NCBI RefSeq assembly: GCF_002113885.1
Contig: NW_018404202.1
Span: forward strand, 456,631 to 520,630
Direction: 5' to 3'
From: Mizuhopecten yessoensis
Lineage: Eukaryota
Length of the DNA stretch: 64,000 nucleotides
In this document: positions 1 to 64,000 of the stretch, in pieces
How positions within the stretch are numbered: position 1 is the stretch's first letter
How the letters are laid out: each line of letters opens with the position of its first letter
Notes under the pieces: model-generated
The model's input: only the letters and a program-made list of their open reading frames with translations
Databases searched by the model: none
What the model was told of the DNA's origin: nothing
Program-made: the position numbers and the translations under genes

Positions 1-459
1 ACCTAGTGATAGGACCATACAGTATCTGTTGTACAAACCTAGTGATAGGACCATACATTATCTGTTGTACAAACCTAGTGATAGAACCATACAATACCTG
101 TTGTACATACCTAGTGATAAGACCATACAGTATCTGTTGTACAAACCTAGTGATAGGACCATACAGTTTCTGTTGTACAAACCTAGTGCTAGGACCATAC
201 AGTTTCTGTTGTACACACCTAGTGATAGAACCATACAGTTTCTGTTGTACATACCTAGTGATAGGACCATACAGTATCTGTTGTACAAACCTAGTGATAG
301 GACCATACAGTTTCTGTTGTACATACCTAGTGATAGGACCATACCGTATCTGTTGTACAAACCTAGTGATGGGACCATACAGTATCTGTTGTACAAACCT
401 AGTGATAGGACCATACAGTTTCTGTTGTACACACCTAGTGATAGGACCATACAGTATCT
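1..459. repeat. 36-bp minisatellite derived from the gene C exon 3 end and its donor
   Basis: Unit ACCTAGTGATAGGACCATACAGTATCTGTTGTACAA, at least 12 copies, continues off window. Confidence 0.95.
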
Positions 460-776
460 TATGTCAAACGGGTCTTTCTCCATGAGGAAGCTGACGTCTA
501 GCGTATCACCATTGTTGACATTCACATTTCCAACAATAAAACAGCCCTGGCTGACCGTCGTGTCCCCTCTGGTCAGCACGAGGCGACTGCCACAGTTGAT
601 ATAGTTCGGCTGAAGATCAAAGTGAGGGGACAAATGGATGATGGTGGAGGCTTCGTTATCCAGAGTTACGGTAGCTGTACATGAACACGTGGCAGGTTTA
701 GTCTGTCCCTCCGCCGTGTAAGTGTCAACAATCACCCGGTTCCCCTTGGCCTCGGAGCTGGTACACATGGAGGCCA
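435..776 (-). CDS. Receptor gene C exon 3, Cys-rich ectodomain (gene continues beyond window start)
   Basis: ttttgcctag acceptor, 342 nt phase 1-1; MC..RVIVDTY..CSC..P..CGSRL..C..YC pattern aligns with ectodomain exons at 33564-33929 and 52931-53287; donor lies inside the 36-bp array, so the exact end is uncertain. Confidence 0.8.
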
Positions 777-990
777 CTAGGCAAAATTAACACAAACACA
801 GCAAATATTAAATATGGAATTTCATATATAAATGTGATGGATATCACATAGGGAATCATGATCGATTTTAATGTCTTTGGTAAGGCGCAATTGAGTTGAA
901 CATCTGTTAATGCTTTGCATCATTCATCGGTTACATAACAAATGCATTAGACTAAAAATACTAAATATTTTTAAGTACTACACGCTTACT

Positions 991-2213
991 TCAGTGGAGC
1001 ATGGCCCGTGGCACTATGTAGAATGGGACATATACAGTGGGCAATGACCCGTGGCACTATGTAGGAGGGACATACACAGTGAACCATGGCCCATGGCACT
1101 ATGTAGGAGGGACATCTACAGTGAACCATGGCCCGTGGCACTATGTAGGAGGGACATATACAGTGGACCATGGCCCGTGGCACTATGTAGGAGGGACATA
1201 CACAGTGGAGCATGGCCCGTGGCACTATGTAGGAGGGACATATACAGTGGACCATGGCCCGTGGCACTATGTAGGAGGGACATGTACAGTGGAGCATGGC
1301 CCGTGGCACTATGTAGAAGGGACATGTACAGTGGAGCATGACCCGTGGCACTATGTAGGAGGGACATGTACAGTGGACCATGGCCCGTGGCACTATGTAG
1401 GAGGGACATACACAGTGGACCATGGCCCGTGGCACTATGTAGGAGGGACATACACAGTGGACCATGGCCCGTGGCACTATGTAGAAGGGACATGTACAGT
1501 AGAGCATGACCCGTGGCACTATGTAGGAGGGACATATACAGTGGGCCATGGCCCGTGGCACTATGTAGGAGGGACATACACAGTGAACCATAGCCCGTGG
1601 CACTATGTAGGAGGGACATACACAGTGGACCATGGCCCGTGGCACTATGTAGAAGGGACATGTACAGTAGAGCATGACCCGTGGCACTATGTAGGAGGGA
1701 CATACACAGTGAACCATAGCCCGTGGCACTATGTAGGAGGGACATACACAGTGAACCATAGCCCGTGGCACTATGTAGGAGGGACATACACAGTGGACCA
1801 TGGCCCGTGGCACTATGTAGGCGGGACATATACAGTGTACCGTGGCCCGTGGCACTATGTAGGCGGGACATATACAGTGTACCGTGGCCCGTGGCACTAT
1901 GTAGGAGGGACATATACGGTGGACCATGGCCCGTGGCACTATGTAGAAGGGACATGTACAGTAGAGCATGACCCGTGGCACTATGTAGGAGGGACATATA
2001 CAGTGTACCGTGGCCCGTGGCACTATGTAGGAGGGACATACACAGTGAACCATAGCCCGTGGCACTATGTAGGAGGGACATGTACAGTGGACCATGGCCC
2101 ATGGCACTAAATAGGAGGGACATACACAGTGGAGCATGGCCCGTGGCACTATGTAGAAGGGACATGTACAGTGGAGGATGACCCGTGGCACTATGTAGGA
2201 GGGACATGTACAG
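991..2213. repeat. 42-bp minisatellite (~29 copies)
   Basis: Unit CATGGCCCGTGGCACTATGTAGGAGGGACATACACAGTGGAC. Confidence 0.95.
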
Positions 2214-2247
2214 ATGCAGTTCACGAATAACTTGGAGTATAAGGCTG

Positions 2248-2936
2248 GGACCTAGATTTACATAGCTGGTGTCGTTTTGAACCAGATTTACATGGCTGGT
2301 GTCGTTTTGACCCAGATTGAAATGGCTGGTGTTGTTTTGACCTAGACTTAAATGGCTGGTGTCGTTTTGACCCAAATTTAAATGGCTGGTGTCGTTTTGA
2401 CCCAGATTTAAATGGCTGGTGTCGTTTTGACCCAGATTGAAATGGCTGGTGTTGGTTTGACCTAGATTTACATGGCTGGGGTCATTTTGACCCAGATTTA
2501 CATGGCTGGTGTCATTTTGGCCCAGATTTAAATGGATGGTGTTGTTTTGACCTATACTTAAATGGCTGGTGGTGTTTTGACCCAGATTGAAATGGCTGGT
2601 GTTGGTTTGACCTAGATTTAAATGGCTGGTGTTGTTTTGACCTAGATTTACATTGCTGGTGTCGTTTTGACCCAGATTTAAATGGCTGTTGTCGTTTTGA
2701 CCCAGATTTACATATATAGCTGGTGTCGTTTTGACATTGATTTACATAGCTGGTGTCGTTTTGAACCAGATTTAAATGGCTGGTGTTATTTTGGCCTAGA
2801 TTTAAATAGCTGTTGTCGTTTTGACCTAGATTTACATGACTGGGGTCGTTTTGACCTAGATTTACATGGCTGGTGTCGTTTTGACATTGATTTACATGGC
2901 TGGTGTCGTTTTGACCCAGATTTGCATTACTGGTGT
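2248..2936. repeat. 30-bp minisatellite
   Basis: Unit GACCCAGATTTAAATGGCTGGTGTCGTTTT. Confidence 0.93.
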
Positions 2937-5900
2937 AGTAACATGAGGTGTATTGTTGTGTTGTGTCTACTGTGTAACATGATGTGTATTGTTGTGTTGT
3001 GTCTACCGTGTAACATGAGGTGTATTGTTGTGTTGTGTCTACTGTGTAACATGAGATGTATTGTTGTGTTGTGACTACTATGTAACATGAGGTGAATTGT
3101 TGTATTGTGTCTACTGTGTCACATGAGGTGTATTGTTGTGTTGTGACTACCATGTAACATGAGGTGTATTGTTGTGTTGTGTCTACTGTGTAACATGAGG
3201 TGTATTGTTGTGTTGTGTCTACCGTGTAACATGAGGTGTATTGTTGTGTTGTGTCTACTGTGTAACATGAGATGTATTGTTGTGTTGTGACTACTATGTA
3301 ACATGAGGTGAATTGTTGTATTGTGTCTACTGTGTCACATGAGGTGTATTGTTGTGTTGTGACTACCATGTAACATGAGGTGTATTGTTGTGTTGTGTCT
3401 ACTGTGTAACATGAGGTGTATTGTTGTGTTGTGTCTACTGTGTAACATGAGGTGTATTGTTGTGTNNNNNNNNNNNNNNNNNNNNNNNNNNNNNNNNNNN
3501 NNNNNNNNTGTAACATGAGGTGTATTAATGTGTTGTGTCTACTGTGTAACATGAGGTGTATTGTTGTGTATACTGTGTAACATGAGGTGTATTGTTGTGT
3601 CTACTGTGTAACATGAGGTGCATTGTTGTGTTGTGTCTACTATGTAACATGAGGTGTATTAATGTGTTGTGTCTACTGTGTAACATGAGGTGTATTGTTG
3701 TGTCTACTGTGTAACATGAGGTGTATTGTTGTGTCTACTGTGTAACATGAGGTGCATTGTTGTGTTGTGTCTACTATGTAACATGATGTGTATTGTTGTG
3801 TTGTTCCTACTGTGTAACATGAGGTGTATTGTTGTGTTGTGTCTACTATGTAACATGACGTGTATTGTTGTGTTGTTCCTACTGTGTAACATGAGGTGTA
3901 TTGGTGTGTCTACTGTGTAACATGAGGTGAAATGTTGTGTCTACTGTGTAACATGAGATGTATTGGTGTGTTGTGTCTACTATGTAACATGAGGTGTTTT
4001 GTTGTGTTATGACTACTATGTAACATGAGGTGTATTCTTGTGTTGTGTCTACTGTGTAACATGAGATGTATTGTTGTGTTGTGTCTACTTTGTATCATGA
4101 GGTGTATTGTTGTGTTGTGACTACTATGTAACATGAGGTGTATTGTTGTGTTGTGTCTACTGTGTATCATGAGGTGTATTGTTGTGTTGTGACTACTATG
4201 TAACATGAGGTGTTTTGTTGTGTTGTGACTACTATGTAACATGAGGTGTATTGTTGTGTTGTGTATACTGTGTAACATGAGGTGTATTGTTGTGTTGTGA
4301 CTACTATGTAACATGAGGTGTTTTGTTGTGTTATGACTACTATGTAACATGAGGTGTATTGTTGTGTGGTGTATACTGTGTAACATGAGGTGTATTGTTG
4401 TGTTGTTACTACTGTGTAACATGAGGTGTATTGTTGTGTTGTGTCTACTGTGTAGAATGAGGTGTATTGTTGTGTCTACTGTGTAACATGATGTGTATTG
4501 TTGTGTTGTGTCTACTGTGTAACATGAGGTGTATTGTTCTGTCTGCTGTGTAACATGAGGTGTATTGTTGTGTTGTGTCTACTGTGTAATATGAAATGTA
4601 TTGTTGTGTGTACTGTGTCACATGAGGTGTATTGTTGTGTTGTGTCTACTGTGTAACATGAGGTTTATTGTTGTGTTGTGTCTACTGTGTAACATGAGAT
4701 GTATTGTTGTGTTGTGTCTACTGTGTAACATGAGATGTATTGTTCTGTCTACTGTGTAACATGAGGTGTATTGTTGTCTAGTGTCTACTGTGTAACATGA
4801 AATGTATTGTTGTGTGTACTGTGTAACATGAGGTGTATTGTTGTGTTGTGTGTACTGTGTAACATGAGGTGTATTGTTGTGTTTACTGTGTACCATGAGG
4901 TGTATTGTTGCGTTGTGTCTACTGTGTACCATGAGGTGTCTTGTTGTGTTGTGTCTACTGGGTAACATGAGGTGTACTGTTGTGTTGTGTCTACTGTGTA
5001 CCATGAGGTATATTGTTGTGTTGTGTCTACTGTGTAATCTACTGTGTAACATGAGATGTATTGTTCTGTCTACTGCGTAACATGAGGTGTATTGTTGTGT
5101 TGTGTCTACTGTGTAACATGAAATGTATTGTTGTGTGTACTGTGTAACATGAGGTGTATTGTTGTGTTGTGTCTACTGTGAAACATGAGGTGTATTGTTG
5201 TGTTGTGTCTACTGTGTAACATGAGGTGTATTGTTGTGTCTATTGTGTAACATGAGGTGTATTGTTGTGTTGTGTCTAATGTGTAACATGAGGTGTATTG
5301 TTGTGTTGTGTCTACTGTGTAACATGAGGTGTATTGTTGTGTCTACCGTGTAACATGAGGTGTATTGTTGTGTCCACTGTGTAACATGAGGTGTATTGTT
5401 GTCTCTTCTCTGTAACATGAGGTGTATTGTTGTGTCTCCTCTGTAACATGAGATGTATTGTTGTGTTGTGTCTACTCTGTAACATGAGATGTATTGTTGT
5501 GTTGTGTCTACTCTGTAACATGAGATGTATTGTTGTGTCTACTGTGTAACATGAGGTGAATTGTTGTGTTGTGTCTACTGTGTAACATGAGGTGTATTGT
5601 TGTGTCTACCGTGTAACATGAGGTGTATTGTTGTGTCCACTGTGTAACATGAGGTGTATTGTTGTGTCTACTGTGTAACATGAGATGTATTGTTGTGTTG
5701 TGTCTACTGTGTAACATGACATGAATTGTTGTGTTGTGTCTACTGTGTAACATGAGGTGTACTGTTGTGTTGTGTCTACTGTGTAACATGAGGTGTATTG
5801 TTTTGTCTTCTGTGTAACATGAGATGTATTGTTGTGTTGTGTCTACTTTGTAACATGAGGTGTATTGTTGTGTTGTGTCTACTGTGTAACATGAGATGTA

Positions 5901-6440
5901 TTGTTATGTTTTGTCTACTGTGTAACATGAGATGTATTGTTGTGTTGTGTCTACTGTGTAACATGAGGTGTATTGTTGTGTCTTCTCTGTAACATGAGGT
6001 GTATTGTTGTGTCTACCGTGTAACATGAGGTGTATTGTTGTGTCCACTGTGTAACATGAGGTGTATTGTTGTGTCTACCGTGTAACATGAGGTGTATTGT
6101 TGTGTCCACTGTGTAACATGAGGTGTATTGTTGTGTCTTCTCTGTAACATGAGGTGTATTGTTGTGTCTACTGTGTACCATGAGGTGTATTGTTGTGTCT
6201 ACTGTGTACCATGAGGTGTATTGTTGGGTTGTGTCTACTGTGTAACATGAGGTGTATTGTTGTGTCTTCTCTGTAACATGAGGTGTATTGTTGTGTCTAC
6301 TGTGTACCATGAGGTGTATTGTTGTGTCTACTGTGTACCATGAGGTGTATTGTTGGGTTGTGTCTACTGTGTAACATGAGGTGTACTGTTGTGTTGTGTC
6401 TACTGTGTAACATGAGATGTATTGTTGTGTGTACTGTGTA
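2937..6440. repeat. 36/31-bp minisatellite (~100 copies; N gap 3466-3508)
   Basis: Unit CTACTGTGTAACATGAGGTGTATTGTTGTG(TTGTG)T. Confidence 0.95.
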
Positions 6441-6879
6441 CCGTCGTAGTATCAGGACGGTGAACTCGTCACCAAATATCTGGGATTCCATGAAAACCTT
6501 GTTGCTTACAGTGTCCATGTACGGGTCTGAATTCCTGTAATACATACTCTTACCGCTGTGTTAGGGACCAGGTGATTTTATTCTGCCATCTCAAACTTTA
6601 TGCATTGTTACAAAGAGCGTCGGTTACATACAACCGAGGTATGGTAATTAGGGAGTCTCGCCGCTGTATTTATGATTGCCGAGAGTTCGTTGTATAGACC
6701 ATGTAAATCAATAGTGTACAGGGAAATGACAAAATACTCTGATATTGATTAATGCACAATTATAGAAAATGATAACCTGCTTCACCGCACCCGGTCTCCA
6801 ATTATGTTATTATATCTTCATTTATCGAATCAATTGAAGAGCTTGTATTTATACCTGTGTATTTACTTATCAGATGTCG

Positions 6880-7460
6880 GTCACATATTTCTGTCACTGG
6901 TACTGGTCAGACATTTCTGTGAGAGGTACTGGTTAGATATTTCTGTGAGTGATATTGGTCAGATGGTCAGATATTTCTGCGAGAGGTCCTAGTCAGATGG
7001 TTAAATCTTTCTGTTAGTGGTATAGTTCAGATGGTCAGGTATTTCTGTCAGAGGTATTTGTCAGATGGTCAGATATTTCTGTGGGTGGTATTGACCAGAT
7101 ATTTCTATGAGTCGTACTGGTTGGGTGGTCTTATATTTCTGTGATTAGTATAGGTCAGATGGTAAGATATTTCAGTGAGTGGTATTGGTCAGATTGTCAG
7201 ATATTTCTGGGAGTGGTATAGGTCAGACAGTCAGATTTATCTATGACAGGTATTGGTCAGATGGTCAGATATTTCTGTAAGTTTTAGTCGTCAGATGGTC
7301 AGATATTTCTGTGAGAGGTACTGGTCAGACGGTCAGATATTTTTATGAGGGGTATAGGTCAGAAGGTCATATATTTCTGAAAGTGTTAGTCGTCAGATGG
7401 TCAGATATTTCTGTGAGAGGTACTGGTCAAATGGTCAGATAGTTCTGTGAGAGGTATAGT
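6880..7460. repeat. Degenerate ~35-bp minisatellite
   Basis: GGTCAGATGGTCAGATATTTCTGTGAGAGGTACT variants. Confidence 0.85.
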
Positions 7461-7508
7461 TGTTTGCCCATGATAGAAAAATGTTAAAGTGACAATAACG
7501 ATCCATGC

Positions 7509-8948
7509 ACATGTCTCACTGGAGTGACAGGTACCACTCACAAACATGTCTCACTGGAGTGACAGGTACCACTAACACACATGTCTCACTGGAGTGACAG
7601 GTACCCCTCACACATATGTCTCACTGGAGTGACAGGTACCCCTCACACTCATGTCTCACTGGAGTGACTGGTACCACTCACACACATGTCTCACTGGAGT
7701 GACTGGTACCCCTCACACACATGTCTCACTTGAGTGACAGGTACCACTCACAAACATGTCTCACTGGAGTGACAGGTACCACTCACACACATGTCTCACT
7801 GAAGTGACAGGTACCACTCACACCCATGTCTCACTGGAGTGACAGGTACCACTCACACACATGTCTCACTGCAGTGGCAGGGACCCCTCACGCACATGTC
7901 TCACTGGAGTGACAGGTACCCCTCACGCACATGTCTCACTGGAGTGACAGGTACCCATCACACACATGTCTCACTGGAGTGACAGGTACCCATCACACAC
8001 ATGTCTCACTGGAGTGACAGCTACCACTCACACACATGTCTCACTGAAGTGACAGGTACCACTCACACACATGTCTCACTGGAATGACAGGTACCACTCA
8101 CACACATGTCTCACTGGAATGACAGGTACCACTCACACACATGTCTCACTGGAATGACAGGTACCACTCACACACATGTCTCACTGGAATGACAGGTACC
8201 ACTCACACACATGTCTCACTGGAATGACAGGTACCACTCACACACATGTCTCACTGGAGGGACAGGGAGCACTCACACACATGTCTCACTGGAGTGACAG
8301 GTACCCATCACACACATGTCTCACTGGAGTGACAGGTACCACTCACACACATGTCTCACTGGAATGACAGGTACCACTCACACACATGTCTCACTGGAAT
8401 GACAGGTACCACTCACACACATGTCTCACTGGAATGACAGGTACCACTCACACACATGTCTCACTGGAGGGACAGGGAGCACTCACACACATGTCTCACT
8501 GGAGTGACAGGTACCACTCACACACATGTCTCACTGAAGTGACAGGTACCACTCACACAGATGTCTTACTGGAGTGACTGGTACCCCTCACACGCATGTC
8601 TCACTGAAGTGACAGGTACCCCTCACACCCATGTCTCACTGGAGTGACTGGTACCCCTCACACACATGTCTTACTCGAGTGACTGGTACCCCTCACACAC
8701 ATGTCTCACTTGAGTGACAGGTACCACTCACAAACATGTCTCACTGGAGTGACAGGTACCACTCACACCCATGTCTCACTGGAGTGACAGCTACCACTCA
8801 CACACATGTCTCACTGAAGTGACAGGTACCACTCACACACATGTCTTACTGGAGTGACTGGTACCCCTCACACACATGTCTCACTGAAGTGACAGGTACC
8901 CCTCACACACATGTCTCACTGGAGTGACTGGTACCCCTCACACACATC
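7509..8948. repeat. 35-bp minisatellite with internal hairpin (~41 copies)
   Basis: Unit CATGTCTCACTGGAGTGACAGGTACCACTCACACA; TCACT/AGTGA stem. Confidence 0.95.
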
Positions 8949-9611
8949 TATATATATCTTCATACATCAGTACCAAGTTATGCCCTGTTTCGTATTTCTG
9001 CCCCTTTCCATAGCTAGGCTACTAGCATTACAGTGCAACATGCTACAAATTTAATAAAACGTTTCAGAAAAAAAGCTTAAATGAATGAACAGTGAGTACC
9101 ATCACATCAGAAAGGAAAAAAGACATTTCAAAACAATGTACTACCGGTGTAAAAAAAAATCATATTCACATCATTGTACCAAAATAAGAAATATACCAAA
9201 ATACCGTTACAATGTAGCCATTCACCTGTGAAATAAACCACTAGAATTGTGTCCATATAAGTGTATTACCTTTAGGAACGGCTAAGGGAGAACAACGTAG
9301 GCGACCACATTACATCATCCGTAATACAAAAGGGATGAAATAGTTAATTAAAGTTCTATTTGATATAGCAAGACTTGCTTCATAACAAATGACACATTAT
9401 CTTTACTTTTCAATGGATATTTAACTGTCTCCATGAATGATATTGTTATCAACTTTTCAATCTACATTTTCCAAGCGTAAACATTATTACAGTATAAGCA
9501 AATGTATCTACATATATGTACAGTGCATGGATAATACCAACCTTTATCAAGACTACACATACAGTAATTGTTAAACATCACTACTCAACTCAAAACGGAG
9601 AGTTAGCTTAC

Positions 9612-9680
9612 CTGGGATGAGGCCTGAACCATCTGCATCATACTTCGCAAACTCAGCACATATAGTCTCTCCATCTATAT
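9612..9680 (-). CDS. Receptor gene C exon 2 (Cys micro-exon DIDGETICAEFAKYDADGSGLIP)
   Basis: ttctacag acceptor, G|GTAAGC donor, 69 nt phase 1-1; single Cys (TICAE) in the same position as TACTD/TICTD micro-exons of genes A and B. Confidence 0.7.
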
Positions 9681-9796
9681 CTGTAGAACAATAGTAAGAC
9701 AGTATACACATATAGGCTCTCCATCTATATCTGTAGAACAATAGTAAGACAACATACACATATAGTCTCTCCATCTCCATCTGTAGAACAATAGAC
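9657..9796. repeat. 50-bp tandem repeat of the gene C exon 2 acceptor region (~2.7 copies)
   Basis: TATAGTCTCTCCATCTATATCTGTAGAACAATAG.. at 9661, 9711, 9761. Confidence 0.9.
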
Positions 9797-9802
9797 GATT
9801 TT

Positions 9803-10303
9803 GTAAATAACAGAGAACTAATGACGATATAGTAAATAATAGATAACTATTGATGATATAGTAAATAATAGAGAACTATTGACGATATAGTAAATAATAC
9901 AGAACTAATGACGATATAGTAAATAATAAAGAACTAATGACGATGTAGTAAATAATAGAGAACTATTGACGATGAAGTAAATAATAGAGAACTAATGACG
10001 ATATAGTAAATAATAGAGAACTAATGACGATATATTAAATAATAGAGAACTATTGACGATATAGTAAATAATAGAGAACTAATGACGATATAGTAAATAA
10101 TATAAAACTAATGATGATATAGTAAATAATAGAGAACTATTGACGATATAGTAAATAATACAGAACTAATGACGATATAGTAAATAATAAAGAACTAATG
10201 ACGATGTAGTAAATAATAGAGAACTATTGACGATGAAGTAAATAATAGAGAACTAATGACGATATAGTAAATAATAGAGAACTAATGACGATATAGTAAA
10301 TAA
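9803..10303. repeat. 29-bp AT-rich minisatellite
   Basis: Unit TAGTAAATAATAGAGAACTAATGACGATA. Confidence 0.93.
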
Positions 10304-10530
10304 CCTATTGAGGAGTTAGGGATGAGAATCAACAGTAAGGTATACATATTATACGGTTCGTTGTTGTTTTTTACATAACGGTAACTACAATCTTATTTCA
10401 ATTTTATTTCCTTCATCAAGCCTAGAGTGCAAATGTCCGGTGTCTAGACTAGGATGAAAGGAGCATTGGTGACGAGAGAAGGGAGACACCAGCTCAGTCA
10501 TCGTGATATATTAACATCCACTATAGACAT

Positions 10531-10792
10531 GTTGGTAGATAACAGGGACTTATTGACGAGTTGGTAGATAACAGGGACCTATTGACGAGTTTGTAGATAA
10601 CAGGGACTTATTGACGAGTTGGTAGATAACAGGGACTTATTGACGAGTTGGTATAGATAACAGGGACCTATTGACGAGTTGGTAGATAACAGGGACCTAT
10701 TGACGAGTTGGTAGATAACAGGGACCTATTGACGAGTTGGTAGATAACAGGGACCTATTGACGAGTTGATAGATCTTTAGGATATATTGACG
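10531..10792. repeat. 29-bp minisatellite
   Basis: Unit GTTGGTAGATAACAGGGACCTATTGACGA. Confidence 0.93.
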
Positions 10793-12487
10793 TGTCAGAC
10801 TGTCAACAAGCATACAAACAATTCAGTGATGTACGTTAAGAATTTAGAAGCGGGTGATAAATATATAGTATTGTGTACGAGACTGTAACATTTCTGCCTA
10901 TAAAGCATACGTTTACCAGTCGACTAGCACCTGTATAGTGTCTGACGTTACATGGCACATGTAGTAGACACTACGCCTGTATAGTGTCTGACGTTACATG
11001 GCACATAAGGTTTAGGTGAAAACGACTGGATGTAGTACCGTTCATGTTACAATTCAGGACCTTTAAATGGAGCTTTGTGTTACACGGGGCATTGTTAAGT
11101 CACGCTGGCGAGCCTATTGTGTACGTAATTGTGCAGTTATTGTATTCACGTTACAAAACCTATGTGGCATTCAACAAAGTCTGTATAAAAGGGAAGGTTT
11201 GCAGATTCTAGTAGACGAGTTTTCTATAGCTTTGTTGTCCAAATATTTGTACTAGTGTACACGTTTCTTCCGGACACGAGCTGCTCTCGGCTTACAGGCC
11301 TTGGTTTGTAATGGTGTATGCCACTGCAATGACTAAATGTAAATATTATATAACCCATTTTATGTAGGTATTGCTATTTGAACCAAAAGGATTTTGTTTT
11401 GTTAGCTTCCAATCGATCTTCAAAAAACAATAGACATGAACATTAATATTTAATTGTGTACTATGTTATAGAAACAGAAACTCTCTGTATTTGTTGTGCG
11501 GTTATGGTTGAACTATCGCACGGTTTTGCTCTTTTGCCACTTGAATAAACTAAACCCTATCGCACACAGCGTATTTCTGAACTAGTGAGATATACTGTAA
11601 CACCAGATGACTTCGTGAATATAAAAAACGTGATATTGAAAATTTACTATCAGGCACAATAAATACAAATACGGGTGTTGATTTCAGAGGATAGTCCACG
11701 TGTTAGTCTGGCGGCTCGACCTGGACCTGATTCGTTCTATATTCCCTGTTGACTTTAGTTCTCTAACTTGAATTATTGATAGGATTTCTCGGTAATTGAT
11801 GTCTCCGGGAGGCAGACTGACTCGGTTAGCGAGACTGATGCCCTTCGCCGCCAATCTCCATTCTAACTGTGTGTCATCGGGTTATACGTTCGAGGCTTGG
11901 GTCGATAGGATTGTTTATCCTGTAGATAATTTAATTGAGTGCATCATACTCTGAGATTTAATAAAGACAGATGTTCCACCTGGGTGACGTATTGAGGTAA
12001 CATATGCCGAGTCCGCACGTGTGATACCCATATTCAACATCAGTAACATAACTATTAGTTTTGATACATGAACGGTGTTTGAGGGTTCTGCAGTGTACAG
12101 TAGTTATATAACTTTCCTCCTACATATTTTATATGATACCTATATATTCTGATACCGTTGTTAAATTTTTATTTAAAATGATAAAGTAGCAATAGTATTG
12201 TCCTTTCCTGCTAAATAATTTATAATGATAATAATCATTACGATTTAATGTATTTTTAAGGCAATCCACGTGTTTCTCAGTGCAACACTTGGCCAATATT
12301 CTGTTACCTATGTTAACTATTTACGCGCTTTAAATTCAAATATATAAGGTTTTAAAAGTATATCTAAGAACTGGAATAAATGTTATTCTGGTATCGTTAG
12401 CTTCAGTCGGACAGATATATAAGGTATCATGGTTTTGTCATTCGATATAGGCTAGAGGCACGCATGCAAAGGTTAATATATACTCAC

Positions 12488-12539
12488 CATTAAACGTGAG
12501 CACCAACAACAGGAGGATTCCAAGCATACCGGCATACAT
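12488..12539 (-). CDS. Receptor gene C exon 1 (signal peptide MYAGMLGILLLLVLTFN)
   Basis: ATG at 12539, hydrophobic h-region, 52 nt ending in a phase-1 donor G|GTGAGT; joins in frame to the 9680 exon. Confidence 0.7.
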
Positions 12540-13504
12540 GTTGATGTCCGATGTGTAAAGGGAGAGTGTTGAGTTTAAATGAAAATGAATGTGTCACTGG
12601 AAGTTTTGCCCTGCCGCAAGTACCTTGGAATGTGGATCCGTGCCGTCCTGTCTGCATGTGACAGACCTCGAAATCGGTAAATCACCACCTATAGTTTTAC
12701 CGTTTCACGGTTCCGACAAACAAAGAATGGCGAGCTCCTGTATAGTGGCCCATTGTTACACAGATATATACACACATACACACTTTAACGGGTACACACC
12801 ATCCAGTACACGTCTCACTCCATTGGCTGCGTGTCATAGACGGGCTTCGTTGACGGCTGGCGCTATCGAATAAAGTCACTTTTTTAATCAATGAAAAGGT
12901 ATATAAGGCTGTTCAATACAGCTGAGTTGTTTAAGACGTTCAGACTATTGGTCCGTTATTGGTGGAATAATGCCATACGTTTATCCCTGTATACAATACA
13001 ATAATCTGATCGTGTTAATAATTTACTGGTAATTATTCGTTACAATAATACGATTTAGATCGTATATATACCTAGTCATTTAGACAGTTATCAACACTAC
13101 AGTGACACCTACCCGCGCCTGGTACCCCGTACAATACGGCTGTAGATCGCATGGCCACGTCGCTGTACTTCTCACTCAACCGGCGGACTCCACATTAAAC
13201 AGGCGTTAAAAGGACTATTATATATATATACGGCTGTGAAATAATTACACCAACTCTAATGTGTTCCGTCTTCATTATGTTAAGGCGTCTCTGGCTGGGA
13301 TGACAGGCAGGTAAAATGATGACCACGTAATATATATATATATATGGTGTACACAGTACACATAGGGGACTAAGTCTTTAAAGCCACAATACTATCAACT
13401 GAATCTCACAGGGATAACAAAAAAATGTCACGTCTTCGTGTGTAACCCTGACTCATACCTTACAGATTAAGGGAATGACAAAAGATACGTTCAAATTTGG
13501 AGAC

Positions 13505-13790
13505 AGATATTTACTGTGTTAATTTTAATGAGGGTGTTAGATATTTACTGTTTTAATTTTAATGAGGGTGTTAGATATTTACTGTGTTAATTTTAATGAG
13601 GGTGTTAGATATTTACTGTGTTAATTTTAATGAGGGTGTTAGATATTTACTGTGTTAATTTAAATGAGGGTGTTAGATATGTATTGTGTGATTTTAATGA
13701 GGGTGATAGATGTTGACTGTTAATCTAAATGAGGGTGACAGATATTTATTGTGTTAATGTCAATGAGGGTGATAGATGTTGACTGTGATA
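13505..13790. repeat. 34-bp minisatellite
   Basis: Unit AGATATTTACTGTGTTAATTTTAATGAGGGTGTT, decaying 3'. Confidence 0.9.
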
Positions 13791-14023
13791 GATTGAACGA
13801 GAATGATGTCCATGTATTTATACACTATCCACCTGCTATAAACACTCTCCAATATTTGCATATTCCTCTACATGTTACGGTGAATTACGGTGTGATGTTT
13901 ACCACGGATTTTAATGACATTCCTTACATAATGGTGATAATGATAGTAGTGTCCCACACAGATAAACTCACCTGTTTTCATGACAATAACGCTATAATGA
14001 GCACCACTGTTTCGCGTCTTCAA

Positions 14024-14357
14024 CCTCTGTGACGTAGATGTACTGTGACCTCTGTAACGTAGATGTACTGTGACCTCTGTGACGTAGATGTACTGTGACC
14101 TCTGTAACGTAGATGTACTGTGACCTCTGTGACGTAGATGTACTGTGACCTCTGTAACGTAGATGTACTGTGACCTCTGTGACGTAGATGTACTGTGACC
14201 TCTGTAACGTAGATGTACTGTGACCTCTGTGACGTAGATGTACTGTGACCTCTGTAACGTAGATGTACTGTGACCTCTGTGACGTAGATGTACTGTGACC
14301 TCTGTAACGTAGATGTACTGTGACCTCTGTGACGTAGATGTATTGTGACCTCTCTGA
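14024..14357. repeat. 25-bp minisatellite with alternating variant (50-bp higher-order repeat)
   Basis: CCTCTGT(G/A)ACGTAGATGTACTGTGA with strict G/A alternation. Confidence 0.95.
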
Positions 14358-14853
14358 CAGGAAGGCATTGGTGTTTGCATTAAGATGCAGATTTCTGATT
14401 TTATTAAAAGTTATCATTTGTTGTTAAGATTAGAAATGTTGAAACAATCTTATAACTATGAAAAACACATGCGTAGTTTATCTTACTGCATATCTCTGAA
14501 TGAGTAATTATAAATGTACAAAATGCTATATATCTACAGAACACAGTATATCTACAGAACACAGTATATCTCAAAAACCCATAAAACTACAAAATCACTG
14601 TATATCTACAAAATACTAAATGGGGCAAGGAAGTCATTCTTACAGTGTATACAATATGATGTCAATCCGCTCCTTTATCGGGACAAATAAAAAACACACA
14701 ATTACAGTAAATATATATATAATGTAATTGTTTTGTGGTTTTGATTTGTCTCGAACAATTCTAAGTAATTCGTATACTACAAACATTCGTTTGCAAGGAC
14801 CCAATGTTATAATGTTATTCGGGAAGTTACTGTTAATATTACTTCTTTGACCC

Positions 14854-15323
14854 ATACAAAATACTGTATATATACAAAATAATGTATATATACAAAATAC
14901 TGTATATATACAAAATACTGTAAATATACAAATCCCTGTATATATACAAAATACTGTATATATACAAAATACTGTACATATACAAAACCCTGTATATATA
15001 CAAAATACTGTATATATACAAAATACTGTATATATACAAAATACTGTATATATACAAAATACTGTATATATACAAAATACTATATATATACAAAATACTG
15101 TATATATACAAAACCCTGTATATATACAAAATACTGTATATATACAAAATACTATATATATACAAAATACTGTATATATACAAAACCCTGTATATATACA
15201 AAATACTGTACAAAACCCTGTATATATACAAAATACTGTATATATACAAAACCCTGTATATATACAAAATACTGTATATATACAAAATACTATATATATA
15301 CAAAATACTGTATATATACAAAA
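14854..15323. repeat. 18-bp minisatellite
   Basis: Unit TATATATACAAAATACTG; related copies at 14515-14620. Confidence 0.93.
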
Positions 15324-15504
15324 CATCTTTTCTATAAGCAAAGGTTAAATGAATCTCATATCTACAAAACACTATTTATTATTATTATTATTATGAAGAC
15401 GTACTCTATCATATATATTTTAACTTCTGCTTCTTTTCGTGGGTATGAAACATGGGATCTGTGATAGCCCTTCACAGAGCCGATATATCATCTATTTAAA
15501 ATTT

Positions 15505-15549
15505 GATGATGATGAAGAAGTGTAATGATGATGATGATAATTATGAAAC

Positions 15550-15596
<47 letters not shown>

Positions 15597-15848
15597 GGAT
15601 GATGATGATGATGATGATGATGGAATAGTGTAATGATCATGATGACGATGATGATGATACTTATGGAAAGATGATAATGATGATTATGAAACAGTGTAAT
15701 AATGATCATGATATTTAAGAAATGATGATAATGATGGTGATGAAATAGCGCAATAATGATTATGATATTTATGAAATGATGATGATGATGATGATGATGT
15801 TAAAAGATAATGAGGACGATAATGATCATGAAATGATGATGATGATAA
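15505..15848. repeat. (GAT)n microsatellite and degenerate flanks
   Basis: Pure GAT run at about 15550-15622. Confidence 0.9.
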
Positions 15849-16366
15849 ATGGTGTGTATGAGTGCGAGTGGTGCGTGTGTGTTCATTTATATGCTATGTA
15901 ACATATATTTGAAAAATGTTTGAAAAATAAAAATAAAAGATACAAAAAAAAACTATGTAGTAAAAAAAAGGCGATATAGATTTATAAAGTTTGTGCTCCA
16001 TTTTGTTGTTGTTTGTTATGTAAATAATACACACAAGAAAATAAAGCAGTAGCTAGGATAGGTGACATGGAATAACGCCGACAAAGAGGCAACGGTTGAT
16101 AGAATATCGACCGACCTTGATTCAGACTACTGTATAGTATTACCTAGTAGGGGTAGGTAAACTGGGAACCCAGTCACGGAATCTCATCAATAACTTATGT
16201 CTTACAGCGCAAGCAAAATTACGGTTTTCGTGAAAGTACATATCATCGTTCTTTATTTGAACCTGTGGTGTGAAGTATCTGTCATAAGTTCTATATTATT
16301 TATTATATCTGGCAGAATATTGATACTCACACGAGATCTATACTAGTATATATCTAGTAATCTGTG

Positions 16367-18571
16367 GATACTGACAGTGTATTTAATACATGATACCTGT
16401 AATATCTGTCGGGTAGTATAAGAATACTGACATTGAATTTGATACATGATATGTGTAATATCTGTCGGGTAGTATAAGGATACTGACACTGAATTTGATA
16501 CATGGTATCTGTGATATCTGTCGGGTAGTATAAGGATCCTGACATTGAATTTGATACATGATACATGTAATATCTGTCGGGTAGTATAAGGATATTGACA
16601 TTGAATTTGATACATGATATGTGTAATATCTGTCGGGTAGTATAAGGATACTTACATTGAATTTGATACATGATATCTATAATATAGTCGTGTAGTATAA
16701 GAATACTGACATTGAATTTGATACATGGTATCTGTGATATCTGTCGGGTAGTATAAGGATACTGACATTGAATTTGATACATGAGATCTATAATATATGT
16801 CGGGTAGTATAAGGATACTGACATTGAATTTGATACATGATATCTGTAATATAGTCGGGTTGTATACGGATACTGACATTGAATTTGATACATGATATCT
16901 GTAATATCTGTCGGGTAGTATAAGGATACTGACAGTGTATTTGATACATGGTATCTGTAATATATGTCGTGTAGTATAAGGATACTGACAGTGTATTTGA
17001 TACATGGTATCTGTAATATAGTCGGGTTGTATACGGATACTGGCATTGAATTTGATACAAGATATCTGTAATATCTGTCGGGTAGTATAAGGATACTTAC
17101 ATGGAATTTGATACATGATACATGTATTATCTGTCGAGTAGTATAAGGATACTGACATTGAATTTGATACATGATACATGTAATATCTGTCGGGTAGTAT
17201 AAGGATACTGACATTGAATTTGATACATGATATCTGTAATATATGTCGGGTAGTATAAGGATACTGACATTGAATTTGATACATGATATCTGTAATATAT
17301 GTCGGGTAGTATAAGGATACTGACATTGAATTTGATACATGATATCTGTAATATATGTCGGGTAGTATAAGGATACTGACATTGAATTTGATACATGATA
17401 TCTGTAATATATGTCGGGTAGTATAAGGATACTGACATTGAATTTGATACATGATATCTGTAATATATGTCGGGTAGTATAAGGATACTGACATTGAATT
17501 TGATACATGATATCTGTAATATATGTCGGGTAGTATAAGGATACTGACATTGAATTTGATACATGATATCTGTAATATATGTCGGGTAGTATAAGGATAC
17601 TGACATTGAATTTGATACATGATATCTGTAATATATGTCGGGTAGTATAAGGATACTGACATTGAATTTGATACATGATATCTGTAATATAGGTCGGGTA
17701 GTATAAGGATACTGACATTGAATTTGATACATGATATCTGTAATATATGTCGGGTAGTATAAGGATACTGACATTGAATTTGATACATGATATCTGTAAT
17801 ATATGTCGGGTAGTATAAGGATACTGACATTGAATTTGATACATGATATCTGTAATATATGTCGGGTAGTATAAGGATACTGACATTGAATTTGATACAT
17901 GATATCTGTAATATATGTCGGGTAGTATAAGGATACTGACATTGTATTTGATACATGGTATCTATAATATATGTCGGGTAGTATAAGGATACTGATATTG
18001 AATTTGATACATGATATCTGTAATATCTGTCGGGTAGTATAAGGATACTGACATTGAATTTGATACATGATATCTGTAATATATGTCGGGTAGTATAAGG
18101 ATACTGACATTGAATTTGATACATGATATCTGTAATATATGTCGGGTAGTATAAGGATACTGACATTGAATTTGATACATGATATCTGTAATATATGTCG
18201 GGTAGTATAAGGATACTGACATTGAATTTGATACATGATATCTGTAATATATGTCGGGTAGTATAAGGATACTGACATTGAATTTGATACATGATATCTG
18301 TAATATAGTCGGGTAGTATAAGGATACTGACATTAAATTTGATACATGATATCTATAATATAGTCGGGTAGTATAAGGATACTGCTGTTGAATTTGATAC
18401 ATGATATCTGTAATATATGTCGGGTAGTATAAGGATACTGACATTGAATTTGATACATGATATCTGTAATATCTGTCGGGTAGTATACGGATACTGACAT
18501 TGAATTTGATACATGATATCTGTAATATATGTCGGGTAGTATAAGGATACTGACAGTGTATTTGATACATG
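16367..18571. repeat. 56-bp minisatellite (~39 copies)
   Basis: Unit GGATACTGACATTGAATTTGATACATGATATCTGTAATATATGTCGGGTAGTATAA. Confidence 0.95.
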
Positions 18572-20949
18572 GAGGATATTTAATGGATACCCGTTAGCGG
18601 TATATGTAAGTGAACGGGAAATCCTTTTAATTTTCTATTAATAATTTTTAATAGTTTAAAGTAGCACGATGCAACTATAACCATACCGTATGTTACAACG
18701 ATGTACCGATACAACCACTTATTGTGGTGTTGCTACGCAGTGAACAAAAATTGCCTTTCTGATTGGACAATACCAAAAGTGATATCTTCACATATGAAAT
18801 AATATTTACATTTGCATGGCATTGTCACTATATAGCCTCTTTGAAAGCTGTGTCGTTGATGGGACTTTAATTACCATGCATCACGAGACACAATTCTTAG
18901 CGTATTAATACAACACTGACCGGAACTACAATATCCAAATATAAATAAACATGACGACTGCTGAAATATCGCTGGGCATTGTGAGATTTGACAATGNNNN
19001 NNNNNNNNNNNNNNNNNNNNNNNNNNNNNNNNNNNNNNNNNNNNNNNNNNNNNNNNNNNNNNNNNNNNNAATTTTAACGCTCATGCAATTTATCAGAAAT
19101 ATCGTCTGTTACACTGCACTGATCAACAGGGGTTCGTTACAAATGTCTGAAATACACATATTCTATAGACCTACTGACACATATGTTACAGACCTACTGA
19201 TATGAGTCACAGCACACATAAACATTTCAGACATTTGTAACGAACCTATGCTCTGTCGCAAGATTACTCACTTCAAACGCTATCAGTTTCACGCGTCTCG
19301 CATCCACGGACGGTTCCTCAGTTTCTGACGACATGTCAAATAACGAGTATGTTATAGAATCTACCGACTGTTGTCGGGTTCCATACAATCAACAAATAAA
19401 TTCACGACTGGGTTCTTCACAAAATGAGCAGAGAGAAAAGTTCGAATTAACTTCCAAAAATAACTCCCTCGTGGAGGGCAAGGTCGGATTTACATTGTTC
19501 AATGTATTTGTCCATGCGCGAAATATGATCCGGGGAAAAATCGAAACAATTTCAAAGCTAACTTTCAGCTCAGAGTTCTATTGATAAACTTAAATCACCC
19601 TATAGACATATATCATACGCAATTGTATTGATACTGAATTGTGGAATAAAATTGAAGTGTTTTTTAAAATTTCAAAGTACTACTTTGTTTGCCAATCAGC
19701 ACGCGACAATACGCTGTTCAAAACTATTGAACGAAATTGTGTGGACTGTCGATAAGGCTGGCGTTTTTAATTTTAAATATAAATTATAAGTTAAAAAAGA
19801 ACATAAGAGGCAGAGAAAACGTAAATATAAGTACAATTGTATTGAACTGTTTTTGTATGGTATTTATGATCTATTTGAATGACACAGCTTTGCAAGCAAA
19901 CAAATCATAATGCGCGCAGTTCAATGCCTAAATAACCACATATGAAGATGTAACATTTCGTATATCTTCACTGCAGTTTTCTTTCATGGTGAAAATGTAA
20001 TAAACATGTTATACGTATGGTATATATGTTTCTACGTTATGTTAAGATGTAGGATAAAATCCACCAAACACTGTTCGATTTGTTCTTCAGACTTTTATAC
20101 TTAAGTTTTATAGAAAGCATGTACGTACATAACAATGACACATAACGCACTCCAAAGTCTACATCAAGGGACATTACTCTTACTTATGATGTACGGCGCT
20201 AATGTTTGCCATTAGATATATACAGGTATATTGAACTTAAATTAAAATTACAATATATTCACGAAGAACCAACCAATATATTATAAAGGTACATATGTTG
20301 CACTTTCCCCACAGATTCCGAGGGTGTTTTCAGAAAGTTCAACACCTCTTGTTACGTTACAGAATAGATAACTGTCTCTAGCCCGAGCAATACAGTCAAT
20401 AAGTGTCCTATAAAAACAACACTTATTACAATACTAATATGAATGTAGAAATTATCAAAACCAATTCAGAAACTTACACTAAATCAATATTTATTTCCAC
20501 TAAATGAAAATATTATGATTGATGAAGTACAGTAATCAATTTAAACATAACATACATCCAATGTTCTGAAATTCAATAAGAAGATATATATGAATAATAT
20601 AGAAACATGTCTGGTAAAAATAAATTCTCCCACACCTTCGATTTTCTCCAGTATAATTCTGCTCCCAACTTCCAAAATTGTCCTTTATACCTTCTAAAGC
20701 CTCAGTGGTGAGTGATGTGAGCAGAGTTAAATGATGTCGGATACCTTAGAGTTAAACTAACAGTTATCAGAGAGGGGGAGGTTGTCAAAACGGTAACCCA
20801 AAAACTAGAAACCAAGGCGTCGGAAACAAAAGCATACACAAAATGTATCGAGGCAGATAGGACAACAATATCGGTTTGTCGAATGTTGGAGGATGGGCTA
20901 ATGACCAAAGCGGGTCGAATGATTAATTCAATAAATGTTTTACATATGA

Positions 20950-22705
20950 TGTCGTTCGATATTTTATGTTGTGTATGGACGTTCTGGATAGGAAGGGAGC
21001 GAGTGAAACAATAGAAAGATTCTAAACCCTAACGTCAGAAGAGGCAGCAGCGTGTATTTCTATATAAAAAAAATTCCTGTGAAACCTTGAATGATTAGTA
21101 GGAGGACATTATATGGATGACAGTCAGTGGAACGGATCATATGTATATATTATGTATATCCTATTTACCACCTAAATATTCTACGAGACCAGTTGATGCA
21201 GCAACATTTTCCTCATCACTATTAAACCACGTATGCATCTACCAAATCATAGGCCATATTGATATTGTTGGTGGTTTTAGTGCGTAATGTGGCGATTAAA
21301 CGGATTATATTAAAGGGGTAGACAATATCTGGGATCGATAGTTTATTGACAATGGAGTAAAGAGTTCGGTTATCATCTAATTGACCTTTGGCCGATTCTG
21401 GTTCCTGTATTGTAAAGGCAAGAAAAATACGGAAGTTTTTCTGTCTCTCCACACCTAGGGAGATCAGTGGCGGATTACGTCATCACTCCCCATGAACNAT
21501 TAACGTCTGTGTATACACCATTCCACTGTATTAACGTCTGTGTACTATAACCACAGTACATTAAGTCGAGTTAATGTCTAAATTATGTGATTTTTTTTAC
21601 ACTAAAAGCAAACGTATTCCAGACTGTAGATTAGTTGAACACCTAATGGCACTCAACATAATATAAGTGATGATGCTTTAAACTGTTATAATACACATGA
21701 TTAGCCAGCAGATTTATTAAATGATGACGAAACTATAAGGGAAATCTTGAGAACAATATATTCTATAGAGCAAGAACTAGAAACCAATCACAGCAATATT
21801 ACTTCTAATGAACATTACCAGGTGGAATCCTTACTGCACCATCTAACTAACTTTTCTATGGAAAATCCTCTCTTGGAGTCAGAAAGAATAGCTATTTTTA
21901 AATGGTCAAACTCTTGAAGGCGCTGGTTACGGGAACAATTACAAGCGACCGAAAAACTTTTGAAAAGTCCAGGCCACACAGCGAGATGGATTGTTAAATA
22001 TCTGTAATAATTCTCAGAAAATTCTAAAATGAGGTATACATAATGAACGGAAAAAGGTATCCCTACCGAAATTATTGATACTAATTATAATTTGATTTCT
22101 GACTCTGATTAAAATTTTGCCAAATTGCACACAATTTATAAATAGTTGTACAATATTTCTGATTCTGCTGAACTTATTGATTCTTTCGGTCCTTTGTTAA
22201 CTGTACGTAGTAACGAACCTAATTTTCCTATTAAAAAGAAAAAGAAAGAACAAACTATTTCTCGTTCCAAACTAATCAAGACAGAAGGTAAAGATGAAAT
22301 TTATAGATCTGAGTTAAGTATTCCAGCGTGTTTAGTTATTTTATTCGATATGTCTATATTGTGTTATGATAATAGAGTAGTACCGAACATTTGGGGTCAC
22401 AATATCATTAACGCTATATTGTGTTATGATAATAGAGAAGTACCGCACATTTGGGGTCACAATATCATTAACGCTATATTGTGTTATGATAATAGAGAAG
22501 TACCGCACATTTGGGGTCACAATATCATTAACGCTATATTGTGTTATGATAATAGAGAAGTACCGCACATTTGGGGTCTCAATATCATTAACGCTATATT
22601 GAAAACCTGGAAAGCTCCAATGTCACCATTAGTTACAGAGGGATCTCTTTGATACCTATCACATGTAAAATATATGCAGATATTCTAAACCAGCGTTTAC
22701 TCTAC
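20950..22705 (+). mobile_element. Highly decayed LINE remnant (endonuclease and RT fragments)
   Basis: Fragments reading NRKILNPNVRRGS, ILCISYLPPKYSTRP, RSVADYVITPHE and SYRGISLIPITCKIYADILNQRL. Confidence 0.65.
22355..22601. repeat. 60-bp tandem repeat x4
   Basis: CTATATTGTGTTATGATAATAGAGAAGTACCGCACATTTGGGGTCACAATATCATTAACG. Confidence 0.93.
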
Positions 22706-22715
22706 TTGATTGGGG

Positions 22716-23033
22716 CGATCGACGGAGACCAGGTGACTCAATTGGTCAGAACGTCTGGTAAGAGTTCGAAGGTCCTAAGTTCAATCCTGTTCTGGCGGCG
22801 TTATATTTTCCTTCTCCTGTTACAGAGGTGCCGGGGTCAAGAGTTAGGGCGCCTGGCAAGGGGGAATACGGAACCAGAGTTGTAAATACCGTTATTTTCT
22901 TAGGCAAAGGTTTATAAATATGAACACTCGATCGCCGGTGATCAGGTAGTTTAGTTGGTCAGATAGTCCGTCTAGACTTCGGAGTTCCAGGGTTTCGAAT
23001 CCCCGTCTGTGACCGTTCCCCTCTCCTGTTATA
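22716..23033 (+). mobile_element. tRNA-derived direct-repeat element (TRIM/SINE-like) with two pseudo-tRNA copies
   Basis: Two diverged copies (22716-22824, 22929-23033) with A-box (TGACTCAATTGG / TAGTTTAGTTGG) and B-box (GTTCAATCC / TTCGAATCC), both ending CTCCTGTTA(C/T)A. Confidence 0.6.
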
Positions 23034-24383
23034 ACAGTATGTCTGTAAGTTTGAAGTGATCAGTTACAACAAATGTTGTTTTCACACTACATGTCAGTAT
23101 TAATCATCTAATCTCCCCGGAATTCATGTACGCATGCATTATTGTGAAACGGTATCACCTCTGTTTGCATAATCTCGTAAACACACTTTTTTGTCAAAAT
23201 TCAAAAGTTCGCAAATGAGTGTTATTAGATGTAGTGATTATAATACATAATAATCTTGTAAGCAGTATATTAACTGGCTATTGGCTGTTTCATTTAGTGA
23301 CTTTTGCCTTGTATTTGAGAAATTAGTAAAAAATAGTAGTATCAATTTAGAGTGGGTTTGTCGTGTGTCGGAGGTGAATGTCTGCCGTTATCAGTAGTGA
23401 TCGGTGTTGACAGGCGGCGATCTGGTATGTTATATATGTTAGTGACAGTCCGTTAAAAATGCGACTACCAGGCATGTCAAGCTGTTAATGTCAAAACCCT
23501 TTATATTATTATTTTGGTTGTGACATATACTTCTAACCTAAATGTATACGCTTTTCACGATTGTGACAATTTTTACGTGAAGTTTGACCGTAACATGTGC
23601 TATTCAACTCCCGATTGCGATTAAATACTTTCGCATTCCAGAGAGAGGATTAACGAAAATGGCGTCCCGTTTAGATACTATCATATATATCAACAAAAAT
23701 CAAGAAAGGAATTCTTCATAATACATAGAAACAAGGGATACATAGAAACAAGGGATACATAGAAACAAGGGATGCAAAACCGTTACTGGAGCTACAAATA
23801 TATTAAATTATAGTAAAATAACAACACATGAATGATTTTCACGGAAACCTTGAAAAAAACCCACTAGAACTAGACAAAATATAGTCATTGACTATTATGT
23901 GAAATTGTATTCTAAGCTTTGACTTTGTAACGAAAGAGATAACTCTAAAGTTTAATATAGGGATAGCTTGTTTTGTTTTGTTTCGATAATACTACCTCAA
24001 CTAGTGGATCCCACTTTCCATGTTTGAAAGTAAAAGTATTACTACACTTGTATGACAGATGGAAATATGTAAGTCAGCCGATACTTTAATTTAGCATTAT
24101 ATTTAGTTTTCAACCTAGTTATCATCATAGAGTATTTCATTGTCTTTAGGAGAAGTGGGAACAGGTAAGCTGCTCTAAAATGATAACACGTAACAAATAC
24201 AGGAAAAATATGTTAATTAATTTATTTATCTATTTATTAAAGCTTAACAATATACATGTATAATAGACATGACTTTAGTATGCTGTCATATGATCCCTAT
24301 ATAAATATATCAATGGGGCATGTTTGTCACATACATTTAATGGTCATCCACATAATAGCCACTAAACAGTAATATATAGATGC

Positions 24384-26062
24384 TGTATTAACGTCTGTGT
24401 ATACACCATTCCACTGTATTAACGTCTGTGTATACACCATTCCACTGTATTAACGTCTGTGTATACACCATTCCACTGTATTAACGTCTGTGTATACACC
24501 ATTCCACTGTATTAACGTCTGTGTATACACCATTCCACTGTATTAACGTCTGTGTATACACCATTCCACTGTATTAACGTCTGTGTATACACCATTCCAC
24601 TGTATTAACGTCTGTGTATACACCATTCCACTGTATTAACGTCTGTGTATACACCATTCCACTGTATTAACGTCTGTGTATACACCATTCCACTGTATTA
24701 ACGTCTGTGTATACACCATTCCACTGTATTAACGTCTGTGTATACACCATTCCACTGTATTAACGTCTGTGTATACACCATTCCACTGTATTAACGTCTG
24801 TGTATACACCATTCCACTGTATTAACGTCTGTGTATACACCATTCCACTGTATTAACGTCTGTGTATACACCATTCCACTGTATTAACGTCTGTGTATAC
24901 ACCATTCCACTGTATTAACGTCTGTGTATACACCATTCCACTGTATTAACGTCTGTGTATACACCATTCCACTGTATTAACGTCTGTGTATACACCATTC
25001 CACTGTATTAACGTCTGTGTATACACCATTCCACTGTATTAACGTCTGTGTATACACCATTCCACTGTATTAACGTCTGTGTATACACCATTCCACTGTA
25101 TTAACGTCTGTGTATACACCATTCCACTGTATTAACGTCTGTGTATACACCATTCCACTGTATTAACGTCTGTGTATACACCATTCCACTGTATTAACGT
25201 CTGTGTATACACCATTCCACTGTATTAACGTCTGTGTATACACCATTCCACTGTATTAACGTCTGTGTATACACCATTCCACTGTATTAACGTCTGTGTA
25301 TACACCATTCCACTGTATTAACGTCTGTGTATACACCATTCCACTGTATTAACGTCTGTGTATACACCATTCCACTGTATTAACGTCTGTGTATACACCA
25401 TTCCACTGTATTAACGTCTGTGTATACACCATTCCACTGTATTAACGTCTGTGTATACACCATTCCACTGTATTAACGTCTGTGTATACACCATTCCACT
25501 GTATTAACGTCTGTGTATACACCATTCCACTGTATTAACGTCTGTGTATACACCATTCCACTGTATTAACGTCTGTGTATACACCATTCCACTGTATTAA
25601 CGTCTGTGTATACACCATTCCACTGTATTAACGTCTGTGTATACACCATTCCACTGTATTAACGTCTGTGTATACACCATTCCACTGTATTAACGTCTGT
25701 GTATACACCATTCCACTGTATTAACGTCTGTGTATACACCATTCCACTGTATTAACGTCTGTGTATACACCATTCCACTGTATTAACGTCTGTGTATACA
25801 CCATTCCACTGTATTAACGTCTGTGTATACACCATTCCACTGTATTAACGTCTGTGTATACACCATTCCACTGTATTAACGTCTGTGTATACACCATTCC
25901 ACTGTATTAACGTCTGTGTATACACCATTCCACTGTATTAACGTCTGTGTATACACCATTCCGCTGTATTAACGTCTGTGTATACACCATTCCGCTGTAT
26001 TAACGTCTGTGTATACACCATTTCACTGTATTAACGTCTGTGTATACACCATTCCACTGTAT
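24384..26062. repeat. 31-bp near-perfect minisatellite (~54 copies)
   Basis: Unit GTATTAACGTCTGTGTATACACCATTCCACT; orphan copy at 21499-21544. Confidence 0.97.
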
Positions 26063-27316
26063 TTGTAGGTTAATACTGACGTTATAATAGACTAATGCTA
26101 AAGAACTGTCTCTACAATAAACTGCGACAGCTGGACGCTACTAGTCATTCAACACATTCTTAACTCGAATTGAAAACCTGCTATCCCAAAAAATATATAG
26201 AATTACATATAATGTACCCAGTTGCATTTAACATAAAACAGTAAAACAATATATAATATACGGCAGGTCAGTATGCTAAAGATTGTGGAAGTTAATTTTT
26301 CATTTCCTGCCACATGGCTTTTCTATTCCATTCGTCGTCTTTGAAAATTACATACTTAAAGCTAAATAATACTGTCTACATCTATTTTATATGAAATCAA
26401 CGCAATGAGCCGTATATAATTAATTAATGAAAGCAACCACATACGTATACGACAACAAAAACATGTTGGCGATTTTCATCTATTGTATAGGAAATGGTAA
26501 CACATTTCTGTCACACTACCAAACAGTAACACATGGTATTGTCTTCATTTAACATGGCGTCACATCAATCAATCGTCCTTATGGCCATGCCGCTAACGGT
26601 AAATAATAATACACCGGGAAATGTTTCTCATAACAGTTGATAAAATGGTATGATCAGTCCTTCACAAAGGAATTGTACAACAGATATATAAATAGACTCA
26701 GACTATATATCTTGTTTCTTTTAATCGAATGGAATGAACTTTGTTCCATGCTAATGAGGGCGAAAATGAATATTCATTGCATGAGTTGAAATATAATCAG
26801 TTCTCATAAAAAGGAACAAGGAAGGTTTCGTCAATAACACCGAATCAACTTTGTGGTCACGACAAATGTCATACTCTGCCAGGGAAAAGACAAAACAAAT
26901 TAGTTTATTATATTTATACTAGAGAATAAAGATAAAATGAAAAATAATATGTATTCTCCCTGTTTCGAAAATGTCTTAAAGCACCTTTATCTTTAAAAAT
27001 AATTATGTACAAAGAAATTTTATGCTAAAAATTGATTCTTGTCTTCCCCGGGCATTTTATTTTAATATTAAAGAGTGTGACTAAGAAGAAATGTTAGTAC
27101 ATCTTATTTTCCTTTTAATATGCACCACACTATCTATGTTTTTAATTTATTACCATATGCTGCAAACATGTAAAAATATCAACAGTTTCTAGTTGAATAT
27201 CAAACACGTTTCACTAGTATAGTATACAATCACTGCACTGTATCAAAAGCATTCCAAACTTATACAATGTATCTCTCTCAAACTGCCGCCAATAGATAAC
27301 CAAGCCTTATATGGGA

Positions 27317-27884
27317 TCAAACACTGGTATCTACTTCGGCGTATACGACGTTATCAGTGTCTACTTTAGGTTTAGGACTGACAGGAGGTGGGCGTGACTT
27401 CGAACGTGACTGTGGGCGTGACGCCGAACGTGACTGTGGGCGTGACGTTCTGTCCTGGACACTCACTTCCGCGTACACTAACCCGTCCGGGTTTTGATAC
27501 CGCGAGGGTCGATTGTCATCTATCTCACCCGTCTTATTTTGATTCTTTGATTTGTTAACGACAGCATAAACATCCCCCTGTGGAGATTCCTCTAGATCTA
27601 ATTTCTCCGTACCAGTAGCAGCCATAGTAGAACGTGTCTCTGGTTTTTGTACCTGCGCGTACATGTCCCCGGTCCCCGTAACGATGTAGTTGGTGTCCGG
27701 ATATCGTGGTCCGGCCGATACGTAGAGCGAGTTGTGAGTTATAGTGTCCCCGTCATTATTCACGTACCTTTTGTTGGTAGAGGTGTTAGCGTACGGATGG
27801 ATGTCATCAGAAAGGCCTCCATTTGTATTACCGTAGGACAGGTCTCCATTGTCTGAAGTCTGCTTATCGTCTGGTTTTCTTTTC
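27317..27884 (-). CDS. Receptor gene A cytoplasmic exon with ITIM-consensus motifs (LVYAEV, VVYAEV), ends DTSV*
   Basis: aaatag acceptor in phase 2, RKRK stop-transfer, open frame to TGA at 27317; paralogous to 49778-50378. Confidence 0.88.
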
Positions 27885-28578
27885 CTATTTTATAAAAAAA
27901 AAATTCAGCGTTATTAGAAATTGTTTATCTTAATGCAATGATAGCAATAAATCGCTGGTCACATATAACACAGCTGATGGAATCGTTGTAGCGGGGACAA
28001 GTTACAATGTTGTTGTAGGAAAATCGATGAACAGAAGTACAGCAGGCTAATTATAATAACCCATCTATTTATTGAAATCATAACATAGTGTAGGTCTATC
28101 TCTTGTTCTTACTCAGATGGATTCTACTTAGGAAAACGTGTGTGCTTTGATAATCCAAATGTTCGTTTGAAAACAACACTAATTACAACTAATAATGCAT
28201 TTAAGCTTAATCTCTATGACAGTTAGATCGTACAGTAGCCTACAACATATCTATAAATATTTACCCATATAGGCAAAGCGTGTTGCTCAATCCTTTTGTT
28301 TAATAAATAAAATATATTTGAAATGAAAAATATATTTACCCGTTCTTCAATTGGTATTGCATTAGCACCGCACATTAATTTAAGCTTTTACTCATACAGT
28401 GTATTATAACAAATAGCTGCTATACATAGAAAGACCATTTACGGTTACATACGTCATAACAATTAGCTATCACATAGATAATCATATGTTACTGTTTTAC
28501 TATAAGTAGTTACAATCAGCTGCTATATAGGTATATTGATATAAATGGTTTACAGTAGTTGATGAACGTAGTACCTAC

Positions 28579-28657
28579 CGAATGATGACGACGATGACGA
28601 CGATGATAATGATCAGTAACAACCCTCCACCGCCCGCTGCTCCAGCAATTACCCCAA
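28579..28657 (-). CDS. Receptor gene A transmembrane exon (VGVIAGAAGGGGLLLIIIIVVIVVIIR)
   Basis: ttccag acceptor, CG|GTAGGT donor, 79 nt phase 1-2; hydrophobic helix homologous to 50645-50726. Confidence 0.85.
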
Positions 28658-29117
28658 CTGGAACCATAACAACAAGTGGAATATTCATAATTTTGCTGAA
28701 AGAAACAATTTTCTTCATGTTGTAAGATTTTTGTATGCGTTCCTAAAGTATTCAAAATATTTTTTCATGAATAACCTCATTTCAAACACGATATATATAT
28801 ACAGTTTGTATTTACATTTGCGCTGCAACCCACTATATGAACACTACCAGCAGAAATGCATTTCATTTTCAGAACAAAAACTCTCGTGGCGTAACATGTG
28901 GTGTACTTATGACGTCATAGATTAACCAATGAGCGCTTCGGATGTCCCTGCGTCACTACGGTTAGTTATTGGCGCCAATTTTATTTAAATAGGGCTGTTC
29001 CGTCAATGTCGTTTAAAGGACGACACATATACAAAACGCAGTAAATAAATTAACTATTTAAGAACAAATAAATAAAACTATACAATTGTTATATAGTAAC
29101 TATATATGTAAATATAT

Positions 29118-29318
29118 GGATTGAACGACGGTTTTTTTCCTCGTTTTTTTTCATGCCGGTATGAACGCAAATCGGTTACATCCATATTAAACATGAAGCC
29201 TTAGCGGGCTGCATGCAATATGGATGTAACCGATTTTTGGGCTGCATGTTTAATATGGATGTTACCAAATTTGCGTTCACACCGGCAAGGAAATTAAAAG
29301 AAAAACGCCGTTCAATCC
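29118..29318. mobile_element. ~200-bp palindromic MITE-like element in a gene A intron
   Basis: GGATTGAACG..TGCCGGT.TGAACGCAAAT..ACATCCATATTAAACATG pairs with CATGTTTAATATGGATGT..ATTTGCGTTCA.ACCGGCA..CGTTCAATCC; internal partial duplication of one arm. Confidence 0.75.
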
Positions 29319-29885
29319 CTTTTTAGTATCAATGATGAATTCTACCGTTGAATCTATAAAATACAAACGTGTTTCAAAGACAAAGCTAATGGAAAACATC
29401 ATGGTCCTTTTCGAATATGTTCGACTGCCATTGTTGCATTTACCCAGCCAAGCACGAGAAATGACTTCCAGCAAATCGGTGTGCGTCTTCCCGTGGCTAT
29501 ATGGCACAGTTTTGTTCTGTATTCATATTTAAACGATTTGGGTTGAGGATTTTTCCTAGATTATAATCTATGATACAGAAATTACAGATTGATTTCTTCT
29601 TTAATCAGATTTATCTGTTAGTGTTAACTAGGCATTTTTTGCAGCGAAATTTGAAATATGTGATTTTAGAACAATGTCGTGTTACATAATATTTCATCAC
29701 TTCTAAAAATAGTAACCTGAAATCTGTCAGTATAATTGATATGTTAAGTACTGTTTCTATCAAATACCAAATTAATGGGATTTTATTTATTAAAAATATC
29801 AATCACAATATTCGTTCGAACAGTTACAATATGAATTTCCTGTGCAACGAAAACCTTTTTTACTCTTCCATCAAGAGTAGATAGT

Positions 29886-32110
29886 AGAAAGTTTGAAAAA
29901 GCCTTCGATTCTGTTTCTTGGAACTTTATAGCAAAAACCCTAAAATATTTCAAATTTGGCCCAACTATAATTAATTGGATAAAACTGTTTCAACAAAAAA
30001 TTCACTCAGCAGCAAACATAGGGGGAAACTTATCACATTTTTTCAGCAAAGAACGTGGCTGTCGTCAAGGAGATCCTGTATCTTCTTATATTTTTATTTT
30101 ATGTGCAGAAATTTTATCGATACTTTTAAGAAATAACAATAACATTAAGGGGATATTTGTACGGGATAATGAAATTCTGTTATCACAATTTGCAGATGAT
30201 ACATNAAAAAACTTATAAAACTAAAATCTCTTATATCATCATGGAATAGACGAGTACTTACACCAATAGGTAAAATATCAGTTATTAAAACACTACTTAT
30301 ATCACAGTTTAACCATTTATTTATAGCACTACCAAATCCTGATGAAACATATATAAGAAAAATTAATAGTGTACTGTATGAATTTTTGTGGAATGGTAAA
30401 CCAGATAAAATAAAGAGAGATGTGATAATTAAAAGTTATGAAGAAGGTGGTCTGAAAATGATACATTTAAAATCTTTTATAACAGCTCTTAAAGCAACAT
30501 GGATAAGACGGGTATATAAAGAAGAAGGAAATTGGGCTCTTATTTTAGAAACTTATTTTGATAAAGAAACATTAGCTAACTGTGGGCTTGAAAAATTGAA
30601 AGAAGAATCTAAACGTTGTAGTAACCTCTTTTGGAAAGATGTCTTAGAAGCATGGTACAATACTATTATCTCTAGCAATATATACAATACAAATATACGT
30701 GAAAACCCTCTGTGGTTCAATAGTGAAATTAAAATTGACAGAAAATTTACATTCAAAAATTCATGGTTTAAAAAGGGAGTACAATTTGTATATAACGTTA
30801 TTAAACAGGATGGATCACTCTACCACTTTGAAGAATTTCAAGAAAAATATAACAGAAATACTAATTTTTTGACATACCAAGGCCTAAAGAATGCTGTGCA
30901 TCATTTCATAAGAAAAAATCATCACATTTTTACTTCAGAAAAAACGGTTATCTTTCCAAATATACCTATCAATCTTAAGTTAATACTTAAAAAAAGAAAG
31001 GAGCACAAGACATATATTTAATGTTAATTAAAAATAATGTTGAACCTACTGCTCAAAGAAAATGGATATTAAATGATAATATAGATGATGAAACATGGAA
31101 AAAATATATGAATGTCCTTTTAAAACCACCACCAACTCCAAACTACAGTGGCTACAGTACAGAATAAACCACAGAATTCTCACTACAAACACATTTTCAT
31201 TCAAAATCGGCAAATCACACAATAACCTTTGCACTTTCTGTAAAATTCACCCTGAAACAATAGTTCATATGCTATGGGATTGCGAAAAAATTGATAGGCT
31301 AATTGACGAGCTGAAAACAAATATTATAACTAAAAACCTTACACTAAGATTTGAAAAACAAGAATTCCTTTTTGGTAAACATACATATAACCATACAAAG
31401 TTTTATATAGAAAACATCATAATACTACTTATAAAACAATACATATATAAAACTAAATGCCTAGAAATTGACCTTAATCTGACTAGTCTCAAAAACCATA
31501 TAAAATTTGAATTAAAAGCACAAAAGATCCTTGTGTATAAACAGAATAAATTAATAAATAAGAATGAGTTAAACCATCAAATAGATAACTGGATGCAATT
31601 ATAATATGACTATATATATATATATATGACATATTTGTTCTATACATATATACATCTATTGTACTTTATCGTCTCCTCACTGTAATAATAATCATCAAAT
31701 ATTTCATACATTTTAATTCGCCAGGCTTAAGTTAAAATATAATGACCTAGGAGTGCTCTCCATCCCCTGTAATGTTTTGTGGTTGTTGTTTTTTTGTTTT
31801 TTTTTTTCTGTTTCAGTTTATTTGGTTTTTCTCTTGTGTGTTTGATGTCATAGGTTTATATATCTTGTTTTTGCATCAGTGTCTCAGTGTTTGTCTTTAT
31901 GTATGTACATGACATTGGCAATTTTTTGCTTAATATCTGCTTATGTGTTAATAATAATATCTTATATGATGACGATGATGATGTCTGATGATGATGATGA
32001 TCTTTGTTTAATATGTATGGACAATCATGTACTTAGGAACAATGTCATATATGTTTTGTCTTGTCTTGAAAAAAAAATGAAAAAATAATAAAAATAAATA
32101 AAATTAAAAA
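29886..32110 (+). mobile_element. 5'-truncated L1/Tx1-clade LINE in the gene A intron between stalk and TM exons
   Basis: RT motifs FEKAFDSVSW, GCRQGDPVS, SQFADDT; C-terminal LQWLQYRINHRIL..CTFC..ETIVHMLWDC zinc knuckle; A-rich tail; flanking AAGAGTAG(A/C)TAGT at 29873-29885 and 32111-32123; N gap at 30205 and a frameshift near 31020. Confidence 0.92.
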
Positions 32111-32832
32111 AAGAGTAGCTAGTGCTGATTAAGTTTTAATAACTTTTTGTTGAGTAAAGCTACCGTGCGTTTAACCTATACAATTTAACTTTAGTAGCAC
32201 GTGAAATGGGACTCTGTGATAAGTATTCAACGATATTTTCAATGACAAATCTCGTTCAGTTGTTAACTAACGCTAAGAGTACGAAATTTTACAGACAATG
32301 TATATTGAGGCTCATATTGAACAGCTATGAATTTTGAAAGAATCCTTTCTTACGGTTTCGTCAAATAGATTTCTCACATGCTAAACGGCATGGTTAGACT
32401 GATTTGCATAATGTGTATATTCCCATGTTATTTTATGATATAGATATTCTTGATTGCTTTGTTATGCAGTAGATATCCCCATGTCGTATTTTGCTTATTA
32501 ATCTCCTGTCATGTTATATCATATGTTGTGAAATTTAAACCTATATTGAAGGCGTCGTAAATTTGTGACGGCAAGTCAGCGTCCGTGAAGACAATTTGTC
32601 AATGGTCTAATACGACTAATACATATATATATGGTTTTCACAAACATTTGCATCACTCTGTAACGTGATAAAATGGTCTTGTTCAAAATTATATTTATAT
32701 ATTGAAAAAATGCAAAATAAAGTACAGTTCCCATTGGGCGGCCTGTGGTAATAGTTTGTAGAAAACCGATTTAACAACCATAAATAATTTTAAGCAGCAT
32801 GTGATATGAACGACCAATGGTAGTGTACTTAC

Positions 32833-33132
32833 CGTCACTCCCTGTCTGTTCCCCTGTCGTCGCTGTATCACCTCCTGTGGAACTGACCGATGGTGGATGC
32901 GTAGGGGTCGGAGTGGATGTTGTCTGGCTAACGTGTGTCGATGTTAAAGGTTTTGTCGTTGTTGTTGTCGTCGGTGTCGTTGTTGTTGTCGTCGGTGTCG
33001 TTGTTGTTGTCGTCGGTGTCGTTGTTGTTGTCGTCGTCGACGATGTCGATGTTGTTGAAGTTTTAGTTGAGGATCTGTTGGATTTACCCTGTTGTTCGTT
33101 ACAGGTAACGATGATGTCTAAATTTGTACTTC
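32833..33132 (-). CDS. Receptor gene A exon 4, last ectodomain Cys + Thr-rich mucin stalk
   Basis: ttctgtag acceptor, G|GTAAGT donor, 300 nt phase 1-1; IIVTC followed by repeated PTTTTTT. Confidence 0.85.
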
Positions 33133-33563
33133 CTACAGAATGCATAGAGACAATCTGAATATAATAGTGCTTAATATGTCTTGTTACTGACAAATATATA
33201 CGGTCGCCGTAGGGAATGAACAATAATTATGGGAGGATATACTTTTTTCTATTTTTGGGAAATGTTAAATAATCTAAAGCTCAACTTTTAAAACACGGTA
33301 GTTTCAAGAAAACATCATGTCTGAAGCGCTATAATTTATCACACATTAAAAGAAGGTAAATATATTTTAATTTGATATGGTCACACAGATTAAATGTTTG
33401 CAAACGATTACGTGTATTGGTATATCAACCAAGCTTTTTCTCAGCAACCGACATAATGAATGAATTCGCGATAGATAATTATTTATTAGAATTGATTTAT
33501 TAAAATTAGTTAAATAAGCCTTACATCTTAACGATTTAAACAAATAACAAAAGATGCGTATAC

Positions 33564-33929
33564 CTTGTAAAGAAACTAATATACAGTGCCCTGATATCCA
33601 CGATGTACTGACGTCAGCCCGTGATAGCGTCAGTGTCAACATGTCTGATGTGCTGAAATTGTTTGTCAAAGTGGCAGGGATTGGGTTGCAATCAGTTTTA
33701 GTAAAACTACTTGATTTAGTAGAATTGATCACAAGTATACTCCCACAGTTCTGTAATGGTGCTACACGCGGGTATTCCTCCACTACGACTGATGTTGTTG
33801 TAGATGATGCTGATTCTGTACCCAGGGTAACGGTACAGGTACAGCTGTATACATCCAGGCCTCCAGTACCCCAAGTGTCTATCACCACACGTGTGTTTTT
33901 CAGTGTTCCACTTTTACACATCGTTTTAA
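33564..33929 (-). CDS. Receptor gene A exon 3, Cys-rich ectodomain
   Basis: ctacag acceptor, G|GTATAC donor, 366 nt phase 1-1 within ORF 33367..33972; MCKSG..RVVIDTW..CTC..AP..CGSIL..C..WISGHCIL. Confidence 0.85.
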
Positions 33930-34385
33930 CTGTAGTTACAAATAATACGCATGTTAATCTACTCAATGCCAAATTGATAGCGAGGAATGAGTATTTTAGA
34001 GAATATATCGCCCACGATGCTTTCTAATGTAAATGACAACGAATTACACAAAAAAATGGCGATTGGAGGATTTGGAAGGATAATGTAATCCATTTTCACA
34101 CCTTTTCTGAGCTAAATCTGAAAGCATTTTGTTTTTAAAATCAACGCACTATAAAAAGAAAATTATGGAAAGATTTCAAAAACGCAAAAAAACTTGAGAA
34201 GATAATTTTAACTTTATAATCCTAAATAATTACTCAAAATGCAACATCACGGTCAATGTCAGTTGCTCTTATACAGAATGTCATATTATCTAAATCATAT
34301 TTACTTACTTAGCATCAGTTGAGGTGTTGCCCAACAAATGAACAAATACGTTATATACTTAAAATTTGATATAGTGATACATTAC

Positions 34386-34439
34386 CATGGAAAAAGTTGT
34401 CCAGTTCAGTTCGGTCAGTACATGCCGTCGTATTGATAC
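34386..34439 (-). CDS. Receptor gene A exon 2 (Cys micro-exon GINTTACTDRTELDNFFH)
   Basis: ttatag acceptor, G|GTAATG donor, 54 nt phase 1-1; same length as and clearly homologous to gene B exon 2 (GINSTICTDK). Confidence 0.8.
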
Positions 34440-35493
34440 CTATAATAGATAGTACAGTTGTACACAGATAAACCATAACAAAACACAGATGTTTATGATG
34501 ACGCATTTTAATGTTTTTTACTCAGGTGCTAAATTTAGAATTATAAGTTTATGACTCAACTTAGTTGTTTTTGTGCTCTGTACAAATTAAAAGAAACTAT
34601 CCAAGGTACTCTATATGCAACACAATAAAGATAGGATACTTTCGCAATAACAAATGCATATACATGTACATATGACAGCTACATAATCTAATGTTATCTA
34701 AATAAGTCGAAATAATTACAGAAATACAATATAGGAAGACAATACATTAGACTTGGCAAAACGTGTATATGTATTTCATGAAGTTCAACCATATTAAAGC
34801 TGAAATAATTTTTAAAACACGAAGACAATAACGCGTTGTTTATGTACATAAACTTATGAATTACATTATATACGTAAAATTAGAGCATAACCATCGACCA
34901 CTGCTGTAAGTCATACTGAAACGTTAAGGTAACAGTAGCATGATTTGGTTGAGTAGATGGATTACCAAACGTATATGTGATCTTACGATCCTATCAGCCA
35001 TGAATATTGCCTTGTTCCTGTGCTATGATACCAATGACAGAAATATATACAGGATTAACAATTATTGTTGTTGTGCTGACGTTACTTTCGTTTTAAAGCT
35101 TCCTTCACCAGATTATCTCATTGACCTTTTGGTTAAATGGCTTTGTTTAGGTAGTGTGGACTATTCAGCATACGTTGACAATAACCGGAAATAAATTGGG
35201 ACAAATATAAATACAAAATACGTTTAAAGCTAAAGCTAAACTGCGTACACAACTAACAACTAATGAGGTAAGGCGATATTACAGATATGTTGTGTTGAAC
35301 CAGAGTGTACACACCGTAGAGTTACTAAGACAGTTTTGTATGCGGCGAAAACAGTTCAATTGTCTTTATTTTCTTAATACTTGATATAATTCAACATGCT
35401 GCTGTTAATGTATAAGTTAACACTGCCAAACAATAATTAAATTTGTATAACTTTGTATAAAGTTTCTAGCGTTTGCTTCCGCTTAAGTCTTAC

Positions 35494-35569
35494 CTTCAAA
35501 GTACATGTGTATGATCAGCAACATGTATGTAAGTCCCAGTAGGCTGAAGCTGTCTCGTCTGCCTCTCAT
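35494..35569 (-). CDS. Receptor gene A exon 1 (signal peptide MRGRRDSFSLLGLTYMLLIIHMYFE)
   Basis: ATG, basic n-region then hydrophobic core, 76 nt, phase-1 donor G|GTAAGA. Confidence 0.75.
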
Positions 35570-38500
35570 GGTGTAACTAGATGTTCAATCACAGAAAACT
35601 GTAATGTCACGTTAGGTCCAGACACCAATTCGATTTCATTTTCTGACTTTATCGGGCTGTGTTATAGCTGTGTGAAAGGAGGAAGTTAAATAACTAAATA
35701 TAGCAGTGTGAGGTAGAACCGGTTAAACGTCTCTGGACGGACGACATGCTGTATAAACTCAGTGGAGCAGTGAAACGTCAACACACTGGTGTGACCTCTT
35801 GTTTTGTTAGTGTGCACAGCTGATTGTATTCGTATTAAATTATGGTGTTCGTGGGAAATGATCGCAATTATAGAGAGTGAAAGACGTACTTCAGAAACTT
35901 TGATAATTGAATAAAACACGGAAAGAGATCCTCCATTTCGTGGTTAGTGTTATTAAACCTACATACTATTGGGGGGTTACATCGACAACCGTCATTATAT
36001 CTTTGGGTAGACAATGGCTAGCTGAAATATCTAACATCAGGTTTTTCTGCACGTTTTGTCTTGTTGAAATGATGACGTAAGAGTTGATAAAAGTTTAACT
36101 TTGAAATTTAATAAGAGATAACAGAGTCTAGAACCTAAGTGATTTACAAAACATCATATCACAGTTAATTACCTGTACGTACAATAAAGGTACCTAAGCT
36201 TTGAGTGACAGGTGTCACTAATTGTAAGATCAAATACCACAAGGTAAAGGCTATTACACTAATCCTGTTGCGTAATGTGATGGACAATAGGAATTAGTTA
36301 CATTTGTATGAAAGTAAGTTTACAGAGAGTACGTGCTGAGGGATATAAAAACTTAACACATGAGTCTTATCTCAAATGTCACAAAGGATATATAGTAATT
36401 ACAATTAAGGATAATGCTACACGTATATAGCCAAATTCTTGAGTTGTTAGATATGAACAATTCGAAATATAAATTTAATAATAGATGGTAAGATTAAAGT
36501 TTTTTATTTTTACACAATTAATTTCGGTACTAATTTATCACAAAATTTCTGTGTGATATATCAATCAGACGCCATCCTTCATTCTTGTATAAAGTGACAA
36601 ACAACCTATAAATAGAAACAGGACAGACTATAATACATTTGCTGGAAGTTTTGATTCAATTAAAATTGTGCAATTTGTATTACCTTAACACGAAAAAGAT
36701 ATATCGGAAATAAAAATTCAGATGCCATAACGTTGCGGAACTATTTGTCCCCGACATTCACCTGGTCTGCCACGTCAGGTAAAACCCCGTTTACACTTGC
36801 CAGTCTACGAGTTTTATCAACAATACATAACATTAGACGCGGGTAATTTGTTGTACACAATTTAAATAGAATTAAAACTTACAATGATTACCGTGCTTAC
36901 TTGTCAATGATCTACCACCATTAGCTGAACAATCTCTGTCAATCACTTGTTACACGATAATTACACAAAGGAGAAGAGATGTGTACCCGAGTGTGGGCCA
37001 CCCTGCTAGGCTGTATGTATTTGTTCATTCAATTCTGGCTGTACTACCTAAATGGTGTTTACTATCGTGTTTATAGCGTCATAAAATATGATTCCTTTCA
37101 ATCCATGAAGGATATTATGAAATAGGTGAGACCTAGTCAGCGGGCACATATGAAAATACAGTTTTCTGCATAATTTAACTGTTTCATTTTATGTACAGTC
37201 GGTAGAATAGTTAGAGTCCAATCCTTGCATAATTCAATGGTGGTACCATTCTATATACTAGTATATATATATATTGGGAGGGAGGGGGGGGGGGGTAGCT
37301 AAGGATTCCTCATCCCTCCCCAAACCTCTGCCAGCCTAAAGGATTTTCTTTCAAAATATTGGGCAGACAGGGGCTAGTTTGGCCCATTTTTTTTTTTTTA
37401 TTAAAGTAGGTATGGACAGCATTTGTTAAGATGTATGTGTATTAGAGAAATGCCATGCCCTTCATAAAACTTAAACAAAATGGCAAACATGTCCGCGTTT
37501 GAAAAGTTATTTAACTCTTTACTGTGGGAAGAGTGTATGGCCGAATGGTAAGTTTGGGGAGGATGTCAGGTAAGTTCCGCCCACATTGAAATTAGCATAA
37601 TTATGACGTCATAAAGCATGCAACGTCATATTTTCCGGCCAATTTCACGGCTCCCCGTGAATGGCATTGGCCGAACCATCTGTATATCATAGCAATACGA
37701 AACCTCAATGCTAGGGTTTTATGAATACCATCACGTGAAGCTGTCAGTTTGTTACACGTATGACATCATTAAGTAGCATTTCGATTTACAGAAAGTTTGC
37801 AAAACTAGAAAGAAGTGAGGTCATGATTTTTGTTTCTACCCTCCCAAAAAAATAAGTTTCTCGCTTTTAGTAATCTAAAATTATAGTTTTCCCGCCATTT
37901 GTTTTCGTGTGAATGTCCTGTCCAGTGAACTGCACTGCACTGCTAAGATCCTCAAAGTTGTTAATACTTGTTCAAGACCAAAAATATCAGGGCCCGTATC
38001 CATAAAACCGTTCTCTGTGCTCAAACCAAATTTCTTGAAACTCACTTATATTATGAAAGCAATCAAAAGTCAAATGTTAACATTAACCACTTATTGTATT
38101 GTATCTGTTATTACTCTATTACATTTTTCAAGGGACAATCATTTTTTTATTTAAATATTCTGATTTATAAAATATTCTGTTTAAAAGTTATGACGTTACA
38201 TGCTGGGCAGTCCTAACAATTGTAGTAAAGGCAGTTATCAGAGGATTACAAAACCCATATAGCTTAATTATCTCTTTTTTACTTATATGAACTGGACAAC
38301 AAAAGGAATGGCTTTTGAATAATTTAAGAATTGATGCTTAAATTTAACAGTGATTTACTGTATGTAAATATGCAATTAGGATAATTATTACATTACGCAG
38401 TACATATTGAAGAGATTCTGCCTTTTCTCCAGTTTTAAAAGACAAAGAACATTCAAAGACACAAAAGTACAGAGGAATTGTTAAGTCTTGAAGAACAGTC

Positions 38501-40714
38501 GAATATCCAATAATGAATACATTCATAAAAAAGAATTTTAGCATAGGCCTTAATGTTGTGTTCTTTTTGAAACTACATGCATTTATACTGACACAGTCAG
38601 TTATAACCAGAAATATCTTCCTATCCATAATTATACTTTACTGTATATTGAATGCCGCAAATCAGTTTGTGTTTGTTGAAAAATTCAGACAGAAAATTTC
38701 TTTGTTTTTGAACTTGTGTTAAAATGACTTCAGAAGAACTTGTTAAAAGTAACATAAATGCATGAAATACATACACTACATCAAAGATATCCATAATGTG
38801 TCCATGCCTAGAATGTAGTTAAAAATTTATAAATGTGCACTGAATTGTAAGAATAAGAATAAACTTAAATTAAAATATTCTAAATAATGTGGTATAGCTG
38901 CAGAAAATTCGAGTTGGCTTCAGTTAATGTGTTGTCAACACTATATGATGACGCGTGTTAACAGTGACGTCACAGTCGCGTCACAACATGTTGTGAACGT
39001 CAATTCGGCATATTTCAATGCAAAATACGTATGCTTGGTATATATTTACGGACTTAACAGTATCAACTGATGCTATTTTTAAGCTAAGGACAAATAACCA
39101 AGCGCACGTACTACATGGAAACAATTTTCAGTTCGAGAAAAATGAAAATATCAAAATGATATATAGGACATCAAACGATTTCATCAGTTACATCGACTTG
39201 TAAAAAAATATAGAATTGTTTCTGAACATAAAAATCTGCCGGAGATACTACAAAAACACAAAGTGTTCATTGAAAATGTTGAATTAATTGTGTGTGCAAC
39301 AAAAGAACATCAATGCAATCACCGATCAACGCATGTTGCCGTTTTTTGCGAGCCTGTACGACCGGAAGGACGAATTCTTTTGAAGCCATCATATAGCATA
39401 GNGACTCAGCACTAATGTAATCCCATTCAAGGTAACATTGGCTCATCTCCGTCAGTATGTGTCTGTTAAGTTAAATTTAACTTAAGTTAATTTTTCTTGT
39501 ACTATTATGTTTATGATGTATTTTATACATACATGTTTATGTTACTCTCTGTGTTCGGTATGCTTGTCATGCGAGATCACTCTCCAAATACGTATGCAAT
39601 AGGTATGTTTTGTAACCATGTATACCTTGGCATTCTGTCGTTAAGTAAAGAAAAACATACTTTGGCTAAAAGCGAATGTTATCGTTAAACACCTTTCATA
39701 TGTATTTCATGTATCATTTCGAATGCAAAGAAAAGCATGCCTAGACTGAAAAATAATTATTACTTATACTTCTGTGTGTGTGTGCGTGTGTGTGTGTGTG
39801 TGTGTCTGTCTGTCTGTCTGTCTGTGTCTGTATGTCTGTCTGTCTGTATAATACAAGTATTATTGCTAATGGTGTAAAATGTATATTCATTAAACTTAGT
39901 AATAATTAGCATTTATGTAATCGCAATCAAGATAACATTGCCGAGGAGTTACCTCCCGTCTCTGTTAGTATGTTGCATGTCATGAGAGATCACTCTCCAC
40001 ATATGTATGTAATATTATGTATTATATTTATGTATGCCTATGGGTCGTAAGGCCTCCGGAATAAACTTGAATTGAATAGAACCAATTCACTCTCATGTTC
40101 CCGTACTTTCCGTACATGTGTTGCTAAAACGGCTCTCACTGCTCGGATGATCGCGAAGTGCCCGCTATTAACCATTTCACCAATTAAGATATGACTGTAA
40201 AGACATGTTGGGTGAATATTCATTTTATTCGTAAATTAATAATCCTGCGATCTACTTTTCATATTGTTGTTGTAAGCTGAGGAAAGTCTAAGTTTGACGT
40301 TGTTGTAATGATCACAGCTGCTCACAAAATATTAATGTCGTTGTTTAAAAGTAAACAAACACAAAACCTAATGAGTTTCCGTTGAAAATATTTTTCACAA
40401 TTGCTATATATTACTGGTACTAACTTCAGCCCATATGATATTTTGTGTTTGTGTCAGGTTAAAGACTAATCAGAGGTGATAACTACGTCATACGTGACTG
40501 TAGACTTGAGGTTCTGTACGGGAAATTCATTTCCGTGTATACTTACCCGCCCGGATTTTAAACATCGACGTGATTAACATCCGGTAATCGCGGTTCCTGT
40601 ACGGATGAACTATTTAGAAAGGTTTTAATATGATTTAAGTTTTTGGTTTAATAGGTGCGCATTGTCTGGTCTCTTTCTCTATTTTCATATTAAAGAAAAA
40701 TTATCAGGAGATTT

Positions 40715-43700
40715 AGTTTAAACTTTGTTTTATTTCAGTTCAAGCATGTTATTACAATGAACAGAGAAGACAAAGGGAAATAGGAACAAGTGTCACAGAC
40801 ACTTATGTAAACCTATCACCAAGTATACTAAACAGCAACTAATATATTCAGTACGTGATAACACCATTCATACACACAACACACGCATATATATATACAA
40901 ATAATTAATGGAAATAACAATAGTTTAAACTTCCTTAGAGTAAGGTGGTTGGGGTAAGATATATATTGTACAAGTTTACATTTCATATTATTCAGTTATA
41001 GAAAATCTGCCAGTTTTAAATATATAATTATGTACAGCTAGAAATATTAACTTATTTTCAGCCAATGAAAACGAATCATCTCCAAATAATAATAACTCCA
41101 AAGTAATATTATGGGGCAAACATTGTAGGTAGCGTCTTCTTATTTGATCGTACCTGTTACATTCAATAAAAAATGTGTATTGCCTTTGACTTCACCACAC
41201 TTGCATAATGGAGATGGAGCAATATTTTTAGCAAATAAATGACCATTTAAGGAGCTACACTCCATTCGTAGTCGTGCGTGATATATTTGGCCCTTGCGGG
41301 TACCAACGTTGTAATTGGTAGGCGTTTTCTTAGTATGTTGCTTGTCAAGATAAGATTTAAGGCAGAAGTAGACGGATTTGATCGAACGTTTTGTGGAAGA
41401 CTATTCCATTGGTCTATAACAGAAGGTAGAAATGACTGCTTATAAAAGGAAGTTTTGGAGTAATAAAGGTATGGTGGGAGTTTCTGGTATCATATCGATG
41501 CCCTTCCGATACAGTACTTGGGATAAGGCTATATACATATTCAGGTGTATATTGATAGAACATTTTATGGAACTGGATAGTTTTATGATTTTGCCTCCGA
41601 TCGAATAAACTGACCCAAGCTGATTCATTGGAAAGTTTATCAATGCTTACTAATTTAGTTGCACCTGTTACAATTCGAGCGGCTTCAATATTGAGGTTTT
41701 CAAGTTTCTTTCCCAACTCATTCGGAATGTTCCCCCACACTATATCTCCATACTAAAGTAGAGGTCTTATAAATGAAAAATATATTGATTGTAAAGTATT
41801 TCTATCAAGCTGGAATTTTAAGGTTCGCATGAGGTTAAGTTTAGGTGACGTTTTAAAGATGATGTAATTGACATGATCTGACCAACTACCGTTTGAGGAG
41901 AAAAAGAGTCCGAGGTGCTGATAGAAAGATACGTTCTTTATATGAACTTGGTTCATATGTAAGAGAGGGTGATTGGGAGGGTTTCTTTTCCTACCTATGA
42001 GGATAGTTTCAGATTTATTTGGGTTAAAGTCTACAAGCCACTGGCNNNNNNNNNNNNNNNNNNNNNNNNNNNNNNNNNNNNNNNNNNNNNNNNNNNNNNN
42101 NNNNNNNNNNNNNNNNNNNNNNNNNNNNNNNNNNNNNNNNNNNNNNNNNNNNNCCCCCCATATGCGATAACAATTCTCGTAATGCACCCCTATTCGGAAC
42201 ACCTCTACTTCTGTATTGGATATGGGAAGCACCCGAAGCGTTTCGAGTAAAATCCGGATTTGCGCTGTCAGTTTTTTTTTTTTTCAATTACACATCAATT
42301 TTAACCCTGGCCTACTCCTTTAAAGAAAAGGAGAGTGAATGTCATAAAGGACTCGGATAGTGAATAAATCATGGCGTTTCATCTGCAATGAATACTATAG
42401 TAGTAGTCGGACTAATAATTACTGACAGCAGCGATTTGAAACGATATTTATTCAGAATTGACTGAATATCCTCTTGTAATAATCTGTTTCAGTTGACATT
42501 GTTGATTAAATTATCTAATTGTTTTTCCTGTTGACTTGATTTTTTGTTACTTGAACATATGATAAAAAGTTTATAATATGACCATTTTGGGATATGATAT
42601 CCAAATGGTCATATAATAACATCTAATTATATCATACACAATAGCATTAATGTACACCAAGAAGAGCAGAGGTCCAATGATAGAGCCTTGGTATACCCCG
42701 GCATTAATAGATGCCCAATTAGAACTGCAATTATTTAAATTAACTCTTTGTTTTCTGTCAAGAAGATAATCTTCAAACCAGGTTTATAACTTTCCACATG
42801 TGCCAAGTTTGAAAATTTTGAAAAGAAGGCCTTGATGCCAGACACGGTCGAAAGCCTTGCTGATATCATAGAATACTGCTCGAATTTCTTTGCCTGAGTC
42901 TAGAGCTTTACCAAAGTCGTTAGATATACTAAGTAATTGGTTTATAGTAGAGTCACTGGGTGTGAAACCTGATTGACAGCTAGTAATAAGGCTATTTTGA
43001 CGAAGAAAATTGTACAAATATTTAAATATGCAGCGTTCAAATGCTTTCTTAAGACACTTATTAGAGATATGGGACGATAATTCTTGACGTCATCTTGTTT
43101 TCCTTTTTTATGAACAGGTATGACGTTAGCTCTTTTCCATGACGATGGAAATTGAGACATGGCAAGACATTTGTTAAAAACTTTCCACCATGACTTGGAA
43201 CGATTTGGGACAGATAGTTCTAACGACAGTTTGATGAGATACTTGTCTTTGGACTACCTAATTAGGTTGACACACTTACTGCGTATATGTCTAAACTCTA
43301 ACAGGTCACAATCTCTATTAGTCTGTTTTGCCCTTTTATTTTATTTTTTACGTTTTGAAATCAACTTTTTGATGTCGTGACACATCCAAGGTAGAGATCT
43401 CTACTTTTAACCACATTAGTTTTGTTTGGAATACAGACATGGGAAATTCTCTCTAATATGTCTGTCCGTATTCATTACCATCGTTTTATACTTTTCAAAA
43501 TCAGCGTGCTTGTACAGCCATACCTTACGATTGAAGGATTTAGCTGTAGTTTTGGTAAAATTAAAAATTCCAAATACAGGACAGTGATATCGTAATGGTT
43601 TGTCTAGGAACGATTCACCAACAAATGTTTGATTTAATATTGAAGGGTTGCTGATATCTAATGAGATCTAGCAGAGAGGAAGTATTTTCAGTAAAATGGG

Positions 43701-44180
43701 TACATTCGTCCACTAATTGTGTTAGGTTGTATGTATCGATTATGTTACATAAGTGACCCTTGTGAGGATGATTTTGAAGTAGGTTTACATTGAAATCTCC
43801 TGTTATAACGATATCGAAAACTCCTGTGTTAAAAGATCGATCAATTGATTGCTCAATTTTATTCCAGAGTTGGACATTTGAATTTAGAGGTCTGTAAAAT
43901 GTTCCAAAAAAAAAAGGACTTTTTAAAAGAAATTTAAATCCAAACAGTTTCAACACCATCCACGTTAAGTTAAGATCATTTCGAGTTTTAGTAATGAATT
44001 CATTGGATACGTACACTGAAATCCCTCCCCCTACTCTATCATTTCGATAAAAACATATAGGGCTGTGATAACTAGGAATGTTTAAAGAGATATCATTATC
44101 TGATTCGTGAAGCCACGTCTCAGTAAAGGACAGGATGCTACATTCTCGTAACTCTGTACGTAATATATCCAGGAGATTTG
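40715..44180 (-). mobile_element. Degenerate CR1-type LINE (APE endonuclease + RT), interrupted by a gap/insert at about 42046-42570
   Basis: ILSFTETWL, GTFYRP, ITGDFN, WKRANVIPVHKKG..NYRPISL, FYDISKAFDRVWH, QGSIIGPLLFLVYIN, HLGLFFSSNGSW, HARLRMECSSLNGHL; multiple frameshifts; AATAAA-containing 3' end near 40715. Confidence 0.9.
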
Positions 44181-44607
44181 AAAATCAGAAGTTGCTTACC
44201 ATATTAATTTCACTGAAATATGGGTTTTTTCGAAAATAATANNNNNNNNNNNNNNNNNNNNNNNNNNNNNNNNNNNNNNNNNNNNNNNNNNNNNNNNNNN
44301 NNNNNNNNNNNNNNNNNNNNNNNNNNNNNNNNNNNNNNNNNNNNNNNNNNNNNNNNNNNNNNNNNNNNNNNNNAATTGATAGAAAATGTTTTAATGATTG
44401 GTGTGTGATTTGACCAGTAACTATAAGGTCCCAATCTGTGTTAGCTTGGAAGACAACAGTTCAGAAATAATTGTACTTAAAAAGTCTAAATGGTTTATGT
44501 AGTTGTTACCGAGATCGTTTGTTAAAATACGCCATTAACAATCAAAACTGTTTAATATTCACAGATTCATATATATATGAAAAGTAAATGGAGACGAGCC
44601 GGTAACA

Positions 44608-44900
44608 CGTGCTATGTGGTTTACTCCTGTGCTATGTGGTTTACTCCTGTGCTGTGTGGTTTACTCATGTGCTACATGGTTTACTCCTGTGCTATGTGGT
44701 TTACTCCTGTGCTGTGTGGTTTACTCATGTGCTACATGGTTTACTCCTGTGCTATGTGGTTTACTCCTGTGCTGTGTGGTTTACTCATGTGCTACATGGT
44801 TTACTCCTGTGCTATGTGGTTTACTCCTGTGCTGTGTGGTTTACTCCTGTGCTACATGGTTTTACTCCTGTGCTACATGGTTTTACTCCTGTGCTATGAG
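44608..44900. repeat. 20-bp minisatellite with 60-bp higher-order period
   Basis: GCTATGTGGTTTACTCCTGT variants cycling in threes. Confidence 0.92.
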
Positions 44901-45278
44901 CTACTCCTTTATGAAAAGACCTCGCCGTGGATCAACCTGGAGTAAATGTACCGAACAACAGCCCTATCAGTGCATGGTTAACACACAATACGTTGAATTT
45001 AATTAGGGTACAGCTTACCCTTTCAGACATGTTTTTCTTAATATTTCTTCTACAACCACTGTAGATTTCCTTACTCCCGACTCATTGAAAACCCGCTCGG
45101 AGTTTGCAAACATTTTTCACTCTAAACATCGTTTCATTGGTCAGTCCTCTAATGATAACGCCAGGTAACAATCCTTTGAGACGCTGTCCTCCATTATGAC
45201 GTCACAGTTCATGGTCAATATTGTATTCCCAAAAGAAATGTATGGTTTCCTAGATCTAACATCTGCACGTTGTGGGAG

Positions 45279-45455
45279 ATAAAGGTATCCAAACACGTGA
45301 TGGTTGGTTATCATGGTTATCTAACTCTCGTTAGGTCGTTTTCACATTGTAAATGATGACATTCGGTAAAGCTCGTGTCTTAATAATTCAAAAAATAACT
45401 AACTCGAGATACATCAACATGATAACCATAAAACACTTGTTGGGAAACCTCTATT
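45279..45455. mobile_element. Degenerate palindromic MITE-like element
   Basis: ATAAAGGTATCCAAACACGTG..GGTTATCATG versus CATGATAACC..CACTTGTTGGGAAACCTCTAT. Confidence 0.5.
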
Positions 45456-48400
45456 TATATTTAACTCAAATGAATATTTCATGATAATGTCAATCGTAAC
45501 AACATTTTGTCTTTACGTCTTTGCCATTGATATAGCTGTGAGAACAATGGTAGTATTTCAACATATCCTGGAATAACCATTACGGAATTTCTTAATGGTG
45601 GAAATTGTTATTGTATAGCACATGATTTTGTTACAGGAGCTATATCCATACGTCCACAGAACGTGGACAGTCAGTTTCAAATATTTCTGATGTGCATTTG
45701 CTTGATTCCCTCCACTTGTATGCATTGATAACACAGACAAAACAGTCGTCTATGTTATTGTTTAGGTAAAATTAGGCAAAACATATGTATGTATCATTCA
45801 TAACGGAAACAAAATTTGACGGTTATAGAGAAACATAGGATCACCACTAAATACTACTTATAAATACAAATAACACGTAGGAGCAACCACTTCACAAACA
45901 AGTTGTCAAAGCCTTGTAGCTATTATTTCTAATGCTACTTACTCGAGGTCGATTCTCTTTCACACGTATGAATTGTTTTCAAGAACAAATCTGGTCAGTC
46001 CGGTGACTAAAGAAACATCTGAACCGCGACCATCCGTATTAAGGAAAGAGATTCTAACTCGATAAGGTTTGTATCACAAATGTACAAATTGTGTGATTAA
46101 TATTTTTAGTTTGTATCAGAAATAACTTATAAGTTACAACTCATAAACATTGTGTTTACGCGATTGGACAAATTACATGGAACAATACCATACACCAAAA
46201 TGACCTTACATAACGATGGCCAATGGCCAGATTAGCCAAAAGTGAAACTGTTAATATCAGATATCGCCTGGCTGATGTAGTGACTCTGAGTTCGGCTTGA
46301 GATACATGACAAACATTTCAAAAGCGCAAACATTGGTTGCAGTAGATCATAATTGACTTAGATAATGTGGAAGGGAATGTCTACGACAACCGTTTTTTAA
46401 TTAAGCCTACGTCTGATACTGTAAAAGTACATATATATATAAGTGGTAATCTTATTTTAACATTTGCGCGCTTGAAATAGTGCAATAAATAATGACTGAT
46501 CCACCAAACTGCTTTCTACTGAATCTTTTGTTGGAGCGCAAACTCTTAAATGCGCTTATCCGTTAAAATTCGGTAAAGCGTTAAAAAACGAGTGCGCCAA
46601 AAAAGGTACATTTATAATATACATATTTTCTGTTTAAAAAAATCCACCATCGTGGTAGAGTTTTTGATCAATATACAGATATCATTACTGCACTTTGCCT
46701 GTTTCAATTGCTTTAAATTTATATAACTATGTTAAGTGCACTGGGTGTTAAAATAGGTGACTCGCTCGTTATGAACGAAATAACTTTTTTTTTCGGTCTA
46801 GTGTTCATGACAATTACATACTTTTCCTTTAAAGCGTTAGTCCAGAACTGAGTGAATGATAAGAACAGTAACAAAAACATGCTCGAGTCCGAAGATGTGT
46901 TCATCATTTATCTAAATACCTCCGCCTATGTTCATAACTTCTCGAAGAAGTCGACCTTTGAATAGTTTGTTGTAGGGTGTGACGTTGACGAGGACAAATA
47001 ACCATCCAAACACCAAATATCTAATGCTCTGCTATATGGTAAACTGGTGCTTTTATCGAAGGTTTGTCAGAAGGTCTGATTGTTTCGCCATGAACCAAAC
47101 TACATCATGCATTCAACTTCAATGACACGATACAACTACACTTTAAAATTTTGAGTTTCGTCTTTATTTATATATATTGAAAATTAATCTGAACAAACCT
47201 AGTACAGTAACAACAAAGGGGAATATGAAAATGACATCGAAAGTGAGAAACGGCTATATAATCTCAACTGCTACAAAAGTGTTGACAAAAATCGACAAAT
47301 ACATTGTTGAGAAATTTGATAGATTTTCCAGTTATATGTTCATAAGACATGTAATAACTAAGGTACATGCCATTTCATCAATAGCTTTTCAGTGTATTGT
47401 ATTTTGAACGTTTAAACGCTCGTATGTTATGTCTGCTGCGCGTAAGACAGTAATATTATTTCCCAAGCAAAATCCCGCTCTTTAAACCTTTTAAACCATT
47501 TTCGCTCTTTGATAGATGGTCCCCTCTCCTTGAATAACTAAAGGGTTGAAAAACAAGGGCAAACTGTTATAGTTTAACAATAAACATCAGACTATAATGC
47601 TTCAAATTATATTTATTCCTGTAAAAACAGTAAATAATCAGACATTAAACGATATATACACAAAATGGTAAAGCTTTAGTTTGGCAAGAGTACGTTTATA
47701 AAACAATGTCAATATATTTGATATCAGCACAAAAAGCTTATTGATACTAATAAAAGAGAAAAACGTTATTTCCTTTTCCATAGCATAGGAGGACTGGACA
47801 ATGGCTATTTTTAACAATCATCCTGGTCAGTACATAGTTACACAATTATTTAAAGGCAACTTATTCCACGATACTTAACCATGGTAAATATAATTACTGT
47901 TCATATAGTGAGATTGTTTTTCAGTGCTACAGTTTCATGGAAAATGTCACGTAAAAATACAAGCTCACATTATAATCTTAGTTTGATAATGTTATCTTTT
48001 ATTACTTTTCATTGATAAAACATCAGCTCCACTTACAACACAAACAAAACGAACTCGCGTTTACTCTCCCCATGATCACAAACACTACTCACAAAAATAC
48101 ACATACATCACATACAGCACGAACACACATTCGCATAATCACAAAATACCTAATACAATTAATAAGAATGTTCAGACACACGTAAGTACAAAGAAACATA
48201 CACGGACATTATTTCCTCTCAACCGTACAATACAAACCGCACATTTAAAATATTGATTAAGTAAGACAATACAAAATAACTTTCAGGGTGCAAACTCTAG
48301 CTGGAGAAAACACTAAATTTGTCGAGTATACCTGTCATTTTGATTGTTCAAATTAGGTTTGGTCAAGGGGAGATAATAGAACATTTTACTGATTAAGTCA

Positions 48401-49024
48401 AATAAATACTCCAATCAAAGTCAGAAGCTGATTTGTGGTATCTGTTATTTGTTTATGATATATTTCGTTAATATATATATACATATGCAAATAAATTCAA
48501 AAGGAAACAATTATACTTCTAAGCTACAAAAGTAAAGTAATTGTTTTTATATCCCTAGCTATAAGCTTTATATAAATATATCTGGTCAAATATCAACAAG
48601 ATAGAAATATGTCTGTTCATCACTGACGGGATTTGATACAAACCTGCTCTGTTATGAAAAGGCGAGGTGAGGCCATGACCTCGGTACACGCCTCACATGC
48701 CAGATAGCTAAAATGGCAATCATTAAAAAACCCAATCACGTGTCTGTATTATTCCTCGTTTCCTGTTCCCATGAGTGCCCTCTGTGAACTATCAGTCAAT
48801 GATCACATCTAGTACCCTGCTTTATTATTACGAGAATCTTACAACATTAACAGTACAACGCCAGTTTATGACTGGTGACCAAATAGTGTCCGAGATTTAT
48901 ATCATTAATGACGAACGTAGAAAATTTACAAATATTCATATAAATGATCATATGGTTTTACTTTAGTGATCTCTACCTATATACGAAAATTCAGCTAATT
49001 GTACTAAATTGTTAATACCACAAA

Positions 49025-49680
49025 CACTGTTATAAAGTGTTTAGACGATAATCTGAGTAAAGTTACCTTATTACATGTAACTGTTATCAAGTGTTGAGAA
49101 TCAGAATAAGGATACCAAACAAACTGTTACAAAGTGTTTAGACTCAGAGTGTAAAGTTACAACATAGACTTTTATATAGTGTTTAAAAGATACCCAGAGT
49201 AAAGTTACCACGCGAATCATAATAAAGTGTTTAGACTCAGAGTGTAAAGTTACAACACGGACTTTTATATAGTGTTTAAAAGATACCCAGAGTAAAGTTA
49301 CCACACGAATTATAATAACGTGTTTAGACTCGGAGTAAAGTTATCAAACGAATTATAATAAAGTGTTTAGACTCGAAGTAAAGTTACATCACAGACTATT
49401 ATGAAGTGTTTAGACTCTGAGTAAAGTTATCACACGAATTATAACAGAGTGTTTAGACTCGAAGTAAAGTTACAACACGGACTATTATTATGAAGTGTTT
49501 AGACTCAAAGTAAAGTTATCACACGAATTATTATAAAGTGTTTAGACCCAGAGTGTAAAAGTGCAACACGGACTATTATAAAGAGTTTAGACTGAGTAAA
49601 GTTACCACTTGGACTTGTATAAAGACTTTAGACTTAGAGTTCAGATACCACATGAATCATTATAAAGTGTTTGGATGATA
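49025..49680. repeat. Degenerate ~40-bp minisatellite downstream of the gene B stop
   Basis: Recurrent ATAAAGTGTTTAGACTC.GAGTAAAGTTA. Confidence 0.8.
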
Positions 49681-49777
49681 GTATGTGTAAAGTTCATAGT
49701 TCTTCTTAACCTTGTCATTCTAATTATATTCGACTATTCAGCAACATGATATTAATGATTTTCGATCCGGTTAACAC

Positions 49778-50378
49778 TTACACACCAGTGTCAACCTCAG
49801 AGTAAATGACTCTGTCAGCGTTAGATGTAGGCTTTGGTCTGACAGGGGGACGTGACCGTGGTCGTGACGTTGTATCATCCACCTCGGCGTACATTAAACC
49901 TTCCTGGTTTTTATATCGAGAGGGGCGTTTATTGTCATCGTTATGCAATTCGTCTTTTGTATTATTTGCCCCTTTCTTTGGTTTATTAACTACGGCATAG
50001 ACGTCACCAGAGGGAGTTGTCTGTGAATGTTCTGTATGGTTCGAATGTTCCGTCTCAGAATGTGTATGCTTGTTTGGTTTATTAACTACGGCATAGACGT
50101 CACCAGAGGGAGTTGTCTGTGAATGTTCTGTATGGTTCGACTGTTCCGTCTCAGAATGTGTATGCTTGTTTGGTTTCTGAACCTGTGCGTATACGTCACC
50201 GGTCTCCGTGACGATATGGTTGGTATCCGGATCTCGAGGTCCGGCCGATTCGTAGAGGGAGTTGTGAGTTATTGTGTCCACACCTTCATTGTGATAGAAT
50301 TTGGGTGTTGTGACAGCGTAAGGTTGGATGTCAACGGCAAAATTACCCTCTGTCCTCTTCACATCTGCACCTTTTTTC
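49778..50378 (-). CDS. Receptor gene B cytoplasmic exon with ITIM-consensus motifs (LMYAEV, VIYSEV), ends DTGV*
   Basis: ttttatatcag acceptor phase 2, within ORF 49778..50392; shares DTITHNSLY.SAGPR.PDTN.IVT.TGD.YAQVQKP with gene A. Confidence 0.88.
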
Positions 50379-50644
50379 CTGATATAAAACAAACATTAGT
50401 GTACACAAACAATAATCATTACCTTTATATGTAATATTTACATTTTAAATATTAGTCTGGGCATGTAGTAAATAATTGTATAAGAGTTTTAACAAGAGCA
50501 ATATCAATACATGTATAACACGAAAACCGATCGTCTAATGTTCAACATTAAATATCATTTGGTCATATAGTGTAGTGTTTTTATACTAATAAATCCATGA
50601 CGGTTAGACAATCTCCAGTTAAAATAATATGTGGGTCAACCTAC

Positions 50645-50726
50645 CTTATTATTATAACTACTATCACAATGATAAAGATGATGACTAAAACAGCACCGCC
50701 ACCAGCAGCTCCGGCAATGACCCCAA
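50645..50726 (-). CDS. Receptor gene B transmembrane exon (VGVIAGAAGGGAVLVIIFIIVIVVIIIR)
   Basis: tttcag acceptor, AG|GTAGGT donor, 82 nt phase 1-2. Confidence 0.87.
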
Positions 50727-51588
50727 CTGAAACACATCATAGATAAATACAGACGTAAGTAGAATCAACTTCAAAGTGACACTTTGTTAAACTCTAGCGT
50801 TACATAGCTTCAAAAGCCAAACATGGTCAGTATTCTTATACAATCAGTATGTTCTGTCAGAATCGTCTTACAATTTAAACCAGCAGAAAATAGAAACTGT
50901 GTATAAATAACAGTAAAATACAAAGCAATAACTGTAAAACGTACAGAAACATTTTCTTTCAGAATTGTAACAAACATTACATTTCATTTAAGACCGATTC
51001 ACCCAAAGTTGTCAAACGAACACCAAATTACGCACACATTGCACCAAGGCCACAGAGATCAACAGCAGTTTTGGAAAAGTACGTGACCATATCACTCTGG
51101 TCGTCACTTCTGTCGAAGTGAAACCATTACTCGTCCGAGAGCAAGATACGCGCCGAATCCCGTTTAGTAAAGCGGGTTTTTTCCTGCACCTTGTAATCCA
51201 AGACTTGCAACACTGAAGATGACGTTTTTGAAGAACAAAGCGAATAACTGGAAACTGAACGATTGTTCCGTCCATGCAGGCGATTGCTAACAGTTCTTGG
51301 TTTGATTCTCCGTTATCCATGTATTCACCTTTTTACATTCAAACCTGCAGTTATGAAGTGGTTCCACATTTGTACAACCCAGATGTAAACGTACTGACGT
51401 ACTGACGTCACACGCGGACGTCCTCACCTTGGGCGGTCCCTTGTGTTAGCAGACAATTTTAAACGTCTCCACAAGGCATGAATAGTGGTATGATGCACAC
51501 AAAAACGTCTAGCAACATCATTTTAACAGCCTGAATCATTATAACCGCTTGGTTTCTGACATTTACACTCATTAGAAGCAAAGCTTAC

Positions 51589-51639
51589 CAAACACGTTCA
51601 CCAGAATATTTGTTTTCCGTTTGTCTTGGATACTAAAAT
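51589..51639 (-). CDS. Possible gene B juxtamembrane micro-exon (DFSIQDKRKTNILVNVF)
   Basis: Pyrimidine-rich tract + ctgtag acceptor, G|GTAAGC donor, 51 nt phase 1-1 open; no counterpart found in gene A. Confidence 0.4.
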
Positions 51640-51849
51640 CTACAGACAGTAACAAGGTTGGTGAAGAGAATGAAAAACTGTCATGCTATCTCCTAAAATC
51701 GAAGTTATGCACGTGCAAAGGACGAAATTTGCACGCACACAAAACGCATTCACTCGTGAAGGTTGTTAATGAGTTTGTGTAAAGTTTCATGACGAATAAT
51801 ATATAATAACTTCGTATTTTGTTATTTACATGAACGCTAAGTTTTTTTC

Positions 51850-52414
51850 CTGTTAGTATATCAGTAGGTATTACATATTTCCTATTGCCTATATCAGTAG
51901 TTATTACATACTTCCTATTGCCTATATCAGTAGGTATTACATATTTCCTATTGCCTATATCAGTAGGTATTATATATTTCCTATTGCCTTTATCAGTAGG
52001 TATTACATACTACCTATTGCCTATATCAGTAGTTATTACATATTTCCTACAGAATATATCAAAGATGTTACATACTACCTATTTCCTGTATCAGTAATTA
52101 TAATATATTCCCTATTGCCTATATCAGTAGGTATTACATATTTCCTATTGCCTATATCAGTAGGTATTATATATTTCCTATTGCCTTTATCAGTAGGTAT
52201 TACATACTACCTATTGTCTATATCAGTAGGTATTACATACTACCTATTGCCTATATCAGTAGGTATGACATACTACCTATTGCCTATATCAGTAGTTATT
52301 ACATACTTCCTATTGCCTATATCAGTAGGTATTACATACTCCCTATTGCCTATATCAGTAGGTATTACATACTACCTATTGCCTATATCAGTAGTTATTA
52401 CATACTTCCTATTG
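51850..52414. repeat. 33-bp minisatellite abutting the end of gene B exon 4
   Basis: Unit CCTATTGCCTATATCAGTAGGTATTACATATTT. Confidence 0.92.
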
Positions 52415-52420
52415 ACTTAT

Positions 52421-52606
52421 CCTTTACGTAGTTGTATCCGCCATTTACATCACCACCATTGTCTGTAATGTTTGTAACGGTCTGCACTGAACTGGAGCTA
52501 GGGGTCGTTATCGTCGTCGTTGCAGGGGTCGTTTTCGTTGTAGGGGTCGAAGCAGAAGAAGCCCCCAATTCGCCCGCGTCATCACACGTAACCGTTATAT
52601 TTACAC
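52421..52606 (-). CDS. Receptor gene B exon 4, last ectodomain Cys + Ser/Thr stalk (3' end uncertain)
   Basis: ttccag acceptor phase 1; VNITVTCDDAG..STPTTKTTPATTTITTPSSSS; donor either non-canonical G|ATAAGT (exon end 52421) or weak GT donors (exon end 52457 or 52454). Confidence 0.7.
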
Positions 52607-52930
52607 CTGGAACGACAACACGTTTCCATAACCTAGAGAACTAGCTGCTTCAGTCTGATTTGAGAACCTATACAAGTTACCATTACTTTTTTAAAATATC
52701 ATAACGATTCATCGTGTTTCCTAAATGTCATTGTGTTAATCGAATAGGTGCAACGTCATATGATTGTTTTGTTTAACAATTCCCTGAGGCATTAAATTTG
52801 ATACTAGTACTAAGCAGTTGTGTTTATTTTGTCGTTTAAAATAATGTTACCACGTGTGTGGTTTAACTACAACATTATTGTAGTATAATGAACAGGATTA
52901 TATCACAGTAAATGGATTTACTTCACTCAC

Positions 52931-53287
52931 CTGTTCTAATAAGTATACAGTACCCAGATTGCCACTGTATGTTGTTATTGACTTTGGATAAAGTTATATT
53001 TAACAGTTCACTGCTGGCAAAATCACTGATGATATCACCAGTAATCCGTGTGCATTGATATTCAGTATAAGTATTAGTCGGATGTCTGTTAAATCTAAGG
53101 ATGCTTCCACAATCAGACGCCGGTGCTGTTCGAGAATAAGGTCCAGTTTGTAAGTTGACAGGACCTGTGTTAGTCCCACTAAGACTAACTGTACATCGAC
53201 AACTGTCGTAGTCTAACACTCCTGTGTCGTACGTATCTACCACCACACGTCCAGATGTCAGTGATCCATTCCTACACATCGGCAACA
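52931..53287 (-). CDS. Receptor gene B exon 3, Cys-rich ectodomain
   Basis: ttacag acceptor, G|GTGAGT donor, 357 nt phase 1-1; MCRNG..RVVVDTY..CRC..AP..CGSIL..C..WQSGYCIL. Confidence 0.87.
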
Positions 53288-53566
53288 CTGTAATACCAAA
53301 TGTACCACATTATAGCGAATGCATTGATTCATAAAAGTAGGATGTTCGTTTGGGCTTTAAAATTTACTACCTCGATTTAAATGTTAGGGTACGAAGGAGC
53401 GAGAATGCAGCGGCGAGGGAACATTGATATTTGACCCTAACTGGACACCATATAAAGATAGTGTTTTTTGTAATTATCCTCAGTATTATAATTCTTTAGA
53501 ATATTCTAAATATGCATGTAAACCATATAATATTCTAGTAACGCACTGGTTATGTATCAAGTACTC

Positions 53567-53680
53567 ATAACTATCATGTTGATAACTATCATGTTGATAA
53601 CCATCATGTTAATAACTATCATATTGATAACTATCATGTTAATAACTATCATGTTAATAACTATCATGTTGATAACTATC
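53567..53680. repeat. 15-bp minisatellite
   Basis: GATAACTATCATGTT, about 7 copies. Confidence 0.9.
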
Positions 53681-55314
53681 AATGTTTGTTATATAGTAAC
53701 ATACTGTATCGAAACAATGTATACCTCGTTTTTGTAGATTATGCTATTTAAGCTTGTACATGTTTTCGCCATGTGTACATGCATATTTACCTATTTCATT
53801 TCTTTATATTATGTTAATATGTTGCCTGGGCTTTACGTGTAGATGACTTTGAATGCATTTTTTATTGTAAACATATATCTTGCCAAAAGTGGACAAAGGG
53901 ATTGGACACAAGTTATTACAGCTCGTCAACGCCTTCTCCCTATGTACATTTTCAATGACATTACAAAAGTGACAACAAGTATTTACAATTGTAAATACAA
54001 TTTGAACTCAAAATCTCTTGCTAGATTTAATAAAGTTTTGCATACATCTAAAAATGTTTCTGTAAATGTTCATAGAAAATTGAGAATTGCCAAACAAAAT
54101 TATTTCTAAATTGAACGCAATATTTAAATTATTTAAGTCTTGAACCAGAGTACGTCTGTCGTTTGTAAAAATGTGACATTCCAAAAAGTGGTGAAAGACA
54201 TTCTTACAAGGATGCCCACAATTACAAGCTGTACTCTCAACAAGGTTAACTCTAAAGAGGTCATAATTAAGGGAGCTTCACTGATGTCTGAGCTTAGTGT
54301 GCAAAATATCAAGTTTTACGATTTACGAATTAAAAGTAGATAGGTGTAATTGATTAAACAGGTTTTGAATCAATTTATAGCGGGCAAGGATGGAACCGAG
54401 TTTTCTAATTTATTCCAACTTTGAAGAGTAGAAGGTATAAAAGAAGAGTTAGTAAGAGATAATCTGAAAGGAGGAATCCTATAGGTATTATTGTTACGTA
54501 AGGCATAACGTGTTTTTTCCAGTTAAATGCGGTAAAAGATGGTTGAAGTATAGGTTATCATACAGAAATTAATATTTTATTATGCATCTTATACAATAGT
54601 TGAAGTTTTCCCTCGTTTCCTTCGATTAAATAGAGTTCATAGACCAGTTTCGTAATAAAAAGTATTAATAGGGGTATAAAAGGAAGTCCTGGTATAATGT
54701 GTGGTGAATTTTGGGGAGAGTTATCTCCCTTAGACCAATAACCCCGCCGACAACCTCGACGTGACATCTCGGCGCGGTTTCTTTACATCTTGCATTGACA
54801 TCCAGCTGATAACACGTGAGTGATTTTCCTCCGCATAGTCTTATAGATTTCGGGAGCTAAGAGCAGTTCCCAACTACATGTTGTGACGGTGTGCAATAGC
54901 ACACACCGAATTCACAGCAAATGCGAGCAGCTTCACGTTTGGCATTTTGAATGTTTACCCTATGGTATCTGTGATGCATCCTTTAATGTTTTGTGATTAT
55001 AACTCGTTGTTTTTAACGTCGTAAGTACTGAGCTAACGTTACTTCGTTTTAAAACAACGTAAAGTAAAACCTAGTGTGTTATCTCTTAGAAATGGTTGTG
55101 TTCTTGTACTTCTTATCGGTAATCTGTTATCATAGAAACATAATGTGTTTACTACGCTATCTTTTTAACAATTAAATTATCAAAAGTATCTATCAATTTG
55201 AAACTTCATATAGTGCGTGTAGAATGAGCACGCAAATAGTATACCACACTTTAAACAAACAAAAAACATGGCCTAACACAGCCAACATTGACATACATTG
55301 GTCGAGTATCATAC

Positions 55315-55368
55315 CGTTAGTGAAACCGTCCGAATTAGCTTTATCAGTGCATATAGTTGAGTTGATGC
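55315..55368 (-). CDS. Receptor gene B exon 2 (Cys micro-exon GINSTICTDKANSDGFTN)
   Basis: tttctttcag acceptor, G|GTATGA donor, 54 nt phase 1-1; homologous to gene A exon 2. Confidence 0.8.
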
Positions 55369-55736
55369 CTGAAAGAAATGATAACACACTTTCATCAGCT
55401 AATCAGTTTATTTTTCAATAAATGTATGGGTTTTGAGGACATTTACACAGTACAATATATCACTTCAGTTAACAAAACTCATTAATTTTAATGGAACTGC
55501 TCAAGAAAATTATATTCTATAAAATAACAAAACGATGACCCCGGAAGTATAATTTTACCGGAGCCAGCAGCTACACAACTCAATGTCTACTCAGGGGAAA
55601 TTCCTGTTTAGCTTGATTTTAAAATATCTATGGTAAATTGGTGTAAAGCAACCGAACGAAATGTTTTACAACTTTAGAAAAGTCCCAAGATTAAAACGAC
55701 AATAAACATAACACAATACTTCCTGTTTGTACTTAC

Positions 55737-55806
55737 CTTGATGATAGAAGCACGTCACTACCAATATATATAAACGTTTATATGATGTTTCCCTCCCGTC
55801 CCACAT
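55737..55806 (-). CDS. Receptor gene B exon 1 (signal peptide MWDGRETSYKRLYILVVTCFYHQ)
   Basis: ATG at 55806, 70 nt, phase-1 donor G|GTAAGT; resembles gene A exon 1. Confidence 0.72.
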
Positions 55807-57044
55807 GACACCTCTACGATCACTTTCCTCGCTCTATTTTTACACAATATGAACAGCAAGTTGTTTAAGATAATGCGTCCCTAGCATTGTTTACAAACCA
55901 CACAGACATTTTAGTACCAGAACGAAGCCTAAAAATAGATTTCAAAACAGGTTTCACGTCGGTATTATATACATGAATATAAAGTCTATTCAACGTCATC
56001 GGAGCGAGACGTCGCTTTCACAGAGGTCTTACGCAGGGGAGATAATGTTAACATCTAGCGCATAGCGTTAGAATTCAGCAGTATAGGTAATACATTTAAA
56101 CAGGTAAGTTAAATGAGAATATAAAATATTATAATAATAATGAATAAAATGTGCTTGATAATGTTTCTCACTTCTTTAATTAACATCTTTCATGCATTGA
56201 AGCCAACGACAAGTTACCACCAACAAATGGATTCTTCATCTAATATTACTGAATAATTACTGGTTCAATTTTATGATGGAATGTATGAAATGATCGCTAA
56301 AAATACGGGGTAAATAAACACATATTTACAGACGTAATAACGTCCTACTTCTATAACATAAACATTTCTTTTTAACATTCCACGAAATAAAATAAGTCCA
56401 GGAATGTATTGTAAAGGATACGAAAATGATTTCCTCAAATAGACACCTTCTAACGTGTGTAAAGGCCCTTTATTATGTAATATACCTACTGGTACTATAA
56501 GAATTTGTACTTGTGGTCTCAAGGTTTCACGAAATGACCCCACCCCTTATCCGAACGATTAGGATTATTAAATATTGTGTGTCGTTATGCCTAAGGCGTT
56601 CATCCTTTAGTACTATCATCACTTTCTATCACCATCTTTGTGGTGTATTCTTTTGTTGTATAGTGTGTGTGATGGTACTGTCCCGTAACGAGACAGTATA
56701 CACCGGGTCACGGTAGTTGGGTATTTGTTGTATAGTGTGTGTGATGGTACCGTCCCGTAACGAGACAGTATACACCACCTTCTCCTCCCGATATTACACG
56801 CTCCAGTAGGCAACACGTTGATCATCAGACACAATCCTACCCCGATTTATGTGTTTTATAAATAGATTCCCTTCTTACAAACTATAGCTCATATATGTAC
56901 CGGGAAGTAAAATATCGAGTTATCACTTTTGAATAAAGTATGTACAGTGTGCGTCGGGTATTGGAATTACTGTATATACAGCGTATGTAGGGAGGGAACA
57001 CGTCTGTACAACACATCAACTTTATACAAACTATACTACAGACA
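55807..57044. promoter_or_regulatory. Putative shared/bidirectional promoter region between divergent genes B and D
   Basis: 1.24 kb between opposing ATGs; TATAAAG near 55978, strong + donor CAG|GTAAGT at 56104 and acceptor at 57041 suggest a 5'UTR exon for D. Confidence 0.35.
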
Positions 57045-57096
57045 ATGAAGCTATGGGACACTGTCTCGGTTTGGACGGCTATCACTGTATACAGAG
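57045..57096 (+). CDS. Receptor gene D first coding exon (signal-like MKLWDTVSVWTAITVYR)
   Basis: acaATG just after a ctacag acceptor; 52 nt, phase-1 donor G|GTATGT; in frame with the 57988 exon; signal peptide only moderately hydrophobic. Confidence 0.55.
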
Positions 57097-57161
57097 GTAT
57101 GTACAAAACAGCAAAATAAACATGTCTATTAAACATTCCTTCAGGTTGGTAAGTATATGAA

Positions 57162-57593
57162 TTATGAGAAGTTTTTTTTTTACACAACCATTAACATTTT
57201 CTATGTGACGTTTCGATGACTAGTACGTTATGTACACTGTCACCTTCATCAGACAAATGACCAGTGAAGCGTATGCACACAAAGGTGTAAAATGTGTACG
57301 AGTTGTCCATAAAATCGATGTCGATTTCGGCTACGAGTTGTTGTATATGTACCGAAATGACTCCATTCAGCTACGCTTTGTTAACACTTGGTAGCTGAAT
57401 TGAGTCATTTCGTTACATATATATATAACAACTGGACATCGATTTTATGGACACCTCGTACACATTTTACACCCTTGTGTGAATACGCTTCATTGGTTAT
57501 TTATCTGATGAACGTGACAGTGTACATACCGTACTAGTCATCGAAACGTCACATAGACAATTGTATTGGCTGTGTAAAGGGAACTTCTCATAA
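57162..57593. mobile_element. ~430-bp palindromic MITE/foldback element in a gene D intron
   Basis: Arms TTATGAGAAGTT...CTATGTGACGTTTCGATGACTAGTACG... pair with ...CGTACTAGTCATCGAAACGTCACATAG...AACTTCTCATAA around a ~16-nt loop near 57375-57390. Confidence 0.8.
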
Positions 57594-57987
57594 GTAAAAC
57601 AAACAATGTCGACTGCATGGACTGAACACACTTGTGGGTCAATTTGAAAACTGATGACATTTGTTGAAATACTTGTATATTGGTTCTATATTACAATAGG
57701 TCCTTTTCATCTTCGGCCTTTCAAATATATCACTGTGTTAATTTTGTACGAAATAATATTAAACCAAAACTGGGAAATGTCTGTAAGATGTGAATGTCCC
57801 TGCTCCCCTCCAAAAAGTAACGGTGGCACTGACGTTCACCTTGACGTCCTGCAACAGTGTTTCATCTGTTAAGAATGTTCGCTTAAGCGACAACACTGAA
57901 TTTGGATGAGACAGGCAGCCAGATACAATATAAGGATCAACAATCTGACATAATCAACTTCTAATACATATAATCTTTACGTTTTAG

Positions 57988-58386
57988 CATCGGTCGTATC
58001 ATCAAGCTCAACTACAACGAACGCATTTACAACACAAACCAGCACATCGACATCCGTCTACACAACAACTGAACCGTTCACAACCACAACTCAACCCATC
58101 ACAACTACAACTACTGAACCCTTCACAACCACAACTCAACCCATCACAACTACAACAGAACTCTTTACTACGACAACATCACCCTTCACAACTACAACTA
58201 ATAGAGAAACATCCGTCACTCTCCCTACCGTAACGTCCACAGACACTACCACAGGAACAACTGTTATACCAACAACAAACATCTTTACTGGGACGAGCAC
58301 GTCACACGTCACAGTACCGTCTACTTCCGGGACAATCATTACAACGGTGTCATCACCCTCTTGTCCACCATACTCATTCCCATACG
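57988..58386 (+). CDS. Receptor gene D Thr/Ser-rich mucin exon
   Basis: gttttag acceptor, G|GTACGT donor, 399 nt phase 1-1 open frame (TTTEPFTTTTQPITTTT...CPPYSFPY); absent from the ORF track on +. Confidence 0.8.
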
Positions 58387-58777
58387 GTACGTATTCTATT
58401 CCATATATATACATATATAAACTACTTGCTCTATAAACGTATTTTGGATGCATTATTCGGTTATTAGGAGTTCTTTCTTAAAACGATTTTCTAACATGAC
58501 GTGTTACCATAGGATTCAGGACCTAGAACTTAGTTTCATCACCCGTTTCTTTACGGGGTTCAGGATGGCTTCCCTTACGTTTTGGTTTCTGCTTTGTTCT
58601 TGTGGTTGATTCATTTTTAAGACTTAGAATTCATATTTTGCTCGTAAAAGACAAGATACATGTATATTCTCTATTTTACTTACAACTTTACAAATATGTT
58701 CTGGACAATCAAACACATGCTATAACTAAGGATGGTTCCGTACACTAGTAAACATGACGTTTATGGTTATGTTACAG

Positions 58778-58856
58778 TCGCCGTTGTTGTCCCTATTGTG
58801 GTAACCTTACTGGTGGTGCTATTGGCGACCGGGGCCAACGTGGTTCTGTACAGACG
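58778..58856 (+). CDS. Receptor gene D transmembrane exon (VAVVVPIVVTLLVVLLATGANVVLYRR)
   Basis: gttacag acceptor, CG|GTAAGT donor, 79 nt phase 1-2, same phase pattern as the TM exons of A and B. Confidence 0.82.
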
Positions 58857-59630
58857 GTAAGTAACGAGGATATGTAAACACAACTTGTATCACGTCATAT
58901 TGTGGTAACCTTACTGGTGGTGCTACTGGCGACCGGGGCCTACGTGATTCTGTACAGACGATAAGTAACGAGGATTTGTAAACACAACTTGTATTACGTC
59001 ATATTGTGGTAACCTTACTGGTGGTGCTACTGGCGACCGGGGCCTACGTGGTTTTGTACAGACGGTAAGTAACGAGGATATGTAAACACAACTTGTATCA
59101 CGTCATATTGTGGTAACCTTACTGGGGGTGCTACTGACTACCGGGGCCAACCTGATTCTGTACAGACGGTAAGTAACGAGGTTATGTATACACAACTTGT
59201 GCCACGTCATAGTGTGGTAACCTTACAGGGGGTGCTACTGGCGACCGGGGCCAACGTGATTCTGTACAGACGGTTAGTAACGAGGATATGTTAACACAAC
59301 TTGTATCACGTCATATTGTGGTACCCTTACTGGTGGTGCTACTGGCGACCGGGGCCAACGTGATTCTGTACAGACGATAAGTAACGAGGATTTGTAAACA
59401 CAACTTGTATCACGTCATATTGTGGTAACCTTACTGGTGGTGCTACTGACTACCGGGGCCAACCTGATTCTGTACAGACGGTAAGTAACGAGGTTATGTA
59501 TACACAACTTGTGCCACGTCATAGTGTGGTAACCTTACAGGGGGTGCTACTGGCGACCGGGGCCAACGTGATTCTGTACAGACGGTTAGTAACGAGGATA
59601 TGTATACACAACTTGTGTCACGTCATATTG
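58794..59630 (+). repeat. 104-bp x8 tandem amplification of the gene D TM exon 3' part and donor
   Basis: Units start at 58794, 58898, 59002, 59106, 59210, 59314, 59418, 59522. Confidence 0.95.
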
Positions 59631-59731
59631 GAAATGTTGATGTTATATAGATGTTGAGTATCAGCACGAGACATAGGAAGTATTGATTTCATACAAACGT
59701 TAAATATCGTTACAAAGATACAAATTTATAT

Positions 59732-59894
59732 TTAAGCATTGAACTGCTTTCAGTCGGCATTCCTAGGCAATATGAATGCCAACTGGACAACGGCAAATTC
59801 AATGAAGCGCGCTAGCGCTTCATGTTAGATTTGCCTTTGTCAAGTTGGAATTCATTTTGGCTATGAATGCTTACTGAAAGCAGTTCAATACTTA
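59732..59894. mobile_element. ~160-bp palindromic MITE-like hairpin in the last intron of gene D
   Basis: TAAGCATTGAACTGCTTTCAGT...ATGAAGCGC / GCGCTTCAT...ACTGAAAGCAGTTCAATACTTA, TA at both ends. Confidence 0.75.
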
Positions 59895-60632
59895 CATTTA
59901 CGATTTTTGGAATCTGTTAATCTCATAGAAAATTTGATTGCATTTACTATTATTCAGCAATAGTTTAAATAATGTATGTATCGTGTATCCTTGCTCAATA
60001 AATAGAAAAGCCATCGCCAAGTGAGGGTCATTGGTATCCAACGTAACAATTATGACGTCACAATAATGATGACGTCAACAATCGGTCCAGGCATTCATAG
60101 CCTATATGAATGTCAACTTAAATTGGTAGGGTTATATACGTAGTGGCAATGCCATACGATGGTAAATATTTAAGAATGGTTGCTATTGTATCATGTAAGC
60201 TATCTGTCAGTTTATACGGCACATGGACATCTTTTTATGTGGATTAGTGGGGGTAGAATTCGGTATTATATTTTGGTATTTCGTCAATTACACTTCTTTA
60301 ACAATGTGAAGTCCAATACGTACTGCGTGTTGACTCACTATTGTCACTACACAAAATACGTTTTATATTTATTTCCATCCTTATACTGGACAACTAATTC
60401 TTAAACGTGGCGTCTCATTACTGAACATTTCTAAACAAATGGTTTTACGATCTCTTATAGATGTTTTGGATGCATATCTAAACGTTTTACAACAAAATGT
60501 GAAAAGGGGCAAAAACTGTCCGATTTTCATTTCTTGAAAATGTGTTCGTTGGTAAAAAAAAAAAAAAAAAAAAAAAAACTACATGTACACGTCTAGAAAT
60601 GTACACCCTAATCTTGTCTTTACATTTTGTAG

Positions 60633-60783
60633 ACGTCTCGCCCTGATACGAGAAACGAAAAATGTTGACGATGTCATGACGCCGACCCCTGCAACGTACG
60701 AAAGCCTTGACGTCAACCGACGAGAAAATCCCTCCGAAATGTACACTGTACTGGAGGGAGAACATGTCTACATTAACACTTAG
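60633..60783 (+). CDS. Receptor gene D cytoplasmic exon with ITAM-like YESL-x11-YTVL and terminal YINT*
   Basis: ttttgtag acceptor phase 2 with CTAAT branch-like site upstream; RLALIRETKNVDDVMTPTPATYESLDVNRRENPSEMYTVLEGEHVYINT*. Confidence 0.8.
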
Positions 60784-61260
60784 TACAATGTACACTGTAC
60801 TGGAGGGAGAACATGTCTACGTTAACACTTAGTACAATGTACACTGTACTGGAGGGAGAACATGTCTACGTTAACACTTAGTACAATGTACACTGTACTG
60901 GAGGGAGAACATGTCTACATTAACACTTAGTACAATGTACACTGTACTGGAGGGAGAACATGTCTACGTTAACACTTAGTACAATGTACACTGTACTGGA
61001 GGGAGAACATGTCTACATTAACACTTAGTACAATGTACACTGTACTGGAGGGAGAACATGTCTACGTTAACACTTAGTACAATGTACACTGTACTGGAGG
61101 GAGAACATGTCTACGTTAACACTTAGTACAATGTACACTGTACTGGAGGGAGAACATGTCTACNNNNNNNNNNNNNNNNNNNNGGGGCATGTCTACGTTA
61201 ACACTTAGTACAATGTACACGGGGGGGGGGGCATGTCTACGTTAACACTTAGTACAATGT
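60738..61260 (+). repeat. 49-bp tandem amplification of the gene D C-terminus and stop codon (at least 9 copies; N gap 61164-61183)
   Basis: Unit AATGTACACTGTACTGGAGGGAGAACATGTCTAC(A/G)TTAACACTTAGTAC. Confidence 0.95.
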
Positions 61261-64000
61261 TAAAATTCGGTCATTGAAATCATTAACTAAACAGTTGGAA
61301 TTGTTTACACCCAGTTTTAACAGACAGATAACGGAGTATAATGGAGGAGAGACAACACTCTTCGTGCTGATTTCTTTTCTTGGCTTTGTTTGAAAACTGT
61401 TAGCAAAAATGTAGACTCCTAGATGCTGATATGCCATGTAATGTTGAATATGCTTCCAGAATATACTCCCTTATGGAACAAAAAGTGCAATCGTTTGAAT
61501 CCCATCAGCCGTTAATTATACCATCAAATCTGTTTCTTTGTGAATACCAATATTGATATTATAATGTCTTATAAATGCATCTTACTTTATAATGTAACAC
61601 TGTCAATTTTACATAAATTGACAAATCGTTGTTTACTTATTGTCTGTATTAGCCACATTATCGTATGACCTTGGTGCCCGTCCACGTTACAGGCCGTACC
61701 TTGTGTGTTTTATGAACGGTTCTCGGCTGTGGCTTTTGACACAATGATAATTGTGTGTAGACGGTTATGTATATTCGGATAAAAAAAAATCTCAATAATA
61801 ATATGAAGTAATAAATGCCTAAATATAACAACTATATCGGTACACTTTAGACTGAAACGTGTTTAGTTACATGTTATTACAGATTATAATTCGTTGTTGT
61901 TAGGAGTGGCATAGTTGTTACGTTACCGGAATGTTTGTAAACGGCACTTAGATTGTATTGCGGGATATCATTATATTATTGGAAGCTACAATTGCAAGTT
62001 GAAAAGTCATTTGTTAAAGTGATATATGTCCGTATCTGTTTGATATTAGCGATATCATCAAGTAACCAACACATGGATTACAGAGTTGACGGAACAGAAT
62101 GTTGTTGTCACGGTCGACAGTTGTGCATTCGTGAGCTTGTATATACAAGACTAATTGATGTTATAGTCATTGTTGACTGTATATAAAATCAAATGCTGGT
62201 GACGTAAGATTGGTATTCAGCAGCTTACGACAATTACACAGAAGAAAGTTGATGGACAAAGTATGTGAATGTACAATGATAAGTAAGGACTGTTTATTAG
62301 TTTTATGGCGATATGATAATTTGAGGGTCTCTCCATGTAGACATTTTTGCCGTAATATGATAAATATATTATGACTATTCTCACTGTTCAATGCCACTGT
62401 GTATATATAGTCTGTGTTTGTTTGCTTAGGCCATTACTATTGTAATCATTCCAAATCAAATTAATCCAAGAGGGCACGTCGCTAAGTTATGAAAACTTCG
62501 CTCCAATCCATTTGTACTGTGTTATGTAATAAACTTGATTTAAACTTAACATACCGATGTTCATATTTTTTCTTGGTCATCGTTTATCCAAATCGAGAAC
62601 CCTCGGCACTTTTCGTAAACGAGAAAAATACGTTTTTTCTCGCATACGGAAAGATCCCTCAGCCAAGTTTTCATCTGAAGTAAAACCATTATTAAAGTGG
62701 TTTCCGATCCGATTATTTTACTAATTGTCATTTTATAATATAACATTTAACACAGAACAATGCGGACAAAAACGTGGGGAAAAGTTCAAAGCGTTATTTA
62801 AAAAAACTGATTCAAACATTTTCACACCTTTGACCCCTGTAATATATGCTGCAGGCCAAATATCATGACACTTGACTCTTCTTTGTCATTTACATCCAGA
62901 TCTGTGACTTTGAAAGTTAGATCATTTGTTCAAGCAACTGGATAGCCCTTTACCAAAGCAAGCTTCTTTCTTAATATCATGACACTAGACCTCTTGGTTA
63001 TTCAGAAGTCGTTGAAATGTCTTAATACATTCGACCCATGTGAACTTAAAAGCGGTATAAGGTCATTCATATGCATCCGAGCATACAATTTGCCAAATAT
63101 AGGCACCATAGACTTTCTGGTGTAACAAAAAAGACGCATGCGACGTTGAAAGTGGGCAAGGTCATTTATTTGAACAAACATTATAGCCCTCAATCCAAGA
63201 ATTCTACCGGTCCAATAGCATCACCCATTCTTTTAAACCAAACTTTGGACGACGAACGGACGACGGATCAGGCAAGTCGAAATGTGTTCCGATCGTGAAG
63301 CATCAAGTTAACAAACGTGAAATTCTTAACATAATATAAGCCTTACAATTGAAAAATGTTTTTAACATATCTATACCTGTTGATAATAATGCCAATGGTC
63401 TGTGCTTCTTGTCATTATATATAGAAATCTTAAAAATAGGCCCCTAAAGTATACGTATACGTTAACGCATAACATTTTAAACGTTTATCTGAAGGGAGCA
63501 TTAATTGTTTTGTAAAACCTGTCAAAACAAATGTTTTTTATCATATTTGGGATATTTTGGGATATATATAGACGTTAGAAGTACTTTGAGCCGTCATTGT
63601 GGAGTATGGGCACGCTCTACGGGAACAATTCACTACTTGTACGTGTATTTTATGTAGTAAGACTTTGCATAGCGCTATCATGCAGGTACATTGGTGACAG
63701 TGTATACGGCTGTGACGGTCAGATGATGCCAAACTACATTGATGATGTATTTCCTCTTAATAACAAGAACTTTAATTACTATGCACTGTAAATAATTTAC
63801 ATTTCGCGAGGTATTTATTTTAGCGTTAATCCACGTGAAGACTCCGTCGTGAAAATATATACTTTGGGGTTTTGGTTTAATTTAGGAATAATTATATCAC
63901 TGTAGCATATCTGTAATGTATGGTTCTCTCATACGCGAATAAACGTAATCATGAGGTGTCAGATCGTGAAATAAAGTGAACGCGAAATATGAGTGATTTA

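Follow-up and report, generated by a model that had tools for sequence, protein, structure and literature searches.

A gene cluster of the scallop Mizuhopecten yessoensis for candidate paired receptors that join CUB-like heads to one of two tyrosine-motif tails

RESULTS

Gene models and layout of the locus

The window, the whole 64,000-nucleotide stretch analysed here, is part of the Mizuhopecten yessoensis scaffold NEDP02000875.1. The initial annotation had described a cluster of receptor genes at this locus, and that observation was confirmed. The cluster is not hidden, as had been stated, since genes A, B and D are already in the RefSeq annotation as uncharacterised or misnamed proteins. 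Script mapping of proteins onto the window gave exact six-exon matches for gene A (RefSeq XP_021339047.1, P0077, 480 aa) and gene B (RefSeq XP_021339061.1, P0078, 454 aa). In both genes the exon order was signal, 54-nt Cys micro-exon, eight-cysteine head, mucin stalk, transmembrane (TM) segment and tail; all introns were GT-AG, and the phases were identical (1-1-1-1-2). Gene D was spliced, and its 226-aa model had the length of the RefSeq product. The features were as follows.

435..776, minus strand: gene C head exon (8-Cys, CUB-like), phase 1-1, other exons off-window or unverified (splice sites, frame, alignment with A and B)
27317..27884, minus strand: gene A long tail exon (protein mapping, motif analysis)
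28579..28657, minus strand: gene A TM exon, glycine-rich, long-tail type (protein mapping, TM/tail alignment)
32833..33132, minus strand: gene A mucin-stalk exon, eighth cysteine at its start (protein mapping)
33564..33929, minus strand: gene A head exon, CUB-like (protein mapping)
34386..34439, minus strand: gene A Cys micro-exon, 54 nt, first of the 8 cysteines (protein mapping)
35494..35569, minus strand: gene A exon 1, start codon and signal peptide (exact mapping of XP_021339047.1)
49778..50378, minus strand: gene B long tail exon (protein mapping, motif analysis)
50645..50726, minus strand: gene B TM exon (protein mapping)
52406..52606, minus strand: gene B mucin-stalk exon (protein mapping; reached by an X2 contig)
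52931..53287, minus strand: gene B head exon, CUB-like (protein mapping, RNA)
55315..55368, minus strand: gene B Cys micro-exon (protein mapping; RNA joints on both flanks)
55737..55806, minus strand: gene B exon 1, coding part (protein mapping, RNA joint 55367 to 55736)
57045..57096, plus strand: gene D exon 1, start codon and family-type signal-like peptide (GT..AG joint 57096 to 57988, X1 contig plus a single X21 read)
57988..58386, plus strand: gene D mucin exon, joined directly to exon 1 (RNA joint, gene model)
58778..58856, plus strand: gene D TM exon, short-tail type (joint 58386 to 58778 in an X1 contig)
60633..60783, plus strand: gene D short tail exon, YESL-x11-YTVL, YINT and stop codon (model, motifs; the junction into this exon is predicted)

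The first three of the predicted gene B junctions were present in RNA (X1, X2, X21). Contigs of X1 and X2, as well as raw X21 RNA-seq reads, contained the joints 53287 to 55315 and 55367 to 55736, and in an X2 contig the head exon ran continuously into the mucin exon. The gene B transcript extended to at least 55920 (RNA contig, X2 record 9). The gene B tail exon had an in-frame 96-bp duplication, by which one Tyr motif was doubled.

Genes C, A and B had been described as three minus-strand paralogues with phase-matched exons. This held fully for A and B; for C it held for the head exon and not for the signal exon and micro-exon, neither of which was found by homology search, so that these two have unverified candidates only. 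The gene C head exon (776..435) was intact, had the family cysteines and shared 40% identity with the transcript-derived P0012.

None of the four listed N gaps fell in exons or introns of A, B or D, and the reading frames were intact. The gap at 3466-3508 lay within a 36-bp satellite upstream of the gene C head exon, that at 18997-19069 between genes C and A, and those at 42046-42153 and 44242-44373 between A and B, amid retroelement remnants. Real distances across the gaps and, in the strict sense, the linkage of C, A and B are not assured. Ylistrum balloti had the same B to A order and orientation.

Gene D, a head-less chain

RNA joining of exon 1 to the mucin exon and the gene model showed that gene D has neither the micro-exon nor the head. 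The YxxL-x11-YxxL motif that had been noticed in D was present as YESL-x11-YTVL. The 3' part of the TM exon, with its splice donor, was repeated eight times in the following intron, and the final 15 codons of the tail exon formed the start of a 49-bp tandem array. Pecten maximus had a head-less D orthologue of 259 aa, head-to-head with its B orthologue. Gene D is a predicted conserved head-less short-tail chain, head-to-head with B.

Fold and distribution of the head domain

A profile of the three head exons had only 42 matches among 1.84 billion proteins, and all 36 credible matches with a traceable source were from bivalves. The family had eight conserved cysteines over three exons and a single invariant acidic residue. 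The high-confidence AlphaFold model of the head (pLDDT 90.5, pTM 0.86) had its best structural matches in CUB domains of Kremen (Z 8.6-8.8), spermadhesins (Z 8.2-8.6) and MASP (Z 8.0-8.1), with about 105 (100-107) residues aligned at an rmsd of 2.8-3.2. CUB domains made up most of the top 30 matches at Z 7-8.8, a narrow margin over the stated background of the tool, Z 7-8.

Pfam analysis of every exon and of 34 heads gave no CUB family, or any other Pfam family, at threshold; one member had a weak match to CUB_CDCP1_1 below threshold (E 0.021). The head profile had no match among PDB sequences. The canonical CUB domain has a four-cysteine pattern and a Ca-binding acidic triad, and both were absent from the head family. 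The modelled head is an eight-cysteine beta-sandwich that resembles CUB in fold only.

In the ectodomain, no Ig family was found at threshold and no Ig domain among the leading fold matches, in line with the non-Ig ectodomain that had been proposed. Some members are automatically named 'Ig-like domain-containing' in UniProt, despite there being no Ig match. The ectodomains were more diverged than the TM segments and tails, as had been observed: A and B shared 37% identity in the head exon and 59% in TM plus tail. Heads were about 57% identical between species, versus 88% between partners.

Two TM and tail modules

The family had two TM and tail modules, unrelated to each other and each conserved. 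The long-tail module (A and B) had a glycine-rich TM and a tail of about 190-200 residues with seven conserved tyrosine motifs, a PxxP stretch and a T-x-V end, all of which were seen in gene A. The last two motifs fit the ITIM consensus, applied to the cytoplasmic tail as (I/V/L/S)-x-Y-x-x-(I/V/L); the two matches reported per tail were LVYAEV and VVYAEV in A, and LMYAEV and VIYSEV in B. Both were kept in all six A/B-type tails (A, B and four P. maximus and Y. balloti orthologues; three genera), two matches arose by chance in shuffled tails at P 0.016-0.045, and two tyrosines were invariant in 9/9 long tails.

The short-tail module had a TM bearing proline, threonine and asparagine, with no charged residue, and a tail of about 50-60 residues with YxSL, a second Tyr 10-11 residues on and, in most cases, a YxN motif as well. 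Two tyrosines were invariant in 7/7 short tails and also present in the head-less P. maximus D orthologue, and both tyrosines with this spacing were found in 8/8 members. The ITAM consensus, applied as YxxL/I-x6-12-YxxL/I (PMC6219719), fit D, P0020 and P0048; it did not fit P0043, P0044, P0049 (YxxM), P0052 (YxxT) or the P. maximus D orthologue (YDVV). The first short-tail tyrosine fit the ITIM consensus too in the six headed members. The long tail may be inhibitory and the short tail activating; because the ITAM consensus fits 3/8 short-tail members and their first tyrosine is also ITIM-like, we infer these labels from motifs.

Partner genes with shared heads

The gene B head shared 88% aa and 91.7% nt identity with that of the short-tail gene LOC110452986 (P0043), and the gene A head shared 78% aa and 85% nt identity with that of the short-tail XP_021339902.1 (P0044). 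Both partners were on other scaffolds of the same genome. The adjacent genes KP79_PYT06692 and KP79_PYT06690 formed another long-tail and short-tail pair with sister heads (100/99 support). The initial annotation had paired A and B, as inhibitory members, with D as the activating one; this pairing was not upheld, as D is head-less and the actual partners lie on other scaffolds. Its broader picture, a clustered and diversified family of type I receptors in which a non-Ig head goes with either of two tyrosine-motif tails, was borne out.

Paired receptors are characterised by extracellular homology, overlapping expression and opposite roles in signal transduction (PMC5701461). Extracellular homology was found between the partners of B (88%) and A (78%) and between KP79_PYT06692 and KP79_PYT06690. 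Transcripts of B and its partner were both present in X1, X2 and X21, a co-occurrence seen for each RNA sample as a whole. On the B head exon, eight of the nine RNA 'variants' were bases of the partner gene, and partner-type bases were found in transcripts bearing B's own exon junction.

Concerted evolution of head exons

Identity between partners dropped to background within about 10 nt of either border of the head exon. Between B and P0043, dS was 0.21, the introns were not alignable and the micro-exon was 81.5% similar. P. maximus showed the same pattern: its partners shared one 387-bp block of 91.2% identity, in genes 2.2 Mb apart. In the head tree, partners were sisters within each species, and grouping was by species, not by tail. 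Topologies in which heads grouped by tail type could be rejected, with a delta lnL of about 98 and a p-AU of about 1e-54.

Contig L008 is either an allele of A or a recent copy of it. Its head exon was a mosaic, whose 5' half favoured the short-tail partner (17:8) and whose 3' half favoured A (17:8). The gene order from B-like to A-like was parallel in the long-tail and short-tail clusters. Whole-exon dN/dS, which had been proposed as a check, stayed under 1, at 0.26 between B and its partner and 0.4-0.65 among A-like heads, and so gave no indication of diversifying selection. As part of the explanation favoured below, the partner head exons are probably kept alike by exon-limited gene conversion.

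DISCUSSION

Interpretation and alternatives

A somewhat better than even chance is given to the explanation that these genes form a scallop paired-receptor family with CUB-like heads, exchangeable tails, head-exon conversion and a head-less chain, D. The window would hold one cluster of a multigene family of Pectinidae. Its products would be type I membrane glycoproteins that run from a signal peptide through an eight-cysteine CUB-like head, a mucin stalk with O-glycosylation and a single TM helix to a disordered tail rich in tyrosine, and the members would differ in the exchangeable long or short TM and tail module. Both partners would bind the same ligand, and ligand-driven clustering would lead to tail phosphorylation by a Src-family kinase. 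The long-tail ITIMs may then recruit SH2 phosphatase or Csk-type inhibitors, and the short tail Syk/Shark-, Grb2/Drk- or PI3K-type activators, the cell response being set by the balance of partners, as in vertebrate paired receptors.

The genes could instead encode adhesion or scaffold receptors like CDCP1 or DCBLD2, whose tails bring together distinct sets of kinases and adaptors in epithelial, neural or reproductive cells, with no inhibitory/activating balance. This is rather unlikely. The CUB-like head fold and the weak match of one member to a CDCP1 CUB model fit it, the YxN, PxxP and PDZ-type T-x-V end of the long tail are typical of scaffolds, and the ITIM-like first short-tail tyrosine blurs the opposition of the tails. 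However, exon-limited head homogenisation in two species is the pattern expected for the same ligand with different outputs, and the family is confined to one lineage, has expanded in tandem and evolves quickly between species. We know of no case of exon-limited partner-head exchange in CDCP1 or DCBLD2. Endocytic or scavenger receptors, with YxxV/YxxL as AP-2 sorting signals and the two tails as two trafficking routes, are improbable: every conserved tyrosine motif (YAQV, YAVV, YAEV, YSEV, YDSL) also fits the generic YxxPhi sorting signal and a mucin-stalk type I architecture is common among scavenger receptors, but conservation goes beyond YxxPhi (for example to invariant YAQVQK/YAVVNK flanks and to position -2 in both of the final motifs), and seven motifs per tail are excessive for sorting.

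The likeness of partner heads could also have come from recent, independent shuffling or duplication of a head exon onto existing tail genes in each species, with no ongoing conversion or shared-ligand selection. A single exon is common to the partners, the domain exons are all phase 1-1 and thus freely shuffled, and a dS of about 0.2 is consistent with one fairly recent event. Against this, two genera separately came to near-equal identities (91.7% and 91.2%), the micro-exon is similar too, the L008 head exon is mosaic, partner-type bases occur in transcripts with B's own junction, and the parallel gene order argues for old clusters that were homogenised later. Such shuffling has little probability. 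The paired-receptor reading is supported in structure and evolution, and the analogy becomes much stronger with partners that have 78-88% identical heads and the other tail, with similarity limited to the head exon and with heads that group by species. A part in haemocytes, immunity or allorecognition, which the initial annotation had proposed, would be a hypothesis beyond this reading.

Comparison with known systems

In vertebrate paired receptors that gene conversion homogenises, only the exons of the ectodomain are alike, and the partners of each species cluster together (PMC5701461, PMC2832619, PMC4042635). The scallop genes are like Siglec-5/-14, Siglec-11/-16, CEACAM, KIR, LILR and SIRP in their tandem clusters and in their alike ectodomains with different signalling ends, and the inhibitory-type member likewise has two C-terminal ITIM-consensus motifs. 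They differ in that the scallop head is a CUB-like eight-cysteine domain on a mucin stalk, whereas theirs is Ig or C-type lectin. Most vertebrate activating partners have a charged TM residue; the alternative scallop partner has its own tyrosine tail and does not recruit DAP12 or FcR-gamma through a charged TM. The scallop partners can be megabases apart (2.2 Mb in P. maximus), and the host is a mollusc, in which the function of the receptors is a prediction. D and its P. maximus orthologue are like DAP10/DAP12-type chains in being head-less with a short tyrosine tail, and the Pecten tail has YENM, a DAP10-type YxNM motif. However, D retains a mucin stalk, about 130 aa long, its TM has no charged residue, and an association with another receptor would be hypothetical.

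Hydractinia Alr and Botryllus histocompatibility-linked receptors are diversified type I clusters, some with ITIM- or ITAM-like tails, and the scallop genes are likewise invertebrate clusters of diversified type I receptors. The ectodomains of the former are Ig-like or of other folds; the scallops have no known allorecognition phenotype, and their polymorphism rests on one divergent contig, L008 (allele or copy). CDCP1 and DCBLD2, which are also type I proteins, have CUB-type heads, and their tails work by phosphotyrosine docking, a likeness in head and tyrosine tail, but they have no sequence relationship to the scallop family (no Pfam CUB at threshold) and another cysteine pattern, and the scallop genes have a single head domain on a mucin stalk and occur in pairs. 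The Draper tail has an ITAM (YxxI/L-x6-12-YxxI/L) that binds the Syk-like kinase Shark, and further functional tyrosines (PMC6219719). The x11 spacing of gene D is inside this range of Draper (Draper/CED-1/MEGF10); however, Draper has an EGF-repeat head and is a single gene with no alternative-tail partner, and M, T or V is frequent at the second +3 position of the short tail in scallops.

Significance

New here are the head fold, the same-genome partner genes, the head-exon concerted evolution and the head-less orthologue of gene D. Misleading database names were corrected ('cell wall integrity and stress response component 2-like', 'mucin-5AC-like' and 'activating signal cointegrator 1 complex subunit 2 homolog'). 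A pathogen-driven or self/non-self paired system, independent of the vertebrate ones, with a CUB-like head, exon-limited conversion and highly divergent alleles (L008), would be the first in a lophotrochozoan; this is possible but on balance doubtful. Receptor pairs whose heads co-evolve count as a hallmark of innate immune regulation in vertebrates. The scallop design combines similar heads with two tail modules, homogenised head exons and a signalling chain that has no head, and the same genetic design in a mollusc, if true, would be a convergent solution on an unrelated domain. To our knowledge, bivalve immunology has had no defined inhibitory receptors so far, and it would gain a concrete testable gene set of partner pairs, exon coordinates and conserved tyrosines.

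Gene structure of the receptor locus

The window encoded exactly OWF54811.1 (P0074) and XP_021339061.1 (P0078) as gene B and XP_021339047.1 (P0077) as gene A; the M. yessoensis scaffold carrying these proteins was NEDP02000875.1. With these exact matches, a source species other than M. yessoensis was rejected. The initial annotation described a hidden cluster, but the family was already annotated at gene level, though unrecognised. Exon maps were obtained by threading the RefSeq proteins by script through the minus strand of the window. The proposed phase-matched paralogue exons were borne out, A and B each having six GT-AG exons with identical phases.

Exons of the minus-strand receptor genes
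Gene B: 55806-55737, 55368-55315, 53287-52931, 52606-52406, 50726-50645, 50378-49778; minus strand; exons from RefSeq protein threading
Gene A: 35569-35494, 34439-34386, 33929-33564, 33132-32833, 28657-28579, 27884-27317; minus strand; exons from RefSeq protein threading
Gene C: 776-435; minus strand; head exon, intact, with phase as in A and B

Gene B was transcribed and spliced. Two contig runs showed its first two predicted junctions, as did raw RNA-seq reads, and one RNA contig extended past the head exon into mucin-exon sequence. A homology search for the signal exon and micro-exon of gene C gave zero matches, and its upstream exons were represented by pattern-based candidates alone (12539-12488 and 9680-9630).

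The gene bodies of A, B, and D contained none of the four listed N gaps, so the reading frames are not in doubt. One gap was located in satellite sequence upstream of the C head exon, one between C and A, and the remaining two amid retroelement remnants in the A-B interval; they leave the spacing and, strictly, the C-A-B linkage uncertain. The B to A order on a single strand was found again in Ylistrum balloti (contig L001), and the Pecten maximus orthologues of A and B had consecutive accession numbers on one chromosome.

Satellites made up a large share of the sequence between the family genes and inside them. Kilobase-scale tracts with units of 31-56 bp were located at 986-8947, 16366-18571, and 24383-26063, and GC skew was strongly biased across 2-6 kb. 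Retroelement ORF remnants were found in A intron 4 (30386-31604) and between A and B (41414-44016, holding two N gaps), and a Tc1/mariner-like remnant in B intron 4 (51015-51522). Three minisatellites derived from exon ends of family genes. The 36-bp array at 1-459 (12.8 copies) corresponded to the last 24 nt of the C head exon plus the donor, and its frame was open from end to end; the 104-bp array at 58794-59630 (8 copies) corresponded to the 3' part of the D TM exon plus the donor; the 49-bp array at 60738-61163 (8.7 copies) corresponded to the last 15 codons of D including the stop. Every copy of the 36-bp and 104-bp arrays held a potential splice donor.

For a 455,769-bp M. yessoensis scaffold, RefSeq names the isoforms P0008, P0045, and P0046 'mucin-5AC-like' and 'location of vulva defective 1-like'. 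Judged by sequence, these proteins appear to fuse two or three adjacent family genes by read-through, and every unit had a signal-like start, a head, a TM, and a tail of its own.

Two tail modules

Each full-length family member carried one of two unrelated, conserved TM and tail modules. Tail orthologues were found using full-length database proteins restricted to the tail region. The long module, present in A and B, in the P. maximus and Y. balloti orthologues of these two, and in KP79_PYT06692 among others, combined a glycine-rich TM with conserved motifs surrounding seven tyrosines, a proline-rich stretch, and a T-x-V end. The two ITIM matches claimed for A and for B were confirmed, and in each of the six A/B-type tails the last two tyrosine motifs conformed to the ITIM consensus. 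The B tail exon contained an in-frame 96-bp tandem duplication (49977-50176; 2.1 copies, 99% identical) that doubled the conserved tyrosine motif GDVYAVVNK.

The short module was present in D, P0043, P0044, P0052, P0020, and P0049, with P0048 more distant. Its TM was very conserved, and its tail, about 50-60 residues long, had two invariant tyrosines spaced 10-11 residues apart and usually followed by YxN. The YxxL-x11-YxxL motif proposed for gene D was found as YESL-x11-YTVL. The ITAM form of Draper is YxxL/I-x6-12-YxxL/I (PMC6219719); among the short tails, this strict form was satisfied only by D, P0020, and P0048, and the first motif of the headed short-tail members (VHYDSL and similar) fits ITIM too. 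Because few short tails have the ITAM form and the first motif of the headed ones also fits ITIM, the labels 'inhibitory' and 'activating' for the two tails are putative and motif-based.

The head domain

The ectodomain was more diverged than the TM and tail, as had been noticed from the sequence: head-exon identity between A and B was 37%, against 59% for the TM and tail. The head domain extended over three exons and had eight conserved cysteines. Out of 1.84 billion representatives, just 42 proteins matched a profile built from the head exons of A, B, and C at E <= 0.001, and 6 of the 42 were repetitive, unrelated-looking sequences. All named sources among the remaining matches, some of which were transcript contigs lacking a species record or short matches untraced to source, were bivalves: chiefly Mizuhopecten, Pecten, Ylistrum, and Argopecten, with one oyster, Saccostrea echinata.

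The head of P0043, the short-tail partner of B (88% identical to the B head), was modelled with 34 aligned family heads, giving a pLDDT of 90.5 and a pTM of 0.86. With an exhaustive structural aligner, the top matches of the predicted beta-sandwich were CUB domains (Kremen, Z 8.6-8.8; spermadhesins, Z 8.2-8.6), with further CUB matches to MASP, neuropilin, TSG-6, Neto2, and cubilin. Foldseek comparison of the model with the PDB yielded nothing above low-TM noise (viral capsids and BcsB, for example); no Pfam model reached threshold for any exon or head; and a profile search of PDB sequences with the head gave zero matches. The head is predicted to be CUB-like in fold only, because the aligner ranked CUB domains top while no Pfam model reached threshold. 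It is not Ig. The automatic UniProt names of family members varied between 'CUB domain-containing' and 'Ig-like domain-containing'.

Head exons shared between partner genes

Long-tail genes had short-tail partners in the same genome. The head of P0043 (XP_021357449.1, LOC110452986) was 88% identical to that of B in amino acids and 91.7% in nucleotides, and its tail was short; since the window is from M. yessoensis, P0043 is a same-genome paralogue of B. P0044 (XP_021339902.1) was likewise paired with A (head 78% identical in amino acids and 85% in nucleotides) and had a short tail. KP79_PYT06692 (long tail) adjoined KP79_PYT06690 (short tail), and their heads were sisters with support of 100/99.

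The head similarity was limited to exons in two species. Between the B and P0043 genes, alignment was confined to the micro-exon (81.5%) and the head exon, and identity dropped away within about 10 nt at each head-exon border. The P. maximus long- and short-tail B-like genes lay 2.2 Mb apart on the same chromosome and shared only one block, of 387 bp at 91.2%. For the B and P0043 head exon, dS was 0.21 and dN/dS was 0.26; dN/dS values of 0.26-0.65 left positive selection at whole-exon level unsupported.

A maximum likelihood phylogeny of 27 heads was discordant with tail type. Partners were sisters inside each species, and tail type required eight changes for 8-9 rows. Forcing the B-like heads together by short or long tail was about 98 log-likelihood units worse (p-AU about 1e-54 to 1e-58), the constrained groups having been named after the tree was seen. 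Head identity between species was about 57% in amino acids, far below that between partners. The same pattern has been reported for the paired receptors Siglec-11/-16 and CEACAM, which the scallop partners resemble in having like heads within a species and different signalling ends (PMC5701461, PMC2832619). We infer gene conversion as the cause of the partner head similarity.

RNA variants in the B head exon were considered as polymorphism or editing, and this was largely rejected: eight of the nine differences were bases of the partner gene, which was therefore transcribed in the same RNA samples. Two partner-type bases near B's own exon junction were present in all raw RNA-seq reads over those sites and may mark converted B alleles. 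The 4.6-kb contig L008 (NEDP02082505.1) was colinear with gene A, including introns, against 31928-35440, and its exons (head 88.8%, mucin 89.3% identical) had diverged more than its introns (intron 4 98.4%, intron 3 93.7%). In the 5' half of its head exon, 17 of 25 informative sites agreed with the short-tail partner; in the 3' half, 17 of 25 agreed with A. From these sequences, L008 may be either a highly divergent allele of A or a copy made recently whose head was converted.

At a scaffold end, L002 (NEDP02003514.1) carried a short-tail cluster in B-like to A-like order on one strand, as does the long-tail cluster in the window. This shared gene order suggests that the entire cluster was duplicated long ago, with head homogenisation following later.

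Gene D

Gene D was also transcribed and spliced, with GT..AG joints in RNA at 57096|57988 and 58386|58778. It was assembled in script for comparison of its length with RefSeq: with the predicted joint of donor 58856 and acceptor 60633, the open frame was 226 residues, equal in length to the RefSeq product annotated at 57045-61889. Exon 1 encoded a signal-like peptide of the family type joined directly to the mucin exon, and a head exon sought on the plus strand was absent.

In P. maximus, a head-less 259-aa gene lay head-to-head with the B orthologue, in the same position as D, and was 75% identical to D in the TM and 65-66% in the tail. Its tail kept YESL, had the second tyrosine 10 residues on (YDVV), and carried an extra YENM. 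A decaying pseudogene was rejected for gene D, which is spliced in RNA; since P. maximus has kept an orthologue that also lacks a head, D is a conserved head-less chain and not debris. Candidate roles are an adaptor, a decoy, or a stalk-only receptor.

RNA depth was huge over 57079-57675 in D intron 1 in all four runs, with summed contig depth to about 14,000 and many variant contigs, back-joins, and loose ends. This stretch is probably a transcribed repeat family. Copies about 77% identical were found in partner-gene introns (L002:10706-10925 and contig L003:13802-13924).

Interpretation of the family

No paper was found in the literature on these genes or their gene and protein accessions, on ITIM/ITAM or paired receptors in bivalves, or on CUB with immunoreceptor motifs in molluscs. 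Structure, head-exon sharing, and tail modules partly upheld and sharpened the paired-receptor reading of the initial annotation. The putative opposing signs of signalling were read from the conserved tyrosine motifs. Partners would share a ligand, and the tails would be phosphorylated, recruit SH2 effectors, and differ in the sign of their output; a role in immunity, haemocytes, or allorecognition is likewise presumptive. The family represents a new molluscan, non-Ig form of the paired-receptor design, with a candidate function by motif.

Follow-up and report, generated by a model that had tools for sequence, protein, structure and literature searches.

An eight-cysteine head domain assembled from three exons in a scallop membrane protein family is probably a very divergent CUB-type domain

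Introduction

CUB domains (PF00431) are extracellular recognition modules that are often carried on a phase 1-1 exon; they include the spermadhesins, the CUB2 domains of MASP and C1s, the a1 and a2 domains of neuropilin, and the CUB domains of Kremen and PCPE-1. CDCP1 (CD318/Trask), a single-pass protein, carries several CUB-like domains whose divergence is such that Pfam had to model them separately, and its tail signals through Src-type tyrosine motifs. The paired immune receptors of vertebrates (KIR, LILR, PILR, Siglec) are lineage-restricted and evolve fast; they are encoded in tandem multigene clusters, in which near-identical heads of Ig type are joined either to an ITIM tail or to another short tail.

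Here we describe a gene from the scallop Mizuhopecten yessoensis whose extracellular domain, the head, invites comparison with each of these systems. Like a CUB domain, the head is an extracellular module with a predicted jelly-roll of the same size and strand order. Unlike CUB, it has eight cysteines rather than four, an added N-terminal helix and C-terminal strand supplied by neighbouring exons, and motifs of its own (RVV(I/V)DT, CxC, CGS); it finds no HMM match, and the calcium-site residues are not evident in what is a weak alignment. Like CDCP1, the scallop protein is single-pass with a tyrosine-motif tail, but it carries its head on a mucin stalk, which CDCP1 lacks, its tail motifs are of ITIM type, and the two show no significant sequence relation. 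The tandem clusters, the alternative tails and the restricted, fast-evolving lineage recall the paired immune receptors. In contrast to those, the scallop head is CUB-like and stands on a mucin stalk, and the alternative tail shows neither a charged transmembrane residue nor a proven adaptor. We found no literature on this family or architecture in bivalves.

Results

Three exons encode one extracellular domain

We analysed a stretch of 64,000 nt of Mizuhopecten yessoensis DNA, here called the window, in which gene A lies on the minus strand; its exons were read from the reverse complement and its translation. A first-pass annotation of the same sequence had proposed that positions 33100-34439 hold an ectodomain put together from three exons. 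Gene A consists of the following parts.

35494..35569, minus strand: exon 1, with the start codon and a hydrophobic signal peptide, 25 codons plus 1 nt; located by tblastn with the paralogue P0062 (XP_021339902.1) and spliced to the micro-exon in four RNA runs
34386..34439, minus strand: micro-exon, 54 nt, phase 1-1, 17 whole codons, with Cys 1; spliced in four runs
33564..33929, minus strand: main head exon, 366 nt, phase 1-1, 121 whole codons, with six cysteines (Cys 2-7); predicted CUB-like core
33100..33132, minus strand: start of the stalk exon, its first 33 nt, encoding the last head beta-strand, which ends in V-T-C (Cys 8 codon at 33103..33101)
32833..33099, minus strand: remainder of the stalk exon, a Thr/Ser/Pro-rich mucin-like stalk with an 18-nt repeat
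28579..28657, minus strand: transmembrane exon, placed by its translation and by the contigs' loose end at 32833, which matches 28628..28657
27317..27884, minus strand: exon of the cytoplasmic tail, which contains the stop codon; among its several tyrosine motifs, two have the canonical ITIM form

The micro-exon, preceded by AG and followed by GT, encodes the N-terminal segment of the mature head, including an N-glycosylation sequon. The stalk exon as a whole (33132..32833, 300 nt) opens with alternating hydrophobic residues and continues into a Thr-rich run. Because the exon limits fall where they do, the span 33100-34439 takes in the micro-exon, main exon and last strand and no other coding piece. 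The intron between the stalk and transmembrane exons contains two long open frames on the plus strand (window 30386-31604) that resemble retrotransposon remnants.

The main exon of gene A was present in twenty RNA runs from eleven studies. Contigs from four of these runs, each from a different study, were placed on window positions 32700-35700 for their splice joints. Joints at 33131/33563, 33929/34386 and 34436/35491 were identical in all four runs, with GT..AG ends on the minus strand, and a single contig of 849 nt joined exon 1, the micro-exon, the main exon and the stalk exon, through which the open frame is continuous. The assembly proposed from the genomic sequence is thus borne out by spliced contigs: three exons form one extracellular eight-cysteine domain, of ~150 residues, of a scallop membrane protein.

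Absence of the micro-exon from transcripts had been named in advance as an observation that would overturn this assembly. The contigs of all four runs contained the 54-nt exon in spliced form, and it is therefore retained in mature gene A transcripts. No joint that skips it was listed among the contigs of these runs, an assembly product in which rare forms are lost. In Pecten maximus, the isoforms X1 and X2 of LOC117327138 (P0090 vs P0060) differ in that one NCBI isoform lacks the 17 residues of the micro-exon, Cys 1 among them, and nothing else; the frame is kept and the head is left with seven cysteines. In some members of the family, the micro-exon may behave as a cassette exon. The supply of Cys 1, as the first-pass annotation had supposed, would be the reason for its conservation.

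The eight cysteines are conserved across the family

The family alignment comprised 30 rows, at 16-50% identity to the first. Cys 3, 4, 5 and 6 were invariant (30/30 rows), and Cys 2 and Cys 7 were each present in 29/30. Among the rows that cover the flanking segments, Cys 1 was found in 22 of 22 and Cys 8 in 27 of 27. Every missing cysteine corresponded to a gap in a truncated or exon-skipping gene model, and there were no substitutions. The pattern noticed at first by eye in the genes of the window (MC, RVV(I/V)DT, CxC, CGSxL, SG(Y/H)C and VTC, with eight cysteines) recurs in full in this alignment; judged by these rows, the eight-cysteine pattern is real and family-wide, far beyond chance.

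Sequence searches leave the head unassigned

A Pfam scan of the heads of genes A, B and C at E ≤ 10 returned nothing meaningful, with no match to the CUB clan, Ig or EGF. Extended to 38 family members, the scan made contact with the CUB clan in one case only (1/38; PF23667, the CDCP1 CUB model, E 0.0098), and the CUB HMM PF00431 itself matched no member of the family. Sequence searches of the PDB, with a single sequence and with a profile, also gave no match. The separation was reciprocal within the genome: a scan with PF00431 collected 139 CUB exons, of which 0 came from the head family, and the family profile retrieved no canonical CUB exon and had no matches between E 0.002 and 1. The domain accordingly remains unassigned by Pfam and PDB-sequence searches, as it had been described. 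The initial opinion that it is neither Ig nor EGF also stands, since no match to either was found by sequence and no Ig fold appeared among the top structural matches. An EGF-like domain is a six-cysteine module of ~40 residues with its own cysteine spacing; the head has eight cysteines distributed along some 150 residues of one beta-sandwich, and it gave no EGF match.

We compared the head family by hhalign with single-exon CUB domains of the same genome, in sets of 7 and 17 sequences. These comparisons were below significance (P 0.15 with 7 sequences, P 0.02-0.03 with 17; probability 0.4-2%), and their register was identical in every run. In the weak alignment to 7 sequences (P 0.15), Cys 2, 3, 5 and 6 fell on the four CUB cysteine columns, Cys 3 being the first cysteine of CxC and Cys 5 that of CGS; Cys 4, the second of CxC, fell on the CUB Trp column, and the S-G before Cys 7 on the CUB G-F. 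The similarly weak alignment to 17 sequences begins after Cys 2 and places Cys 3, 5 and 6 as before. The spacings along Cys 2-3-5-6 (27, 31 and 19 residues) are CUB-like. A subset of CUB domains binds calcium through a Tyr/Glu/Asp/Asp set; in these alignments, which are weak and unreliable at the level of single columns, the Asp columns of that site face non-acidic positions or gaps.

The predicted fold superposes on CUB domains

Two AlphaFold2 models were built. The first, of the gene A main exon alone with a 12-row alignment, had nine strands (pLDDT 78, pTM 0.72). The second, with a 30-row alignment, was of the full-length paralogue P0062, whose head is 75% identical to that of A and which stands in for the joined gene A, as do the database proteins P0004, P0005 and P0008. 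Residues 28-180 of this model form a block at pLDDT 85-97, in which the head is all-beta apart from the micro-exon helix; the micro-exon part is a helix at 31-38 (pLDDT 96), the V-T-C strand lies at 172-177 (pLDDT 95) and the stalk is disordered. Because they are ordered at pLDDT 95-96 in P0062, the flanking exon pieces appear to be integral parts of the modelled domain. The first-pass annotation had assigned the first and last cysteines to neighbouring exons, and this agrees with both the exon structure and the model: the micro-exon gives Cys 1 and the stalk exon Cys 8, and both are ordered at a pLDDT of about 95. The beta-sandwich that had been suggested from alternating hydrophobic residues likewise reappears in both models, in which the head is all-beta.

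Foldseek with the main-exon model returned PCPE-1, MASP-2 and spermadhesins as best matches, at E about 1e-4 and TM 0.55-0.61, so that the structural check proposed at the outset placed CUB domains at the top. A shape search of the ESM Atlas with the same model gave mostly CUB-family clusters (TM 0.62-0.67), and the language-model neighbours of the head include CUB and CRF-BP clusters. Foldseek found no match at E ≤ 0.001 for the full-length P0062 model, a query presumably diluted by its disordered stalk and tail; VIA-align and a domain-only model were used in its place. CUB domains then held the first 14 structural ranks for both independently built models and came top in three libraries. The alignment covers nearly all of small CUB domains (107 of the 109 residues of 1spp), and about 103 residues superpose on CUB domains at about 3 Å. 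The models thus describe a jelly-roll beta-sandwich that can be superposed on solved CUB domains, and on this basis we read the domain as a form of the CUB fold that has so far gone without annotation, and not as a fold of its own.

The strongest competing explanation is that the head is a lineage-specific eight-cysteine beta-sandwich that arrived at a jelly-roll by convergence and is not a diverged CUB domain. We regard this as unlikely. A chance resemblance of sandwiches fits poorly with CUB domains filling every one of the leading ranks for two models and leading two further libraries for the main-exon model, with an alignment over nearly the whole of 1spp, and with four cysteines that fall on CUB columns at CUB-like spacing (three in the 17-sequence run). 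The weak hhalign register and the structural matches to CUB, taken together, support at the level of fold the CUB-like identity that had been offered as a guess, with CUB the best structural match for two models and in three libraries. Homology to CUB we infer from the same observations.

A scallop and oyster family with a common plan and two kinds of tail

A search of the genome with a single sequence gave 16 head exons and a search with the family profile gave 32, a figure that we take as a lower bound for the family in this genome. Four large contigs carry these exons, in tandem clusters, and phase 1-1 splicing is common to all of them. One of them (L009, G000:C1496:976757-977080) has in-frame stops and is pseudogenised, with an intact copy (L011) 11 kb away.

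An exhaustive HMM search, started from the 12-row alignment (E ≤ 0.001), returned 61 cluster representatives out of 1.84 billion. The named members come from scallops (Mizuhopecten, Ylistrum, Argopecten, Pecten) and oysters (Saccostrea, Crassostrea) only, and they are labelled 'uncharacterized' or misnamed after the composition of their stalks ('mucin-like'). Two matches were dropped: P0053, a weak and spurious match to a bacterial repeat protein, and P0058, a 2,681-aa ENA protein in which only about 47 profile positions were matched. A word-index protein search with the 121-aa exon gave two short proteins of scallop type, one of them from Mizuhopecten yessoensis, and this small yield is due to the length window of that search.

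The complete proteins follow a common plan: signal peptide, short segment with a cysteine, head, V-T-C strand, Thr/Ser/Pro stalk, membrane anchor and tyrosine-motif tail. Two Ylistrum balloti proteins, P0005 and P0008, which have consecutive accession numbers on the same contig, are likely orthologues of A and B. Three Mizuhopecten entries (P0014, P0063 and P0064; XP_021350202-5) are NCBI isoforms with two complete head-stalk-anchor units per protein, which probably result from read-through between two tandem genes or from the merging of their models. Pairwise dN/dS between paralogous heads ranged from 0.26 to 0.79, which in such sequence comparisons indicates relaxed constraint; these pairwise values carry no signal of domain-wide diversifying selection on the head.

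The tails fall into two types. The tyrosine motifs of the first, canonical ITIM forms included, are kept between scallop genera. In P0062 and P0004, whose heads are 75-88% identical to those of A and B, the anchor is a different one and the tail is short, of the kind seen in gene D of the window. Related heads are thus joined to a long ITIM tail in A and B and to another tail in P0062 and P0004, as in paired receptors. Comparison of P0062 and P0004 with genes A, B and D indicates exon shuffling of head and tail modules.

The mucin-like stalk, the name 'mucin-like' borne by relatives and the occurrence of a head-less gene, D, within the window would suit a different role, in which the protein would serve passively at the surface, as a mucin or adhesion molecule, with its head as a structural cap or a knob for homophilic adhesion. 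We consider this very unlikely, as a passive protein would not lead one to expect tyrosine motifs, among them a canonical ITIM, conserved between scallop genera, or an identical head type joined to two tail types. Conserved tail motifs and two tail types fit signalling receptors better than passive mucins.

Related genes in the window

Three further genes of the family lie in the window. A tblastn of the gene A main exon against the window found copy B at 53279..52938 (39% identity) and copy C at 771..496 (about 30-32% identity). The exons of these two genes are as follows.

55315..55368, minus strand: gene B micro-exon, 54 nt, phase 1-1, with Cys 1 at the equivalent place
52931..53287, minus strand: gene B main head exon, 357 nt, phase 1-1, 39% identical to A
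52560..52606, minus strand: start of the gene B stalk exon, with the last strand and V-T-C
~436..776, minus strand: gene C main head exon, whose 3' end enters a 36-nt satellite

The tail of gene B is related to that of gene A. Gene D (59107-59600) is head-less, and consists of a membrane anchor and a short tail with three tyrosines. For gene C, a motif scan and tblastn with relatives found no micro-exon or stalk in the window, and the DNA upstream is satellite. Its head exon sits amid five or more satellite arrays with periods of 30-42 nt (1-459, 992-2213, 2249-2923, 2938-6430 and 6930-8000). The 36-nt array at 1-459 starts within the last codons of the exon, and the frame therefore repeats the exon end many times. 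Five additional head exons were seen on the contig of the window (G000:C875, at ~196, 224, 246, 270 and 294 kb), 160-260 kb upstream, which places the window at one end of a larger locus.

The in-frame stops of L009 and the satellite surroundings of gene C might suggest that the exons are a gene-prediction artefact or belong to a dead gene, an idea refuted for gene A, and of negligible probability, given contigs from four independent studies spliced as read with an open frame and orthologues in Ylistrum balloti.

Discussion

We put the probability that the gene A head is a very divergent CUB-type domain, borne by a ligand-binding receptor of a scallop and oyster family, at roughly three in four. 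On this reading gene A would be a type I membrane glycoprotein whose head is a single folded domain of about 150 residues. The 366-nt exon would encode the core, a very divergent CUB-type jelly-roll, onto which the helical piece from the micro-exon and the extra C-terminal strand would clamp, each bringing one of four extra, family-specific cysteines.

Because four cysteines fall on the CUB cysteine columns at CUB-like spacing, Cys 2-3 and Cys 5-6 are most likely the canonical CUB disulfides. The remaining Cys 1, 4, 7 and 8 would form two further bonds, either 1-8 with 4-7 or, given that Cys 7 and Cys 8 face one another across the last hairpin, 7-8 with 1-4.

The O-glycosylated mucin stalk would keep the head away from the membrane. 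The head would most likely be the ligand-binding module, and the tyrosine motifs of the tail, ITIMs in A and B, would signal. The way in which heads and tails are combined, together with tandem clustering and a restricted lineage, is in keeping with a family of receptors whose head serves recognition. For another receptor, ITIM signalling in an oyster has been described (PMC11841013).

A bolder extension, which we find doubtful and offer tentatively, is that these proteins are bivalve-specific paired receptors, in which an eight-cysteine CUB-like recognition head for microbial or self/non-self ligands is joined to an ITIM tail or to a second tail that opposes it, a counterpart on a CUB scaffold that would be convergent to the vertebrate KIR, LILR and Siglec families; inclusion of the micro-exon would then be a switch that completes or breaks the disulfide set.

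The head described here provides a defined experimental unit, as the stretch from the micro-exon through V-T-C is a clean construct boundary for structure work, for ligand screens and for a new family model. It would also illustrate how an exon of 54 nt can be indispensable to a fold, the role that the micro-exon would have here. Bivalves are not known to have antibodies and depend on surface receptors from large families that have been poorly described. The head defines one such bivalve family, which amounts to 32 exons or more in the genome of the scallop and also has members in oysters.

What the first reader, a model, noticed from the sequence alone, without database searches (positions are those of the whole stretch)
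57045..60783. Gene D: mucin-only receptor with an ITAM-like tail, head-to-head with ITIM gene B
Seen: a 226-aa model, largely invisible in the ORF track, with no folded ectodomain (132-aa Thr/Ser stalk, one membrane-proximal Cys in CPPY) and a ~50-aa tail with YESL-x11-YTVL plus YINT (YxN). Its TM exon has the same phase 1-2 layout as in A and B and the same 79-nt length as in A. Established: Drosophila Draper signals through an ITAM-like motif with an 11-residue spacer, and YxN binds Grb2-type SH2 domains. Inference: an activating co-receptor/adaptor, possibly a disulfide dimer, co-regulated with B.
Basis: partly seen in the sequence, partly recalled or inferred. Interest (0 to 1): 0.75.

Follow-up and report, generated by a model that had tools for sequence, protein, structure and literature searches.

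The report
Head-less scallop mucin receptor gene
Gene D is a real, expressed Yesso-scallop gene for a membrane protein made only of a sugar-bearing stalk, a membrane anchor and a short tail with three conserved tyrosines. It is the head-less member of a scallop-only receptor family, and its "ITAM-like" activating role is possible but not supported by its relatives.

Summary
Observation confirmed. RNA reads and transcript contigs support all three splice junctions of the 4-exon, 226-aa model (57045-57096, 57988-58386, 58778-58856, 60633-60783). The YESL-x11-YTVL plus YINT tail, the single Cys and the 79-nt phase 1-2 TM exon are as described.

- D's TM and tail exons are not related to those of neighbours A and B. 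They belong to a second, short tail class with 11 tail exons in this genome.
- A profile search of 1.84 billion proteins found 7 relatives, all from three scallop genera and all uncharacterised.
- Elsewhere in the genome this short tail sits on heads 77-87% identical to the heads of A and B.
- D is therefore the head-less member of the short-tail class. No head exon or remnant was found. It is old, single-copy and absent from the protein databases.

The family conserves three tyrosines: Y[DE]S[LI]D, a second Tyr 14-15 residues on, and a C-terminal YxN. The second YxxL occurs only in D, so the ITAM reading is D-specific. A phosphotyrosine docking scaffold is the likeliest function. An activating role, dimer formation and co-regulation with B are untested.

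Two tandem arrays start inside the TM and tail exons. The stalk carries an in-frame length polymorphism.

The scan noted this receptor family before on other DNA (s1-515149).

The parts
56857..56864 (+). TATAAATA box, about 30 nt upstream of the most 5' transcript evidence; putative core promoter of D
   Evidence: Read from the sequence. The X1 transcript contig starts at 56891 and runs into exon 1 and exon 2 (table 8). Contigs cannot prove a start, so this is an inference.
56891..57044 (+). Minimum 5' UTR of D. It contains short upstream ORFs.
   Evidence: X1 record 1 covers 56891-57094 joined to 57986-58091, and X24 reads cover 56962-56985. The uORFs were read from the sequence.
57045..57096 (+). 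Exon 1 coding part: 17 codons plus 1 nt, phase 1. A weak signal peptide.
   Evidence: It has the same 52-nt size and phase as the signal exon of paralogue LOC110452985, with 7/17 aa identical (shuffle p about 0.001). Its peak 9-residue hydropathy is 1.76, against 2.3-2.7 in relatives.
57200..57560 (.). High-copy palindromic (MITE-like) repeat inside intron 1. Not part of the mRNA.
   Evidence: depth reaches thousands in every run, with 'opposite strands' and 'goes back' joints and many loose ends. The exon 1 to exon 2 junction skips it.
57988..58386 (+). Exon 2: 132-aa Thr/Ser/Pro mucin stalk ending in SCPPYSFPY. Phase 1-1.
   Evidence: The membrane-proximal Cys plus Y-P motif matches the stalk ends of relatives.
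58062..58198 (+). 45-nt (15-aa) in-frame repeat x3.1 within the stalk. Length-polymorphic.
   Evidence: In one search, 86 X24 reads show 'goes back 90' (58151 to 58062), which means two extra units (+30 aa) in that animal.
58778..58856 (+). Exon 3: 79-nt TM exon, phase 1 to 2, followed by basic residues.
   Evidence: It is 79% aa identical to the TM exons of the short-tail paralogues at C3514 about 10 kb and on C76349, and 78% nt identical to C3514:10367-10447.
58794..59630 (+). 104-nt tandem array x8. Each unit is the last 63 nt of the TM exon, the 5' splice site and 41 nt of intron. Only the first donor is used.
   Evidence: RNA depth falls from about 14 to below 1 after 58980, and the only junction is 58856|60633.
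60633..60783 (+). Exon 4 coding part: 49-aa tail with YESLD, YTVL and C-terminal YINT, then the stop.
   Evidence: It is homologous over its full length to 10 other tail exons, each starting in the same phase with RL[AT][LM].
60738..61163 (+). 49-nt tandem array x8.7, continuing after the N gap at 61165-61183. The first unit encodes the last 15 residues plus the stop. The other units lie in the 3' UTR.
   Evidence: X24 depth of 20-30 continues across 60772-61160, and an X1 contig runs on into unique sequence beyond the array.
55737..55806 (-). First coding exon (signal peptide) of neighbouring gene B, divergent from D
   Evidence: the joint 55368|55737 is CT..AC on the + strand, that is GT..AG on the minus strand. 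It has 6 X24 reads, 1 X19 read and 1 X2 contig.
55315..55368 (-). Second coding exon of gene B (GINSTICTDKANSDGFTN), matching the N-terminus of P0002/P0012

Best explanation
D is an intact, transcribed, single-copy gene of the Yesso scallop. It encodes a type I membrane protein built from four exon modules: a weak signal peptide, an O-glycosylation-type Thr/Ser/Pro stalk, a TM helix and a 49-aa cytoplasmic tail.

Shown here:
- The TM and tail exons are homologous to the short-tail class of a scallop-restricted receptor family. The end of the stalk and the signal exon probably are too.
- In that family, cysteine-rich heads are combined with either a long tail (genes A and B in this window) or this short tail. 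UniRef calls the heads CUB-like, but Pfam gave no match here.
- D has the family's exon phases but no head exon. It presents only a mucin stalk with one unpaired membrane-proximal Cys.
- D's tail keeps 10 of the 11 residues that are invariant in its paralogues, including all three tyrosines: Y[DE]S[LI]D, a second Tyr 14-15 residues later, and YxN at the C-terminus.

Inferred mechanism: the tail is a phosphotyrosine docking scaffold. A Src-family kinase would phosphorylate it and SH2 proteins would read it. A Grb2/Drk-type adaptor would bind the terminal pYxN, and a YxxL-binding SH2 protein would bind the first site. D may pair through its Cys, or through the conserved polar Asn in its TM helix, with itself or with head-bearing relatives. 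It would then act as a ligand-blind signalling or modulating subunit.

Whether the net output is activating is open.
For: Gene model and expression: one search gives three GT..AG junctions with 17, 18 and 35 reads in X24. An X1 contig spans exons 2-3-4 and another spans exons 1-2.

Family membership:
- 11 tail exons with the same start phase, and 10 invariant columns including Y22, Y37, N48 and T49.
- TM exon 48-79% identical to those of paralogues.
- 78% nt identity for the TM exon.
- signal exon of the same size and phase, 7/17 aa identical.

Restriction to scallops: searches give 7 hits among 1.84e9 representatives, from Mizuhopecten, Pecten and Argopecten.

Two tail classes on shared heads: (87% and 77% head identity), and for gene order on C3514.

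No head: best tblastn E above 0.7 across 53300-61160; exon 1 spliced directly to exon 2.

Constraint:
- D keeps 10 of 11 paralogue-invariant columns against 10 of 34 variable ones (Fisher p = 5e-4).
- the introns are single-copy while the exons remain recognisable.
- the only listed tail variant (60669 C>T) is synonymous.

Cross-genus conservation of YDS[LI]D, the second Tyr and YVN.

Pathway precedent in bivalves: an oyster ITAM receptor binds CgSyk (PMC6994640).
Against: - No phosphorylation, binding or localisation data exist.
- The signal peptide is weak. It has Asp at position 5 and peak hydropathy of 1.76, and the 5' UTR carries short uORFs, so protein output and topology are unproven.
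- YESL and YTVL also fit YxxPhi sorting signals.
- D is the most divergent tail of the family (38-44% identity), which could mean relaxed constraint.
- No orthologue was found in other scallops. Absence from annotated proteins does not show absence from those genomes.
- Pairing through the Cys or the TM Asn is pure inference.
Confidence: 0.6

Rival explanations
1. D is an activating ITAM-type adaptor or co-receptor. Doubly phosphorylated YESL-x11-YTVL would recruit a tandem-SH2 Syk/Shark kinase, as Draper does. D would work as a disulfide dimer opposite the ITIM-type gene B.
For: - The pattern is present.
- Only 1.3% of shuffles of D's tail give the loose pattern.
- Bivalves have Syk that binds an ITAM receptor.
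- D has a single unpaired ectodomain Cys.
- D and B are divergent neighbours, and both are detected in X24.
Against: - The second YxxL is unique to D. All 9 paralogues and the Pecten and Argopecten relatives have Y[AE][DE][TMI], 14 residues after the first Tyr.
- The canonical x6-8 spacing is not met.
- There is no acidic residue before Y1.
- The TM helix has no charged residue.
- Y1 in most paralogues fits the ITIM consensus VxYxx[LI].
- No orthologue is available to test conservation.
Confidence: 0.15
2. D is a membrane mucin whose tail tyrosines act mainly as YxxPhi sorting or endocytosis signals. It would be a barrier, anti-adhesive or trafficking protein of the CD164/endolyn or CD43 type, not a signalling subunit.
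For: - The ectodomain is 66% Ser/Thr/Pro with a variable-length repeat polymorphism typical of mucins.
- YESL, YTVL and the family's YDS[LI] all fit YxxPhi.
Against: - The most conserved tail features are not sorting-type. These are the invariant Asn at +2 of the last Tyr (YxN) and the Ser and Asp around Y1 (Y-x-S-x-D).
- The second Tyr in paralogues (YADT, YEEM) is not YxxPhi in most copies.
- The same tail is mounted on folded receptor heads.
Confidence: 0.15
3. D is a transcribed relic: a partial copy that lost its head and is drifting, with no selected function.
For: - D has the most divergent tail in the family and a weakened signal peptide.
- Tandem arrays invade two exons.
- The gene is absent from protein annotation.
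- A clearly decaying relative exists at C3514 about 38 kb, with a stop in its signal exon and a frameshift in its head.
Against: - The reading frame is open across four exons with correct phases.
- Splicing is efficient, and D has 3-6 times more junction reads than B in X24.
- D keeps 10 of the 11 family-invariant residues (p = 5e-4).
- Both arrays leave the first, coding copy intact.
- The stalk length variant is in frame.
- The introns have diverged beyond recognition while the exons have not.
Confidence: 0.1

Closest known systems
Scallop short-tail receptors with Cys-rich (CUB-like) heads: XP_021357446, OWF48497/XP_021357449 and OWF36788 (M. yessoensis), XP_033731474 (Pecten maximus), XP_069135574 (Argopecten irradians). 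All are 'uncharacterized'.
   Same: The TM exon and tail exon are homologous. The exon phases are the same, and the signal exon has the same size. Both have a membrane-proximal Cys/Y-P motif, three conserved tyrosines and a polar Asn/His in the TM helix.
   Different: D has no head exon. Its stalk exon does not start with the family's 'VTC' motif. Its tail is 38-44% identical, has one extra residue between Y1 and Y2, reads YTVL instead of Y[AE][DE]x, has Ala instead of Val at -2 of Y1, and stops directly after YxNT.
Drosophila Draper (CED-1/MEGF10) ITAM
   Same: Two YxxL/I motifs with the tyrosines 15 residues apart (Draper Y934/Y949), plus further tail tyrosines.
   Different: There is no homology. 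Draper has EGF/EMI ectodomains and a long tail. D's second YxxL is not conserved in its own family.
Vertebrate ITAM adaptors DAP12, FcR-gamma and CD3-zeta (own knowledge)
   Same: A small type I protein without a ligand-binding domain, with a membrane-proximal Cys and a Tyr-motif tail. It is linked to a family with paired tail types.
   Different: Those adaptors have very short ectodomains, a charged Asp in the TM helix and a canonical x6-8 ITAM. D has a 132-aa mucin stalk, an uncharged TM helix and x11 spacing.
Transmembrane mucins and adaptors with pYxN sites: the MUC1 cytoplasmic tail (YTNP, Grb2), CD43, PSGL-1, LAT (own knowledge)
   Same: A mucin-only ectodomain with variable-length repeats, a single pass through the membrane, and a short tail with a Grb2-type YxN.
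   Different: There is no sequence relationship. D has no SEA domain and no palmitoylation CxxC motif. D derives from a receptor family by absence of the head.
Head-less relative in the scallop four-Ig receptor cluster (earlier scan note s1-504971)
   Same: The same genome shows another receptor family with a head-less paralogue that shares the family tail.
   Different: It is a different family (Ig heads) with a different tail. Not examined here.

Membership tests
Scallop short-tail receptor family (tail class of XP_021357446 / OWF48497) | Tail exon in phase 2 starting RL[AT][LM], with Y[DE]S[LI]D, E-x-P, a second Tyr and a C-terminal YxN | tested here: met
   all 10 invariant columns are present in D; reciprocal match, E = 2e-4, over the full length.
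Scallop short-tail receptor family (tail class of XP_021357446 / OWF48497) | Homologous TM exon (VVVP...ANV[IV]LY[RK]RR), about 79 nt, phase 1 to 2 | tested here: met
   48-79% aa identity; 78% nt identity; junctions.
Scallop short-tail receptor family (tail class of XP_021357446 / OWF48497) | Cys-rich folded head exon between the signal and stalk exons | tested here: not met
   no head-like sequence in 53300-61160; exon 1 is spliced directly to the stalk exon. D is a head-less derivative, not a full member by architecture.
Canonical ITAM | Yxx[LI]-x(6-8)-Yxx[LI], often with an acidic residue before the first Tyr | tested here: not met
   the spacer is 11 and the residues before Y1 are P-A-T.
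ITAM-like, Draper type | Yxx[LI]-x(6-12)-Yxx[LI] | tested here: met
   the regex is true for D only. Draper's Y934/Y949 have the same spacing.
ITAM-like, Draper type | Both motifs conserved in relatives | tested here: not met
   the second motif is Y[AE][DE][TMI] in all 9 paralogues and in the Pecten and Argopecten proteins. D orthologues are not available.
ITAM-like, Draper type | Binds the tandem SH2 domains of Syk/Shark when doubly phosphorylated | not testable with these tools
   Needs a peptide pull-down or a binding assay.
ITIM | [SIVL]xYxx[IVL] | tested here: not met
   the D hexamers are ATYESL, EMYTVL and HVYINT, none with S/I/V/L at -2. Most paralogues (VHYDSL, VVYDSI) do meet it.
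DAP12/FcR-gamma-type adaptor | Charged residue in the TM helix and a very short ectodomain | tested here: not met
   the TM segment has no D/E/K/R; the stalk is 132 aa.
Transmembrane mucin (architecture only) | Ser/Thr/Pro-rich repeat ectodomain with length polymorphism, a single TM helix and a signal peptide | tested here: inconclusive
   The composition and the variable-length repeat are met. The signal peptide is weak and glycosylation is untested.

The most novel reading that the evidence does not exclude
D is an invertebrate counterpart of DAP12/FcR-gamma that arose by loss of the head from a receptor gene. It would be a ligand-blind subunit linked by a disulfide bond, or through the TM Asn, to head-bearing receptors of the same family. 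It would supply them with a working Draper-spaced ITAM that recruits Syk. That would give scallops an activating partner next to the ITIM-type gene B.
Probability: 0.1. Interest if true: 0.7.

Novelty: new variant of a known kind. Interest (0 to 1): 0.42.

Why it matters
Bivalves lack adaptive immunity but expand lineage-specific surface receptor families.

This locus shows one scallop-only family using the same heads with two different tyrosine-motif tails. It also shows a stable, expressed, head-less member that no protein database lists.

If the short tail proves to signal, the family would be an independent invention of the paired-receptor logic known from vertebrate NK and myeloid receptors. 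D would then be a natural tail-only tool to dissect it.

The gene is also a clean example of how spliced, low-complexity genes escape ORF-based and automated annotation.

Tried and rejected
1. Word search of 5.8 billion proteins with the stalk exon gave no hit at E <= 1e-5. D is therefore not annotated at 73-233 aa.
2. Pfam scans of the D exons and of the A/B-type heads gave nothing significant. This includes no CUB match, despite UniRef's automatic name.
3. tblastn of seven family heads against 53300-61160 gave only noise, so there is no hidden or decayed head exon.
4. A search for a recent parent copy with D's 5' region, stalk end plus intron 2, and intron 3 plus tail found only D itself and an allelic haplotig, C80120.
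5. D's TM peptide against the whole window showed no similarity to the TM exons of A or B. The idea that D is a truncated copy of its neighbours was rejected.
6. I considered whether the extra copies in the 104-nt array act as alternative exons or donors. I rejected this because RNA depth collapses after the first copy, and read-through meets a stop codon immediately.
Exons were searched separately, so no whole-protein SignalP/TM prediction or exact-sequence look-up was done.
8. The N gap at 61165-61183 was left as it is.
9. A literature search for scallop ITAM/ITIM receptors found no paper on this family.
Full report
**Organism and setting.** Cluster look-ups name the relatives as Mizuhopecten yessoensis proteins on the same assembly. 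The window is contig C875:456631-520630 of that genome. The window is AT-rich and full of minisatellites.

**1.

- 57045-57096: 17 codons plus 1 nt.
- 57988-58386: the stalk, phase 1-1.
- 58778-58856: the 79-nt TM exon, phase 1 to 2.
- 60633-60783: a 49-aa tail and the stop.

*RNA support.* I laid two transcript-contig runs (X1, X2) and two raw RNA-seq runs (X19, X24) on 55200-61160. Every junction is a GT..AG intron with read support:
- 57096|57988: 17 reads from 13 starts in X24, 1 read in X19, and contigs in X1 and X2.
- 58386|58778: 18 reads in X24 and an X1 contig.
- 58856|60633: 35 reads in X24, 1 read in X19, and the same X1 contig, which therefore links exons 2, 3 and 4.
- No listed joint or loose end attaches exon 1 or exon 2 to anything upstream.

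*Transcript ends.* An X1 contig starts at 56891, about 30 nt below a TATAAATA at 56857-56864. The 5' UTR contains short uORFs, and the start codon has A at -3.

*Variants.* Exonic differences in the reads are synonymous: 57080, 58076 and 60669.

*Stalk.* It is 42% Thr and 66% Ser+Thr+Pro. It has one Cys, eight residues before the membrane, and no N-glycosylation sequon.

A's TM exon is 28579-28657 (79 nt) and B's is 50645-50726 (82 nt). Both are phase 1 to 2.

**2.

*Two tandem arrays begin inside coding exons.*
- A 104-nt unit x8 (58794-59630) repeats the last 63 nt of the TM exon, its 5' splice site and 41 nt of intron. RNA uses only the first donor, and depth drops to below 1 afterwards. 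Reading through the first donor meets a stop codon at once.
- A 49-nt unit x8.7 (60738-61163) runs into the N gap at 61165-61183, which I left untouched. It repeats the last 15 codons plus the stop. Only the first unit is coding, and the rest is transcribed 3' UTR.
- Both arrays are flanked by 5-nt microhomologies (TATTG and AATGT). This fits slippage expansion in a minisatellite-rich genome.
- Neither array alters the protein.

*Stalk polymorphism.* The stalk contains a 45-nt in-frame repeat. The X24 animal carries two extra units, adding 30 aa (86 reads). This is a length polymorphism of the kind seen in mucins.

*Intron 1.* It holds a very high-copy palindromic element at about 57200-57560.

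**3. What D is related to**

*Not to A or B.* D's TM peptide finds nothing in A or B.

*A second tail class.* The tail exon matches, over its full length and in the same phase, ten other tail exons in the genome. They lie on contigs C3514 (three copies), C2007 (two), C1496 (two), C73392, C76349 and C82515. The TM exon upstream of each is 48-79% identical to D's (78% at the DNA level).

*Gene order on C3514.* These exons lie downstream of a signal exon, a Cys-rich head exon and a mucin stalk exon.

*Shared heads.* The heads are close relatives of those of A and B. B's head is 87% identical to the head of P0002 (OWF48497), and A's head is 77% identical to the head of P0003 (OWF36788). A and B, however, carry long tails. 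The family therefore mounts shared heads on two tail classes, and D belongs to the short class. An earlier follow-up of this scan reported the same design on other DNA (s1-515149). I re-derived it here only as far as these identities.

*Distribution.* A profile of the ten tails, searched against 1.84 billion representative proteins, found seven true relatives. All come from Mizuhopecten, Pecten maximus and Argopecten irradians, and all are uncharacterised. D itself is not among them, and the stalk exon found nothing in the word search. D is therefore unannotated, and no D orthologue is on record.

**4. D lacks the head cleanly**

- Seven family heads find nothing better than E = 0.7 between B's head exon and D's 3' end.
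- D's exon 1 has exactly the size (52 nt) and phase of the signal exon of LOC110452985. It shares 7 of 17 residues with it (p about 0.001 by shuffling).
- D's stalk ends with the same Cys/Tyr-Pro arrangement just before VVVP.
- In D both the signal exon and the stalk exon end in phase 1. A head exon lying between them would therefore be a phase 1-1 exon, so its absence keeps the reading frame. The exon phases of the paralogues were not measured separately.
- D's introns, stalk end and 5' region are single-copy, apart from an allelic haplotig. D is therefore old, not a fresh partial duplicate.
- By contrast, the copy at C3514 about 38 kb has a stop in its signal exon and a frameshifted head. 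It is annotated only as a 156-aa stalk-TM-tail fragment.

**5. The tail**

*Conservation.* Alignment A1 has ten invariant positions, numbered on D: R1, L2, Y22, S24, D26, E31, P33, Y37, N48 and T49. Y46 is nearly invariant. Of the 11 columns invariant among the nine paralogues, D keeps 10, and the eleventh is a D-to-E change. Of the 34 variable columns, D matches the majority in only 10 (Fisher p = 5e-4). This is selective retention and argues for constraint. The same core holds in Pecten and Argopecten: YDS[LI]D, the second Tyr and YVN.

- Y1 is VxYDS[LI] in most paralogues, which fits the ITIM consensus. In D it is ATYESL.
- Y2 is YADT, YEEM or YEEI in relatives and YTVL only in D.
- The Y1-to-Y2 distance is 14 in relatives and 15 in D.

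*The ITAM question.* D alone fits Yxx[LI]-x6-12-Yxx[LI], a pattern that 1.3% of shuffles of its tail also give. Its 15-residue spacing does equal that of Draper's Y934/Y949, which are necessary and sufficient for Shark recruitment (10.1101/198986). An oyster ITAM receptor binds CgSyk (PMC6994640). The ITAM reading is therefore possible in principle, but it rests on a D-specific feature.

*The most conserved element.* This is the C-terminal YxN. From own knowledge of SH2 specificity, it is a Grb2-type site. In two paralogue lineages the YxNT unit is duplicated in frame.

*TM helix.* It is uncharged but carries a conserved Pro and a conserved Asn (His in one subgroup) near the inner leaflet.

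**6. Mechanism**

*Shown:* an expressed gene, family membership of the TM and tail exons, absence of a head, and conservation of the three tyrosines.

*Inferred:*
- The tail acts as a phosphotyrosine docking scaffold.
- D may pair through its single Cys, or through the TM Asn, with itself or with head-bearing relatives. My own count from the sequences gives odd ectodomain Cys numbers in those relatives (9 in P0001, 11 in P0002).
- D would then be a ligand-blind signalling or modulating subunit.

*Rivals:* a true Draper-type ITAM adaptor, a mucin with YxxPhi sorting signals, or a transcribed relic.

*Caveats:* the signal peptide is weak (Asp at position 5, hydropathy 1.76 against 2.3-2.7 in relatives), the 5' UTR has uORFs, and there are no protein data.

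**7. Neighbourhood**

B's first coding exon is 55737-55806 on the minus strand, and its second is 55315-55368. The splice between them is read-supported. The ATGs of B and D are 1.24 kb apart and divergent, so a shared promoter region is plausible. In X24 both genes are detected: D with 17-35 junction reads and B with 6. In X19 both are near zero. Two runs cannot show co-regulation.

**8. Limits**

No whole-protein look-up, SignalP-type prediction or fold was run.
- Other scallop genomes cannot be searched with these tools, so conservation of the Tyr spacing in orthologues remains untested.
- The reads tools were used once each, as allowed.

**Verdict.** The gene and its features are real. The family context changes the interpretation from an ITAM adaptor paired with B to the head-less member of the short-tail class of a scallop-specific two-tail receptor family. 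It is moderately interesting, and its function is untested.

Noticed in passing
window 57200-57560 (intron 1 of D): A palindromic, MITE-like element with enormous RNA depth in all four runs (up to about 27,000 summed word depth in X2). It shows many 'opposite strands' and 'goes back' joints and many loose ends, as expected of a very high-copy transcribed repeat.
   Followed up: partly
window 59737-59890 and 59640-60150 (intron 3 of D): A second inverted-repeat element, with raised depth (400-600) in run X2 only and several non-canonical joints. Probably another dispersed repeat.
   Followed up: no
G000:C80120:1-1925: A small contig 97-98.5% identical to window 55287-57272, covering the B-D intergenic region and D exon 1. 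It is an uncollapsed allelic haplotig. It differs by the 72-nt indel at 56651-56724 that an X2 contig also shows.
   Followed up: yes
G000:C3514:37915-43816 (loci L027, L025): A short-tail paralogue, annotated as the 156-aa XP_021357424, has a stop codon in its signal exon (43766-43816) and a head split over two frames (40595-41073). It is a decaying copy whose stalk-TM-tail part is still called a gene.
   Followed up: partly
G000:C82515:6970-7119, C1496:985660-985809 and C1496:973383-973532 (L037, L038, L040): These short-tail paralogues carry an in-frame tandem duplication of the 'TNAGRMYxNT' unit, which gives two YxNT sites. The same end of the exon is expanded out of frame (49 nt) in D.
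   Followed up: partly
window 55315-55368 and 55737-55806, minus strand: The first two coding exons of gene B (signal peptide and a short Cys-containing linker) lie 2-2.5 kb upstream of its head exon. They are read-supported, and they extend B to within about 1.1 kb of D's promoter.
   Followed up: yes
TM exons of the short-tail class (window 58778-58856; P0001-P0007): A conserved Pro (VVVP) and a conserved polar Asn (His in the P0001/P0005 subgroup) lie in an otherwise aliphatic TM helix, four to five residues before the basic stop-transfer. This could be a helix-helix association site.
   Followed up: no
G000:C3514:47271-48873, plus strand: A further head exon (63% identical to P0001) and stalk exon lie in the opposite orientation inside the C3514 cluster. 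The cluster therefore contains divergently arranged members, like B and D.
   Followed up: no
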